Source of the DNA: a virus
Direction: 5' to 3' (one strand)
IMG/VR virus record: IMGVR_UViG_3300027987_000266
DNA length: 18,737 nucleotides
The notes under the pieces: generated by a model
Seen by the model: the letters and a program-made list of their open reading frames with translations, nothing else
The model's database searches: none
What the model was told of the DNA's origin: nothing
Position numbers and translations under genes: made by a program
Part shown: in pieces, positions 1 through 18,737 of the stretch
How positions within the stretch are numbered: position 1 is the stretch's first letter
Layout of the letters: every line of letters starts with the position of its first letter

Positions 1-149
1 ATAACCCAGAGCTTGAGCTTGTCGCTGTCTGAGCCTTTGTTGAGGTCGATTTCGACGAGTTCTTGGCAGCCGCGATACAGCTTGGCCCAAGAGGACGTGC
101 CATGTTTGGCGGTGAGTCCGACCTCTTGGGCGATTTCTTCGGCGATCAT
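1..149 (-). CDS. hypothetical protein. Only the N-terminal 49 aa are visible; the gene runs off the left edge (MIAEEIAQEVGLTAKHGTSSWAKLYRGCQELVEIDLNKGSDSDKLKLWV...)
   Basis: ATG at 149..147 lies 8 nt after the TAA of the upstream gene. The frame stays open to position 1. It shares strand and packing with the rest of the array. There is no strong SD. Confidence 0.35.
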   Translation of the reverse strand, partial: MIAEEIAQEVGLTAKHGTSSWAKLYRGCQELVEIDLNKGSDSDKLKLWV

Positions 150-157
150 GTGGGCTG

Positions 158-514
158 TTAGATCGGCCATTCGTTGTTCGGTGCCTTGATGACGATTTCT
201 TGGGCTTGTTCGATGCTGACTCCGGCTCCGCAGAGGAAGGCGAGCAGCATGCCGCTCCAATCGTAGGAGTTGTACGGGTCGATGCGTTGTGAATTGTTGT
301 AGATCTCGCCGATCCATCGTTGGCGGACTGGTTCGAGGTCTTGGTCGCCGAACTTGCGGAATTGGGTGATGGCGTGTTGCAGTCCCTCAAGTCCGATTTG
401 GCGGGTTTGGACGGTGCTGATGCGGACGGGGAGTGCTGCTTGGCCTGCCGGAATTGGGCGGTCGGTGAGCATGCAGTTGGCTTTGCCGGTGGCTGTTTTG
501 GTGGCTTCTATCAT
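158..514 (-). CDS. hypothetical protein, 118 aa
   Basis: ATG at 514 is preceded by AGGAGAaacaa. Start and stop are both inside ATGA overlaps. The ORF track confirms the frame. Confidence 0.7.
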   Translation of the reverse strand: MIEATKTATGKANCMLTDRPIPAGQAALPVRISTVQTRQIGLEGLQHAITQFRKFGDQDLEPVRQRWIGEIYNNSQRIDPYNSYDWSGMLLAFLCGAGVSIEQAQEIVIKAPNNEWPI

Positions 515-618
515 TTGTTTCTCCTGAATAGACGGCTGAGGAGTCGTAGAATCCAGTGCTGCTTTTTGGGCTTGATGCGGGCTTGCAGGAGTTTGATGGC
601 TGTTTCTTCGTCCGTCAT
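511..618 (-). CDS. small basic protein, 35 aa (MTDEETAIKLLQARIKPKKQHWILRLLSRLFRRNK). It is below the 60-aa ORF-track cutoff and so absent from the track.
   Basis: ATG 618..616 overlaps the TGA of the upstream gene (ATGA). Its TGA 513..511 overlaps the ATG of the downstream gene (ATGA). It fills a 100-nt gap that is otherwise unexplained. Codon use matches the neighbours. Confidence 0.4.
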   Translation of the reverse strand: MTDEETAIKLLQARIKPKKQHWILRLLSRLFRRNK

Positions 619-1070
619 TTCGCCTCCGCTGGAAGGAATCGGCGGCAGGTGTCGGGCTTAATGGGTGTCTTGATTTGGACGAATCGCCGGTCTGGGTCGG
701 CTAAAGTTGCGTGCACTCCGTCGATCTCCATGATCGTGTACTCTTCGTCGTTGTGAATCAGTGTGCCGTGATCACGACTGATAACGACGAGATCACCGGG
801 AGTGCCGGGATCGACGACGTCGGCCAGCAGAATCCAGTATTGGTTGTTGGCGTGTTCCAGCTTCTGCGTGGACTGCAGGAGGTAAAACTCGAAATCGACT
901 GTTCCGGCCATTTCAGCACTCCAACCAAGGGATTTCAGGGCGGTTGCGGCGAGTCCTTGCTTGATGCTCGCCGCCATAAGTGCTTGTTGCGGATCGTCTG
1001 TGGCGAGATAAATGGAGTCGTAGACGCTTCCGATTGAGTTCCTGATTCTCCAAACGTGCATGTTAGTCAT
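615..1070 (-). CDS. hypothetical protein, 151 aa from ATG 1070 (the ORF track extends it to 1106). Member of the C-terminal DLADP-module family (..YTIMEIDGVHATLADPDRRFVQIK..)
   Basis: ATG 1070..1068 sits in a gATGAc-taa context that overlaps the upstream stop by 8 nt. Long ORF. Confidence 0.6.
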   Translation of the reverse strand: MTNMHVWRIRNSIGSVYDSIYLATDDPQQALMAASIKQGLAATALKSLGWSAEMAGTVDFEFYLLQSTQKLEHANNQYWILLADVVDPGTPGDLVVISRDHGTLIHNDEEYTIMEIDGVHATLADPDRRFVQIKTPIKPDTCRRFLPAEAK

Positions 1071-1488
1071 CGTAAAGCTCCGACACAGGACGTCCGAGAA
1101 CGACAAGGTGGACGTTCATCCGACGAAGTATTGTCTCGATACTGTTGGGATCGGAGAGATCGTGACGACTAGTTCCAGCCCAAGATTGATTCGCTGGATC
1201 GAAGAATTGTAGCCGCAACTGATTCTCATCCAGTCGCAGGTCTGCGAACGGCCGCTCGTATCCGGCAGTGAGTCGCCAGTGGGACGCGGGGTGGCGGACC
1301 GGGCGGCTGTTGTCGTCGATGAAGTAAGTGTCGGGATTGAGGGAGACGCTGCGTGGTCCCTTGATTACGACAACTTCACCGCTGGGGCGGTAGAATCTGA
1401 CGTACTCGCCCACTGAAAGCTCTAGGTGCGGTTCTGCGACGTAGCCCTCGAAGGACTCGACGAGTGCTTTGGCTAAGGCTTCGAGCAT
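1063..1488 (-). CDS. hypothetical protein, 141 aa. DLADP-module family (..LRLQFFDPANQSWAGTSRHDLSDPNSIETILRRM..)
   Basis: ATG at 1488. There is a 16-nt overlap with the upstream gene. ORF track. Confidence 0.65.
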   Translation of the reverse strand: MLEALAKALVESFEGYVAEPHLELSVGEYVRFYRPSGEVVVIKGPRSVSLNPDTYFIDDNSRPVRHPASHWRLTAGYERPFADLRLDENQLRLQFFDPANQSWAGTSRHDLSDPNSIETILRRMNVHLVVLGRPVSELYDD

Positions 1489-1877
1489 GGTGCGACAGGA
1501 ACGACCGTCAGGTTGTCTACGAGCAGGTCGTCGATCCTTTCTTGGGCTGCTTCTTCTGATGGGTAGAGCGTCGCTTCGAAGAAGTTGCGGTGGAATTCGT
1601 CGGCTTCGTCGTCGCCGTTGATGTAATGGTCGTACCAGAGATTGCGGGCTTCGTCGTAGATGACGTAGGCTGCAGCTTCGATCTTCAACGCTCTGACGGA
1701 ATATGCTGTGTCAGTGCCGACCACGTGCCAAGCGACGACAGCACCTTGTGTCCAGTCTTCCGGCAATTCCGTCAGTTCGGCATTCGCATGCTTTTCTGCA
1801 ATTGCTCGTAGTCCGTCGATCGTGTTCGGACCGTAGACTTCGGTGCCGTTTGGTCCTTCGATTGTTAGAACGTACAC
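1473..1877 (-). CDS. hypothetical protein, about 134 aa from GTG 1877 (VYVLTIEGPNGTEVYGPNTIDGL...). The ORF-track extension to 2120 is a Ser/Thr/Asn-rich alternate frame of the next gene.
   Basis: AGGAGActgacc GTG gives a strong SD at correct spacing. The stop of the upstream gene (1888) lies just upstream. Confidence 0.55.
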   Translation of the reverse strand: MYVLTIEGPNGTEVYGPNTIDGLRAIAEKHANAELTELPEDWTQGAVVAWHVVGTDTAYSVRALKIEAAAYVIYDEARNLWYDHYINGDDEADEFHRNFFEATLYPSEEAAQERIDDLLVDNLTVVPVAPCSKP

Positions 1878-1887
1878 GGTCAGTCTC

Positions 1888-2886
1888 CTAGGAATTGGGG
1901 AGTAGTGAAGAAAGTCGTTGGTCGATCTGAGCGAGTTGTTGTAAGTGTTCTTCTTTGCGGCGGACCATGTCGTTGTAGAGTTGGTGGTCCTGTTCGACGA
2001 GTTGCTTGGCGACTGCGACGATGTTCTCGGGAGTGCACCAAGGGTTTGTTGGTTCGATGTTGGCTTCGAAGCGGACGCCGATTTGGCTGGTCCAGGCGAT
2101 GTGGCTCGGACTGATTGCAACGGTGAGTGTGAATTGGGAGTAGACGCAGCCGTCGCCGTTTGTTGGTCGTTGGCCGTCGAGCCAGGCGTCTTTGACGGCT
2201 TTTGTCTGGTCGGCGTAGAGTTGGCTGCTCTCCCACGTGAGGTAGGCGTGGCCGTCTCCGCCTTTGCAGCGTTTGATGGCTGGTCTGTCGTCGTTCCACC
2301 AGACTTTCTTGACTTCTTCGGCGATCAGGTTTTGGATGGCTCCTTTGTCCATGGGCGGGGTGCCCTTGAACGTGTCGACTCGTTTGAGGAAGTCGGCGAT
2401 GGACTGTGAAGCTTCGTATTGGCACTTGGAATCATGTTCGCCGCGTCCGTAGGAGTGGTTTTGGTCGCGGACTGAGACGTAGATTCTGTTGCGGCTTCGA
2501 CTGCTGGCTGCTCTTGTGTGGACTTTGACGCCGAGTTGGGTGTGGGTGAAGCGGAATGCTCCGGTGATTTCGCTGTACTCGTTCTGCTTGAATCCTCGTT
2601 CGAGCAGGCCGTCGCGGAGTTCGCGGATTTTGTCGAGTTGTGGTGGGTAGAGTTTGTAGCTCTTGCCGTCGCGGGTGGCTGAGTAGTCGATTTCGTCTGG
2701 TTTGGTGGGTGTGACCGGTTCGCCTTTTTCTGCGATGGCGATCAGGTCACTTTCGTCGACTTCGAGGGATTTGGCGACGCGGTATGATTCGATTGGTTCG
2801 AGTTTGCCACCAAAGGTTTTTAGCCAGTGGTGTGGGTTGACTCGGTTTTCAGTTGCTAGATTTGTGGCACTTGTCATTAGTGTCAT
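1888..2886 (-). CDS. hypothetical protein, 332 aa (or 329 aa from ATG 2877, which has GAGGA 9 nt upstream). It is the largest ORFan in the window. I did not recognise a domain.
   Basis: Long ORF with no alternative. Start is 1 to 10 nt after the upstream TGA. Confidence 0.7.
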   Translation of the reverse strand: MTLMTSATNLATENRVNPHHWLKTFGGKLEPIESYRVAKSLEVDESDLIAIAEKGEPVTPTKPDEIDYSATRDGKSYKLYPPQLDKIRELRDGLLERGFKQNEYSEITGAFRFTHTQLGVKVHTRAASSRSRNRIYVSVRDQNHSYGRGEHDSKCQYEASQSIADFLKRVDTFKGTPPMDKGAIQNLIAEEVKKVWWNDDRPAIKRCKGGDGHAYLTWESSQLYADQTKAVKDAWLDGQRPTNGDGCVYSQFTLTVAISPSHIAWTSQIGVRFEANIEPTNPWCTPENIVAVAKQLVEQDHQLYNDMVRRKEEHLQQLAQIDQRLSSLLPNS

Positions 2887-2889
2887 TCC

Positions 2890-3234
2890 TCAGACCCTCA
2901 GGACTTTTTTCAGGTGTTCTAATACGGTGTCGGGGAATTGTGGGTCGGCGAGATCGAACTCGACGCGGTTGGCGACGTTGTTACTGAGTGCCAGTACGCC
3001 GTCCCAACAGAAAACCGTTGTGCGATGTAGGCAGATTCCAGGACTCCCTCCTCGTTTGCCAGTGGTGAGAAATCTGAGAGTCGGTGCCGAAGTTCGCTCT
3101 TTGTCGTGGAGAGTGCGGACGACGTCGAGCAGAATGTCGTTGGCGAGACAGAGTTCGTCGATCAGCTTAATCACAGCGTCTCGAATCTCGTTCTCGATGC
3201 CTTTCGCTTTCTTGATGGCCTTGCCCCTTGGCAT
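2890..3234 (-). CDS. hypothetical protein, 114 aa from ATG 3234 (MPRGKAIKKAKGIENEIRD...). DLADP-module family (..NRVEFDLADPQFPDTVLEHLKKVLRV)
   Basis: GGAGGcgactgATG gives a strong SD. The TGATG start/stop shares 1 nt with the upstream gene. The ORF-track start at 3270 would overlap 36 nt. Confidence 0.6.
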   Translation of the reverse strand: MPRGKAIKKAKGIENEIRDAVIKLIDELCLANDILLDVVRTLHDKERTSAPTLRFLTTGKRGGSPGICLHRTTVFCWDGVLALSNNVANRVEFDLADPQFPDTVLEHLKKVLRV

Positions 3235-3713
3235 CAGTCGCCTCCGCAGGGTCCGCCCCCTTGACGACAAGCGTACTCGTCCTCGAACTCGTTCGGCCCG
3301 TTGGGATTGCAGTATGGGCAGCCAACGAGGACTTCCGACAAGCCGATGATCTTGACGTCGTCGGTGCCGAGTCCGATGCGGACTTCACCGTTGCTGACGT
3401 CGATGATGATCGGTTCGCGGCCTTCCGGGGTGACGACGAGGCCGTGTTGGTCGGTCGTGATCTCGAACTTGACGGTGGTTCCGCTGGACGCGTCGGTGGC
3501 GGTGTGGTTGATCGGATGGTTTGCCGAGCCACCGAGCGGCACGGCGAGGCCGATTCGGTACTCCGTCTGATCCTCGTTGACTTCGACGAGGCCGAGGTCT
3601 GCGAGAATGAGGACGTCGGGGCGAGCGTCTTCGCCAAGGTGAGTCCAGTTGCCGCCTGAGGCGTAGTCTTGGGCGAATCGCAGCAGTCGTTGTTGGTTGC
3701 TTGTGAGCGTCAT
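3234..3713 (-). CDS. hypothetical protein, 159 aa (MTLTSNQQRLLRF...) with a Cys/Gly-rich C-terminus (CPYCNPNGPNEFEDEYACRQGGGPCGGD). The ORF-track extension to 4109 is alternate-frame low complexity.
   Basis: TAAcATG junction with the upstream gene. The region downstream of 3713 has non-low-complexity composition. Confidence 0.6.
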   Translation of the reverse strand: MTLTSNQQRLLRFAQDYASGGNWTHLGEDARPDVLILADLGLVEVNEDQTEYRIGLAVPLGGSANHPINHTATDASSGTTVKFEITTDQHGLVVTPEGREPIIIDVSNGEVRIGLGTDDVKIIGLSEVLVGCPYCNPNGPNEFEDEYACRQGGGPCGGD

Positions 3714-3714
3714 G

Positions 3715-4161
3715 TTACCCCGCAAAGAATCGAAGGAGGTTGCTGAGAATGGCCAGGATGGCTCCGGCGAGGGCGACCTTCGCCCAGAAGATAGCTCGCT
3801 TTGAGTGCTTGATGGCGAGTTCGCTGTGGTGCATCGCTTCGCCTTCATGCCACTGTGCCTGTTGGCGGTGCCATTGTGGGGAGTTGCTGCAGATTCGCTT
3901 GATCTGGTTGTCGGCAGCGTTGTTGAACTCACCAAGATGGTAGTACCAGATACGCTCCGTCTCTGGTCGTGTAGTGTCCACTTTGTCGGTGAGCCAGAGC
4001 AGGTCGACGCACTCTGGCTCGTTATTCGCCTTGCAGAGCGAGATGCGGAAGAGGGCTTGGCCGTCGAGTTCGTAGTAGACGCTGGTGGCGTCTCCTTTGG
4101 TGGCCTCAAGGCCGTGGGTTCCGCGAATGTGTCGGATTGTCTGTTCGAGACTGTGGTTCAC
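3715..4161 (-). CDS. hypothetical protein, about 148 aa from GTG 4161. The C-terminus has a hydrophobic segment (AIFWAKVALAGAILAILSNLL), so it is probably membrane-anchored.
   Basis: GTGA overlap with the upstream stop. GAAAGG SD-like sequence lies 6 nt upstream. The track extension to 4374 is an Arg-rich alternate frame. Confidence 0.5.
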   Translation of the reverse strand: MNHSLEQTIRHIRGTHGLEATKGDATSVYYELDGQALFRISLCKANNEPECVDLLWLTDKVDTTRPETERIWYYHLGEFNNAADNQIKRICSNSPQWHRQQAQWHEGEAMHHSELAIKHSKRAIFWAKVALAGAILAILSNLLRFFAG

Positions 4162-4496
4162 GTTGAGCCTTTCGTGTTCTTGAGATCGAAGAGACCCTTG
4201 GCAACGCTCACGACGCCAGCGACAGAGGCGTCGAGGTTGGCGTCGGGAGAGGCGGGATCGCCGTGTTCGAAAGTGACCCACTCGTAGTTCTTGCTGCCGT
4301 GAAAGCCAGAAGTGCCACAGATCAGCCCGATGCGAACGTTCGTGTCGTACGCTTCGACTCGTGGACTTCCCCACACGTTGTCGAGCATCAAGCCGTGATT
4401 GCGGCGAGTGAACCAGATTCTGGCCTTCTCAAGCTCGCCTTCGATTGTCTTGATGAGAATCTGCTGGACTGTGACTGGTTTCTTCTGTTTGGCCAT
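4158..4496 (-). CDS. hypothetical protein, 112 aa
   Basis: ATG at 4496 with GGGAGA SD. Clean ORF. Confidence 0.7.
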   Translation of the reverse strand: MAKQKKPVTVQQILIKTIEGELEKARIWFTRRNHGLMLDNVWGSPRVEAYDTNVRIGLICGTSGFHGSKNYEWVTFEHGDPASPDANLDASVAGVVSVAKGLFDLKNTKGST

Positions 4497-4559
4497 TTTG
4501 CTGGTCTCCCGAACCGTGCGTTGTGTGTCTGCACGATTGTTGCAGAGACAGGCTCTCGG

Positions 4560-4895
4560 TTAACCCCCGTTGCCGAGATTCGCCACCGAGTCTTTGATCC
4601 ACTCCTTCACTTGGCGGGCGTTCGTGATGTCGTCTACTTCCTTCTTGCCGTTTGGGGTCTTGGTGAAGGCGTCGCTGTCCGGCTGGTAGTAGGCAGAACG
4701 GTGAATCTTACGACCCCGCTTGAGGCCGTCGCCGGGAGTGATCTTGATTGTCTCCATCTCAACCCGAAGCTTCGGGATCGTTTCAGGCTCCGCAATGTCT
4801 GCACCGGACTTGCCATGAAGGTGGAGTGTTGCTTTGATGGCGAACTGTAGCTGGAATGTGGTCTCTGCGATTTGGATTGACTGCGGTTTGCTCAT
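4560..4895 (-). CDS. hypothetical protein, 111 aa
   Basis: ATGA overlap with the upstream gene. Followed by a 63-nt non-coding gap. Confidence 0.7.
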   Translation of the reverse strand: MSKPQSIQIAETTFQLQFAIKATLHLHGKSGADIAEPETIPKLRVEMETIKITPGDGLKRGRKIHRSAYYQPDSDAFTKTPNGKKEVDDITNARQVKEWIKDSVANLGNGG

Positions 4896-5176
4896 AGAAA
4901 TTCGGTGACTCCTTCGACAATCGCGATGCTGTCCTGATTGTACTGTTGGCGGATTGTGGTGAGGCGTTTCTTGATGTTAGCCAGTTGCTCTTCGCTGTGG
5001 ATCACGCAGACCCAGGCTGCGTTCTGCCACTTGGCCTCCGGTGCTGAGAATCCAGAGAACTGAATCTCAGTGTGATTCACCCACAGAGCCTCGTTGATAT
5101 GACGAATGTAGTCCGCCCACTTGGATTGGCCGAGCTTGTCGTCGCTGTTCCCAATACAAATCGTGATCGTTTTCAT
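4892..5176 (-). CDS. hypothetical protein, 94 aa
   Basis: ATGA overlaps at both ends. Confidence 0.7.
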   Translation of the reverse strand: MKTITICIGNSDDKLGQSKWADYIRHINEALWVNHTEIQFSGFSAPEAKWQNAAWVCVIHSEEQLANIKKRLTTIRQQYNQDSIAIVEGVTEFL

Positions 5177-5553
5177 AGCTTGTCCCTTGTGTCGACACGC
5201 AGAATCAAGTCCTGCTCCGGGTATTCGAGCTGATAGCCGTACCGCCGAGTGTGGCGGTAGCCGCTGTGGTAATTCCTGTATCGCAACGCTTTCTGAAATC
5301 CGTCCTTCTCGCGGTCAGACAGCACTCTGACGACGGCTCGGACCCTGTAGGTGACGTCCTGCCAAGTGATGCGGACCGGCCGTTCAACGAGAGAACCAAC
5401 GACCCAGGAGTGCTTGTCTGGGACGTCTTCGATTTCAACGAGAACGAGGTCGGACGCCGGATCGTCGAGATGCTGCTCGCTCATCGTCCATTCTTCGAAC
5501 GAGCCGCTTTGCAGCTGTTTGACGAGAGCATAGACGTCGATCCGCTTTGTCAT
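5173..5553 (-). CDS. hypothetical protein, 126 aa
   Basis: ATGA overlaps at both ends. Confidence 0.7.
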   Translation of the reverse strand: MTKRIDVYALVKQLQSGSFEEWTMSEQHLDDPASDLVLVEIEDVPDKHSWVVGSLVERPVRITWQDVTYRVRAVVRVLSDREKDGFQKALRYRNYHSGYRHTRRYGYQLEYPEQDLILRVDTRDKL

Positions 5554-6095
5554 ACCACCAACTCCACGTCGAAAGTCGGTGTGCCCTCCTTCTTCTGTTT
5601 ACGCTTCCCGTCCAACTGCTCCCACTCGACGGGCAGTTCTGGGTACTTGCTTCTGCCGAGGCGGTCCTTCTCCGGTCGGTACATTCCGAACATCATCCAC
5701 TGTTCGTTCTCCGGATGCTCCGGAATCGGGATCGTCTCCCACGTGAAGCCAATACAAGGGCGTGGCGAACTCCCTGGCCCGCTCGTCGTGATGCCCTGAC
5801 TGATCCACCAATGACGCTCCCAATCACTCGCAAGGTGCCAAATCCTGTCCCGCCAAATGACCGGCGTCAAGACGCACGAATCACCGGGAATGCGGAACGG
5901 ATTCACCAAAAGGCAGGACTCTTGGTCCGGATCGACTGGCACGCCGCGTTGGACAACCAAGCAACAATCGATGCAGCCGTACGCGTCGTCCGGGCTTTTG
6001 ACGTCTGAGGGGATCAGGCCGTTCAGCTGCCGCCAGTCCGTGATCTCGTAGACTTTCTTGACGAGCCAGATTTGGGCTGTGAGCTTTCTACTCAT
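5550..6095 (-). CDS. hypothetical Trp/Cys-containing protein, about 181 aa from ATG 6095 (the track gives 6122)
   Basis: GGAGG lies 13 nt upstream of ATG 6095. An 8-nt overlap with the upstream stop is more typical here than 35 nt. Confidence 0.6.
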   Translation of the reverse strand: MSRKLTAQIWLVKKVYEITDWRQLNGLIPSDVKSPDDAYGCIDCCLVVQRGVPVDPDQESCLLVNPFRIPGDSCVLTPVIWRDRIWHLASDWERHWWISQGITTSGPGSSPRPCIGFTWETIPIPEHPENEQWMMFGMYRPEKDRLGRSKYPELPVEWEQLDGKRKQKKEGTPTFDVELVV

Positions 6096-6789
6096 CTTGT
6101 GGCTTCTGCCTCCACGCTTCAAGTGCTCCCTCGAGTAGGACTTTGTCGAGGGTGTTAAGTATTGGCTGTTTTCTTGTCATGAACCAGAACGGGTCCCTAC
6201 GGTTCCTGGCTCTCATGAGTCGTTTGTCTTCCGTCCATTTGATCGCTTGAAACTGGAAGTTTTCGTTGACAATTAGACGAATGTTGGGGCCACCACTGTC
6301 TGCACGCTTTTCACCGCAACGAAACAGCGGGTAAGCGTAAGGAGTGTCGGGGACCGCCTTCATGAAGAGGCCGTCCGTCTCCTGCACGACGAATCCGATG
6401 ACCTTTGCCGATTTGATGACGTGGTTGTAGAGTACCGTCCCGTCATAGGTCGTCTTGACGTCTGTTCCGTCGAACAACTGCCACTGCGGCCTGACGAGCA
6501 GATCGTCGTTGAATCGACCAATCTGATAGATTGTTGTCTCTGTGCAATTCGCACAAAGGCGTCCGGCGTCGTAACTGTCAAAGTCGAAGCTCTGCGATTG
6601 CTTGAAGGATCGCTTCTTGCCGCAAAGAGTCCTGACTACTTCTCCGATCTGAGCGTGAACTTGGTGATCCTCGTCCCTGAACGAGACAAGGTGGTTCATC
6701 GTTTTACCGGTTGCAAGTTGCGTGGTGACTTGGTAGAAGTCACGGCTGATGTGCCGAGCGTGAAAAGCTGTTGGGTCGTTCTTACTCAT
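6088..6789 (-). CDS. hypothetical protein, 233 aa. Contains C-x-K..C-x-x-C (LCGKKR...CANCTE), a possible zinc-ribbon.
   Basis: ATG at 6789 with an 8-nt overlap to the upstream stop. Confidence 0.7.
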   Translation of the reverse strand: MSKNDPTAFHARHISRDFYQVTTQLATGKTMNHLVSFRDEDHQVHAQIGEVVRTLCGKKRSFKQSQSFDFDSYDAGRLCANCTETTIYQIGRFNDDLLVRPQWQLFDGTDVKTTYDGTVLYNHVIKSAKVIGFVVQETDGLFMKAVPDTPYAYPLFRCGEKRADSGGPNIRLIVNENFQFQAIKWTEDKRLMRARNRRDPFWFMTRKQPILNTLDKVLLEGALEAWRQKPQDE

Positions 6790-7129
6790 CGGGCACGAGG
6801 TCTTTCGTTTTCATGACGCTGGCGATTTCACGGCCGATCTCACCGAGCTTTCGCCGGAGAGCGAGGGCTGCTTTTCGCGGTGTGTCGTACCCCTCTTCTC
6901 TGATCTTCTTGCCGTTGATCTGTGCCCACCAGCCGCGTCCGTCGTGATTCTCCCCATCAGGTGAGAAGCCGAACACGACGAGTCGCCAAGGGTTCATGTA
7001 GACGAACTCGGTGTGCAGGCGAAGACGCCAGCTGACTTCCATCACTGGCGGTCCCTCCTTGCGGTGTATCGGCTTGCCGATCCTGTGTTCGAAGTCTCTG
7101 ATTGAGAACATGGCTTGCTTTGTCTCCAT
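6782..7129 (-). CDS. hypothetical protein, 115 aa (alternative start ATG 7111 with GGAGA upstream)
   Basis: ORF track. Position in the array. Confidence 0.6.
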   Translation of the reverse strand: METKQAMFSIRDFEHRIGKPIHRKEGPPVMEVSWRLRLHTEFVYMNPWRLVVFGFSPDGENHDGRGWWAQINGKKIREEGYDTPRKAALALRRKLGEIGREIASVMKTKDLVPDE

Positions 7130-7138
7130 GCCGAACTG

Positions 7139-7420
7139 TTACACAGAGGGCGTCGAGGTAAACGACGCGACCAGAGAGAGTTCTACGGCGACATAGCGAG
7201 GATCAACGCCGGATTGAGTGGTGAAAGACTGTATGAACTCGTCTTTGACGAAGCAGTTCTCGTCGAAGTGATCTACGAGATTCCAGGACGGTGCTCGATC
7301 CCCGTGCCATTTTGGCTGCCCAACGGTCCTGTCGAGTCCCCAATGGTCGTCGTCGAGTCGAATGAAAGCGACGACCTGATTCGATTCGCCGCCACGATGG
7401 ATGATCACCTTTCGAGGCAT
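7139..7420 (-). CDS. hypothetical protein, about 93 aa from ATG 7420 (the track gives 7477)
   Basis: GGGAGGG lies upstream of ATG 7420. The 7477 start would overlap the upstream gene by 73 nt. Confidence 0.5.
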   Translation of the reverse strand: MPRKVIIHRGGESNQVVAFIRLDDDHWGLDRTVGQPKWHGDRAPSWNLVDHFDENCFVKDEFIQSFTTQSGVDPRYVAVELSLVASFTSTPSV

Positions 7421-7845
7421 CGTGCTGGTACCCTCCCAAACTTTTTCTGCATGACGATCGCCAAGCATTCCCACCACGTGTCCTCGTCGCCCTCAGGAGG
7501 CTCCGTCACGAGTCCCCTCGCTTTGCATGCAACGAGTCGCGGAGTTTCAATCTCGATCCATCGCCAAATCCGGTCGAACAGGTGAGGGTCGGCGAACATG
7601 AAGTCCCGCCACAGGTCGTAGCCTGTAGTCACTGAGATGCCCTCTGATGCGATGCGAATGCTCCAGTTGACTTCGACGTCCATTTCTCGATACTCGCCGC
7701 TTACGTTCCACGACGTCTCATCGAAATTCGGCAAGTTCGTCATATGCGGTGGATTATGGCTCTCGTAGTTCTTGCCGACTGTGTGGCCAGTCCGTCGCCG
7801 TGCTTGCTCTTTGAGTTCGTCGGCGATGATTTTGTGGATGTTCAT
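7405..7845 (-). CDS. hypothetical protein, 146 aa. DLADP-like module (..WRDFMFADPHLFDRIWRWIEIE..)
   Basis: ATGA overlap at the start. Confidence 0.7.
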   Translation of the reverse strand: MNIHKIIADELKEQARRRTGHTVGKNYESHNPPHMTNLPNFDETSWNVSGEYREMDVEVNWSIRIASEGISVTTGYDLWRDFMFADPHLFDRIWRWIEIETPRLVACKARGLVTEPPEGDEDTWWECLAIVMQKKFGRVPARCLER

Positions 7846-8186
7846 TGTCTCGGTATCGGCGTGTAGAATTCGACTAGCCTGTCGATGCTCGTTGGGTCGT
7901 TCAGGTCAACTGTCAAGCACTCGCCAATTGAGAGCCACGTGTCGTTGAGGTTTACGTTGTGGTGTGTGTGCCCGCATTTGAACTTGAGTGGTTCGCCGCT
8001 CCAAATCAGCTGTTGGTCAATCCCTTTGATCTTGATCGGCTCGATCTTGACGACGCCGAAGATGTGTTCCTGTTCCGGATTTCGTTCGTCGTCGTCTGGT
8101 GCCCAATAGTGGACTTCGACGCCTGTCCTTTCGGTGATCTCAATGACGATCGCTGTGAGCGTGTCGTTCTTTAGAATTCTGTCCAT
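7842..8186 (-). CDS. hypothetical protein, 114 aa. DLADP-like module (..CLTVDLNDPTSIDRLVEFY..)
   Basis: ATGA overlap at the stop. 16-nt overlap at the start. Confidence 0.7.
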   Translation of the reverse strand: MDRILKNDTLTAIVIEITERTGVEVHYWAPDDDERNPEQEHIFGVVKIEPIKIKGIDQQLIWSGEPLKFKCGHTHHNVNLNDTWLSIGECLTVDLNDPTSIDRLVEFYTPIPRQ

Positions 8187-8857
8187 TCGCCGTCGAGTAT
8201 CCTTTTCGTGTTGCCCTCGACTTCGTCCTTTGGTGTGGTGCGTAGGGCAATGACGGTTTGTTCGATCTGTTCGAGTTCCTCATCTTCAATGCGGAAGTGT
8301 CTTTTGACGGCGTGTCGCCACGGGAAGTCGAGGTCGTACGGGTCGATGTTGAACCATTTTCGCAAGGCCCAGGCGACGAGCATTCTGCCGAGTGTGAATT
8401 TCTTGGATTCCTCTTTTGGCGGGGCTTCGTCGGGGACAAAGACGTATTCTTGGTCGGTGTCCTTGTATTGTCGCTTCCATTTGGAGGGGCGTTTGTTGTG
8501 TTCTTTGATGTGCTTGTCGAGGAATGCACCTAGGACGTCACAGAAGTCGGGGCGGTAAATGTCGATTCTGATTTCGTCGAAAGCGTTGACTGGTCTGCCG
8601 GTGATGGTGTGGTAGCGGAGGTCCCACCGCTCCAGCCGGATAGGTTTGTCGTCCTTGAAGGCGATCACTTTCACGGCGGCTCGGTCTGGGTCGTAGGTGA
8701 TGTAGATCGGGCCTTCGTACTCGATCACGCGTTTGGTTTGTTCGGCGTAGCAGACGGTGTGGACGTGGTAGTTGTCGGAACGGTGCTTGATGCCTCGTTC
8801 TCGCATTGTGACGCGGATCAGTTCTCTGACGCCTTTTGTGATTTGTTCCATCACCAT
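8171..8857 (-). CDS. hypothetical protein, 228 aa
   Basis: ATG at 8857. Long clean ORF. Confidence 0.7.
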   Translation of the reverse strand: MVMEQITKGVRELIRVTMRERGIKHRSDNYHVHTVCYAEQTKRVIEYEGPIYITYDPDRAAVKVIAFKDDKPIRLERWDLRYHTITGRPVNAFDEIRIDIYRPDFCDVLGAFLDKHIKEHNKRPSKWKRQYKDTDQEYVFVPDEAPPKEESKKFTLGRMLVAWALRKWFNIDPYDLDFPWRHAVKRHFRIEDEELEQIEQTVIALRTTPKDEVEGNTKRILDGEWTEF

Positions 8858-9006
8858 GCCCTATCTGAAACTCGGTCTGGCAGAAATCGCTTCCAGAGCC
8901 AGTAGTCGAGTGCCTTGTTGAGTGTTGACTTTCTCCATGGCGGCTGCTTTTTTGGCGGCAGGAGAAGCCAGCGTTTGTGGATTTTCTTTGCCTGCCTCTT
9001 TTTCAT
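8851..9006 (-). CDS. small basic Trp-rich protein, 51 aa (MKKRQAKKIHKRWLLLPPKKQPPWRKSTLNKALDYWLWKRFLPDRVSDRAW). Absent from the ORF track because it is under 60 aa.
   Basis: ATG 9006..9004 overlaps the TGA of the upstream gene (ATGA). The stop overlaps the ATGgtg start of the downstream gene by 7 nt. It fills a 145-nt gap. Confidence 0.4.
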   Translation of the reverse strand: MKKRQAKKIHKRWLLLPPKKQPPWRKSTLNKALDYWLWKRFLPDRVSDRAW

Positions 9007-9359
9007 AGTTCTGGATCGTCTGTTACGATGCGTCCGCCACCATCGTACCGCTTGAGAATCACGTAGTTGTGCAAATGGCGGAAGAGATTGGGGTCAGCGT
9101 AGTCGACGGGGTAAACTGAATTGGACGGATGGCCCGGAAGCACGTACGCTCTCGTTGGAGTGCACCGGATTTGATAGAACATCTGGCGACGCCCGCTTGG
9201 AGTCTTGTCGTCTCGAACGTAGTAGTTGCCGCAGACGTTCCACGAGTCCATGCTGTGACGCTGGATTTTGACGCTGTGGTCGCTGACGGTCCGCTTGATC
9301 CATTCTTCGATGCTGATGGCGATCTGGCAGACTGTGTGTTGTCGGTCGTACGTTCTCAT
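9003..9359 (-). CDS. hypothetical protein, 118 aa from ATG 9359. DLADP-like module (..VYPVDYADPNLFRHLHNYVIL..)
   Basis: ATGA overlap with the upstream stop. The track extension to 9377 is less likely. Confidence 0.6.
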   Translation of the reverse strand: MRTYDRQHTVCQIAISIEEWIKRTVSDHSVKIQRHSMDSWNVCGNYYVRDDKTPSGRRQMFYQIRCTPTRAYVLPGHPSNSVYPVDYADPNLFRHLHNYVILKRYDGGGRIVTDDPEL

Positions 9360-9538
9360 GCTGCTTTCTGCCAACAAGTCTTGTCGTTGATCTCTTCGTC
9401 GTAATAGCGGAATTCGGGTTGTCGGCCTTCGTTCTTGAGTGCGGCGATAATCCGGAAAAGGGCCGCTGGCTCTTCGGTCTTGATGGTGGCTGTCATTCCG
9501 TCGAATTTGACTTCGACTTCGGTGGTGTTGGTTCGCAT
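9356..9538 (-). CDS. hypothetical small protein, about 60 aa (start uncertain: 9538 has AAGGA-8nt-ATG; 9496 gives an ATGA overlap and 46 aa)
   Basis: ORF track. Candidate starts all have SD or coupling signals. Confidence 0.4.
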   Translation of the reverse strand: MRTNTTEVEVKFDGMTATIKTEEPAALFRIIAALKNEGRQPEFRYYDEEINDKTCWQKAA

Positions 9539-9891
9539 GGGTTCCATCCTTTGTGAACGTGGTTGTGAACTTTCTCGAAAAACTCAGGATCGGCGAGATC
9601 GAACTCGACGATTGGCTGTGGCCCTTCTGGCTTCTCTTCCTTCTGTGACCACCTGCCGGTAATCAGCCTTCGCTGCAAGTAAAGCTTGCCGTTGGTAAGT
9701 CCAAAGGCGAAGCAAGGAGACACTCTCCAGCTGTCGTCGCTTATAACCGGCTTTGCACAGACGTAGCTCTCATGAGTGTCTGGGGTTTCGCCGCTGTGGA
9801 GTTCGCACTCTTCACAAATCTGATGCCACAGCATCCGATTCTCGAAATCCATCGAGTGCAGCTCTTGTCCTTTGAAGACGGTCACTTTCAT
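9493..9891 (-). CDS. hypothetical Cys/His-containing protein, 132 aa. DLADP-module family (..PIVEFDLADPEFFEKVHNHV..)
   Basis: ATGA overlap at the start. Confidence 0.7.
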   Translation of the reverse strand: MKVTVFKGQELHSMDFENRMLWHQICEECELHSGETPDTHESYVCAKPVISDDSWRVSPCFAFGLTNGKLYLQRRLITGRWSQKEEKPEGPQPIVEFDLADPEFFEKVHNHVHKGWNPCEPTPPKSKSNSTE

Positions 9892-10739
9892 CCGATTGTT
9901 CCAATTGCCGCTCTAATCAACTCCATATCGTCCTCATTCAGAGTCGTGACATCGAGCGGATTATTGCCGGTGACAAAGAGCTTGTCGTCCGCAGTCAGCT
10001 TGATCACGTTTTGGTTGTGCTGGATGGCGACCATAAACTCATCGGCCTTCTCATTCAGCAATACCAGGAAGCTGCGGTGACTGTAATCCTTCACTTCGAT
10101 GAGGAAGTACAGATGCTCTTCCAATTCTGGACTCTCGACGTCCTTGTAAACTCTGGCATTGTCCACGTCCACGCGACAAAATCCGTGGCTGTGGGCGACA
10201 CGGAGGATGTTGCCGCGAATCGCCTTTGAGCCATCCATTCTGATGCGACCTCCGAGCGGTTTTCGCCACTTCATGCGGGCGGCGGCTGTCTTGTCGATTT
10301 TCTTTTTGGTGCGTCCTTTCGGTGGTGCTCCCAGGATTAAGGCGACAGCGGCTGAGGCTTCATCGAAGTCGATTGTCTTGCTTTCTGGTTGGTATTTGCC
10401 GTTTGGCTGCCGAACCACTATGACCAGAATGAAACGTGGCTCCTGAACGTGCTTGTAGCAGGGATAGTAACGAACCTCGATTCCGGTGCCGAGGTCAGTC
10501 CGTAAGCTCCTGGCATAAACTCCGTAGATTCCATCGTCGTCCTGACAGCGGAGGATTTTGGTGTCTTTGTATGGTGCGATGTTCGGTGACGAAATGTGGC
10601 TATTGAGGCTGACTCGCTTGTTGCCACAACAGATGGCGTCATGCAGAGCACGCTGAATGCTAATAACGGCCATACCGTTGGCCACGAGGTTTGTCTGCTG
10701 GCTCTCGTCAGCCGGAACGTCGATAGTTTCGTGAGTCAT
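9888..10739 (-). CDS. hypothetical protein, 283 aa. The C-terminal half resembles a PD-(D/E)xK nuclease core (..RVDVD..20aa..LYFLIEVKD..).
   Basis: ATGA overlaps at both ends. The D...E-V-K spacing is typical of restriction-endonuclease-like, Hjc or VRR-NUC folds. This call is by motif only. Confidence 0.65.
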   Translation of the reverse strand: MTHETIDVPADESQQTNLVANGMAVISIQRALHDAICCGNKRVSLNSHISSPNIAPYKDTKILRCQDDDGIYGVYARSLRTDLGTGIEVRYYPCYKHVQEPRFILVIVVRQPNGKYQPESKTIDFDEASAAVALILGAPPKGRTKKKIDKTAAARMKWRKPLGGRIRMDGSKAIRGNILRVAHSHGFCRVDVDNARVYKDVESPELEEHLYFLIEVKDYSHRSFLVLLNEKADEFMVAIQHNQNVIKLTADDKLFVTGNNPLDVTTLNEDDMELIRAAIGTIG

Positions 10740-11338
10740 CCGGCAATTCCTGTGAGTTTGTCTTTGATGAAGCTGAGGACTGCGGCTTCGTTGTCGGGAT
10801 GAAAGGGCTTCTTATCCCACATCAGAGTGTTTTCGGCTGGATTGTAAGTGAGAACCCAGTTGTTGTAGTTCTCATTCCAAACACGTGCCTTGACTTTGAT
10901 CTCAAGCGTCGCTGCCGGATCTTCGACCGGCTTCTTGTTCTTGCTGCGGATTTCGAGAGTAGCCTCAAGAACGACCATCGGGGAGAATGTCTGGTTGCCG
11001 AGCTTGAGAGTGGTGGCCTTGGCGGCTTCTCTTCGATTGTTTATGTCGGCTTCGATCAGGTCGCCGATCGGGTTCCCCTGCAGATCGTGCATTCGGTGGA
11101 ATTCCGCCAGATGCTGCTCACTGAGGGCAAACTCTTCGTCGTAGGCACAGGCCCACGTCATGTCGGTGACTTGGCCGTTCTGCAGTTTCTTGCCGGTGTG
11201 GCGGCACGGAATGTTGTTGCGGTGTCTGTCTTTGACGTAGGCGGTGACGCCGCTTTGGTTCAGGCGGAAGACGTCGTATTCCTTGGTCGGATCGAACTCG
11301 CCTTTGCCGCACTTGATGAATTCGAGAGGGTACTTCAT
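10736..11338 (-). CDS. hypothetical protein, 200 aa from ATG 11338 (MKYPLEFIKCGKGEFDP...). The track extension to 11818 is an Arg-rich alternate frame of the upstream gene.
   Basis: ATGA overlap with the upstream stop at 11335. Confidence 0.65.
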   Translation of the reverse strand: MKYPLEFIKCGKGEFDPTKEYDVFRLNQSGVTAYVKDRHRNNIPCRHTGKKLQNGQVTDMTWACAYDEEFALSEQHLAEFHRMHDLQGNPIGDLIEADINNRREAAKATTLKLGNQTFSPMVVLEATLEIRSKNKKPVEDPAATLEIKVKARVWNENYNNWVLTYNPAENTLMWDKKPFHPDNEAAVLSFIKDKLTGIAG

Positions 11339-11895
11339 CGGCCCAGAGACTCCCTCAGTTTCTTGTGGAAGCGAGCGATTCGTTTTTTCAAGACCGGAGC
11401 TTTGAACCAATGGTAGACGACTTCCTGCCGAAAGCTGGTGAGATGCTGGACGTGCGTGTGGTATGAGCACGTCTCCGTCGAAATCCAGGCCCGCGTCTTC
11501 GTCGGGTCGTTCGTCTCCAAATCGTAGTAGAGAACGAGAGCCGTCAAGTCCAGCCCCTCCTTCTCTTTCATGTAGTTGGACATTGGGACGTCTGAGAGTG
11601 CTTCGATCTTTGGCACGTTCACGCCATGCACGATCACGAGATCGAGCGGATAGGCGTTCGGCGTTGCAAGTCCGTCGAGTCCTTCGCTGAATCCGATCTC
11701 GACATTCGCCGGATCGAACGGGTTGCCGAGCAGCAGGAAGCCGCCGAGCTTGGCTTGTGTCGACGAATAGTTGCTGGTCGTCCTGGCCCAGATTTGGTGA
11801 AGCGGAGCGTTCGCCCACCCCATCGGGATGAAAGCGTCTGCTTCGTTTTGCGGAAAGACGATCCGCTCGAATCGACCTTTGGGGACGTCACTCAT
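11335..11895 (-). CDS. hypothetical protein, 186 aa from ATG 11895 (MSDVPKGRFERIVF...)
   Basis: GGAGAAcactgcATG gives a strong SD. It is preceded by a 78-nt non-coding gap. Confidence 0.65.
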   Translation of the reverse strand: MSDVPKGRFERIVFPQNEADAFIPMGWANAPLHQIWARTTSNYSSTQAKLGGFLLLGNPFDPANVEIGFSEGLDGLATPNAYPLDLVIVHGVNVPKIEALSDVPMSNYMKEKEGLDLTALVLYYDLETNDPTKTRAWISTETCSYHTHVQHLTSFRQEVVYHWFKAPVLKKRIARFHKKLRESLGR

Positions 11896-11903
11896 GCAGT
11901 GTT

Positions 11904-11959
11904 CTCCGTTGCGGGGGCGTGGTGATCTGTACACAAGAGTGTTACAAGACCCAACGGAG
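11904..11959 (-). promoter_or_regulatory. Inverted repeat CTCCGTTG(c)GG ... CCCAACGGAG flanking about 38 nt. In the minus-strand mRNA the 3' arm contains the GGAG of the SD of gene 11335..11895.
   Basis: 8 bp plus a bulge plus 2 bp of complementarity, read from the sequence. The SD GGAGAA (revcomp of 11902..11907) lies in the arm. Confidence 0.3.
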
Positions 11960-11973
11960 CGTAAAACGCAGAG

Positions 11974-12528
11974 CTAACCCATTGTCGAGTACACGTGGAG
12001 AATGTCGAGTTCTGTGGCCGCCTTCTTGGCATGCTCTACAGCCAGCTCGATGCTGTCAGGGCATTCCAGATAGTAAGTGCGAGGCCCAAACTCCGTGAGA
12101 TGGTCGTAGTCCTTCCGTCTGTCTGGCCAAATCGCTTCGTCAACGTGGATGTTCGGACGATCGCACTTATAGTTGGCCTGGACTGTAAGCGGGCAGGCTC
12201 GCATCACGGAGTCACAAGCAACCCTGTACTTCCCGATACGCCAGTGTTCCGGTTCCGGCGTTAGATAGAGAATTGCGGGTCCTGGCTTTACGTCCTGGTC
12301 CTCACTCTTGGGTGTCGGTTTGTGACGCTGAAAATCGAGCCAAATGAAGCCCTCGACCACTGTGAGATTGAGCGGTCGTAGCTCTTCGGCTATACCGAGG
12401 ATTACGGCGAAGTTTTCTTTGTGGGCGTCGAGGATGCCGCCGTTGACTCTTGTCTCGATCTTCAAAGTGCTGGCCTTTCGTTCGGATAGCCGAGTCTCTT
12501 CAAGTGCCAGTGTAGCTTTTTGATGCAA
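11974..12528 (-). CDS. hypothetical protein, 184 aa from TTG 12528, or 164 aa from TTG 12465 (TTGA overlap with SD-like GAAAGG). C-terminal variant of the module (..YYLECPDSIELAVEHAKKAATEL..)
   Basis: ORF track. Start is uncertain. Confidence 0.5.
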   Translation of the reverse strand: MHQKATLALEETRLSERKASTLKIETRVNGGILDAHKENFAVILGIAEELRPLNLTVVEGFIWLDFQRHKPTPKSEDQDVKPGPAILYLTPEPEHWRIGKYRVACDSVMRACPLTVQANYKCDRPNIHVDEAIWPDRRKDYDHLTEFGPRTYYLECPDSIELAVEHAKKAATELDILHVYSTMG

Positions 12529-12920
12529 GATTCTATGGAGTCAGGATCGGCTAAGTCCCACTTGTACGGACTTGTGGGAGTATCGCCGACGACTCGTGCT
12601 CCGAATTCGTCGTGGCCGATCTCTCGGTGGAGTACCAGTTCGAGACGGTTACCACGGATTTTGAACGTGGCGGCCTTGAAGTATCGGTCTTTGAAGGCTT
12701 CGATTTCTTCGGCTGTCTCTGCCAGACTCGCATCAGCACCACGGTAAATGTCGTAGTGGGCGAAGAGCGTGCCGACGCCTCTTTTGATGAGCAGGTGGTC
12801 CCACGAAGATAGGTACAAGCGAAGGGCGTCGGCAATAGTGCCGACGCCCATCGAATTCTCTGCTCGACGTCTGCTTTGTTCGCTTCTGTCGATTGCTTGT
12901 TGGGACGATCTGACCGTCAC
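12462..12920 (-). CDS. hypothetical protein, 152 aa. DLADP-module family (..KAATFKIRGNRLELVLH..YKWDLADPDSIESCIKKLHWHLKRL..)
   Basis: GTGA overlap with the ligase stop. Confidence 0.7.
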   Translation of the reverse strand: MTVRSSQQAIDRSEQSRRRAENSMGVGTIADALRLYLSSWDHLLIKRGVGTLFAHYDIYRGADASLAETAEEIEAFKDRYFKAATFKIRGNRLELVLHREIGHDEFGARVVGDTPTSPYKWDLADPDSIESCIKKLHWHLKRLGYPNERPAL

Positions 12921-15202
12921 GCTTCGACCGGCTCCTTTTTCGGCAGTTCGGCCTGACCATCCAGCACTTTGCGGATGAAGGCCAAGCTGACGATCTGCGT
13001 GTAGCCGTTGGCTTCCGCATTTTTGGCCTTGTTGGTGACCTGCGTGGCGTCTTTCTGGATCAGGAAGTCGGGAGAGGGCTTGGACTTGGCCACGCCGCTC
13101 GTGAAGACTCCGCCCTTGGCTTCGATCTCGTCCATGTAGGCACGAGTCCCGGTGATGCAGAAGGTGAGTCCGGCGAGGGGCAGATTCGGGTCTGCTTGTC
13201 CGTTGCCGGTGGTCGCGGTTGGGGCGGGCTTTGCTGCGGGGTAGTCGATGGTCACGCCGACTGCCAGCAGCTTGTCGATCAATCCACGGCTCTCTTTGAT
13301 GCCGTGAACCACCGCGTCGCGGATCGTGTCGCCGAGTCCCTCAATCTCCATCTTCGCGAATTCGTCAGTGTCCAGCCAGTCTTCGAGCTTGTCGAGACGG
13401 CCACCGGCTGCGTCGCGGAGCAGGATCACGCGTCGGCGTCCGAGCAGGTCGATACCGAGTGATCCGAGGAAGACCTCCAGCTTGAGATTCCGCTTGTTCT
13501 GGATGTTGTTCACGATCGTCTCGGCTCGCGATCGTCCCACTCGCCCGCCGCTGTCAAGCGTCAGGTTCTCCAAATCCTCAGGCTTGAGGTTGTAGAGATC
13601 GGCGGGATCGCTGACGATGTTGTTGTCCCACATGGCCTTGAGGATGCCGTCACCGATGTTCAGGATTCCGGTTCCCTTCTTCGACGAACCGATCCACTTG
13701 TCGACTTTGCCCTTCAATGCCTCAGGGCATTTGTCGGCTTGTGAGCAGTACGTCACAGCTCCCTTCTTGCCGCGATAGTTGCGGGTGGTCGGCTCGCCGC
13801 AGGACGGGCATCGCTTCGGCTCTTCGATTGGCTTGCGATTCGGGGATTCGGTGACGCACCGAATGACCTTCGGGATAATGTCCCCGGCCAGCACGACCTC
13901 GACTTCGTCGTTGATGGCGACGCCGAGCCGCTCGATCTCGTCCCAATTGTTCAGCAGTGCGTGCGTCACGTTGACGCCACCGATGCGGACTTCCTCGAAG
14001 ACGGCGGTCGGGTAGATTCCTCCGGTGTGGCCGACGCTGAGAATGACGTCCTTGATTGTCGTCGTGTTCGATTTGTGCGGGAACTTGACGGCACGAGCGT
14101 ACTTGGGCCGCAGCCGCGTCTTGATGTCGTCGGTGATGAATGGAAGGTGGTAGGCGATCTCATTGAGGACCACCACGATTCCGTCGATTTCGAACGGCAG
14201 CTTGTCGCGGTTGGCAACTGTCTCGGTGTAGAAGTCGTTGAACTCGTCGACAGTTGTGCAGACTTTGTACGGGACGGGCTGGAAGCCGAGGCCGCGAAGG
14301 CTCTCCATCTTCTCCGCTTCTGTGTGGAACTTGGCGGCGTCGTGCTGCTCATCGCCATCGAACTCGACATTGAAAGCGATGAAGGTGATTCTCTCGGAAT
14401 CCTGGCCGTCGTCGCGACCGAACACGCCGTTCCCGATGTTGCGGGGATTGCTGCGGTCGGCTTCGGGAATCTGATCGAACGGCTGACCGGCGTCACGCTC
14501 GACGACCTCTTTGTAGTCGGCGACGTACATGACCGCCTCACCGCGAACGTCGCAGCTGACGGAGTGCGGCAGGATTGTGGGCAGTCGCCGGAAGTTGGCT
14601 CCGTTCACCGTGATGTCTTGGCCGGTCTCGCCGTCACCGCGTGTGGCGACACGGACCAGTTTGCCATTCTCGTAGGTGGCACAGATGCTTCCGCCATCGA
14701 CCTTGAGAGAGGCGAAAATCTCGACAGGCAGATCGGCGTCGGGCACGTCGTTGACAATCCCCTCTGCCGCGAGACGCTGGCGAGTGGCTTCGACGACGTC
14801 GGCTGCAGCTGAGTGCAGCTTCGTCGTTACGTCTTCGAGCCACGGCTCGTAACCAGCGATGCCGTTGTCGGTGTTGTCGAGCGATCCCATCGGGATGTTG
14901 TGCTTGACCTTGTTGCGAAGGTCGCCAGCGTCGAACGGGAGGCCGACTCGACCAATCCGCTCGTCATTGGGATCGAGTTGTTTCAGAGCGGGCCGCAACA
15001 GATCGTAGTCGGAGTCCGGCATGATCTGAGACGAGCCTGGGCGGTAGTAGGCGACGTCGGCTTTGTCGATGATCAGCCGAAGCTCGTCGGCCGTCAGTTC
15101 GTTGACGGCGTAGCCTGCTCCGTCTTGGTAGAGCTTGAAGAGTTCGACTCGACGATCGGACTCACGGATCAGGTTGAGCCATTGCGGTGCAGCGTTCGGC
15201 AT
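12917..15202 (-). CDS. ligA: NAD(+)-dependent DNA ligase LigA, 761 aa
   Basis: Adenylation KxDG block SLKVDGGSICATYENGKLVRVATRGDGETGQDIT aligns closely with E. coli LigA. N-terminal Ia-like YRPGSSQIMPDSDYDLLRPALKQL. Four-Cys zinc finger CPSCGEP...YCSQADKCPE. HhH region GLGDTIRDAVVHGI. C-terminal BRCT-like LAGLTFCITGTRAYMDEIEAKGGVF... Confidence 0.93.
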   Translation of the reverse strand: MPNAAPQWLNLIRESDRRVELFKLYQDGAGYAVNELTADELRLIIDKADVAYYRPGSSQIMPDSDYDLLRPALKQLDPNDERIGRVGLPFDAGDLRNKVKHNIPMGSLDNTDNGIAGYEPWLEDVTTKLHSAAADVVEATRQRLAAEGIVNDVPDADLPVEIFASLKVDGGSICATYENGKLVRVATRGDGETGQDITVNGANFRRLPTILPHSVSCDVRGEAVMYVADYKEVVERDAGQPFDQIPEADRSNPRNIGNGVFGRDDGQDSERITFIAFNVEFDGDEQHDAAKFHTEAEKMESLRGLGFQPVPYKVCTTVDEFNDFYTETVANRDKLPFEIDGIVVVLNEIAYHLPFITDDIKTRLRPKYARAVKFPHKSNTTTIKDVILSVGHTGGIYPTAVFEEVRIGGVNVTHALLNNWDEIERLGVAINDEVEVVLAGDIIPKVIRCVTESPNRKPIEEPKRCPSCGEPTTRNYRGKKGAVTYCSQADKCPEALKGKVDKWIGSSKKGTGILNIGDGILKAMWDNNIVSDPADLYNLKPEDLENLTLDSGGRVGRSRAETIVNNIQNKRNLKLEVFLGSLGIDLLGRRRVILLRDAAGGRLDKLEDWLDTDEFAKMEIEGLGDTIRDAVVHGIKESRGLIDKLLAVGVTIDYPAAKPAPTATTGNGQADPNLPLAGLTFCITGTRAYMDEIEAKGGVFTSGVAKSKPSPDFLIQKDATQVTNKAKNAEANGYTQIVSLAFIRKVLDGQAELPKKEPVEA

Positions 15203-15286
15203 GTGTTTTGCGTCCTATGCTGGAGGTTGGGAATCTGCTTTGTTGTTGCAGGGCGAATACTCCCCGTTAATCAAATACCGCAAGAC

Positions 15287-15793
15287 TCACTCGGTGATTC
15301 CTGTGGCTTCTCGCCACTTGAGAAGGCGATAGTTGCCCTTGATTGTCGCAAAGAGGCGGTCCATGCTGTCGGGTGCGTCAAGGTCGATCTCTACGGTGTC
15401 GTCCACCGTATCGATTTCTTGGTATCCCGTTCCCTCGCACTCCCAACAACTGTCGTCTCCGTCTCCCCGCCGCTCAATTTCTTCCGGACAGGTGCACTGA
15501 CCAGTGCCCTCACAGTCCGGGCATTCTTTTTGGCTTACGTCTGTGAAGACGAGTTGGCAACGCAAACGTGGATTCGCCCGCAGCTTGAGAATGCAGACGC
15601 GGGACCAAACTGGCTTAGCGTGCCCTAGAAGAATGGAGAGGCCGTCCTCACAAGTCCGCGTCATATCCTGAAACAGAGCGAGAACGGCATGAGTTCTGTG
15701 GACTGTAACTCGCATGTACGGCCACGACCGTAGCTCGTCGGCAATTGCTCTTTTGAACTCTTTGGGGATTTGTTTTGTGCTAACGTCTCTCAC
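15287..15793 (-). CDS. DnaJ-type zinc-finger (CxxCxGxG x2) protein, 168 aa, with a C-terminal DLADP-like module (..VEIDLDAPDSMDRLFATIKGNYRLL..)
   Basis: CPDCEGTGQC and CWECEGTGYQ match the DnaJ CR-domain repeat CxxCxGxG. GTG start with a 14-nt overlap. Confidence 0.6.
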   Translation of the reverse strand: MRDVSTKQIPKEFKRAIADELRSWPYMRVTVHRTHAVLALFQDMTRTCEDGLSILLGHAKPVWSRVCILKLRANPRLRCQLVFTDVSQKECPDCEGTGQCTCPEEIERRGDGDDSCWECEGTGYQEIDTVDDTVEIDLDAPDSMDRLFATIKGNYRLLKWREATGITE

Positions 15794-16439
15794 CCTTACT
15801 CTCGTCGTACCAGAGGTCCGGTCGCTGTTTAAGAACCCACTCGAAGGTGAGCGGCTCTGTCTCTTTCGACGGATCGTACTCTTCCTCGATCATCACGGCG
15901 ATTTCAAGAGCTTCGGCCAACAGTTCGTCTTTGTTCCGTTGCTGGATTGGCTTGTGCTGCATCCCCTCGAATTCGAGTTCGTGAAGCGTCTGCTTGAGAT
16001 CGAACGGTTTCCACTGGTCGATCATCGCCCAATACTGGCGTCCGATAACGCACATGAGGATTCTGACGGAGTGCAACCGAGTCGGATCGCCTTTCTTCGT
16101 CTCTTCGGCGGCTTGTTTCTCTGCCCACTCCCAAATCTGATCGGTTGTAGTGCGAGATTCACCCCACTGGTCGACTTCCCACAGAAACGAGCCGTTGTTG
16201 GACTGTTGGCCGAAGTCCTGGTACTCGATGCCAGTCTCTCCGTCCGCATCGTCGAGTTGGCCGTTCGGTTCGTACGTGATCTCTTCGACGTCCTTCTCCT
16301 TCCAGCCGAGTGCTCGCAGACCGTCTTTCAGGACTTCGAGCCATTCGACATTCTTGCTGTCGAATACGAGGACGCGACGCTCTCTGTCTTGACTGGCGTC
16401 CTCTGGTGTAAACGTCTGGCGGATTTTGAACTTGCTCAT
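15780..16439 (-). CDS. hypothetical acidic Trp-rich protein, 219 aa
   Basis: AGGAGtaacATG gives a strong SD. The gene starts immediately after the TAA of the upstream gene. Confidence 0.75.
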   Translation of the reverse strand: MSKFKIRQTFTPEDASQDRERRVLVFDSKNVEWLEVLKDGLRALGWKEKDVEEITYEPNGQLDDADGETGIEYQDFGQQSNNGSFLWEVDQWGESRTTTDQIWEWAEKQAAEETKKGDPTRLHSVRILMCVIGRQYWAMIDQWKPFDLKQTLHELEFEGMQHKPIQQRNKDELLAEALEIAVMIEEEYDPSKETEPLTFEWVLKQRPDLWYDESKGERR

Positions 16440-16440
16440 G

Positions 16441-16869
16441 TTACTCCTGCGTCTGCACTGACCAATGGGTTTTGGTTCCTTCCCGATTCACGCTCGCTTT
16501 CCGGAGTGCGTCGTCCAACAGGGACAAGGAGAGGGCGACGGTCTTCGGATCGTCGATCTCGTCGGGATTCAGTTCGATCAGGTTCTTCGTCTCGACGGTG
16601 ATTGGCGGGTGTAGACGGTCACTCAGGAGCAGCTTGAGGTCCGAGCCGCTGCCAAGATGCACCGGACCGAGACAGTCGGGATTCGTGCCACCGCCAACGG
16701 TCTTGACCATCGCTGGCTCGCTCGGTCCGAAGTTGGCTTTTGTCCTGATTTGTTCATCGAACTCGACAATGTAACCCTCAGCATAACGGCTGAGGAAGTC
16801 GAGAAGGATTTGTGTGCCGCTACTCCTGCTGAGGTTGCGGCTGCCGCTGACGTCTACAAAGATTCTCAT
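16441..16869 (-). CDS. compact vWA/MIDAS-like protein, about 142 aa from ATG 16869 (MRIFVDVSGSRN...VGGGTNPD...LKLLLSD)
   Basis: ATGA overlap with the upstream stop. D-x-S-x-S at the N-terminus, GGGT about 50 aa later and LLLSD about 25 aa after that follow MIDAS spacing. Motif-level only. Confidence 0.55.
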   Translation of the reverse strand: MRIFVDVSGSRNLSRSSGTQILLDFLSRYAEGYIVEFDEQIRTKANFGPSEPAMVKTVGGGTNPDCLGPVHLGSGSDLKLLLSDRLHPPITVETKNLIELNPDEIDDPKTVALSLSLLDDALRKASVNREGTKTHWSVQTQE

Positions 16870-17234
16870 GTTTGTCTCCCGAACTCGGCGATTTTCGCCA
16901 AAAGTGATTGCTTGTCCGGACCAGCAAGGCCGGTCTCGGTGTCCAAGTACACACCAGTGTCGAGGCATTGTTGGCACAAACACCATGCAGCAGCGAAGAC
17001 GTCGAAGCTGTGCCGATCCGTGTCAATGTACCACACCGGATGCCGCTCGTGGCAGCAGTCGCAAGGCCCACTGTCCGGCTCGTTCATCGGCTGGATCAGC
17101 AGATTCTCAGGACGCACGCGGAGACGCTGAATGAGATCGACGATCGGCTGTAGAATCTCACCGATGCCCTCGTCGGGGCGTCCGTCGATCAGACCTTCGA
17201 GTGTGTCAATGGCGTCTTGTACTTCGCTCGACAT
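16866..17234 (-). CDS. hypothetical Cys-rich protein, 122 aa (..CDCCHERH..CLCQQC..)
   Basis: AGGAGAaacaacaATG gives a strong SD. Confidence 0.7.
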   Translation of the reverse strand: MSSEVQDAIDTLEGLIDGRPDEGIGEILQPIVDLIQRLRVRPENLLIQPMNEPDSGPCDCCHERHPVWYIDTDRHSFDVFAAAWCLCQQCLDTGVYLDTETGLAGPDKQSLLAKIAEFGRQT

Positions 17235-17250
17235 TGTTGTTTCTCCTGCT

Positions 17251-17265
17251 CTTTTGTTACAAAAG
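17251..17265. promoter_or_regulatory. 15-bp perfect palindrome CTTTTGT-T-ACAAAAG in the 42-nt gap upstream of the SD of gene 16866..17234. Candidate operator/promoter element.
   Basis: Read directly from the sequence. The loop is too tight for a simple hairpin, which favours a dimeric protein-binding site. It overlaps the recurring TTGTTACAA-AGACC motif. Confidence 0.3.
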
Positions 17266-17276
17266 ACCGTCGCTGG

Positions 17277-18044
17277 TTAATCAGAATCGTGGAGATTCTT
17301 CACGAACAACAGGATGTCGTCATAGCAGTCGGGGCTGAGAATGTCGAACACCTTGACTCTCCGCATTTCGATCGATTCCGGGTCAGTCTTGATCTCGTCA
17401 ATCGGATTCTCTTCCCAGGCGACGATGATCTGGCTCAAGTGGATTCGAACGAGGATTTTCTTGTTGCCGACGAAGGTCTGAAAGCTCAATCGACGATACT
17501 CACCACCATTCCTCGATCGTACCTCGTCTTTCACGTTGTCGATCTGAAAATCGAGTTCCCATGATTCGTTCAAGATCAAGAGCAACGGGAAAAGAATCGC
17601 CAGTTCTTCGCTGAATCCTCCTTTCCATCTGCTCCAATCAACGTGATTGGCAAGCTCCATTGGAGTCTCACAGCCATCTTGCGGCGAGAAGCCACCCATA
17701 GTCCACGAAGCTTTGTGATAACGCCACTTGCCGTCTTCGTGCCAACCGCCCTTGCTCCAAATCTCGGTGTTCGCACCGGGAATGAATGGGACGTTGCGTC
17801 TCCGCTCTACTGTTCCGCTACAGTATCCTGCGTTCGCCACCATGAATTCCTGGTAGATGCGAATGAAGAGAAGCTCTTCCGTCGTCGGCATTTCGCTGTT
17901 GGCTTGCAGACAAAACAATGGCATCGGCGGCTGTGTGAAGACCATGAAAAGAGAATTGCCGTCACTCAAGCCCTCAGTCTGGCCAATGCCGTGATTGAGA
18001 AGAGTCTCGACGTGTCTGTTGACCTTGTCAGATTTAGTCATCAT
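17277..18044 (-). CDS. hypothetical protein, 255 aa. DLADP-like module (..RRVKVFDILSPDCYDDILLFVKNLH..)
   Basis: ATGA overlap with the upstream stop. Confidence 0.7.
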   Translation of the reverse strand: MMTKSDKVNRHVETLLNHGIGQTEGLSDGNSLFMVFTQPPMPLFCLQANSEMPTTEELLFIRIYQEFMVANAGYCSGTVERRRNVPFIPGANTEIWSKGGWHEDGKWRYHKASWTMGGFSPQDGCETPMELANHVDWSRWKGGFSEELAILFPLLLILNESWELDFQIDNVKDEVRSRNGGEYRRLSFQTFVGNKKILVRIHLSQIIVAWEENPIDEIKTDPESIEMRRVKVFDILSPDCYDDILLFVKNLHDSD

Positions 18045-18511
18045 TTGCGGTGATAATCCAAATAGTCGAGAATGTGGTCAAAGCAGTCGGGATCTGCCAG
18101 ATTGAAATCACGGCTGTTGTCGTACAACGCCATGCTGATACTCACCTTGTCGTCGCTGACCTCTATCGTGGCGAAATGGTCGCTCTTGTACTGCCCAAAC
18201 AGTCGTCGAGAATTCTTACCAACGACCTCGGACTTGATGCCAAAGCTCTCATTGATCAGACGACAAATGTCGTCCACGACATAGTGGTAACACTCTCCTT
18301 CTTGCCAGACAAGCTCACCGGCCGCCTCTGTGAGCTTGCCGGTGTGGTGCGGATCGTGGTATTTCACAACGTGAATCGAAGAGACATACTCACTACCGCA
18401 ACAGGCATGGCGTGCCTTCTGCTTCGCATCGTCGATTGTGTCAGCCTCAACAAAATGGTACGCTGTCGGCAGCAGACCACAATCGTGAGGACAGATGGCG
18501 ACGAGCTTCAC
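18041..18511 (-). CDS. hypothetical Cys/His-rich protein, 156 aa. DLADP-module family (..DHFATIEVSDDKVSISMALY..RDFNLADPDCFDHILDYLDYH..)
   Basis: GTGA overlap with the upstream stop. Confidence 0.7.
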   Translation of the reverse strand: MKLVAICPHDCGLLPTAYHFVEADTIDDAKQKARHACCGSEYVSSIHVVKYHDPHHTGKLTEAAGELVWQEGECYHYVVDDICRLINESFGIKSEVVGKNSRRLFGQYKSDHFATIEVSDDKVSISMALYDNSRDFNLADPDCFDHILDYLDYHRK

Positions 18512-18723
18512 GGCTTTCTTCCGAATCGGGTGTTGTAGCTGGCAGAGTGACAGGTGAGTTTCGGCGTGACTTTGCCGCTCACGAGAGCCTGCAGAGCCGT
18601 GGCGAGTGCCGGTGGCTCGTCCGCCATGGTCGTCGATTCGAGCAGGCGGAGCCGCTCGCGGACTTGGGCGACGTTGAGGTCGCTGTCGACGACGTACTCG
18701 ATTTTGATCCTGAACTGGTTCAT
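18508..18723 (-). CDS. hypothetical protein, 71 aa
   Basis: AGGAGAaactATG gives a strong SD at the right edge of the window. Confidence 0.6.
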   Translation of the reverse strand: MNQFRIKIEYVVDSDLNVAQVRERLRLLESTTMADEPPALATALQALVSGKVTPKLTCHSASYNTRFGRKP

Positions 18724-18737
18724 AGTTTCTCCTGTGC

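What the first reader, a model, noticed from the sequence alone, without database searches (positions are those of the whole stretch)
1..18737. Single-strand, translationally coupled array of about 38 mostly ORFan small genes: a phage-like early/replication module with no hallmark genes
All credible genes lie on the minus strand. At least 16 junctions are 4-nt ATGA/GTGA overlaps, and several more are 8 to 16-nt overlaps. Non-coding DNA is limited to about five short gaps. Median protein size is about 130 aa. Only LigA, a DnaJ-like zinc finger, a PD-(D/E)xK-like nuclease and a vWA-like protein are recognisable. No capsid, portal, terminase, tail, integrase or tRNA is present. This profile matches the host-takeover or DNA-metabolism region of a large virulent phage or phage-like element, where novel anti-defence or host-modulating functions are usually found.
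Basis: partly seen in the sequence, partly recalled or inferred. Interest (0 to 1): 0.55.

Follow-up and report, generated by a model that had tools for sequence, protein, structure and literature searches.

The report
Large phage's small-gene accessory array
This window is one stretch of a longer, one-directional run of tightly packed small genes of unknown function in a large uncultivated bacteriophage; this is a familiar kind of phage region, and its extras are a private expanded protein family and a shared promoter signal.

Summary
The gene array is real. There are 37 complete and 2 cut genes, all on the minus strand, and 98.4% of the window is coding. Eighteen junctions are 4-nt start/stop overlaps and ten more overlap by other lengths. 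Only five gaps are 27 nt or longer. There are no tRNAs and no Rfam hits.

Only the NAD-dependent DNA ligase is recognised by Pfam or PHROGs. The 'vWA-like' and 'PD-(D/E)xK-like' calls have no support. The 'DnaJ-like' zinc finger is just two CxxCxGxG motifs.

The window lies on a 111-kb metagenome contig. Its downstream part is 99.8% identical to a 146.8-kb IMG/VR viral contig, which implies a genome of about 175 kb or more. The same-strand array covers at least 30 kb and about 66 genes. About 75 kb was inspected. It holds a helicase, thymidylate synthase, an HNH endonuclease, radical-SAM genes and phage-only PHROG families. It holds no cellular housekeeping genes and no virion genes.

Two additions:
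- Every gap carries a bipartite promoter-like motif, TT(T/A)AC-N14-15-TGYAACA. The motif is conserved in relatives of 40-46% GC and splits the window into six transcription units.
- Seven to ten of the small proteins form a lineage-restricted family with a C-terminal 'DLADP-helix' motif.

Verdict: an accessory, host-takeover-type region of a large phage. It is a new member of a known kind, and every function except the ligase's is inferred.

The parts
1..18737 (-). Segment of a unidirectional array of small genes (37 complete, 2 cut at the window ends). The whole array covers at least 30 kb and about 66 genes on the parent 111-kb contig.
   Evidence: ORF and GC3 analysis; junction table; gene calls on the parent contig.
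12917..15202 (-). g08, NAD-dependent DNA ligase (LigA), 761 aa. It is the only gene with an assignable function.
   Evidence: PF01653 at 6.2e-34, PF03120 at 3.8e-22, weak C4 zinc-finger hit. KVDG motif in the sequence. 57-58% identical homologs in three IMG/VR contigs. At most 30% identity to ligases of cultured phages. 35-37% identity to Polyangiaceae MAG ligases.
17255..17280 (-). Promoter-like site P1 (TTAAC-N14-TGTAACA) in the 42-nt gap before g04.
15244..15270 (-). Promoter-like site P2 (TTAAC-N15-TGCAACA) in the 84-nt gap before LigA. A site sits at the same position before LigA in relatives L007 and L009.
11940..11965 (-). Promoter-like site P3 (TTTAC-N14-TGTAACA) in the 78-nt gap before g11.
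7137..7162 (-). Promoter-like site P4 (TTTAC-N14-TGTAACA). It spans the 3' end of g21 and the gap before g22.
4538..4563 (-). Promoter-like site P5 (TTAAC-N14-TGCAACA) in the 63-nt gap before g28.
18041..18511 (-). g02, DLADP-family member (…FNLADPDCFDHILDYL). An ortholog, P0005, lies on a 2-kb contig from another run.
12462..12920 (-). g09, DLADP-family member (…WDLADPDSIESCIKKL).
9493..9891 (-). g14, DLADP-family member (…FDLADPEFFEKVHNHV). Modelled with AF2.
9003..9359 (-). g16, DLADP-family member (…VDYADPNLFRHLHNYV).
7842..8186 (-). g19, DLADP-family member (…VDLNDPTSIDRLVEFY). Its leave-one-out score is only just above the decoys.
2890..3234 (-). g31, DLADP-family member (…FDLADPQFPDTVLEHL).
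1063..1488 (-). g34, DLADP-family member (…HDLSDPNSIETILRRM). Modelled with AF2.
15287..15793 (-). g07, probable family member (…IDLDAPDSMDRLFATI) with an inserted pair of CxxCxGxG zinc-finger motifs.
   Evidence: Sequence. Weak profile hits. Not significant in the leave-one-out test.
7405..7845 (-). g20, probable family member (…FMFADPHLFDRIWRWI) with a C-terminal extension.
   Evidence: BLASTP to g02 at E 6e-4 in the window-only database. Not significant in the leave-one-out test.
8171..8857 (-). g18, probable family member with an internal motif (IDIYRPDFCDVLGAFL). It is the most widely conserved ORFan tested, with 7 homologs at 42-61% identity.
   Evidence: The homolog in L026 reads IDIHDPKFCDILGKFL.
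The call is not supported.
   Evidence: No Pfam, PHROG or PDB-sequence hit.
3715..4161 (-). g29, the only window protein with a likely transmembrane helix, at its C-terminus.
   Evidence: Hydropathy maximum 1.98 over 19 residues.

Best explanation
The window is part of the non-structural accessory region of a large, uncultivated tailed phage. The union of overlapping contigs gives a genome of about 175 kb or more. The region combines host-takeover-type small genes with DNA-metabolism genes.

How it most likely works:
- Transcription starts at a lineage-specific, sigma70-like bipartite promoter. It has a -35-like TT(T/A)AC, a spacer of about 17 nt ending in an extended-10 TG, and a -10-like AACA(A/C)T. 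One such site sits in each of the five gaps, so the window holds six polycistronic units: g01-g03, g04-g07, g08-g10, g11-g21, g22-g27 and g28-g36 onward.
- No terminators separate the units, so read-through is expected.
- Within a unit, ribosomes pass from gene to gene by termination-reinitiation at the ATGA/GTGA overlaps. This would give coordinated production of many small soluble, mostly acidic proteins.
- LigA seals nicks in phage DNA during replication, recombination or repair.
- Seven to ten of the small proteins belong to one expanded, fast-diverging family. Each has an N-terminal helix, a variable middle, a beta-meander, and a C-terminal helix capped by the 'DLADP' motif. I infer that they are small protein-binding modulators of host or phage machinery, each paralog with its own target.

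Shown: the gene layout, the overlaps, the motif positions, the ligase identity, the family relationship and the viral context.
Inferred: promoter function, translational coupling, early or middle timing, and every effector function.
For: - Layout and overlaps.
- Ligase.
- Promoter motif in the window: all six TGYAACA matches are on the coding strand. Five of them fall in the 294 nt of gaps, which is 1.6% of the window, and each of those five has TTWAC 14-15 nt upstream.
- Promoter motif elsewhere: it recurs in the upstream and downstream flanks, and in relatives of 40-46% GC. In L007 and L009 it sits directly before LigA.
- Start-site signal: a pyrimidine-purine step lies 7-8 nt after AACA in 14 of 18 instances, counted by hand from the sequences.
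- Terminators: no terminator-like site on the coding strand.
- Viral context: a 146.8-kb IMG/VR contig is 99.8% identical over 8.3 kb of overlap. Relatives lie on 408-kb and 279-kb IMG/VR contigs.
- Neighbouring genes: phrog_13321 (5e-32), phrog_19870 (4e-50), thymidylate synthase (3e-56), HNH endonuclease, a ResIII/SNF2 helicase and radical-SAM proteins.
- Array length: it continues for 22 more genes upstream.
- Family: shared motif and architecture. Seven members beat all 3,350 shuffled decoys in leave-one-out tests. A second cluster of five lies downstream, and single members occur in relatives.
- Protein properties: mostly acidic and soluble.
Against: - No capsid, terminase, portal or tail gene was found in the roughly 75 kb I could read. 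Phage identity is therefore indirect.
- There are no expression data. The motif could be an operator or another signal rather than a promoter.
- The -10-like AACA core differs from the usual TATAAT. It resembles the AR9 non-virion RNA polymerase late promoter, AACA-N6-T(A/G) (PMC5312081), so the genes might not be 'early'.
- The family found nothing beyond near-self in 1.84 billion representative proteins, so no functional annotation can be transferred.
Confidence: 0.75

Rival explanations
1. This is the same phage region, but the promoters are read by a phage-encoded transcription apparatus, either a phage sigma factor or a multisubunit phage RNA polymerase as in AR9 and phiKZ-like jumbo phages. 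The array would then be a middle or late-class accessory region rather than host-polymerase-driven early genes.
For: The invariant AACA core followed by N6 and a pyrimidine-purine step matches the AR9 late consensus AACA-N6-T(A/G), where the last base is the start site (PMC5312081). The motif is conserved across relatives whose GC ranges from 40% to 58%, which suggests a specificity carried by the phage lineage rather than by different hosts. Relatives have jumbo-sized contigs of 279-408 kb.
Against: AR9 late promoters have no -35-like element. Here a TTWAC box sits at sigma70-like spacing, with a TG at the extended-10 position. No RNA polymerase or sigma gene was seen in the roughly 75 kb inspected. 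The relatives might simply share a host phylum.
Confidence: 0.25
2. The array belongs to a non-viral mobile element, such as a megaplasmid or another extrachromosomal element, that IMG/VR classed as viral by mistake.
For: No virion or packaging gene was found in about 75 kb. IMG/VR classification is automated. Ligase, helicase, thymidylate synthase and HNH genes also occur on plasmids.
Against: No replication-initiator, partition, conjugation or integrase gene was detected either. There are strong hits to phage-only PHROG families. The relatives are also in IMG/VR, at jumbo-phage sizes. A dense, one-directional run of ORFans with one strong shared promoter is typical of large lytic phages such as SPO1 (PMC6873191).
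Confidence: 0.08
3. The array is a chromosomal operon or island of a bacterium, conserved within a genus.
For: The nearest ligases in species genomes are in Polyangiaceae MAGs at 35-37% identity.
Against: Those loci have 63% GC and contain neither the promoter motif nor the family. No housekeeping gene was seen in the flanks. The ten window proteins looked up are each alone in their cluster and come from metagenomes only. Megablast found nothing in the phage collection, and the genome scan with LigA found no close relative.
Confidence: 0.03
4. The 'DLADP' similarity is not common descent. It would be a convergent short helix-capping motif in unrelated small proteins.
For: Pairwise identities are only 11-25%. 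Two motif-bearing proteins, g07 and g20, fail the leave-one-out test. D/S-P is a common helix N-cap.
Against: Seven window proteins and three from outside the window score above all 3,350 composition-matched decoys when left out of the model. The motif always sits 15-45 residues from the C-terminus, after a beta-strand. An N-terminal amphipathic helix of the I-A-x-E-L type recurs in many members. The members are clustered in the genome.
Confidence: 0.1

Closest known systems
[quoted passage not shown]
   Same: A dense cluster of mostly small genes of unknown function. It is organised into several operons, each with its own strong, stereotyped promoter and ribosome-binding sites. Its products shut down host processes (PMC6873191). 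The architecture and the inferred logic are the same.
   Different: There is no sequence similarity. The array here is longer (at least 30 kb, about 66 genes) and strictly one-directional. It contains a ligase and is dominated by one expanded protein family. Timing and toxicity are untested.
Early and non-structural regions of T4-like and jumbo phages, including the huge phages known from metagenomes
   Same: A genome above 170 kb, with long runs of ORFans mixed with nucleotide-metabolism and replication genes (ligase, helicase, thymidylate synthase, HNH endonucleases). The comparison with T4-like and jumbo phages is from my own knowledge; the gene content is.
   Different: No close cultured relative exists; LigA is at most 30% identical to any GenBank phage. 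The promoter consensus is unlike the T4 and phiKZ consensus sequences as I recall them.
Xanthomonas phage Xp10 protein P7 (PDB 6j9e chain J)
   Different: Sequence identity is 7-19%. The models are of low confidence. Frataxin/CyaY and type III secretion chaperones score about the same. The family proteins are twice as long, with an extra N-terminal helix and a variable middle. This is a resemblance, not membership.
AR9 non-virion RNA polymerase late promoters (AACA-N6-T(A/G))
   Same: They share an invariant AACA tetranucleotide followed, after six bases, by a pyrimidine-purine start-site step (14 of 18 instances here).
   Different: The sites here carry an additional conserved upstream TTWAC box and a TG directly before AACA, as in sigma70 extended-10 promoters. 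No phage RNA polymerase genes were seen, and there is no evidence of uracil DNA.
NAD-dependent DNA ligase LigA (for g08)
   Same: Adenylation and OB-fold domains, the KxDG motif and a C4 zinc finger.
   Different: The N-terminal 150 residues are divergent or extended. The HhH and BRCT regions were not picked up by Pfam at E of 0.1 or better.

Membership tests
NAD-dependent DNA ligase (LigA), g08 | Adenylation (nucleotidyltransferase) domain with the KxDG lysine motif | tested here: met
   PF01653 at E 6.2e-34. 'SLKVDGGS' is present in the translation.
NAD-dependent DNA ligase (LigA), g08 | OB-fold domain following the adenylation domain | tested here: met
   PF03120 at E 3.8e-22, residues 380-454.
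NAD-dependent DNA ligase (LigA), g08 | C4 zinc finger, HhH and BRCT C-terminal modules | tested here: inconclusive
   The zinc-finger model scores below its cut-off (E 0.055), although four Cys are present (CPSC…C…C). HhH and BRCT were not reported by Pfam. A BRCT-like 'LAGLTFCITGT' is visible by eye.
   No Pfam hit at E of 0.1 or better, no PHROG hit and no PDB-sequence hit. Only a DVSGS pentapeptide, in a 142-aa protein.
   No such hit for any of the 36 proteins scanned in Pfam or the 30 scanned in PHROGs. Fold-level similarity was not tested.
DnaJ cysteine-rich zinc-finger domain, g07 | Four CxxCxGxG repeats that match the DnaJ zinc-finger profile | tested here: not met
   Only two CxxCxGxG motifs (CPDCEGTG, CWECEGTG). 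There is no DnaJ profile hit, only zf-AtTam37 at E 0.015, below its cut-off. It resembles the motif but is not a member.
Tailed phage (Caudoviricetes) genome | Major capsid, portal and large terminase genes on the same molecule | not testable with these tools
   None were found in the roughly 75 kb reachable.
Tailed phage (Caudoviricetes) genome | Viral classification, phage-specific protein families and absence of cellular core genes | tested here: met
   IMG/VR UViG contigs. phrog_13321 at 5e-32, phrog_19870 at 4e-50, phage-type thymidylate synthase and HNH. No housekeeping genes in the flanks.
Sigma70-type promoter | A -35 hexamer and a -10 hexamer separated by 16-18 nt, positioned upstream of genes | tested here: inconclusive
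   TT(T/A)ACn, then 16-17 nt ending in TG, then AACA(A/C)T, present in every gap. The generic consensus scan did not single these sites out, because the -10 differs from TATAAT. No transcript data.
AR9-type non-virion RNA polymerase promoter | AACA-N6-T(A/G) with the start at the last base, plus phage multisubunit RNA polymerase genes in the genome | tested here: inconclusive
   AACA is invariant. A pyrimidine-purine step follows N6 in 14 of 18 sites, and TA or TG in 7 of those. RNA polymerase genes were not seen, but most of the genome is unread.
Xp10 P7-like fold (DLADP family) | Confident structural superposition and RNA polymerase binding | tested here: inconclusive
DLADP family (defined here) | C-terminal x-[DN]-[LY]-[ASN]-D-P-x-x-[FI]-x-x-[ILV] motif at a strand-to-helix junction, significant when the member is left out of the model | tested here: met
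   g02, g09, g14, g16, g19, g31 and g34 each beat all 3,350 shuffled decoys. g07 and g20 fail. g18, g03 and g10 are supported by motif only.

The most novel reading that the evidence does not exclude
The DLADP proteins would be a phage-lineage-specific, diversifying 'binder scaffold'. Conserved terminal helices and a beta-meander would carry a hypervariable middle, and at least 14 paralogs per genome would each neutralise a different host factor or defence system. They would be expressed from a promoter class read by a phage-encoded transcription factor or polymerase that is shared by a previously unrecognised clade of 175-400-kb phages spanning 40-58% GC.
Probability: 0.15. Interest if true: 0.6.

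Novelty: new member of a known kind. Interest (0 to 1): 0.33.

Why it matters
The layout itself is what large lytic phages are known to have, so it does not change any picture. Its practical value is as a catalogue. It gives about 66 co-directional small genes with defined transcription units. It gives a family of at least 14 paralogs with no relatives among 1.84 billion representative proteins. It also gives a sharply defined promoter consensus that can be used to find further members of this uncultivated phage clade and to predict its regulons. If the small proteins are host-takeover or anti-defence effectors, the family is a compact set of candidates for toxicity and interaction screens.

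Tried and rejected
- Megablast of the whole window against GenBank phages found nothing. LigA tblastn gave at most 30% identity, so there is no cultured relative.
- Pfam on 36 window proteins and PHROGs on 30 hit only LigA. PDB sequence searches with g05, g32, g13 and g03 found nothing meaningful.
- A family profile search of 5.8 billion proteins returned essentially only the input proteins plus P0003 and P0005. A search of 1.84 billion representatives did the same, with two weak extra hits, P0012 and P0013, that I did not pursue.
- Foldseek against BFVD found no hit at E of 1e-3 or better. The afdb50 library was unavailable.
- Walking upstream failed. Two IMG/VR scans and both metagenome scans found nothing. 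The 111-kb contig simply ends 9 kb upstream of the window.
- Walking downstream used four IMG/VR scans. It reached contig position 100,185 without meeting virion genes.
- Searching IMG/VR for the promoter subclass TTAACGGGG-N10-11-TGCAACA gave multiple hits only in the two contigs already known. The other 35 loci are replicated single chance matches.
- A sigma54 reading of the motif (GG-N10-GC) was rejected. The spacing fits only some sites, and TGTAACA variants lack the GC.
- The Polyangiaceae MAG loci were checked as a possible host or prophage context and rejected.
- A literature search for the sample and run accessions found nothing.

Full report
**Observation**

All credible coding in the 18,737-bp window is on the minus strand. 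Minus-strand ORFs show the expected codon-position GC pattern: GC3 is 0.6-0.78 and GC2 is 0.32-0.46. The overlapping alternative ORFs show the inverse pattern.

I chose starts using upstream Shine-Dalgarno-like sequences and overlaps with the preceding stop codon. I checked them against the independent gene calls on the parent contigs. The result is 37 complete genes plus one cut gene at each window end.

The junction table gives these counts:
- 18 four-nucleotide start/stop overlaps.
- 10 further overlaps of 1-46 nt.
- 5 tiny spacers of 1-10 nt.
- 5 gaps of 27-84 nt.

The window is 98.4% coding and the median product is 142 aa. ARAGORN finds no tRNA and Rfam finds nothing.

**What can be annotated**

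I scanned 36 window proteins against Pfam at E of 0.1 or better (0.05 for the last six), and 30 against PHROGs at E of 0.01 or better. Only g08 was recognised.

- g08 (12917-15202) is an NAD-dependent DNA ligase. The adenylation domain scores 6e-34 and the OB fold 4e-22. The KVDG motif and a C4 zinc finger are visible in the sequence.
- g07 has two CxxCxGxG motifs but no DnaJ profile match.
The likely candidate is g05, which starts MRIFVDVSGS. PDB sequence searches also found nothing.
- The ten proteins I looked up are each alone in their 90%-identity cluster and occur only in JGI and Logan metagenome assemblies.
- The largest ORFan, g32, has one homolog among 5.8 billion proteins. g18 has seven.

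**Context**

The ligase and g32 are encoded on JGI contig Ga0259481_10000192, which is 111,253 bp long. The window corresponds to roughly positions 83.4-102.1 kb of that contig, reversed.

Upstream, the same-strand array continues for 22 more small genes with no Pfam hits, up to the contig end. Downstream it continues for about nine more genes before two reverse-strand genes. The one-directional array therefore covers at least 30 kb and about 66 genes.

From about window position 145 onward, the sequence is 99.8% identical over 8,258 bp to the end of IMG/VR contig UViG_3300027987_000382, which is 146,839 bp long. If the two contigs are collinear, their union is about 174.5 kb.

Walking about 47 kb down that contig found the following:
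- A ResIII/SNF2 helicase and a 496-aa protein with a weak zincin-like hit.
- Two phage-only PHROG families, at 5e-32 and 4e-50.
- A thymidylate synthase at 3e-56 and two radical-SAM proteins.
- An HNH endonuclease, a nucleotide-sugar epimerase at 4e-74, and an acetyltransferase.

No cellular housekeeping gene and no virion gene was seen. More distant relatives lie on IMG/VR contigs of 408 kb and 279 kb. No cultured phage is close.

The nearest ligases in 185,579 species genomes are 35-37% identical, in Polyangiaceae MAGs. Those loci share nothing else with this element.

**Promoter-like motif**

All six matches to TGYAACA in the window are on the coding strand. Five of them lie in the five gaps, which together are 294 nt or 1.6% of the window. 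Each of the five is preceded, 14-15 nt upstream, by TTAAC or TTTAC.

Read as a sigma70-type promoter, this is:
- a -35-like TT(T/A)ACn box;
- a 16-17-nt spacer ending in an extended-10 TG;
- a -10-like AACA(A/C)T.

The same bipartite element recurs in the upstream and downstream flanks, sometimes as divergent pairs. It also occurs in relatives of 40-46% GC, and it sits directly upstream of the ligase gene in L007 and L009. A pyrimidine-purine step follows AACA-N6 in 14 of 18 instances, counted. This matches the geometry of AR9 late promoters, AACA-N6-T(A/G) (PMC5312081).

I read these sites as promoters that divide the window into six polycistronic units. Whether host sigma-A holoenzyme or a phage-encoded factor reads them is open. 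No terminator-like site lies on the coding strand.

**The DLADP family**

Nine window proteins (g02, g07, g09, g14, g16, g19, g20, g31, g34) share a motif 15-45 residues from the C-terminus (about 65 in g20, which has a C-terminal extension). The motif is x-[DN]-[LY]-[ASN]-D-P-x-x-[FI]-x-x-[ILV]. Many of them also share an N-terminal amphipathic helix.

In leave-one-out tests, seven of the nine outscore all 3,350 shuffled decoys: g02, g09, g14, g16, g19, g31 and g34. This holds for both the motif-only model and the full-length model. g07 and g20 do not pass. g07 carries the zinc-finger insertion.

g18 carries an internal variant of the motif. Its 46%-identical homolog in another metagenome has the canonical DP. 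g03 and g10 are possible members by eye.

A second cluster of five members lies about 27-29 kb downstream of the window on the same phage, at L005 14118-16340. Single members occur in relatives.

Profile searches of 5.8 billion proteins and of 1.84 billion representatives return essentially only these proteins. At that database size, only near-self scores can reach significance, so 'restricted' means 'not detectably wider'.

AF2 models of g14 and g34 are of low overall confidence (pLDDT 58 and 60). Both agree on a core with pLDDT 70-90: a 3-5-strand beta-meander followed by a helix that starts right after the DP. g34 also has an N-terminal helix. The middle region is variable and of low confidence.

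The window proteins are mostly acidic and soluble. Only g29 has a likely transmembrane helix.

**Interpretation**

The best explanation is the accessory, host-takeover-type and DNA-metabolism region of a large uncultivated phage.
- Transcription runs from a lineage-specific promoter in six units.
- Translation is coupled within units through the ATGA/GTGA overlaps.
- The region contains one replication and repair enzyme, LigA.
- It also contains an expanded family of small proteins that I infer to be binders or modulators of host or phage machinery.

The closest described analogue in architecture is the SPO1 host-takeover module, which has 26 small early genes in operons with their own strong promoters (PMC6873191).

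The phage context is well supported but indirect, because no virion gene was seen. Promoter function, coupling, timing and all effector roles are inferences.

**Rivals**

- Phage-polymerase-driven middle or late expression: plausible, about 0.25.
- A non-viral mobile element: about 0.08.
- A bacterial chromosomal operon: about 0.03.
- Convergence rather than homology for the motif: about 0.1.

**Novelty and score**

The kind of region is well known, and this is a new instance from an unstudied phage clade. The protein family and the promoter consensus are new descriptive items, but they are not surprising for a large phage. Interest is 0.33.

The most novel reading that the evidence does not exclude has two parts. 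The family would be a diversifying binder scaffold. The promoter class would be read by a phage-encoded apparatus shared across a 175-400-kb phage clade. I give this about 0.15 probability.

Noticed in passing
window 17255-17280, 15244-15270, 11940-11965, 7137-7162, 4538-4563 (minus strand); also L012 4380, 5642, 8279; L005 13936; L014 6755/6802; L015 3142; L006, L007, L009, L026: A bipartite promoter-like motif, TT(T/A)AC-N14-15-TGYAACA, sits in every intergenic gap. It is conserved in related viral contigs of 40-46% GC and lies directly upstream of LigA in two relatives.
   Followed up: yes
window 15244-15270; L005 ~13910-13960; L031 and L032 (408-kb contig): A subclass of these promoters has GGGG(A/G)(A/G)TAT in the spacer and AATTCCCC 15-20 nt downstream of TGCAACA. 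Together these form an inverted repeat around the -10-like element, which could be an operator.
   Followed up: partly
L005 14118-16340 (same phage, about 27-29 kb downstream of the window): A second tandem cluster of five DLADP-family genes. Their motifs read FPYADPDFPDTL, VDLAVPDALELV, FDMCDPGSLQAV, VDPADPDSFEKI and FEVGDPDFLDHV.
   Followed up: partly
L026 14489-19988 (JGI 3300040801 contig of 32.9 kb, carrying a 46%-identical homolog of g18): The related element encodes Cas3-like, Cas_GSU0053 and Cas_GSU0054 proteins, which suggests a type I CRISPR-Cas system. It also has dCTP deaminase/dUTPase, RNase H and a methyltransferase. This may be a phage-borne CRISPR-Cas system.
   Followed up: no
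L014 12330-18642 and L015 4716-9908 (IMG/VR contig about 100-118 kb): Thymidylate synthase, two radical-SAM proteins, a nucleotide-sugar epimerase and an acetyltransferase lie close together. This may be a DNA-hypermodification or sugar-modification cluster.
   Followed up: no
window 15287-15793 (g07): A family member with a pair of CxxCxGxG zinc-finger motifs inserted into the variable middle. Several other members (g02, g14, L005 14408-14884) are also Cys-rich in that region.
   Followed up: partly
window, whole length: All 19 terminator-like hairpin-plus-T-run hits are on the non-coding plus strand and none is on the coding strand. The plus strand is strongly T-rich, with AT skew about -0.2 throughout.
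   Followed up: no
window 511-618: A 35-aa ORF bridges g35 and g36 with 4-nt overlaps at both ends. It is called as a gene on both parent contigs, so the apparent 100-nt gap there is probably coding.
   Followed up: partly
L006 1-213, 18457-19347, 20008-20229 (408-kb IMG/VR contig): Weak homologs of g18, g35 and g27 lie near the homolog of the downstream 496-aa protein. A few ORFans are therefore shared across the clade, although gene order is not conserved.
   Followed up: partly
L016-L018 (Polyangiaceae and unclassified MAG contigs): The closest ligases in species genomes (35-37% identity) are from Polyangiaceae (Myxococcota) MAGs. This is at most a very weak hint about the host.
   Followed up: partly

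What the first reader, a model, noticed from the sequence alone, without database searches (positions are those of the whole stretch)
511..618. Missed 35-aa basic ORF flanked by ATGA overlaps at both ends
The 100-nt gap between the genes ending at 514 and 615 encodes MTDEETAIKLLQARIKPKKQHWILRLLSRLFRRNK on the minus strand. Its ATG overlaps the upstream TGA and its TGA overlaps the downstream ATG, exactly the coupling arrangement used throughout this array. It looks like a small amphipathic basic protein. Small basic phage proteins are often nucleic-acid binders or host-factor inhibitors.
Basis: seen in the sequence. Interest (0 to 1): 0.5.

Follow-up and report, generated by a model that had tools for sequence, protein, structure and literature searches.

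The report
Small orphan gene in phage array
The 35-codon reading frame is real and is probably a genuine small gene of an uncultivated large phage, but standard gene callers already predict it, it has no relatives anywhere, and its function can only be guessed, so it is an ordinary orphan phage microprotein.

Summary
The ORF at 511..618 (minus strand) exists exactly as described. It encodes MTDEETAIKLLQARIKPKKQHWILRLLSRLFRRNK, and both ends are 4-nt ATGA overlaps with the neighbouring genes (615..1070 and 158..514).

An open frame of this length is common here (27-40% by chance). The full ATGA/ATGA arrangement has roughly a 1-4% chance.

Evidence that it is coding:
- Codon usage sits inside the range of real genes. 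Only 0.18% of composition-matched open shuffles reach it, and 0 of 4793 open off-frame windows do.
- A rare GGAGG lies 4 nt upstream of its ATG.
- Only 3 of 30 junctions in the array have gaps over 10 nt.
- There is no promoter, terminator, Rfam hit or stable RNA fold.

The ORF was not missed. The gene calls held for the JGI and Logan assemblies carrying this sequence include it.

Conservation cannot be tested. The only other copies are 99.97% identical. In the distant relatives found through the upstream gene, this slot holds unrelated 64-66-aa genes or nothing.

The predicted product is 4.3 kDa with pI 11.5, and has two helices, the C-terminal one strongly amphipathic and cationic. Its function is unknown. 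Binding to an anionic host target is inference only. Interest is low.

The parts
511..618 (-). 35-codon ORF encoding MTDEETAIKLLQARIKPKKQHWILRLLSRLFRRNK (4.3 kDa, pI 11.5)
   Evidence: for the sequence. for codon usage. Searches show it is called as a gene in the JGI and Logan assemblies. Searches give the peptide properties and the two-helix model.
615..618 (-). ATGA junction: the start of the small ORF overlaps the TGA stop of the upstream 151-aa gene
623..627 (-). GGAGG Shine-Dalgarno-like motif, 4 nt upstream of the small ORF's ATG, inside the 3' end of the upstream gene
   Evidence: GGAGG occurs only 8 times in 12.4 kb of the array, and 3 of those lie 3-11 nt upstream of called starts (about 0.18 expected).
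511..514 (-). ATGA junction: the TGA stop of the small ORF overlaps the ATG of the downstream 118-aa gene
521..525 (-). AGGAG Shine-Dalgarno-like motif for the downstream 118-aa gene, lying inside the small ORF, 6 nt upstream of that ATG
615..1070 (-). Upstream 151-aa gene. It is the only neighbour with detectable distant relatives. Its C-terminus aligns with the ends of those relatives, so the small ORF is not a frameshifted tail of this gene.
158..514 (-). Downstream 118-aa orphan gene, coupled to the small ORF
   Evidence: only itself found. One search gives a low-confidence model.

Best explanation
511..618 (minus strand) is a genuine, translated, lineage-specific small gene. It sits in a long one-directional array of tightly packed orphan genes in an uncultivated large phage. 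Contigs of 111 kb and 147 kb come from the same population. The array lies between an NAD-dependent DNA ligase and a helicase.

Inferred mechanism of expression: ribosomes finishing the 151-aa gene terminate at TGA within ATGA and restart on the small ORF, helped by the GGAGG 4 nt upstream. Ribosomes finishing the small ORF then restart on the 118-aa gene, helped by an AGGAG inside the small ORF. The three products would therefore be made in a coupled way.

The product is a 4.3-kDa, strongly basic helix-loop-helix. It has an acidic N-terminal helix and a cationic, highly amphipathic, Trp-containing C-terminal helix. My best guess is that it acts by docking that helix onto an anionic host surface, either membrane or nucleic acid, or onto a partner protein such as the co-translated 118-aa product.

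Shown: the ORF, the overlaps, the Shine-Dalgarno-like motifs, gene-like codon usage and the predicted helices. Inferred: translation, coupling and any target. The confidence given is for 'real translated coupled gene'; any specific target would rate no more than about 0.2.
For: - The ORF and both overlaps are verified.
- Per-codon codon-usage score is 0.23, against 0.37 +/- 0.19 for real coding windows (24th percentile). Only 0.18% of composition-matched, stop-free shuffles reach it, and 0 of 4793 stop-free off-frame same-strand windows do.
- GGAGG is rare and enriched at starts, and one lies 4 nt before this ATG.
- The array is packed: 12 of 30 junctions are -4 overlaps and only 3 gaps exceed 10 nt. 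A 100-nt non-coding gap would be atypical.
- No promoter-like or terminator-like site lies in the interval. The RNA folds no better than shuffles, z = +1.0. There is no Rfam family or tRNA.
- The gene calls held for two separate assemblies, JGI and Logan, both include it.
- Other small genes of 32, 51 and 63 aa with similar scores sit in the same array.
- In relatives, the slot just after the 151-aa-family gene also holds small, tightly joined genes.
- AlphaFold on the single sequence gives pLDDT 80.8 with helices at 3-14 and 17-34.
Against: - There is no evolutionary evidence. The only other copies are 99.97% identical and have no substitution in the ORF.
- No homologue of the peptide was found anywhere.
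- Thirty-four codons give little statistical power. 25% of stop-free windows antisense to real genes also reach the same codon score.
- An open frame here is common by chance, 27-40%.
- The 4-nt SD spacer is at the short end of the usual range (own knowledge).
- GC content is 0.49 against 0.555 for the window, which puts it in the lowest 9% of 108-nt windows.
- The phage assignment rests on an IMG/VR label for the adjoining contig and on PHROG hits for the ligase and helicase only.
Confidence: 0.62

Rival explanations
1. The interval is a non-coding spacer, for example the scar of a recombination junction in a variable slot. The frame is open and has ATGA at both ends by chance. The downstream 118-aa gene is then initiated independently from its own AGGAG.
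For: An open frame is expected in 27-40% of such gaps, and the full arrangement in roughly 1-4%. There is no conservation evidence. GC content is lower than the surroundings. The slot is variable in relatives. Three real gaps over 10 nt exist in the array.
Against: The codon-usage score is far above composition-matched open shuffles (P = 0.0018) and above open off-frame windows (0 of 4793). A rare GGAGG lies just upstream of the ATG. No regulatory or RNA element was found that would justify a spacer.
Confidence: 0.2
2. The ORF is translated, but what matters is the act of translating it, not the peptide. It would be a relay ORF that carries ribosomes from the 151-aa gene to the 118-aa gene and sets their expression ratio.
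For: There are ATGA overlaps at both ends, and the SD of the 118-aa gene is embedded in the small ORF. Coupling via termination-reinitiation at such overlaps is well documented (PMC6728339; PMC10666635). The peptide has no homologues.
Against: The peptide has an ordered, strongly amphipathic two-helix design and a confident model, and its codon usage is gene-like. Neither would be required of a mere relay. In the relative L008 the 151-aa-family gene overlaps the next gene directly, so no relay is needed for coupling.
Confidence: 0.12
3. The interval belongs to a neighbouring gene. Either it is a frameshifted C-terminal extension of the 151-aa gene, or it is an N-terminal extension of the 118-aa gene, whose frame is also open across the gap.
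For: The 118-aa frame is open for 62 codons upstream of its ATG. The small ORF is in the -1 frame relative to the 151-aa gene.
Against: There is no ATG, GTG or TTG in the 118-aa frame upstream of position 514. That frame scores -0.33 per codon across the gap. Homologues of the 151-aa protein end at the same place, at ...KPD..R.L plus 1-15 residues, with nothing resembling the peptide. Inspection shows no slippery heptamer at GGCGAAATGA. Three assemblies agree in sequence, so a sequencing frameshift is unlikely.
Confidence: 0.03

Closest known systems
Overlapping ATGA gene pairs coupled by termination-reinitiation (Huber et al. 2019, PMC6728339; PMC10666635)
   Same: Genes on the same strand with a 4-nt stop/start overlap, and a Shine-Dalgarno motif inside the upstream gene. 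Here this occurs twice in a row, at 615..618 and 511..514.
   Different: Coupling has not been measured here. The middle cistron is only 35 codons, and the host and its ribosome-binding rules are unknown. Only about a third of starts in this array show any SD motif.
Phage small proteins under 100 aa that act on host factors, such as lambda Kil and T7 Gp0.4 (FtsZ inhibitors) and T7 Gp4.5 (Lon protease inhibitor) (review PMC11323111)
   Same: Its size class, and its location in a dense array of small orphan genes next to DNA-metabolism genes in a phage genome.
   Different: It has no sequence or profile similarity to any of them or to any PHROG, Pfam or NCBIfam family. No target is known. The resemblance is by category only.
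Cationic amphipathic helices that seek anionic surfaces, such as antimicrobial-peptide-like helices and the membrane-targeting helices of MinD and FtsA (own knowledge)
   Same: The C-terminal 15 residues, HWILRLLSRLFRRNK, have hydrophobic moment 0.72 (peak 1.08), low mean hydrophobicity, net positive charge and a Trp.
   Different: This is a physico-chemical resemblance only, and no binding has been shown. An acidic N-terminal helix precedes this segment and could mask it in a hairpin.

Membership tests
Translationally coupled overlapping gene pair (termination-reinitiation) | Co-directional genes whose stop and start codons overlap (ATGA or TGATG) | tested here: met
   ATGA at 615..618 and at 511..514 on the minus strand
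Translationally coupled overlapping gene pair (termination-reinitiation) | Shine-Dalgarno-like motif inside the upstream gene at a suitable distance | tested here: met
   GGAGG at 623..627 with a 4-nt spacer, and AGGAG at 521..525 with a 6-nt spacer
Translationally coupled overlapping gene pair (termination-reinitiation) | Translation of the downstream gene depends on translation of the upstream gene | not testable with these tools
   This needs reporter constructs with premature stops in the upstream gene.
Bona fide protein-coding gene | Codon usage like that of the genome's other genes, and unlike off-frame or random open sequence | tested here: met
   Score of 0.23 per codon. This is the 24th percentile of coding windows, P = 0.0018 against open shuffles, and 0 of 4793 open off-frame windows reach it.
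Bona fide protein-coding gene | Frame conserved, with mostly synonymous change, in related genomes | tested here: inconclusive
   The only other copies are 99.97% identical, with no substitution in the ORF. Distant relatives carry unrelated genes in this slot. No other relatives turned up in the protein searches or the viral, metagenome and genome contig scans.
Bona fide protein-coding gene | Detected product (ribosome footprints or peptide) | not testable with these tools
   The phage is uncultivated and no expression data are accessible here.
Any described protein family (Pfam, PHROGs, NCBIfam, PDB sequences, cultured phages) | Significant sequence or profile match | tested here: not met
   No hit even at E <= 10 in Pfam, at E <= 0.01 in PHROGs, at E <= 1 in NCBIfam, in PDB or in the phage tblastn search. 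Foldseek against PDB also gave none.
Cationic amphipathic surface-binding helices | Net positive charge with a high helical hydrophobic moment | tested here: met
   Charge +6.6, pI 11.5, hydrophobic moment 0.72 over residues 21-35, helix predicted at 17-34
Cationic amphipathic surface-binding helices | Demonstrated binding to membrane or nucleic acid | not testable with these tools
   This needs synthetic peptide assays.

The most novel reading that the evidence does not exclude
The peptide is a newly arisen, lineage-specific phage microprotein. Its cationic amphipathic C-terminal helix would act directly on the host, for example by perturbing or targeting the membrane or by sequestering nucleic acid. 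It would have been inserted as a cassette into a hot-spot slot just downstream of the 151-aa-family gene, where different relatives carry different small genes.
Probability: 0.15. Interest if true: 0.4.

Novelty: new member of a known kind. Interest (0 to 1): 0.15.

Why it matters
If the gene is real, it adds one more orphan microprotein to the very large pool of uncharacterised phage small proteins. The review PMC11323111 speaks of millions of phage small proteins. It would also be a tidy example of two consecutive ATGA couplings through a 35-codon cistron. It does not open a new question. Its practical use would be as a candidate for toxicity or host-takeover screens of synthetic phage peptides. 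It is also a reminder that short ORFs filling gaps in packed phage arrays are usually already captured by standard gene callers.

Tried and rejected
- **Fused query.** A 151+35+118 aa query returned nothing, not even the proteins themselves, so I treat that search as uninformative.
- **118-aa neighbour.** It found only itself.
- **Contig scans with neighbouring proteins.**
  - Scans of viral contigs with four single neighbouring proteins found nothing.
  - Profile scans of viral contigs, metagenome contigs and genome contigs also found nothing.
  - The one exception was an IMG/VR contig of the same phage, which stops 144 nt inside the window's left end and so lacks the ORF.
- **Cultured phages.** There was no DNA match. 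The 332-aa protein and the peptide had no tblastn match.
- **Paralogy.** The other small basic gene in the window (51 aa) shows no similarity to the peptide.
- **Structure of the 118-aa partner.** The model had pLDDT 51, too poor for a fold search.
- **Fold search of the peptide model against PDB.** No match, and little could be expected for a 35-residue two-helix peptide.
- **Non-coding alternatives.** These were rejected: no promoter-like or terminator-like site, no stable RNA fold, no Rfam family or tRNA.
- **Antisense ORFs.** The plus-strand ORFs 320..661 and 556..756 score -0.29 to -0.89 per codon across the interval and were rejected.
- **Frameshift or extension readings.** Rejected for the reasons given under the rival explanations.

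Full report
**1. The observation**

The minus strand of 511..618 carries ATG, 34 sense codons and TGA. It encodes MTDEETAIKLLQARIKPKKQHWILRLLSRLFRRNK.

- Its ATG (616..618) overlaps the TGA (615..617) of the upstream gene.
- Its TGA (511..513) overlaps the ATG (512..514) of the downstream gene.
- The upstream gene is best read as 615..1070 (151 aa, ATG start), as in the public gene calls. The downstream gene is 158..514 (118 aa).

**2. More than chance?**

Openness alone is not informative.

- The gene strand is T-poor. A first-order Markov simulation leaves a 35-codon frame open 40% of the time, and shuffling the real 100-nt gap leaves it open 27% of the time.
- The complete arrangement (ATG overlapping the upstream TGA, an open frame, and TGA overlapping the downstream ATG) arises in 3.7% of simulations once the gap length is in the right class. 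That is about 1% overall.

The composition evidence is stronger. I trained a codon table on 34 longer genes of the same genome.

| Sequence set | Score per codon | Comparison with the ORF (0.23) |
|---|---|---|
| True coding windows | 0.37 +/- 0.19 | ORF is at the 24th percentile |
| Stop-free, composition-matched shuffles | -0.24 +/- 0.16 | P = 0.0018 |
| Stop-free off-frame windows, same strand | -0.33 +/- 0.16 | 0 of 4793 reach it |
| Stop-free windows antisense to real genes | not used as the null | 25% reach it |

The antisense result is a reminder of how little 34 codons can prove. The other five frames of the interval score -0.29 to -0.89.

**3. Translation signals and packing**

- GGAGG (623..627) lies 4 nt upstream of the ATG.
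- AGGAG (521..525) lies inside the small ORF, 6 nt upstream of the next gene's ATG.
- SD motifs are sparse in this array: about 10 of 31 starts have any 4-mer.
- GGAGG occurs only 8 times in 12.4 kb. Three of these lie 3-11 nt before a called start, against 0.18 expected.
- Of 30 junctions between called same-strand genes, 12 are -4 overlaps and most others also overlap. Only three gaps exceed 10 nt.

A 100-nt untranslated spacer would therefore be out of character for the array.

**4. Non-coding alternatives**

- No sigma-70-like promoter or intrinsic-terminator-like site lies in the interval on the gene strand.
- The 146-nt RNA around it folds slightly worse than its shuffles, z = +1.0.
- There is no Rfam family and no tRNA in the window.
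- The 118-aa frame is also open across the gap, for 62 codons. It contains no ATG, GTG or TTG and scores like non-coding sequence.
- Homologues of the 151-aa protein end where it ends, so the ORF is not a frameshifted tail.

**5. Source and 'missed' status**

- The exact peptide is already a predicted protein in the public collection, on two contigs. One is JGI metagenome 3300027985 contig Ga0259481_10000192 (111,253 bp). The other is a Logan assembly of SRR7216773. In both sets of gene calls a 35-aa gene sits at this position.
- These copies are 99.97-99.99% identical to the window. None of their 3 + 1 differences falls in the ORF.
- An IMG/VR viral contig of 146,839 bp from sibling sample 3300027987 overlaps the window's first 144 nt at 100% identity. 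It continues into the downstream region at 99.76% identity to the JGI contig.
- The only recognisable genes nearby are an NAD-dependent DNA ligase at 12917..15202 and, beyond the window, a ResIII/phrog_16 helicase.
- Cultured phages share at most about 30% identity in the ligase and nothing else.

The setting is thus a long early or DNA-metabolism-type array of orphan genes in a large uncultivated phage. The phage assignment rests on the IMG/VR label and these two genes.

**6. Conservation test**

- The 118-aa neighbour has no relatives.
- An exhaustive HMMER search with the 151-aa neighbour found a few distant relatives. A follow-up profile search extended these to five proteins on short metagenome contigs.
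- Synteny is recognisable:
  - Window: 332 aa - 134 - 141 - 151 - [35] - 118 - 90 - gap - 149 aa.
  - L005: 347 aa (39% identical to the 332-aa protein) - 60 - 111 (41% to the 151-aa protein) - 66 - 65 - 169 aa (about 52% to the 149-aa protein).
- The slot directly after the 151-aa-family gene differs between relatives:
  - a 66-aa acidic protein in L005-L007;
  - a 64-aa basic protein joined by an ATGA overlap in L010;
  - nothing in L008, where the following gene overlaps directly.
- None of these resembles the 35-aa peptide.

What the comparison does show is that this junction is a variable slot that repeatedly hosts small, tightly coupled genes.

**7. The product**

- 4.3 kDa, pI 11.5, net charge +6.6.
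- AlphaFold2 without an alignment gives mean pLDDT 80.8 with helices at 3-14 and 17-34, separated at Lys16-Pro17.
- The C-terminal segment HWILRLLSRLFRRNK has a helical hydrophobic moment of 0.72 (11-residue peak 1.08) with low mean hydrophobicity. This is the signature of a surface-seeking cationic amphipathic helix. The N-terminal helix is acidic at its start and only weakly amphipathic.
- There is no match in Pfam, PHROGs, NCBIfam, PDB sequences, PDB folds or cultured phages.
- There is no similarity to the other small basic ORF of the window.
- The 118-aa partner could not be modelled usefully, pLDDT 51.

**8. Mechanism**

The most likely reading is a real small gene expressed by two successive termination-reinitiation events. 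[quoted passage not shown] Such overlapping pairs often encode subunits of one complex (PMC10666635).

What the peptide does is inference only. It might bind an anionic host surface through its C-terminal helix, or serve as a small subunit or modulator of a co-translated neighbour.

Rival readings and my estimates:
- a chance-open spacer in a recombination-prone slot, about 0.2;
- a relay ORF whose translation matters but whose peptide does not, about 0.12;
- part of a neighbouring gene, about 0.03.

**9. Verdict**

It is already predicted by routine gene calling, has no relatives, and belongs to the very common class of orphan phage microproteins (PMC11323111). Novelty: a new member of a known kind. 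Interest: low.

Noticed in passing
window 8851..9006 (-): This is another small, very basic, Trp-rich called gene (51 aa, MKKRQAKKIHKRWLLLPPKKQPPWRKSTLNKALDYWLWKRFLPDRVSDRAW). It is also joined to its upstream neighbour by a -4 overlap. Its codon score is 0.16 per codon. It has no BLASTP similarity to the 35-aa peptide.
   Followed up: partly
window 511..618 compared with L005 2545..2745, L006 376..576, L010 821..1015 and L008 3198..3235: The position directly downstream of the 151-aa-family gene is a variable slot. Different relatives carry unrelated small genes there: 35 aa basic, 66 aa acidic, 64 aa basic, or none. All are tightly abutted to the conserved gene.
   Followed up: partly
window 1..144; L003 10475..11054; L011 1..580: Two independent assemblies break within about 150 nt of each other here. 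The window's contig ends at window position 1. The 146.8-kb IMG/VR contig ends at window position 144. Just beyond lies the only large intergenic gap of the array (332 nt, L003 10722..11053). This could be a repeat, a strain-variable site or a genome end. I did not examine it.
   Followed up: no
window 274 and 293 (inside the 118-aa gene 158..514): Two of the only three differences between the window and the 111-kb JGI contig over 10.6 kb fall within 20 nt of each other in the 118-aa gene. They give a protein variant (P0002 vs P0003, 99% identity). The third difference is at 9386.
   Followed up: no
window 12917..15202 (-): A 761-aa NAD-dependent DNA ligase (Pfam adenylation and OB domains; phrog_3869) is the only gene in the window with a family assignment. 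Its best cultured-phage matches are only 28-30% identical (Escherichia phage Goslar, Microcystis MaMV phages).
   Followed up: partly
L003 11781..11879 (beyond the window's left end): A 32-aa hydrophobic, Pro-rich called gene (MTPGLAIFITLAPPLIIAVLWPRPKNGPPMNW) has an ATGA overlap with its upstream neighbour and a high codon score (0.41). It may be a small membrane protein.
   Followed up: no
window 515..703 (-), frame of the 118-aa gene: The reading frame of the 118-aa gene stays open for 62 codons upstream of its ATG. This spans the small ORF and the end of the 151-aa gene. It has no ATG, GTG or TTG and poor codon score, so it looks like a chance effect of the T-poor strand.
   Followed up: yes
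(tool behaviour): A fused 304-aa query (151 + 35 + 118 aa) to the search for homologous proteins returned no hit at E <= 10, although its parts are representatives in that collection. That negative result should not be counted as evidence.
   Followed up: no

Follow-up and report, generated by a model that had tools for sequence, protein, structure and literature searches.

Among small phage proteins, the closest described counterparts of the family reported here are two inhibitors with a beta3-alpha fold, T7 Gp1.2, which inhibits a dGTPase (PDB 7u65_G), and P7 of the Xanthomonas phage Xp10, which inhibits RNA polymerase (PDB 6j9e_J). Both are small (66-83 aa), have a helix packed on an antiparallel sheet of three strands, and act by binding a host protein. 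The same order of elements forms the first beta-beta-beta-alpha unit of RNase H-like enzymes, including the IS110-family transposase ISCro4 (PDB 9t56_A), the exonuclease domain of RB69 polymerase, retroviral integrases and RuvC, and it also occurs in DNA-binding domains of the AP2/ERF and integrase N-terminal type (PDB 6sy0_A). T4-type internal proteins offer a parallel of another sort, as a hypervariable accessory set held together by a single short element, the capsid targeting sequence, which in T4 is a linear N-terminal peptide cleaved off by the prohead protease. Finally, Bacillus phage G carries about 35 zinc-ribbon genes, a lineage-specific expansion of a small domain for which DNA binding has been proposed (PMC7824862).

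The window that we analysed, 18,737 nucleotides in all, comes from a 111-kb metagenomic contig that is uncultivated and phage-like, and the family sits in an accessory, mostly ORFan part of it. At least eight genes of the contig, and probably nine to twelve, are diverged copies of one small gene and encode proteins with a common C-terminal module of about 45 residues, made of three beta strands and a helix (beta-beta-beta-alpha). Library searches over 37 kb of the contig gave almost no family hits, and no structural phage genes were seen within the 37 kb that were read; the gene layout, a ligase and a helicase that resemble those of phages, and the neighbours of the outside members suggest a phage origin. 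As in phage G, a small domain of at best conjectural function recurs in many diverged versions within a large, here phage-like, genome, but the domain is a different one, and the copies here are fewer (9-12) and clustered in one block.

An earlier note on this DNA had quoted twelve peptides as instances of the shared module, and all 12 were found where it placed them, on the minus strand. Its count of at least 12 paralogs was too generous: the comparisons support a tally of eight solid members, one probable member and three possible ones whose scores lie inside the decoy range. In leave-one-out profile searches against a background of 62 other real proteins and 420 reversed or shuffled decoys, each of the eight solid members ranked first (E 1e-9 to 0.01). 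Among the 36 called proteins of the window, LADP occurs in five (0.12 expected from residue shuffles), [DN][LYF][ASN]DP in seven (0.06 expected) and the helix-start pattern in ten (0.32 expected). These counts were reached in 0 of 5000 shuffles, so by the shuffled-protein comparison that the note had proposed, the motif is far commoner than chance. It lies 15-31 residues from the C-terminus, except in the gene at 7405-7845, where the distance is 60 residues. Synonymous codons differ at the conserved residues across members, implying that selection acts on the protein. Together with pairwise BLASTP matches, these results uphold, for eight or nine genes, the note's view that they are true paralogs rather than bearers of a chance motif.

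The rival here is that a generic strand-to-helix junction arose convergently in genes that are not paralogs. Pattern scans did find the string D-L-A-D-P-x-S-I-E at strand-to-helix junctions of unrelated proteins (short-chain dehydrogenases or dehydrogenase-like ORFs, and an MPNWCxN family), it also occurs in LVIVD-type repeats, and the three weak candidates, like g60-g62 discussed below, score in the decoy range. In the eight solid members, however, the similarity spans about 45 residues including the hairpin and passes the leave-one-out test, and the motif is 40-100 times more frequent than the shuffles predict and holds a fixed place in the protein. The solid members are moreover clustered in a single 18-kb block, with no occurrence of the motif in the 9 kb upstream. 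We consider convergence extremely improbable; for the core eight, it is refuted by the shuffle counts and the leave-one-out ranks.

The solid members are all encoded on the minus strand. At the high-coordinate end, g24 (18041-18511, 156 aa; leave-one-out E 1.1e-9) has a Cys/His-rich N-terminal part and its module at 18044-18178 (HFATIEVSDDKVSISMALYDNSRDFNLADPDCFDHILDYLDYHRK), and is 59% identical over its full length to an ortholog, P0008. The product of g31 (12462-12920, 152 aa from a GTG at 12920; E 1.9e-4) carries a module (12486-12677) whose second and third strands are separated by a long loop; its 61% identity to the ortholog P0002 includes the first 24 residues, which supports this long start. 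In g36 (9493-9891, 132 aa; E 2.2e-9) the module lies at 9541-9717 (…IVEFDLADPEFFEKVHNHVHKGWN), and a stretch of 24 nt that encodes VEFDLADP is 96% identical to its counterpart in g53 (2890-3234, 114 aa; E 1.6e-6), where the module (2893-3024) follows a long N-terminal helix. Rank 1 was also held by g38 (9003-9359, 118 aa; module 9045-9185; E 7.2e-4) and by g41 (7842-8186, 114 aa; module 7851-7967), the weakest solid member, with an E of 0.01 against 0.022 for the best decoy. A 45-residue tail follows the module (7540-7671) in g42 (7405-7845, 146 aa; E 5.5e-4), which matches g24 by BLASTP (E 2.4e-4 over 38 aa), and g56 (1063-1488, 141 aa; module 1093-1251; E 8.6e-6) similarly matches g31 (E 1.2e-4).

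The other candidates within the window are on the same strand. The probable member, g25 (17277-18044, 254-255 aa; module 17280-17459, …VKVFDILSPDCYDDILLFVKNLHDSD), joins the family only through its neighbour g24, by a BLASTP match (E 0.019 over 35 aa), a common PDC[FY]D.IL and a 23-nt DNA repeat (17311-17333 in g25, 18069-18091 in g24); a profile made without g25 did not retrieve it. For the three possible members, only the near-C-terminal position of the motif favours inclusion. In g29 (15287-15793, 168 aa; profile E 0.47-7, in the decoy range), with TVEIDLDAPDSMDRLFATI near its C-terminus, only the helix-start pattern matches, and two CxxCxGxG zinc-finger motifs lie upstream where the hairpin would be. 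The helix-start pattern of g32 (YYLECPDSIELAVEHA; profile E about 0.6-3, not significant) stands at the right C-terminal distance; as called, this gene spans 11974-12465 and encodes 163 aa, the earlier note having given 11974-12528. A hairpin and HATLADPDRRFVQIKTPIKP, with LADP, are present in g57 (615-1070, 151 aa; profile E 0.2-0.9, not significant), but the helix part is absent, with a proline-rich stretch in its place. Further possible copies, g60, g61 and g62, lie just past the low-coordinate end of the window, downstream by the direction of transcription, with profile scores in the decoy range. The N-terminal part of g60 (90 aa; profile E about 0.2-1, not significant) is at 1-170, and its C-terminal CELEAPTCIEDAIEYLQRML, beyond the window, was seen in the extended contig.

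No match to the family was found in Pfam, PHROGs, NCBIfam, PADLOC, PDB sequences or BFVD, which bears out the claim that it belongs to no known family, and a profile scan of 1.84 billion proteins returned only five outside relatives or members. Judged by sequence, the family is real and new. Two of the outside members are barely longer than the module (P0012, 81 aa; P0011, 99 aa), and P0012's neighbour contains a second module copy (NFDLHDPDLVDQIKKWL); on the strength of these near-module lengths, we propose that the module is the functional unit.

AlphaFold2 modelled the module, that of g24, with a pLDDT of 92.4 (strands at residues 3-7, 11-16 and 21-26; helix at 32-44), a confidence that rests on the alignment of the paralogs themselves. 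Its elements recur in a full-length model of g53 of moderate confidence (pLDDT 71, pTM 0.42), which has a helix at 3-46, strands at 51-58, 66-77, 80-85 and 91-94, and a helix at 100-112. The module, described in the earlier note as a beta-hairpin plus a DLADP-helix, does have both parts (pLDDT 92), with one further strand between them, and the hairpin pattern noted ahead of the motif aligns across members and is predicted to form strands 1 and 2. The order is strand 1, a tight D/N/G turn, strand 2, a variable loop (anywhere from near zero to some 20 residues), strand 3, an [FVW]-D-L-A-D-P connection, and an amphipathic helix that opens with a capping box (D/N/T-x-hydrophobic-D/E). The conserved columns are the alternating strand hydrophobics, the D-P, and a D/E three residues past the cap position. 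With its strand hydrophobics, tight Asp-Pro connection and capping box for the helix, the shared motif gives the impression of a structural element, not a catalytic one, and reads as the signature of a scaffold, although the acidic residues conserved as D..DP[DEN]..[DE] may form a genuine site for binding or for a metal.

This fold bears on the possibility that the module binds nucleic acid and that the family is a set of regulators, the module being either an AP2/integrase-type beta3-alpha DNA-binding domain or what is left of the opening beta-beta-beta-alpha of an RNase H-like nuclease or transposase. The hairpin with its D/G turn, followed by a strand and a helix, does resemble the RNase H-like unit, and the 35-copy zinc-ribbon expansion of phage G, with its proposed DNA binders, provides a precedent (PMC7824862). 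Unlike those enzymes, the module has no conserved catalytic acidic residue in strand 1, where the position is occupied by E, K, R, G, N or C; it ends the protein, and nothing past the helix could supply strands 4 and 5 or the rest of the fold. No Pfam match was obtained to DEDD transposase, RNase H or AP2 models, the sheet lacks the basic face of AP2/ERF domains, and the members are mostly acidic (module net charge -6 to +3). We therefore find a nucleic-acid-binding role very unlikely.

The N-terminal parts had been described as unrelated, and no relation was detectable: hhalign of two ortholog pairs aligned nothing beyond a 23-residue motif, and BLASTP of member pairs nothing beyond 20-38 C-terminal residues. 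These findings weigh against full-length homology, in which one divergent domain has drifted past recognition over its N-terminal two-thirds, as do lengths of 81 to 255 aa and N-terminal parts of different types (some with Cys/His clusters, some with a long helix, some all-beta). Such homology would fit the similar size of most members (114-156 aa), the amphipathic helix start and beta-rich middle of many of them, a weak upstream Y-x-h-h-D-D element that MAFFT aligned in five, and the fourth strand that extends the module sheet in the g53 model; on balance we think it unlikely. Orthologs keep their N-terminal parts, with 59-61% identity over the full length, which implies that these parts are functional.

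The earlier note's main idea was that the module serves all members for docking or targeting. Different N-terminal payloads would then be carried to one partner, which might be the prohead (so that they are packaged and injected), an importer or compartment of the phage, or a hub protein of the host; T4-type internal proteins are the analogy behind it. A conserved part that invariably lies on the C-terminal side, a set distance from the end, and is joined to unrelated N-terminal parts agrees with this, as does the acidic cluster recurring around the helix start, and nine or more genes in a single block would fit co-regulated cargo. The phage targeting tags that are known, the T4 sequence among them, are short linear peptides, whereas the members here share a C-terminal domain that is folded and some 45 residues long, and no candidate common partner was found. 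Since conservation falls mostly on core or capping positions that build the fold, the local motif also occurs in unrelated proteins (short-chain dehydrogenases, LVIVD repeats), and the minimal members of 81 and 99 residues are essentially without cargo, a docking tag is possible but somewhat disfavoured, less likely than a diversifying binder family; we rate it as quite unlikely.

The explanation that we favour, with roughly even confidence, is that small binding proteins of a lineage-specific family diversify in a variable accessory block and probably serve host interaction or anti-defence. These small soluble proteins (81-255 aa) arose by repeated duplication and strong divergence, which left in common a self-contained C-terminal mini-domain whose fold-making residues are conserved. 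The module would serve as a stable scaffold, with specificity residing where members differ, namely in the N-terminal extension, the polar sheet face and the loop that joins strands 2 and 3. Members would most likely bind or inhibit proteins of the host or of competing elements, for takeover or anti-defence; we infer the scaffold role, the binding function and the timing of expression. Binding is thus a presumed likeness to T7 Gp1.2 and Xp10 P7, which show no sequence similarity to the module (11-16% identity) and lack the DLADP signature. Whereas those inhibitors are single-copy and act singly, the family here is expanded and would diversify copy by copy.

The block is accessory, variable and fast-changing: a related contig has orthologs of g21, g24 and g26 and of the ligase (72% identical) and lacks g25 and g27-g29. 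The host-takeover or anti-defence role suggested in the earlier note is consistent with this variable gene content, though unproven.

All twelve peptides quoted in the earlier note were found at their coordinates, and the motif they share is far more frequent than amino acid composition predicts. The window has 36 called proteins, of which 5 contain LADP (0.12 expected from 5000 residue shuffles), 7 contain [DN][LYF][ASN]DP (0.06 expected) and 10 contain the helix-start pattern [DSAC]P[DEQNHT].[FIMYL][DERQ]..[ILVHWF] (0.32 expected); for none of these three patterns did any of the 5000 shuffles equal the observed count. The motif lies 15-31 residues from the C-terminus (60 in the protein encoded at 7405-7845), and it was not found in the 23 genes of the 9 kb upstream. 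Synonymous codons for the conserved Leu, Ala, Asp and Pro differ from copy to copy, which argues for selection on the protein and rules out a repeated DNA- or RNA-level element; Rfam and tRNA searches also returned no matches, and promoters and terminators occurred about as often as expected by chance. Short DNA repeats are common to only the two closest pairs of members.

Profile tests separated the members into grades. A profile built from the four clearest copies recovered 1063-1488, 9003-9359 and 7405-7845 unaided, with 7842-8186 borderline. We then used a 12-sequence alignment of the module, removing each of eight genes in turn together with its ortholog: all eight (1063-1488, 2890-3234, 7405-7845, 7842-8186, 9003-9359, 9493-9891, 12462-12920 and 18041-18511, all on the minus strand) ranked first, ahead of 420 decoys (reversed or shuffled) and 62 further real proteins, at E values of 1e-9 to 0.01. 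The gene at 17277-18044 was not recovered by a profile built without it, and it matches its neighbor 18041-18511 (BLASTP E 0.019, a common PDC[FY]D.IL and a 23-nt repeat), implying that it is probably a tandem duplicate. Profile scores for 15287-15793, 11974-12465 and 615-1070 fell inside the decoy range and did not recover these genes, leaving the motif at the proper spacing from the C-terminus as the sole support for them. The earlier note's count of at least 12 members therefore becomes eight that are solid, one that is probable and three that are only possible, and its claim of true paralogy rather than a chance motif holds for eight or nine genes, with pure convergence excluded for the core eight. 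Just beyond the low-coordinate end of the window, the next genes in the direction of transcription, g60, g61 (ARPEDPQFFDVIDDF) and g62 (FIDLQEPNAIDKIEQHL), are weak candidates that bring about three further possible members.

We obtained two AlphaFold2 models, one for an alignment of nine paralog segments (A1) and one for the full-length protein encoded at 2890-3234. The first is a 45-residue module with a mean pLDDT of 92.4 and an E-E-E-H layout (strands at residues 3-7, 11-16 and 21-26, helix at 32-44); the second, of moderate confidence (pLDDT 71), repeats the three strands and the helix and adds one further strand to the sheet as well as a 44-residue N-terminal helix. Given the short connections, the sheet of the module is predicted to be an antiparallel meander. 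The hairpin that had been read from the sequence corresponds to strands 1 and 2 of the module model, with a D/N/G turn in between. Strands 2 and 3 are linked by a loop that varies from almost nothing to ~20 residues, strand 3 terminates in [FVW]-D, and L-A-D-P-x forms a five-residue link from there to the helix. DSSP assignment of the model places the residue after the proline (D, N, T, E, Q or H) at the helix cap position, and the D/E three residues past it would complete what is known in helix capping as a capping box. Hydrophobic and polar residues alternate along the strands, so that one face of the sheet presumably packs on the helix and the opposite, polar face would be exposed. In these models the conserved signature looks as expected for a fold-defining scaffold. 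In line with such a role, pattern scans found a near-identical local string at strand-to-helix junctions of unrelated proteins, and the motif also occurs in two false positives of our profile search, P0009 and P0013 (694 and 1311 aa), which we take to be LVIVD-type repeat proteins and which match over 3-4 stretches, in the strand and DP only.

The earlier note's statement that the family matches nothing known was borne out: searches of Pfam, PHROGs, NCBIfam and PADLOC, the last three covering anti-phage defense and annotated prokaryotic families, gave no significant match to any member, a profile search of PDB sequences with the module gave a best E value of 0.13, Foldseek against the viral predicted structures of BFVD gave nothing under E 0.37, and we found nothing relevant in the literature on "DLADP". 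The resemblances to known folds appear to be those of a very common small motif, and membership fails in each case. An RNase H-like or IS110 DEDD transposase fold is rejected on the strand-1 columns, which hold E, K, R, G, N or C and no conserved catalytic Asp/Glu, and on the missing continuation of that fold (strand 4, helix, strand 5), as the proteins stop 15-31 residues past the proline, or 60 in the one exception; with ten members as queries there was no Pfam match to this model at E up to 1, and no PDB sequence below 0.1. LVIVD repeat beta-propellers need many tandem units, whereas the proteins of the window carry a single C-terminal copy followed by a helix. DUF1737 (PF08410) matched one member only (9493-9891; E 0.23, 11.8 bits versus a Pfam gathering cut-off of 24). 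For an AP2/integrase-type DNA-binding domain we found neither a sequence model match nor the basic DNA-contacting sheet, a basic face being absent given the net charge of the module (-6 to +3; median pI 5.55). That charge, along with the missing catalytic or basic residues, also makes it improbable that the module binds nucleic acid. We conclude that the sequence family is real and had not been described before, and that its predicted fold is generic.

The family is found very seldom elsewhere. Searched exhaustively with the profile, 1.84 billion representative proteins yielded 12 matches at E up to 0.001, 7 of them the window's own proteins. A word-indexed search with 12462-12920 found only itself and one ortholog (P0002, 61% identical, on contig L003), and one with a full-length alignment (A2) gave just four sequences, all already in the query alignment. 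A second ortholog, P0008 on contig L052, is 59% identical to 18041-18511. Two outside members are independent: P0011 (99 aa), on a 39% GC contig, adjoins dCMP-deaminase-like, DEDDh exonuclease and PurA-like genes, and P0012 (81 aa), on a 42% GC contig, has an upstream neighbor that also contains NFDLHDPDLVDQIKKWL. These outside members imply that the family predates this lineage, tends toward tandem occurrence and is very rare; such rarity, together with its absence from the family databases and from solved-structure sequences, would make it a new family-database entry and a compact candidate set for anti-defense or takeover screens. Scans at the DNA level added nothing: F-D-L-A-D-P-x-x-hydrophobic-[DE] gave 42 matches in IMG/VR, about the number estimated by chance, with no convincing member, and a related pattern gave at least 120 matches in a metagenome collection, with unrelated proteins (dehydrogenase-like ORFs) and no new member among the matches listed. 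One viral protein of 175-178 aa, conserved at L015, L017, L035, L036, L038, L041, L049 (IMG/VR), L079 and L133, starts with MPNWC.N, has an acidic tail and carries [DE]FDLADPDSLD ~40 residues before its end; the motif alone matches the profile, and we take this as coincidence. The adenylosuccinate-synthetase-like gene next to P0011 (L009:1443-2162) has QWGSCGKG at the position of what we take to be the GDEGKG of PurA, which prompts the question whether it might encode an enzyme of PurZ type from a phage whose DNA is modified.

BLASTP similarity between members is confined to 20-38 C-terminal residues, and hhalign with two ortholog pairs aligned a 23-residue motif alone; as the earlier note had proposed, the N-terminal parts have no detectable similarity to one another. 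In 15287-15793, one of the possible members, the N-terminal part contains two DnaJ zinc finger-like CxxCxGxG motifs (CPDCEGTG and CWECEGTG), with a sub-threshold match to Pfam DnaJ_CXXCXGXG (E 0.17, 12.6 bits; cut-off 32.7). The orthologs P0008 and P0002 are conserved over their whole length, which suggests that the N-terminal parts are functional. To our knowledge, a gene is seldom retained in many copies in a phage genome; here, nine to twelve diverged copies are packed within 18 kb, ~1/4 to 1/3 of the genes there, which suggests strong diversification pressure of the kind typical for genes facing host defenses or host machinery. We give about even chances to the idea that these are diversifying small binding proteins on a stable C-terminal scaffold, with a likely role in host interaction or anti-defense; specificity would reside in the variable N-terminal part, the strand 2-3 loop and the exposed face of the sheet. 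A weak Y-x-h-h-D-D element that MAFFT aligns upstream of the module in five members hints at deeper homology; that the members are homologous over their whole length seems rather unlikely, and it would be compatible with binders on a common scaffold. Two points speak against a docking tag, which we regard as unlikely: the conserved residues are structural in nature, and the minimal members are only 81-99 residues long. Capsid targeting sequences of the T4 type are short unstructured peptides that are cleaved at assembly and bring their carrier protein into virions; such a tag is a short linear peptide, whereas the module here is predicted to be folded. We likewise consider it improbable that the module is dedicated to docking and hands a dozen unrelated effector parts to one common machine, which might be one host hub, a compartment built by the phage, or the capsid, in which case the parts would be injected together with the DNA; if true, the DLADP signature would mark a previously unknown phage system for effector delivery or recruitment. 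A precedent for the expansion of a small domain in a large phage is Bacillus phage G, with ~35 zinc-ribbon genes (PMC7824862).

The window is a segment of a 111,253-bp JGI metagenome contig (3300027985, Ga0259481_10000192; record position = window position + 83,395), of which we read 37 kb (record positions 74,010 to 111,253) via two overlapping loci. All window genes are on the minus strand and tightly packed, with frequent stop/start overlaps. Gene layout and the context of relatives point to a large lytic phage, with no structural gene among the 37 kb read. Neither the window nor 12462-12920 had a match in the phage collection, and IMG/VR scans with two members as queries found none. Across the 37 kb, Pfam and PHROGs gave almost no matches besides a downstream helicase and an NAD-dependent DNA ligase (12917-15202, minus strand, 761 aa; Pfam DNA_ligase_aden and OB_DNA_ligase). 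This ligase, ~28-30% identical to its nearest phage relatives (Goslar, Microcystis phages), is located centrally within the paralog block, and its gene shares 4 nt with the start of 12462-12920. The public gene call for the latter begins at an internal ATG (129 aa); because P0002 keeps 23 residues upstream of that ATG and the identical 4-nt overlap with its own ligase, the GTG at 12920 (152 aa) is the likelier start.

Contig L052 (2047 bp) provides a view of the same locus in a relative: it carries in order a gene like g21 (the gene at L005:8304-8687, upstream of the window), a 74-aa gene, the orthologs of 18041-18511 and 16866-17234, and a ligase 72% identical to ours, and the order of the shared genes is the same as here. 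It has no counterpart of 17277-18044, 16441-16869, 15780-16439 or 15287-15793, implying that gene content at this locus shifts fast between relatives in the manner of an accessory region. The g21 protein itself ends in the motif-like HVEADPNAFWAVLYSAY, but we rejected it as a member: its ortholog (L052:1-69) reads HVEAEGNAFWAIMYSAY, and the Asp-Pro is not kept. Also upstream of the window lies an unrelated adjacent pair of paralogs (L005:6940-7586; 110 aa and 105 aa, with a BLASTP E of 5.8e-7), a hint that this genome commonly undergoes tandem duplication. Another upstream protein, of 134 aa (L005:4480-4884), matches the pre-motif region of 17277-18044 with 30% identity over 77 aa (E 0.012) and ends in LDLRSRRYKEAAEWAAEY; judging from sequence, it may be a copy with the Asp-Pro lost. 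Within the window, the 63-aa protein at 9356-9547 (minus strand; EVEVKFDGMTATIKTEEPAALFRIIAALKNEG) runs from a hairpin directly into an E-P helix; it might be related to the module, as a degenerate or minimal version, or have nothing to do with it. On the downstream side of the window, HEFAHGLG occurs in a protein of 496 aa (L007:16822-18312) that has a sub-threshold Pfam match to matrixin-type metalloproteases (E 4e-4) and is followed by the helicase, of ResIII/SNF2 type (phrog_16, E 4e-32).

What the first reader, a model, noticed from the sequence alone, without database searches (positions are those of the whole stretch)
2943..2965. Identical 21-nt stretch between two family members (2945..2965 and 9590..9610) encoding VEFDLADP
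Genes 2890..3234 and 9493..9891 share tcggcgagatcgaactcgacg exactly (21 nt, or 23 nt with one mismatch). Their flanking DNA and proteins are otherwise divergent. At this divergence, synonymous sites should have drifted. The identity therefore suggests recent duplication, gene conversion or recombination within the family, or nucleotide-level constraint.
Basis: seen in the sequence. Interest (0 to 1): 0.55.

Follow-up and report, generated by a model that had tools for sequence, protein, structure and literature searches.

The report
Shared codons of a conserved protein motif
Two otherwise unalignable genes share an exact 21-base stretch because both spell the most conserved eight residues of a large, unannotated paralog family with the genome's favourite codons; the match is real but mostly ordinary, and it is not a DNA element in its own right.

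Summary
The 21-mer TCGGCGAGATCGAACTCGACG sits exactly at 2945-2965 and 9590-9610. It is the longest exact repeat in the window (next longest 14 nt) and the only significant self-BLASTN hit (24 nt, E 6e-4).

On the coding (minus) strand it reads as six in-frame codons, GTC GAG TTC GAT CTC GCC (+GA), for VEFDLA(D). This is the last beta-strand plus the 'DLADP' helix cap of an ORFan family. The family has 14 copies in the window and about 20 in 21 kb of the 111-kb source contig.

- **Recent duplication is excluded.** Identity stops at both ends, 4 of the next 6 shared residues use different codons, and the rest of the two genes is unalignable.
- **Codon bias explains most of it.** Five of the six codons are the preferred ones. 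Given the shared peptide, six identical codons have P about 0.011, and 21 nt anywhere in the window has P 0.003-0.005. Overall codon agreement (7 of 11) is ordinary against a family mean of 45%.
- **No DNA-level function is visible.** Other members spell the motif with other codons. An ortholog of another member in a genome about 80% identical shows 5 synonymous changes in 13 motif codons. There are no further copies and no promoter, terminator, RNA fold or Rfam hit.

Verdict: mainly peptide conservation plus codon bias. A short conversion patch cannot be excluded. Low interest.

The parts
2945..2965 (-). 21-mer copy 1. On the coding strand it reads (CG)C GTC GAG TTC GAT CTC GCC GA(C), encoding (R)VEFDLA(D) of gene 2890..3234.
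9590..9610 (-). 21-mer copy 2. On the coding strand it reads (AT)C GTC GAG TTC GAT CTC GCC GA(T), encoding (I)VEFDLA(D) of gene 9493..9891.
2890..3234 (-). Family member P1, 114 aa. The AF2 model has helix 3-42, beta-hairpin 49-77, a short strand 80-84, strand 90-94 (RVEFD) and helix 100-111. The motif core VEFDLADP is at 2941..2964.
9493..9891 (-). Family member P2, 132 aa. The AF2 model has helix 16-31, a short strand 42-45, hairpin 55-80, strand 94-98 (IVEFD) and helix 104-115. The motif core is at 9586..9609. Its 3' end overlaps the next gene (9356..9547) by 55 nt.
18041..18511 (-). Family member, 156 aa, core RDFNLADP at 18089..18112.
17277..18041 (-). Family member, 254 aa, with the family domain at its C-terminus. 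Core KVFDILSP at 17331..17354.
15287..15793 (-). Family member, 168 aa, with a CxxC-rich insert. Core VEIDLDAP at 15371..15394.
12462..12851 (-). Family member, 129 aa, core YKWDLADP at 12543..12566.
11974..12465 (-). Family member, 163 aa, degenerate core RTYYLECP at 12058..12081.
9003..9359 (-). Family member, 118 aa, core YPVDYADP at 9090..9113. This is the only member with an ortholog in another sample (P0006, ENA contig L012).
8171..8857 (-). Family member, 228 aa, with the family domain at its N-terminus. Core IRIDIYRP at 8549..8572.
7842..8186 (-). Family member, 114 aa, core LTVDLNDP at 7893..7916.
7405..7845 (-). Family member, 146 aa, core RDFMFADP at 7585..7608.
4158..4496 (-). Probable divergent family member, 112 aa, core VTFEHGDP at 4254..4277.
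1063..1488 (-). Family member, 141 aa, core SRHDLSDP at 1147..1170. It also uses GAT CTC for the Asp-Leu pair.
615..1070 (-). Probable family member, 151 aa, core VHATLADP at 693..716.

Best explanation
The 21-nt identity is a by-product of protein-level conservation, not a DNA element.

Both copies encode the same eight residues, VEFDLADP. These are the consensus core of a lineage-restricted family of small alpha/beta proteins: an N-terminal helix, a long beta-hairpin, a last strand, 'DP', and a C-terminal helix. The family is present in 14 copies in this window and about 20 copies in 21 kb of a 111-kb phage-like contig.

In the models the core forms the last beta-strand (VEFDL) and the N-cap of the C-terminal helix (A-D-P), which is the best-predicted part of both models. 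Purifying selection keeps the peptide.

The genome's codon usage is strongly biased and rich in TCGA and GATC. GTC is used for 59% of Val, TTC for 84% of Phe, CTC for 50% of Leu and GCC for 49% of Ala. GAT accounts for 46% of Asp codons after TTC. Two independent spellings of the peptide therefore often coincide, and here six consecutive codons happen to.

Shown: the coordinates, frame, family membership, codon statistics and absence of flanking identity. Inferred: the structural role of the motif, and that the residual excess (P about 0.01) is luck rather than homogenisation.

The biological role of the family is not shown. My best guess is a diversified scaffold of early, host-directed accessory proteins of a phage.
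For: - **Frame and position.** The copies are in the same frame and at a homologous position in two paralogs.
- **Family consensus.** The family consensus core is F-D-L-A-D-P. An in-register DNA repeat family of four 'DLADP' members at 77-100% identity shows a continuum rather than one special pair (D2).
- **Codon usage.** Five of the six codons are the most used or co-most used ones. P(six identical codons | same peptide)=0.011 with independent codons and 0.011-0.012 with a codon-pair model. TCGA is 2.9x and GATC 1.8x over-represented.
- **Overall agreement is ordinary.** Over the 20-residue motif, 7 of 11 identical residues share a codon, against 45% family-wide. The chance of at least 6 of 9 is P=0.29.
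- **Drift outside the run.** Right after the run, D, P, F and V use different codons.
- **No other similarity.** Nothing else is alike at DNA or protein level.
- **Synonymous sites are free in the motif.** The ortholog of member 9003..9359 from an ENA sample is 79-84% identical in DNA. It has 5 synonymous changes in 13 conserved motif codons.
- **Structure models.** The strand and helix around the motif have the highest pLDDT, 86-89.
- **No DNA-level signal.** No promoter, terminator, stable RNA fold, Rfam hit or tRNA was found.
Against: - With the proteins held fixed and synonymous codons resampled, a shared stretch of at least 21 nt anywhere between genes of the window appears in only 0.25-0.5% of trials.
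- Under a column-independent profile of the family, an 8-residue identical run in any pair has P about 0.006-0.01. The two cores are therefore closer than a star-like family predicts.
- The shared Asp codon GAT is the minor one overall (19%).
- The next-longest in-register match in any family pair is only 11 nt.
Confidence: 0.62

Rival explanations
1. Short-patch homogenisation or closer ancestry of the C-terminal core. A gene-conversion or template-switch event between the two direct copies, which lie 6,645 nt apart, made the motif codons identical. Alternatively a more recent common origin of just this segment did so, and drift has not yet erased the identity.
For: There is a marginal statistical excess over codon bias: P=0.0025-0.011. 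The peptide core is more alike than a star-like family predicts, P about 0.006-0.01. Identity changes sharply to random at both edges. P1/P2 is the outlier among 171 in-register pairs, with 21 nt against 11 nt or less.
Against: - There is no flanking homology on which to initiate or resolve recombination. Any conversion would have had to start from a segment that was already nearly identical.
- The tract would be at most 21-24 nt. That is at or below the minimal homology usually needed for RecA-type exchange (my own knowledge of MEPS, about 20-30 bp).
- Overall codon agreement in the motif is not unusual (7 of 11).
- There is a single tract, with no second pair showing the same pattern.
- No phylogenetic incongruence can be demonstrated, because the N-terminal parts carry no signal for any pair.
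Confidence: 0.27
2. A nucleotide-level functional site embedded in the coding sequence. This could be a phage-RNA-polymerase-type promoter, an operator or a recombination site. The 21-mer is a 17/21 imperfect palindrome, and it lies 43-59 nt upstream of the next gene's start in both cases.
For: The length and exactness resemble phage promoter or operator sites. Both copies precede a downstream gene start by 43 nt (start at 9547) and 59 nt (start at 2886). The reverse complement matches the 21-mer itself with 4 mismatches.
Against: - There are only two copies in 27 kb at up to 3 mismatches.
- Both copies are in frame at the homologous position of a protein motif.
- About 18 other members encode the motif with other codons.
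- Synonymous drift occurs in the motif of an orthologous pair.
- There is no sigma-70-like promoter or terminator.
- RNA folds do not differ significantly from shuffles, with z between -1.2 and +1.2.
- There is no Rfam hit.
- The quasi-palindromy follows from the genome-wide excess of TCGA and GATC.
Confidence: 0.04
3. Recent whole-gene duplication, with the identity a remnant of it.
For: The two genes are paralogs on the same strand of the same gene block.
Against: Self-BLASTN finds nothing beyond 24 nt. BLASTP finds only 20 aligned residues at 60% identity. N-terminal similarity is at noise level. Synonymous sites differ directly next to the run.
Confidence: 0.01

Closest known systems
Nucleotide identity at conserved motifs of diverged paralogs, caused by purifying selection plus codon bias (a general phenomenon)
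   Same: The identity is confined to the codons of the most conserved peptide. It is made of preferred codons, ends at the first variable residue or synonymous site, and has no function of its own.
   Different: The run is somewhat longer than expected (P about 0.01), and one of the six shared codons (GAT) is the minor one overall.
Short-tract gene conversion among tandem paralogs, limited by the minimal efficient processing segment for homologous exchange
   Same: Direct-orientation paralogs 6.6 kb apart carry a sharply bounded patch of perfect identity.
   Different: There is no flanking homology. The patch is only 21-24 nt, there is a single instance, and concerted evolution could not be tested because no orthologs of these two genes are in any database searched.
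[not shown]
   Same: These are small proteins with an N-terminal helix, an antiparallel sheet and a C-terminal helix packed on it. Gp1.2 and P7 are small phage proteins that bind host enzymes.
Conserved 23-nt promoters of T7-type phage RNA polymerases
   Same: A roughly 21-23-nt exactly repeated sequence lies a few tens of nucleotides upstream of a gene start.
   Different: There are only two copies, both in-frame spellings of one homologous peptide. No other copies occur in 27 kb at up to 3 mismatches. No single-subunit RNA polymerase gene was seen in the region available.

Membership tests
Recent gene duplication | Extended nucleotide identity across the gene and its flanks | tested here: not met
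   Self-BLASTN finds only 24 nt. BLASTP finds 20 aa at 60% identity. N-terminal Smith-Waterman z=-0.25, rank 72 of 153.
Gene-conversion tract | Identity at synonymous sites significantly above what peptide conservation and codon usage give | tested here: inconclusive
   P=0.011 for six codons and P=0.0025-0.005 for 21 nt window-wide. However, 7 of 11 codon matches overall against 45% in the family is not significant.
Gene-conversion tract | Flanking homology able to support strand exchange | tested here: not met
   There is no alignable DNA outside 2942..2965 / 9587..9610.
Gene-conversion tract | Concerted evolution: paralogs more alike within a genome than orthologs between genomes | not testable with these tools
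   No orthologs of either gene were found in 5.8e9 and 1.84e9 protein sets, IMG/VR, JGI metagenomes or GTDB genomes. The one related contig (L012) begins 38 nt downstream of the P2 copy of the 21-mer.
Nucleotide-level functional element (promoter, operator, RNA motif) | Further copies, or copies outside the coding frame of the motif | tested here: not met
   There are exactly 2 matches at up to 3 mismatches in the window. There are none beyond the two exact copies at up to 3 mismatches in the 27-kb region; the nearest other matches have 4-6 mismatches. The exact 21-mer in IMG/VR occurs only in three mutually homologous, unrelated genes.
Nucleotide-level functional element (promoter, operator, RNA motif) | Synonymous sites of the motif conserved in paralogs and orthologs | tested here: not met
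   Codons vary among members. There are 5 synonymous differences in 13 conserved motif codons between member 9003..9359 and its ENA ortholog. This was not testable for P1 and P2 themselves.
Nucleotide-level functional element (promoter, operator, RNA motif) | Recognisable signal: sigma-70 promoter, intrinsic terminator, stable RNA structure or Rfam family | tested here: not met
'DLADP' paralog family of this contig (unnamed, ORFan) | C-terminal core h-x-[FIVW]-D-L-A-D-P followed by an amphipathic helix (x-x-[FI]-[DE]-x-[IVL]-x-x-x-[LV]) at a homologous position | tested here: met
   Both genes carry the full consensus. The motif HMM finds all 17 members it was trained on at E 9e-8 to 2e-4 among the ORFs searched, and nothing else on the contig below E=0.7. 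That recovery is circular, since those members trained the model.
'DLADP' paralog family of this contig (unnamed, ORFan) | Common predicted topology: helix, beta-hairpin, strand, helix | tested here: met
   AF2 models of P1 and P2. Both rest on the same shallow alignment and have moderate pLDDT, so they are not independent.
Any curated protein family (Pfam-A, PHROGs) | Significant profile match | tested here: not met
   There were no hits for 20 proteins of the window, except a weak PHROG 8027 hit to the CxxC insert of one member.
T7 Gp1.2-like / dsRBD-like alpha-beta3-alpha fold | Significant structural superposition | tested here: inconclusive
   [not shown]

The most novel reading that the evidence does not exclude
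The conserved core of the family doubles as a microhomology junction. Under this reading, the roughly 20 tandem paralogs exchange or homogenise segments at the 'VEFDLADP' codons by short-patch conversion or template switching. The 21-nt identity would then be the footprint of an ongoing cassette-shuffling process that diversifies a new, massively expanded scaffold of phage accessory proteins.
Probability: 0.06. Interest if true: 0.55.

Novelty: new member of a known kind. Interest (0 to 1): 0.15.

Why it matters
The 21-mer matters little as a DNA feature. It shows that a strongly conserved peptide plus strong codon bias can give an exact 21-nt repeat between genes that are otherwise unalignable. 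Such repeats should therefore not be read as evidence of recent exchange without a codon-aware null.

What lies behind it has modest interest. About 20 tandem copies of a small alpha/beta protein family occupy a 111-kb phage-like contig. The family has no relatives in Pfam or PHROGs, in two very large protein collections (1.84 billion and 5.8 billion sequences), in IMG/VR or in GTDB genomes. Expansions of this kind in phages often encode host-directed or anti-defence functions. No function can be assigned here.

Tried and rejected
- **Exact 21-mer in IMG/VR.** Three hits, all in one unrelated gene family whose frame carries stops. These are chance matches.
- **Megablast of the window against INPHARED phages.** No match.
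- **Search for orthologs of P1 and P2.**
  - The search for homologous proteins with P2 and with the family alignment found only proteins of this contig, plus one ENA ortholog of a different member.
  - A profile search of 1.84e9 representatives found only this contig plus a repetitive false positive.
- **Degenerate VEFDLADP DNA pattern.** In IMG/VR and metagenomes it hit portal proteins, proteases, nucleotidyltransferases and antisense frames, with no family members. One C-terminal look-alike (L060/L118) had no other family features.
- **Motif-alignment scans.** The IMG/VR scan gave spurious hits at 68% GC. The GTDB genome scan gave 230 pattern hits, none confirmed.
- **LigA-related viral contigs L008-L010 (57-58% identity).** They carry only weak motif look-alikes (YDLSDPNSINFILDRV; FDDLDPQFFESIE), at E 0.004-0.3. 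This is not enough to call them family members.
- **LigA in GTDB genomes.** At most 37% identity (Polyangiaceae MAGs), so no host inference is possible.
- **Literature.** A paper search for the sample accessions found nothing.
- **Structure searches.** afdb50 was unavailable. The PDB and BFVD searches gave no convincing fold match.
- **Codon-pair null.** A Markov codon-pair model was tried to see whether TCGA/GATC context explains the run. The probability stayed at 0.011-0.012.
- **N-terminal similarity.** This was tested as a proxy for closer ancestry, but no family pair carries signal, so the test is uninformative.

Full report
**Observation**

The sequence TCGGCGAGATCGAACTCGACG occurs exactly twice on the + strand, at 2945..2965 and 9590..9610.
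- Allowing 3 mismatches adds no further copy. Dinucleotide shuffles expect 0.01 matches.
- With its flanks the match is 24 nt with one mismatch. This is the only self-BLASTN hit below E=0.01 (E=5.7e-4).
- The next longest exact repeat in the window is 14 nt.
- The window is the reverse complement of part of a 111,253-bp JGI metagenome contig (3300027985, Ga0259481_10000192). It also matches a Logan contig of SRR7216773. The window and the JGI contig differ at 3 positions in 18.7 kb, none in the 21-mers.

**What the 21 nt are**

All plausible genes of the window lie on the minus strand. In the coding orientation the two sites read as follows:
- Gene 2890..3234, 114 aa, 'P1': CGC GTC GAG TTC GAT CTC GCC GAC CCA CAA TTC, encoding R-VEFDLADP-QF.
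- Gene 9493..9891, 132 aa, 'P2': ATC GTC GAG TTC GAT CTC GCC GAT CCT GAG TTT, encoding I-VEFDLADP-EF.

The identity thus consists of one third-position base, six whole codons and two bases of the next codon, all in the same frame. Immediately after it the shared residues D, P, F and V use different codons. Of the six identical residues following the run, only H and K share a codon.

**The family behind it**

The peptide is the consensus core of a paralog family.
- Fourteen minus-strand genes of the window carry, 15-45 residues before their end as a rule, a segment h-x-[FIVW]-D-L-A-D-P-x-x-[FI]-[DE]-x-[IVL]-x-x-x-[LV]. About 20 genes carry it in the 21 kb that I could assemble from the JGI contig.
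- Upstream of this segment lie an N-terminal helix and an 'x-I-x-I-x-G/D-x-x-L-x-L' hairpin.
- Pairwise BLASTP links members only through this segment. The best pairs reach E of 1e-4 to 7e-4, and P1/P2 align over 20 residues at 60% identity.
- The AlphaFold2 model of P1 (pLDDT 72.5) has helix 3-42, hairpin 49-77, a short strand 80-84, strand 90-94 (RVEFD) and helix 100-111.
- The AlphaFold2 model of P2 (pLDDT 66.7) has helix 16-31, a short strand 42-45, hairpin 55-80, strand 94-98 (IVEFD) and helix 104-115.
- Both models therefore share the order helix, long hairpin, last strand, C-terminal helix. In both, the strand and helix around the motif are the best-predicted part, at pLDDT 86-89.
- The models share one shallow alignment and are not independent.

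I infer that 'VEFDL' is the last core strand and 'A-D-P' the N-cap of the C-terminal helix, which would explain why this is the most constrained piece.

**Is the family known?**

- Pfam-A and PHROGs give nothing for 20 proteins of the window, apart from a weak hit to a CxxC insert in one member.
- A profile of the family against 1.84 billion representative proteins returns only proteins of this contig and one repetitive false positive.
- The word-indexed search of 5.8 billion proteins adds a single protein, P0006. It is an ortholog of member 9003..9359 on an 824-nt ENA contig.
- BFVD has no match at E<0.001.
- Gp1.2 is an alpha-beta3-alpha, dsRBD-like protein (PMC9478638). The topology is similar, but the scores do not support membership.
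- The only annotated gene in the block is an NAD-dependent DNA ligase (12917..15202). It is 57-58% identical to ligases of roughly 90-kb IMG/VR contigs. Those contigs carry homing endonucleases and glycosyltransferases and contain only weak motif look-alikes.

The element is therefore phage-like by inference only.

**Is the DNA identity more than the peptide plus codon bias gives?**

Codon usage in the 27-kb region is strongly biased. GTC is 59% of Val, TTC 84% of Phe, CTC 50% of Leu, GCC 49% of Ala and GAG 49% of Glu. Only GAT (19% of Asp) is a minor codon. GAT rises to 36% before C and to 11 of 24 (46%) after TTC. TCGA is 2.9-fold and GATC 1.8-fold over-represented.

| Test | Result |
|---|---|
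| Six identical codons, given the shared peptide | P=0.011 |
| Same, with a codon-pair model | P=0.011-0.012 |
| A run of at least 6 among the 9 comparable codons | P=0.03 |
| At least 6 of 9 identical in any order | P=0.29 |
| Shared stretch of at least 21 nt anywhere between genes, proteins fixed, synonymous codons resampled or permuted | 0.25-0.5% of trials |
| Codon agreement at identical residues over the 20-residue motif | P1/P2 7 of 11; family mean 45% |
| Longest in-register identical run among 171 family pairs | P1/P2 21 nt; next best 11 nt |
| 8-residue identical run in any pair under a column-independent profile | P about 0.006-0.01 |

P1/P2 is an outlier in run length mainly because it shares the most residues. 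Most of the identity is therefore what the same peptide and codon bias give. A marginal excess remains, at both the codon and the peptide level.

*Recent duplication* is excluded.
- Nothing aligns at DNA level outside the 24 nt.
- The N-terminal roughly 90 residues of P1 and P2 are no more alike than those of random family pairs (rank 72 of 153, z=-0.25).
- That test has no power for any pair, because the mean z over all pairs is about 0.

*Nucleotide-level constraint* has no support.
- The other members spell the motif with GAC or GAT, with CTC, CTG, CTT or TTA, and with GCC, GCA or GCT.
- The ENA ortholog of member 9003..9359 is 79-84% identical in DNA. It has 5 synonymous changes among 13 conserved motif codons, YPVDYADP-LFRHL.
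- There is no additional copy at up to 3 mismatches in the 27 kb.
- There is no sigma-70-type promoter or terminator.
- No RNA fold is better than shuffles.
- There is no Rfam family or tRNA.
- The 17/21 self-complementarity follows from the TCGA/GATC richness.

*Gene conversion or recombination* can be neither shown nor excluded.
- In favour: the small statistical excess and the sharp edges fit it.
- Against: there is no flanking homology to support exchange, the tract is only 21-24 nt, and there is a single instance.
- The decisive test is concerted evolution in a related genome.
- The one related contig, L012, starts 38 nt downstream of the P2 copy of the 21-mer. It contains only the tail of the P2 ortholog, EGWNPCEPTRKSKSDSTD.

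**Verdict**

- The best explanation (confidence about 0.6) is that the 21-mer is a by-product of purifying selection on the family's structural core, spelled with strongly preferred, context-biased codons, plus some luck.
- A short homogenised patch or closer ancestry of this segment remains possible (about 0.27).
- An embedded DNA or RNA signal is unlikely (about 0.04).
- The DNA identity itself is of low interest.
- The ORFan family expansion behind it is a new family of a known general kind, namely multi-copy small accessory proteins in a phage-like genome. It may merit separate follow-up.

Noticed in passing
window 615..18511 (minus strand); L004 337..720; L006 13065..14400: An ORFan paralog family fills the region: 14 members in the window and about 20 in 21 kb of the 111-kb contig. 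Members are 85-255 aa. The architecture is an N-terminal helix, a beta-hairpin, a 'DLADP' strand/cap and a C-terminal helix. There are no Pfam or PHROG hits and no relatives among 1.84e9 representative proteins outside this contig.
   Followed up: partly
window 15287..15793 (-): One family member carries a Cys-rich insert (CPDCEGTGQCTCPEE...CWECEGTGYQ) in the hairpin region. These are CxxCxGxG-type repeats reminiscent of DnaJ-type zinc fingers. There is a weak PHROG 8027 hit (E 9e-4).
   Followed up: no
window 9493..9547: Gene 9493..9891 overlaps the next gene, 9356..9547, by 55 nt in another frame. The overlapping tail after the C-terminal helix (KGWNPCEPTPPKSKSNSTE) is conserved in the ENA relative (EGWNPCEPTRKSKSDSTD), so both frames seem to be maintained.
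   Followed up: no
window 12917..15202 (-): A 761-aa NAD-dependent DNA ligase (PF01653, PF03120) is the only gene of the window with any annotation. It is 57-58% identical to ligases on roughly 90-kb IMG/VR contigs (3300033072_001097, 3300033075_001733, 3300033143_007503). It is at most 37% identical to any of 185,579 GTDB species genomes; the best hits are Polyangiaceae MAGs.
   Followed up: partly
whole window / merged 27-kb region: The oligonucleotide bias is strong. TCGA occurs 284 times against 99 expected and GATC 183 against 99. CGCG and GGCC are under-represented (82 and 109 against 164 expected). Much of this comes from NTC-GAN codon pairs. It could also reflect selection related to methylation or restriction.
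   Followed up: no
window 14356..14369 and 16755..16768: The 14-mer CATCGAACTCGACA is repeated. In both places it also encodes V-E-F-D in frame, once in the ligase and once in ORF 16441..16986. Neither site has the rest of the family motif, so this is probably a chance product of the same codon preferences.
   Followed up: partly
L012 (ENA ERZ27313075, k141_566292, 824 nt) vs window 8660..9550: A second population exists that is about 79-84% identical in DNA and has the same gene order: P2 tail, the 63-aa gene, the member at 9003..9359, and the start of the member at 8171..8857. The 51-aa ORF at 8851..9006 is missing from that contig.
   Followed up: partly
window 3234..4109 and 10736..11818 (-): The long ORFs listed mechanically (291 and 360 aa, with TTG/GTG starts) have low-complexity, Ser/Thr/Arg-rich N-terminal parts. 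The JGI gene calls split them into 148+159 aa and 186+200 aa. The long versions are probably not real.
   Followed up: no

What the first reader, a model, noticed from the sequence alone, without database searches (positions are those of the whole stretch)
4537..17269. Recurring motif TTGTT(R)CA(R)RGMC in four of the few intergenic gaps (candidate promoter or regulator site)
Plus-strand matches:
- ttgttgcagagac at 4537..4549
- ttgttgttgcagggc at about 15239..15254
- gtgttacaagacc at 11939..11951
- ttttgttacaaaagacc at 17253..17269
Each lies about 20 to 55 nt upstream of the start codon of the next minus-strand gene (4496, 15202 ligA, 11895, 17234). On the coding strand they read G(K)YCTTGYAACAA. 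Finding a shared element in most of the non-coding gaps of such a compact array suggests a phage-specific promoter or a binding site for a phage-encoded regulator. The 17251..17265 copy is a perfect 15-bp palindrome.
Basis: seen in the sequence. Interest (0 to 1): 0.55.

Follow-up and report, generated by a model that had tools for sequence, protein, structure and literature searches.

The report
Conserved two-part promoter of huge phages
The repeated motif is the downstream half of a two-part promoter that starts each transcription unit in this stretch of an uncultured huge phage and recurs in its relatives, but its sequence fits no standard bacterial promoter and the protein that reads it was not found.

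Summary
On the coding (minus) strand the core TGYAACA occurs 6 times. Each is preceded 13-14 nt upstream by TTWAC and followed, after exactly 6 nt, by a pyrimidine-purine step. That step is the probable transcription start.

The full pattern TTWAC-N13/14-BGYAACA-N6-YR was tested outside the window:
- It found 3 more gaps in flanking DNA of the same phage and flipped strand with a minus-strand gene.
- It totals 28 sites in the first 71 kb of the 85 kb read, and 0 in about 23 kb around a tail gene.
- It recurs 11 times in 25 kb of a 408-kb relative, upstream of the ligase gene in two more distant relatives, and just upstream of tRNA genes.
- It is about 120 times rarer in 1.26 Mb of bacterial DNA.

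This is a class-specific (early/middle) promoter. It lacks the T at -7 of classic sigma-70 promoters. Its AACA(-11..-8)-N6-YR(+1) geometry matches the late promoter of Bacillus phage AR9, but it also has a -35-like element. No sigma factor or RNA polymerase gene was found in the DNA reached. Verdict: a new variant of a known kind, of moderate interest.

The parts
17247..17280 (-). Promoter upstream of the 122-aa gene (ATG 17234). Upstream element TTAAC at 17280..17276, 14-nt spacer, core TGTAACA at 17261..17255, N6, then CA with predicted +1 at A17247. The leader is 13 nt and carries the Shine-Dalgarno sequence GGAG.
   Evidence: (26.1 bits)
15236..15270 (-). Promoter upstream of ligA (ATG 15202). 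TTAAC at 15270..15266, 15-nt spacer, TGCAACA at 15250..15244, predicted +1 at A15236. The same element sits upstream of ligA in relatives L001 and L003.
   Evidence: (26.8 bits)
11932..11965 (-). Promoter upstream of the 186-aa gene (ATG 11895). TTTAC at 11965..11961, 14-nt spacer, TGTAACA at 11946..11940, predicted +1 at G11932.
   Evidence: (21.6 bits)
7129..7162 (-). TTTAC at 7162..7158, 14-nt spacer, TGTAACA at 7143..7137 (overlapping the TAA stop of the upstream ORF). Predicted +1 is A7129, the A of the ATG of the 115-aa gene, so the mRNA may be leaderless. The alternative is a start at ATG 7111, preceded by GGAGA.
   Evidence: (16.3 bits)
4530..4563 (-). Promoter upstream of the 112-aa gene (ATG 4496). 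TTAAC at 4563..4559 (overlapping the TAA stop of the upstream gene), 14-nt spacer, TGCAACA at 4544..4538, predicted +1 at A4530.
   Evidence: (22.9 bits)
977..1011 (-). Candidate internal promoter inside the 151-aa ORF (615..1070). TTATC at 1011..1007 (one mismatch), 15-nt spacer, CGCAACA at 991..985. Predicted +1 is A977, the A of an in-frame ATG. It scores 20.7 bits with the out-of-window matrix. It is less certain than the five intergenic copies.

Best explanation
The motif is the proximal (-10-like) half of a bipartite promoter. Its consensus is (GA)TTWAC(S) at -36..-28, a variable 13-14-nt spacer, YYBGYAACA at -16..-8, six variable nt, then Y(-1)R(+1). In the window it defines five transcription units, possibly six, in an otherwise gap-free array of minus-strand genes.

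Proposed mechanism:
- A multisubunit RNA polymerase carrying a sigma-type specificity subunit contacts the upstream block as duplex DNA.
- It contacts the GYAACA block at the upstream edge of the melted region.
- It starts at the purine 8 nt after AACA, giving leaders of 0-92 nt that carry the GGAG ribosome-binding site.

I think the specificity factor travels with the phage clade. It would be either a phage-encoded sigma-like subunit acting on the host core enzyme or a phage-encoded polymerase, rather than the host's housekeeping sigma. The element serves the non-structural (early/middle) genes only.

Shown: the motif, its statistics, position, orientation, conservation and regional distribution.
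For: Non-random and tied to gaps:
- 5 of 6 TGYAACA copies lie in about 1.6% of the window, all on the coding strand.
- The bipartite regex gives 5 observed against 0.024 expected.
- 0 of 31 upstream regions of operon-internal genes carry it.

Predictive outside the window:
- The pattern found 3 further gaps in the 9 kb upstream and a flipped copy before a minus-strand gene.
- Where independent gene calls exist, 14 of 15 hits lie in the roughly 6% of that stretch that is non-coding; for 13 of them the predicted +1 is 0-92 nt before the next start on the same strand.
- A matrix trained outside the window recovers the window sites.

Start-site signal: Y at -1 in 35 of 42 sites and R at +1 in 39 of 42. 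These positions were not constrained by the search.

Not translational:
- Copies lie 9-40 nt upstream of tRNA-Leu genes in L003.
- Copies follow terminator-like hairpins upstream of ligA in L001 and L003.

Clade-wide conservation:
- 28 sites in 85 kb of the same phage.
- 11 sites in 25 kb of a 408-kb relative with 44% G+C.
- The helicase promoter keeps both blocks while the spacer diverges.

Rare elsewhere: 5 hits in 1.26 Mb from 80 bacterial loci of many phyla.

Class-specific: no copy in about 23 kb around the 2363-aa tail gene and glycan genes, nor in 26.5 kb of a relative's structural region.

Not a housekeeping -10:
- T at -7 in only 7 of 42 sites, while A-A-C-A at -11..-8 is fixed by the search pattern.
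- TATAAT occurs 3 times and TATAAATA 0 times in 75.7 kb.

No known RNA: no Rfam family and no shared RNA fold in the gaps.
Against: - No transcription start has been mapped. Everything rests on sequence.
- No sigma-70-family, gp55-like, T7-like or split beta/beta' gene was found among about 190 proteins scanned, nor by a DFDGD search. About 89 kb of the 146.8-kb contig was never read, so this is absence of evidence only.
- The window's array of small genes with no family match looks like an early host-takeover module. Early genes normally need the host's own holoenzyme or a virion-delivered enzyme, which favours the host-sigma rival.
- TTWAC resembles the canonical -35 sequence TTGACA.
- The TG at -14/-13 of the window copies resembles an extended -10.
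- Host promoters are degenerate, so the bacterial control is weak evidence against a host sigma.
Confidence: 0.55

Rival explanations
1. It is a promoter, but the host's own sigma factor reads it. That would be a primary sigma with unusual -10 specificity in an unstudied host phylum, or an extended -10 class promoter: -35 TTWAC, 16-nt spacer, TGn, AACAnT. On this reading the motif marks ordinary early promoters.
For: - The -35/-10 architecture and spacing fit.
- TTWAC matches TTGACA at 4 of 6 positions.
- All window copies carry TG at -14/-13.
- In the TG sub-class, by my own count from the sites listed, 11 of 20 copies read AACAnT.
- The window looks like an early gene array, which needs a polymerase present at the moment of injection.
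- No phage sigma or RNA polymerase gene was found.
Against: - No preference for T at -7 (7 of 42) or at the next position (11 of 42).
- C at -9 and A at -10 are kept in every copy, including the five window copies that were first picked out by TGYAACA alone. Primary sigma factors do not require these bases.
- The motif is conserved in phages with 40-57% G+C from different samples.
- No enrichment in any of 80 bacterial loci, which include Planctomycetota, Verrucomicrobiota, Bacteroidota, Bacillota and Acidobacteriota.
- The canonical TATAAT is nearly absent.
Confidence: 0.28
2. It is the binding site of a phage- or host-encoded transcription regulator (activator or repressor) that merely accompanies promoters of another, less conserved type.
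For: - Two blocks about two helical turns apart could fit a dimeric or tandem DNA-binding protein.
- One copy (17265..17251) is palindromic.
- The upstream block is centred near -31, similar to the MotA box of T4 middle promoters (my recollection, not checked here).
Against: - The two halves differ and the element is strictly directional.
- Dyad symmetry is absent in the other copies.
- No other shared promoter-like element exists in the gaps.
- In two gaps only 13-17 nt separate the predicted start from the start codon, leaving no room for a separate promoter downstream.
- The Y-R step at a fixed distance points to initiation.
Confidence: 0.08
3. It is a chance or compositional recurrence, or an RNA-level signal such as a processing site or translation enhancer.
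For: - The raw count of TGYAACA in the window (6 against 3 expected) is not significant on its own.
Against: - The positional, strand and bipartite statistics argue against chance.
- The pattern predicted sites outside the window.
- It occurs upstream of tRNA genes.
- There is no Rfam match and no common fold.
Confidence: 0.02

Closest known systems
Late promoters of Bacillus phage AR9, read by its non-virion multisubunit RNA polymerase with the subunit gp226: A(-11)ACA-(6N)-T(-1)A/G(+1) (PMC5312081, PMC7598289)
   Same: The tetranucleotide AACA is the same, the 6-nt gap is the same, and a pyrimidine-purine step follows with the purine as start. Here that is Y at -1 in 35 of 42 sites and R at +1 in 39 of 42. 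Both occur in very large phage genomes.
   Different: - AR9 promoters have no -35-like element. Here a TTWAC block at fixed spacing accompanies every copy, and cores that lack it are found only inside genes, at roughly the rate chance would give.
- AR9 recognition needs deoxyuridine on the template strand. This phage encodes ThyX and dUTPase, so it probably has thymine DNA.
- No split beta/beta' or gp226-like gene was found in the 85 kb read.
- The start sites here are inferred, not mapped.
Sigma-70-family -35/-10 promoters, including extended -10 promoters and T4 early promoters (-35 GTTTAC; from memory)
   Same: Two blocks centred near -32 and -11, separated by a variable spacer of fixed length. 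The upstream block TTWAC resembles TTGACA and GTTTAC. The window copies carry TG just upstream of the proximal block. The start lies 6-8 nt downstream of the proximal block.
   Different: - The proximal block is GYAACA, not TATAAT.
- There is no T at -7.
- TG is one position closer to the core than in extended -10 promoters.
Promoters of extracytoplasmic-function (ECF) sigma factors (-35 with AAC, -10 with CGT/GTC) and promoters of phage-encoded sigma factors (SPO1 gp28, phiEco32 gp36; from memory)
   Same: An information-rich, phage- or regulon-specific bipartite consensus. About two thirds of copies carry AAC in the upstream block. Some copies read CGTAACA. A published review notes that jumbo phages without their own RNA polymerase usually encode sigma homologues (PMC7598289).
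   Different: The -10 block does not match any ECF consensus I know. The upstream block also occurs as TTTAC. No sigma gene was found next to any copy.
T4 middle promoters (MotA box centred at -30 plus a sigma-70 -10; from memory)
   Same: An upstream element centred near -31 at a short fixed distance from the proximal element. They serve replication and nucleotide-metabolism genes.
   Different: The sequences are unrelated (TGCTT against TTWAC). The -10 here is not TAnnnT. No MotA or AsiA homologue was detected.
Promoters of T7-like single-subunit RNA polymerases
   Same: A highly conserved phage-specific promoter repeated before each transcription unit.
   Different: T7-type promoters are one contiguous block of about 23 bp reaching +6. 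Here two blocks are separated by a non-conserved spacer.

Membership tests
Housekeeping sigma-70 (sigma-A) promoter | -35 hexamer resembling TTGACA | tested here: met
   TTWAC at -33..-29 is present in all copies, in part because the search pattern required it. It matches TTGACA at 4 of 6 positions.
Housekeeping sigma-70 (sigma-A) promoter | -10 hexamer TATAAT with A at -11 and T at -7 | tested here: not met
   A at -11 is present, but T at -7 occurs in only 7 of 42 sites and at the next position in 11 of 42. AAC at -11..-9 is present in every copy and is required by the pattern. TATAAT occurs only 3 times in 75.7 kb.
Housekeeping sigma-70 (sigma-A) promoter | The same consensus upstream of host housekeeping genes | tested here: inconclusive
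   The host is unknown. In 80 bacterial loci (1.26 Mb, many phyla) there are 5 hits and no locus is enriched. Host promoters are degenerate and the true host may not be in the sample.
AR9-type promoter of a non-virion RNA polymerase | AACA at -11..-8, a 6-nt gap, then T(-1) and A/G(+1) | tested here: met
   AACA-N6 is followed by Y in 35 of 42 sites (T in 21, C in 14) and R in 39 of 42. The numbering rests on an inferred start site.
AR9-type promoter of a non-virion RNA polymerase | No upstream (-35) element needed; the short motif is sufficient | tested here: not met
   Every intergenic copy carries TTWAC 13-14 nt upstream. The 12 cores that lack it all lie inside genes, which is the chance rate.
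AR9-type promoter of a non-virion RNA polymerase | The phage encodes split beta/beta' subunits and a gp226-like factor | tested here: inconclusive
   No DFDGD motif or RNA-polymerase Pfam hit in 85 kb. About 89 kb of the contig was not read.
AR9-type promoter of a non-virion RNA polymerase | Uracil-containing genome (template-strand dU at -11 and -10) | not testable with these tools
   Base modification cannot be read from sequence. The presence of ThyX and dUTPase argues indirectly for thymine DNA.
ECF-sigma promoter | -35 with AAC, a 16-17-nt spacer, -10 CGT/GTC, and a cognate sigma gene nearby | tested here: inconclusive
   The upstream block is TTAAC in about two thirds of copies and TTTAC in the rest. 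The proximal block begins CGT in only a minority. No sigma gene was found.
T7-like single-subunit RNA polymerase promoter | Contiguous conservation from about -17 to +6 | tested here: not met
   Information content is near zero from -28 to -17 and from -7 to -3. The spacer diverges between orthologous promoters.
Operator of a dimeric repressor | Dyad symmetry, with function independent of orientation | tested here: not met
   All 43 copies are co-oriented with the downstream gene. Only one copy is palindromic, and the complementarity test is near null.

The most novel reading that the evidence does not exclude
The AACA(-11..-8)-N6-YR(+1) core is read the way AR9 reads its late promoters, by a non-sigma specificity subunit of a phage-encoded (possibly virion-delivered) multisubunit RNA polymerase. 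The difference is that here it would act on thymine DNA and be combined with an upstream duplex element. That would extend AR9-type promoter recognition to an unrelated, uncultured clade of huge phages. It would also explain how an apparently early gene array is transcribed without any host-type promoter.
Probability: 0.12. Interest if true: 0.8.

Novelty: new variant of a known kind. Interest (0 to 1): 0.5.

Why it matters
- It gives a testable transcription map, with promoters, predicted start sites and operon boundaries, for a genome region in which 36 of 37 proteins have no family assignment.
- It supplies a simple sequence signature (TTWAC-N13/14-BGYAACA-N6-YR) that separates the non-structural part of these huge-phage genomes from the structural part and links phages of about 90 to 408 kb.
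- The -10-like block is incompatible with ordinary primary-sigma recognition, so the motif points to an unidentified specificity factor or an unusual host sigma. It provides the bait for finding that factor by DNA pull-down, in vitro transcription, or co-occurrence of the motif with candidate genes.
- The geometric match to the AR9 late promoter raises a concrete question that can be answered: is this convergence or shared mechanism?

Tried and rejected
- **TGYAACA as a -35 element of an ECF sigma** (it resembles the B. subtilis sigma-X/W/M -35 sequences). Rejected because the start codon or tRNA begins only 7-24 nt downstream in several copies.
- **Sigma-54.** The GG-N10-GC spacing, checked by eye, does not fit, and the TGTAACA copies lack GC.
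- **Canonical sigma-70 scan.** 9 hits against 6.0 expected, none in the gaps.
- **T4-type late promoter TATAAATA.** Absent.
- **Hairpin or cruciform promoter of the N4 type.** No site-specific complementarity.
- **Known RNA families and shared folds.** None.
- **MAFFT alignment of the three ligA upstream regions.** It failed to register the motif because the flanks are unalignable. The helicase pair aligned well.
- **Close relatives in GenBank phages.** None by DNA or by two proteins.
- **Host inference from the phage sulfatase.** Best bacterial hits are only about 31% identical and spread over many phyla.
- **Search for the polymerase or sigma gene.** I walked the same phage to 85.4 kb plus a 17.5-kb contig, using all collection scans and all 12 family searches. 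I found ligase, helicase, ThyX, dUTPase, RNase H, sugar-modification genes and a giant tail protein. I found no sigma or RNA polymerase gene.
- **Two short Pfam Gp23 hits.** One, checked against PHROGs, is a roughly 30-aa stretch of a 286-aa protein, not a capsid gene; the other was not traced to a particular protein.

Full report
**Setting.**
All credible genes in the 18.7-kb window are on the minus strand. They are packed with 1-16-nt overlaps. Independent gene calls on the source contig agree with this model.
- Of 37 proteins, only the NAD-dependent DNA ligase has a firm Pfam or PHROGs assignment; the only other match is one marginal PHROGs hit (E = 0.00089).
- Only five real gaps exist: 17235-17276, 15203-15286, 11896-11973, 7130-7138 and 4497-4559.
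- The apparent gap at 515-614 is filled by a 35-aa ORF.
- The window comes from a 111-kb JGI contig (3300027985) that overlaps a 146.8-kb IMG/VR contig of the same phage. The genome is therefore at least about 175 kb.
- A relative sharing three genes at 54-69% amino-acid identity is 408 kb.

**Checking the observation.**
With up to 2 mismatches it picks up as many coding hits as true ones.
- The 7-mer TGYAACA occurs six times, always on the coding strand. The sixth (381..375) is inside a gene.
- Reading the flanks shows that each gap copy is preceded 13-14 nt upstream by TTAAC or TTTAC.
- The bipartite pattern has 5 hits in the window against 0.024 expected. No shuffle out of 500 gave more than one.
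- None of the 31 upstream regions of operon-internal genes has it.

**Out-of-sample tests.**
The pattern was derived from the window, so I tested it elsewhere.
- In the 9 kb upstream of the window on the source contig it picks out three more gaps.
- Downstream it finds a copy on the opposite strand, exactly upstream of a gene on that strand.
- Allowing C or G at the first core position brings in further gaps.
- In 36 kb with independent gene calls, 14 of 15 hits are in the roughly 6% that is non-coding. For 13 of them the predicted start is 0-92 nt before the next start codon on the same strand.
- A weight matrix trained only on 38 sites outside the window scores the five window sites at 16.3-26.8 bits and one further gene-internal site (1011..977) at 20.7 bits. 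The next-best hit scores 7.4 bits, and the maximum in shuffles is 13.9.
- Core motifs without the upstream half occur 12 times in 56 kb, all inside genes, which is the chance rate.

**Anatomy.**
I aligned 42 sites from this phage and three relatives, numbering from the purine 8 nt after AACA. The alignment gives:

G-36 A-35 T-34 T-33 T-32 A-31 A-30 C-29, then a spacer with no information, then Y-16 Y-15 B-14 G-13 Y-12 A-11 A-10 C-9 A-8, then six uninformative positions, then G-2, Y-1 and R+1.

- Y at -1 occurs in 35 of 42 sites and R at +1 in 39 of 42.
- The positions at -36..-34, -16/-15 and -2..+1 were not part of the search pattern. Their conservation is therefore independent evidence. The fixed Y-R step is the usual signature of an initiation site.
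- The 15-bp palindrome at 17265..17251 is real but particular to that copy.

**Why a promoter.**
- The element is directional and flips with gene orientation. One divergent pair shares an overlapping TTAA.
- In relatives L001 and L003 it follows terminator-like hairpins upstream of ligA.
- In L003 it lies 9 and 40 nt upstream of tRNA-Leu genes. That rules out a translational role.
- Several copies leave only 13-24 nt before the start codon. The conserved block must therefore be the proximal (-10-like) element, not a -35 element.
- No Rfam family and no common RNA fold is present.
- Orthologous helicase promoters in this phage (57% G+C) and the 408-kb relative (44% G+C) keep both blocks, a 5' stem-loop and the ribosome-binding region, while the spacer has diverged.

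**Distribution.**
- This phage has 28 strict sites in the first 71 kb. That stretch holds arrays of genes with no family match, and replication, nucleotide-metabolism and sugar-modification genes.
- It has none in the next roughly 23 kb, which holds a 2363-aa tail protein and a glycan-synthesis cluster.
- A relative's 26.5-kb structural region has none either.
- The 408-kb relative has 11 sites in 25 kb. The roughly 90-kb relatives have few.
- In 1.26 Mb from 80 bacterial loci there are 5 hits, a density about 120 times lower.
- The element is therefore specific to a gene class, most simply early/middle genes. The temporal assignment is an inference from gene content.
- Two sub-classes exist. 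All window copies have TG at -14/-13 and mostly a CA start. The replication-gene region uses C/G-G with GGnGnGTA and a 5' hairpin.

**Which enzyme reads it.**
This is not settled.
- The two-block geometry is that of sigma-70-family promoters, and TTWAC resembles TTGACA.
- The proximal block lacks T at -7 (7 of 42), and AAC is kept at -11..-9 in every copy, which primary sigmas do not require.
- TATAAT and the T4 late box TATAAATA are essentially absent.
- The core matches the mapped late promoter of Bacillus phage AR9, AACA-(6N)-TA/G with the last base as start. That promoter is read on the template strand by the phage's own RNA polymerase plus gp226 (PMC5312081, PMC7598289).
- AR9 promoters have no upstream element and need deoxyuridine. 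This phage encodes ThyX and dUTPase.
- No sigma, gp55-like, single-subunit or split beta/beta' gene was found in the 85 kb I could read. About 89 kb remained out of reach.
- I lean towards a specificity factor that travels with the phage clade (0.55), because the motif is conserved across 40-57% G+C and has a non-canonical -10.
- A host sigma comes second (0.28), because the window looks like an early module that must be transcribed at the moment of injection.

**Comparison and verdict.**
Conserved phage-specific promoters are a well-known kind of feature, so the category is not new.
- This consensus matches none I could find in two literature searches. The literature search here is limited.
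- The phage clade has no cultured or GenBank relative.
- The finding is confirmed and extended to five or six bipartite promoters in the window, with predicted start sites.
- It is best filed as a new variant of a known kind. Interest is moderate. It would rise if the AR9-like reading, or an unusual host sigma, were demonstrated.

Noticed in passing
L010:15365-15981 (same phage, about 2.4 kb beyond the low end of the window): A 617-nt non-coding region holds four copies of GGKTTTCCTnnGAGGAAATCG, each a 7+7 inverted repeat, with spacing of 83, 146 and 96 nt. A copy of the promoter motif (TTAACT-N13-GGCAACA) precedes them and has no coding gene downstream. This could be a replication origin with iterons, or a non-coding transcript.
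   Followed up: partly
L013:7480-7505 and L014:9950-9975 (upstream of the ResIII helicase), and upstream of the 496-aa gene: A stem-loop, GAGGGGACGACAGCCCCTC, lies at about +4..+22 of the predicted transcripts. It is conserved between this phage and the 408-kb relative even though the promoter spacer has diverged. It may be a stabilising or regulatory element in the 5' untranslated region.
   Followed up: partly
window 7129 and 977: The predicted +1 coincides with the A of an ATG at two sites: the called start of the 115-aa gene, and an in-frame internal ATG of the 151-aa ORF. This suggests leaderless mRNAs and possibly a shortened protein isoform.
   Followed up: partly
window, the C-terminal parts of at least 8 of 37 proteins (for example genes 18041-18511, 17277-18044, 15287-15793, 12462-12920, 11974-12465, 7842-8186, 7405-7845, 2890-3234): These proteins share a C-terminal motif resembling hDLADPDSI(D/E)xhhxxh. 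Three more show it by eye. The gene array therefore appears to be an expanded family of paralogues of unknown function.
   Followed up: partly
L016:220-1449 (minus strand) and neighbouring genes; L217/L218: The phage encodes a sulfatase (PDB hits down to 1e-34) and radical-SAM proteins. It also encodes ThyX, dUTPase, RNase H, a sugar epimerase, glycosyltransferases and methyltransferases. ThyX together with dUTPase argues for thymine-containing DNA.
   Followed up: partly
L219:15115-21771 (minus strand); full length 2363 aa in L222:8498-15589: A giant tail protein has matches to a 'tail tip cage gp23' chain, an LDL-receptor-type beta-propeller and a weak VWA domain match. Homologues with 61% and 54% identity lie on 189-kb and 408-kb contigs. 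The promoter motif is absent from this region.
   Followed up: partly
L220:23516-23695: A relative encodes a CsrA (carbon storage regulator) homologue, with PDB hits around 1e-14.
   Followed up: partly
merged phage sequence about 50.78 kb (L016, the divergent intergenic region): Two oppositely oriented copies of the promoter share an overlapping TTAA in their upstream blocks, making a compact divergent promoter pair.
   Followed up: no
window 511-618: A 35-aa ORF with ATGA-type overlaps at both ends fills what looks like a 100-nt gap. This explains why that stretch carries no promoter motif.
   Followed up: partly
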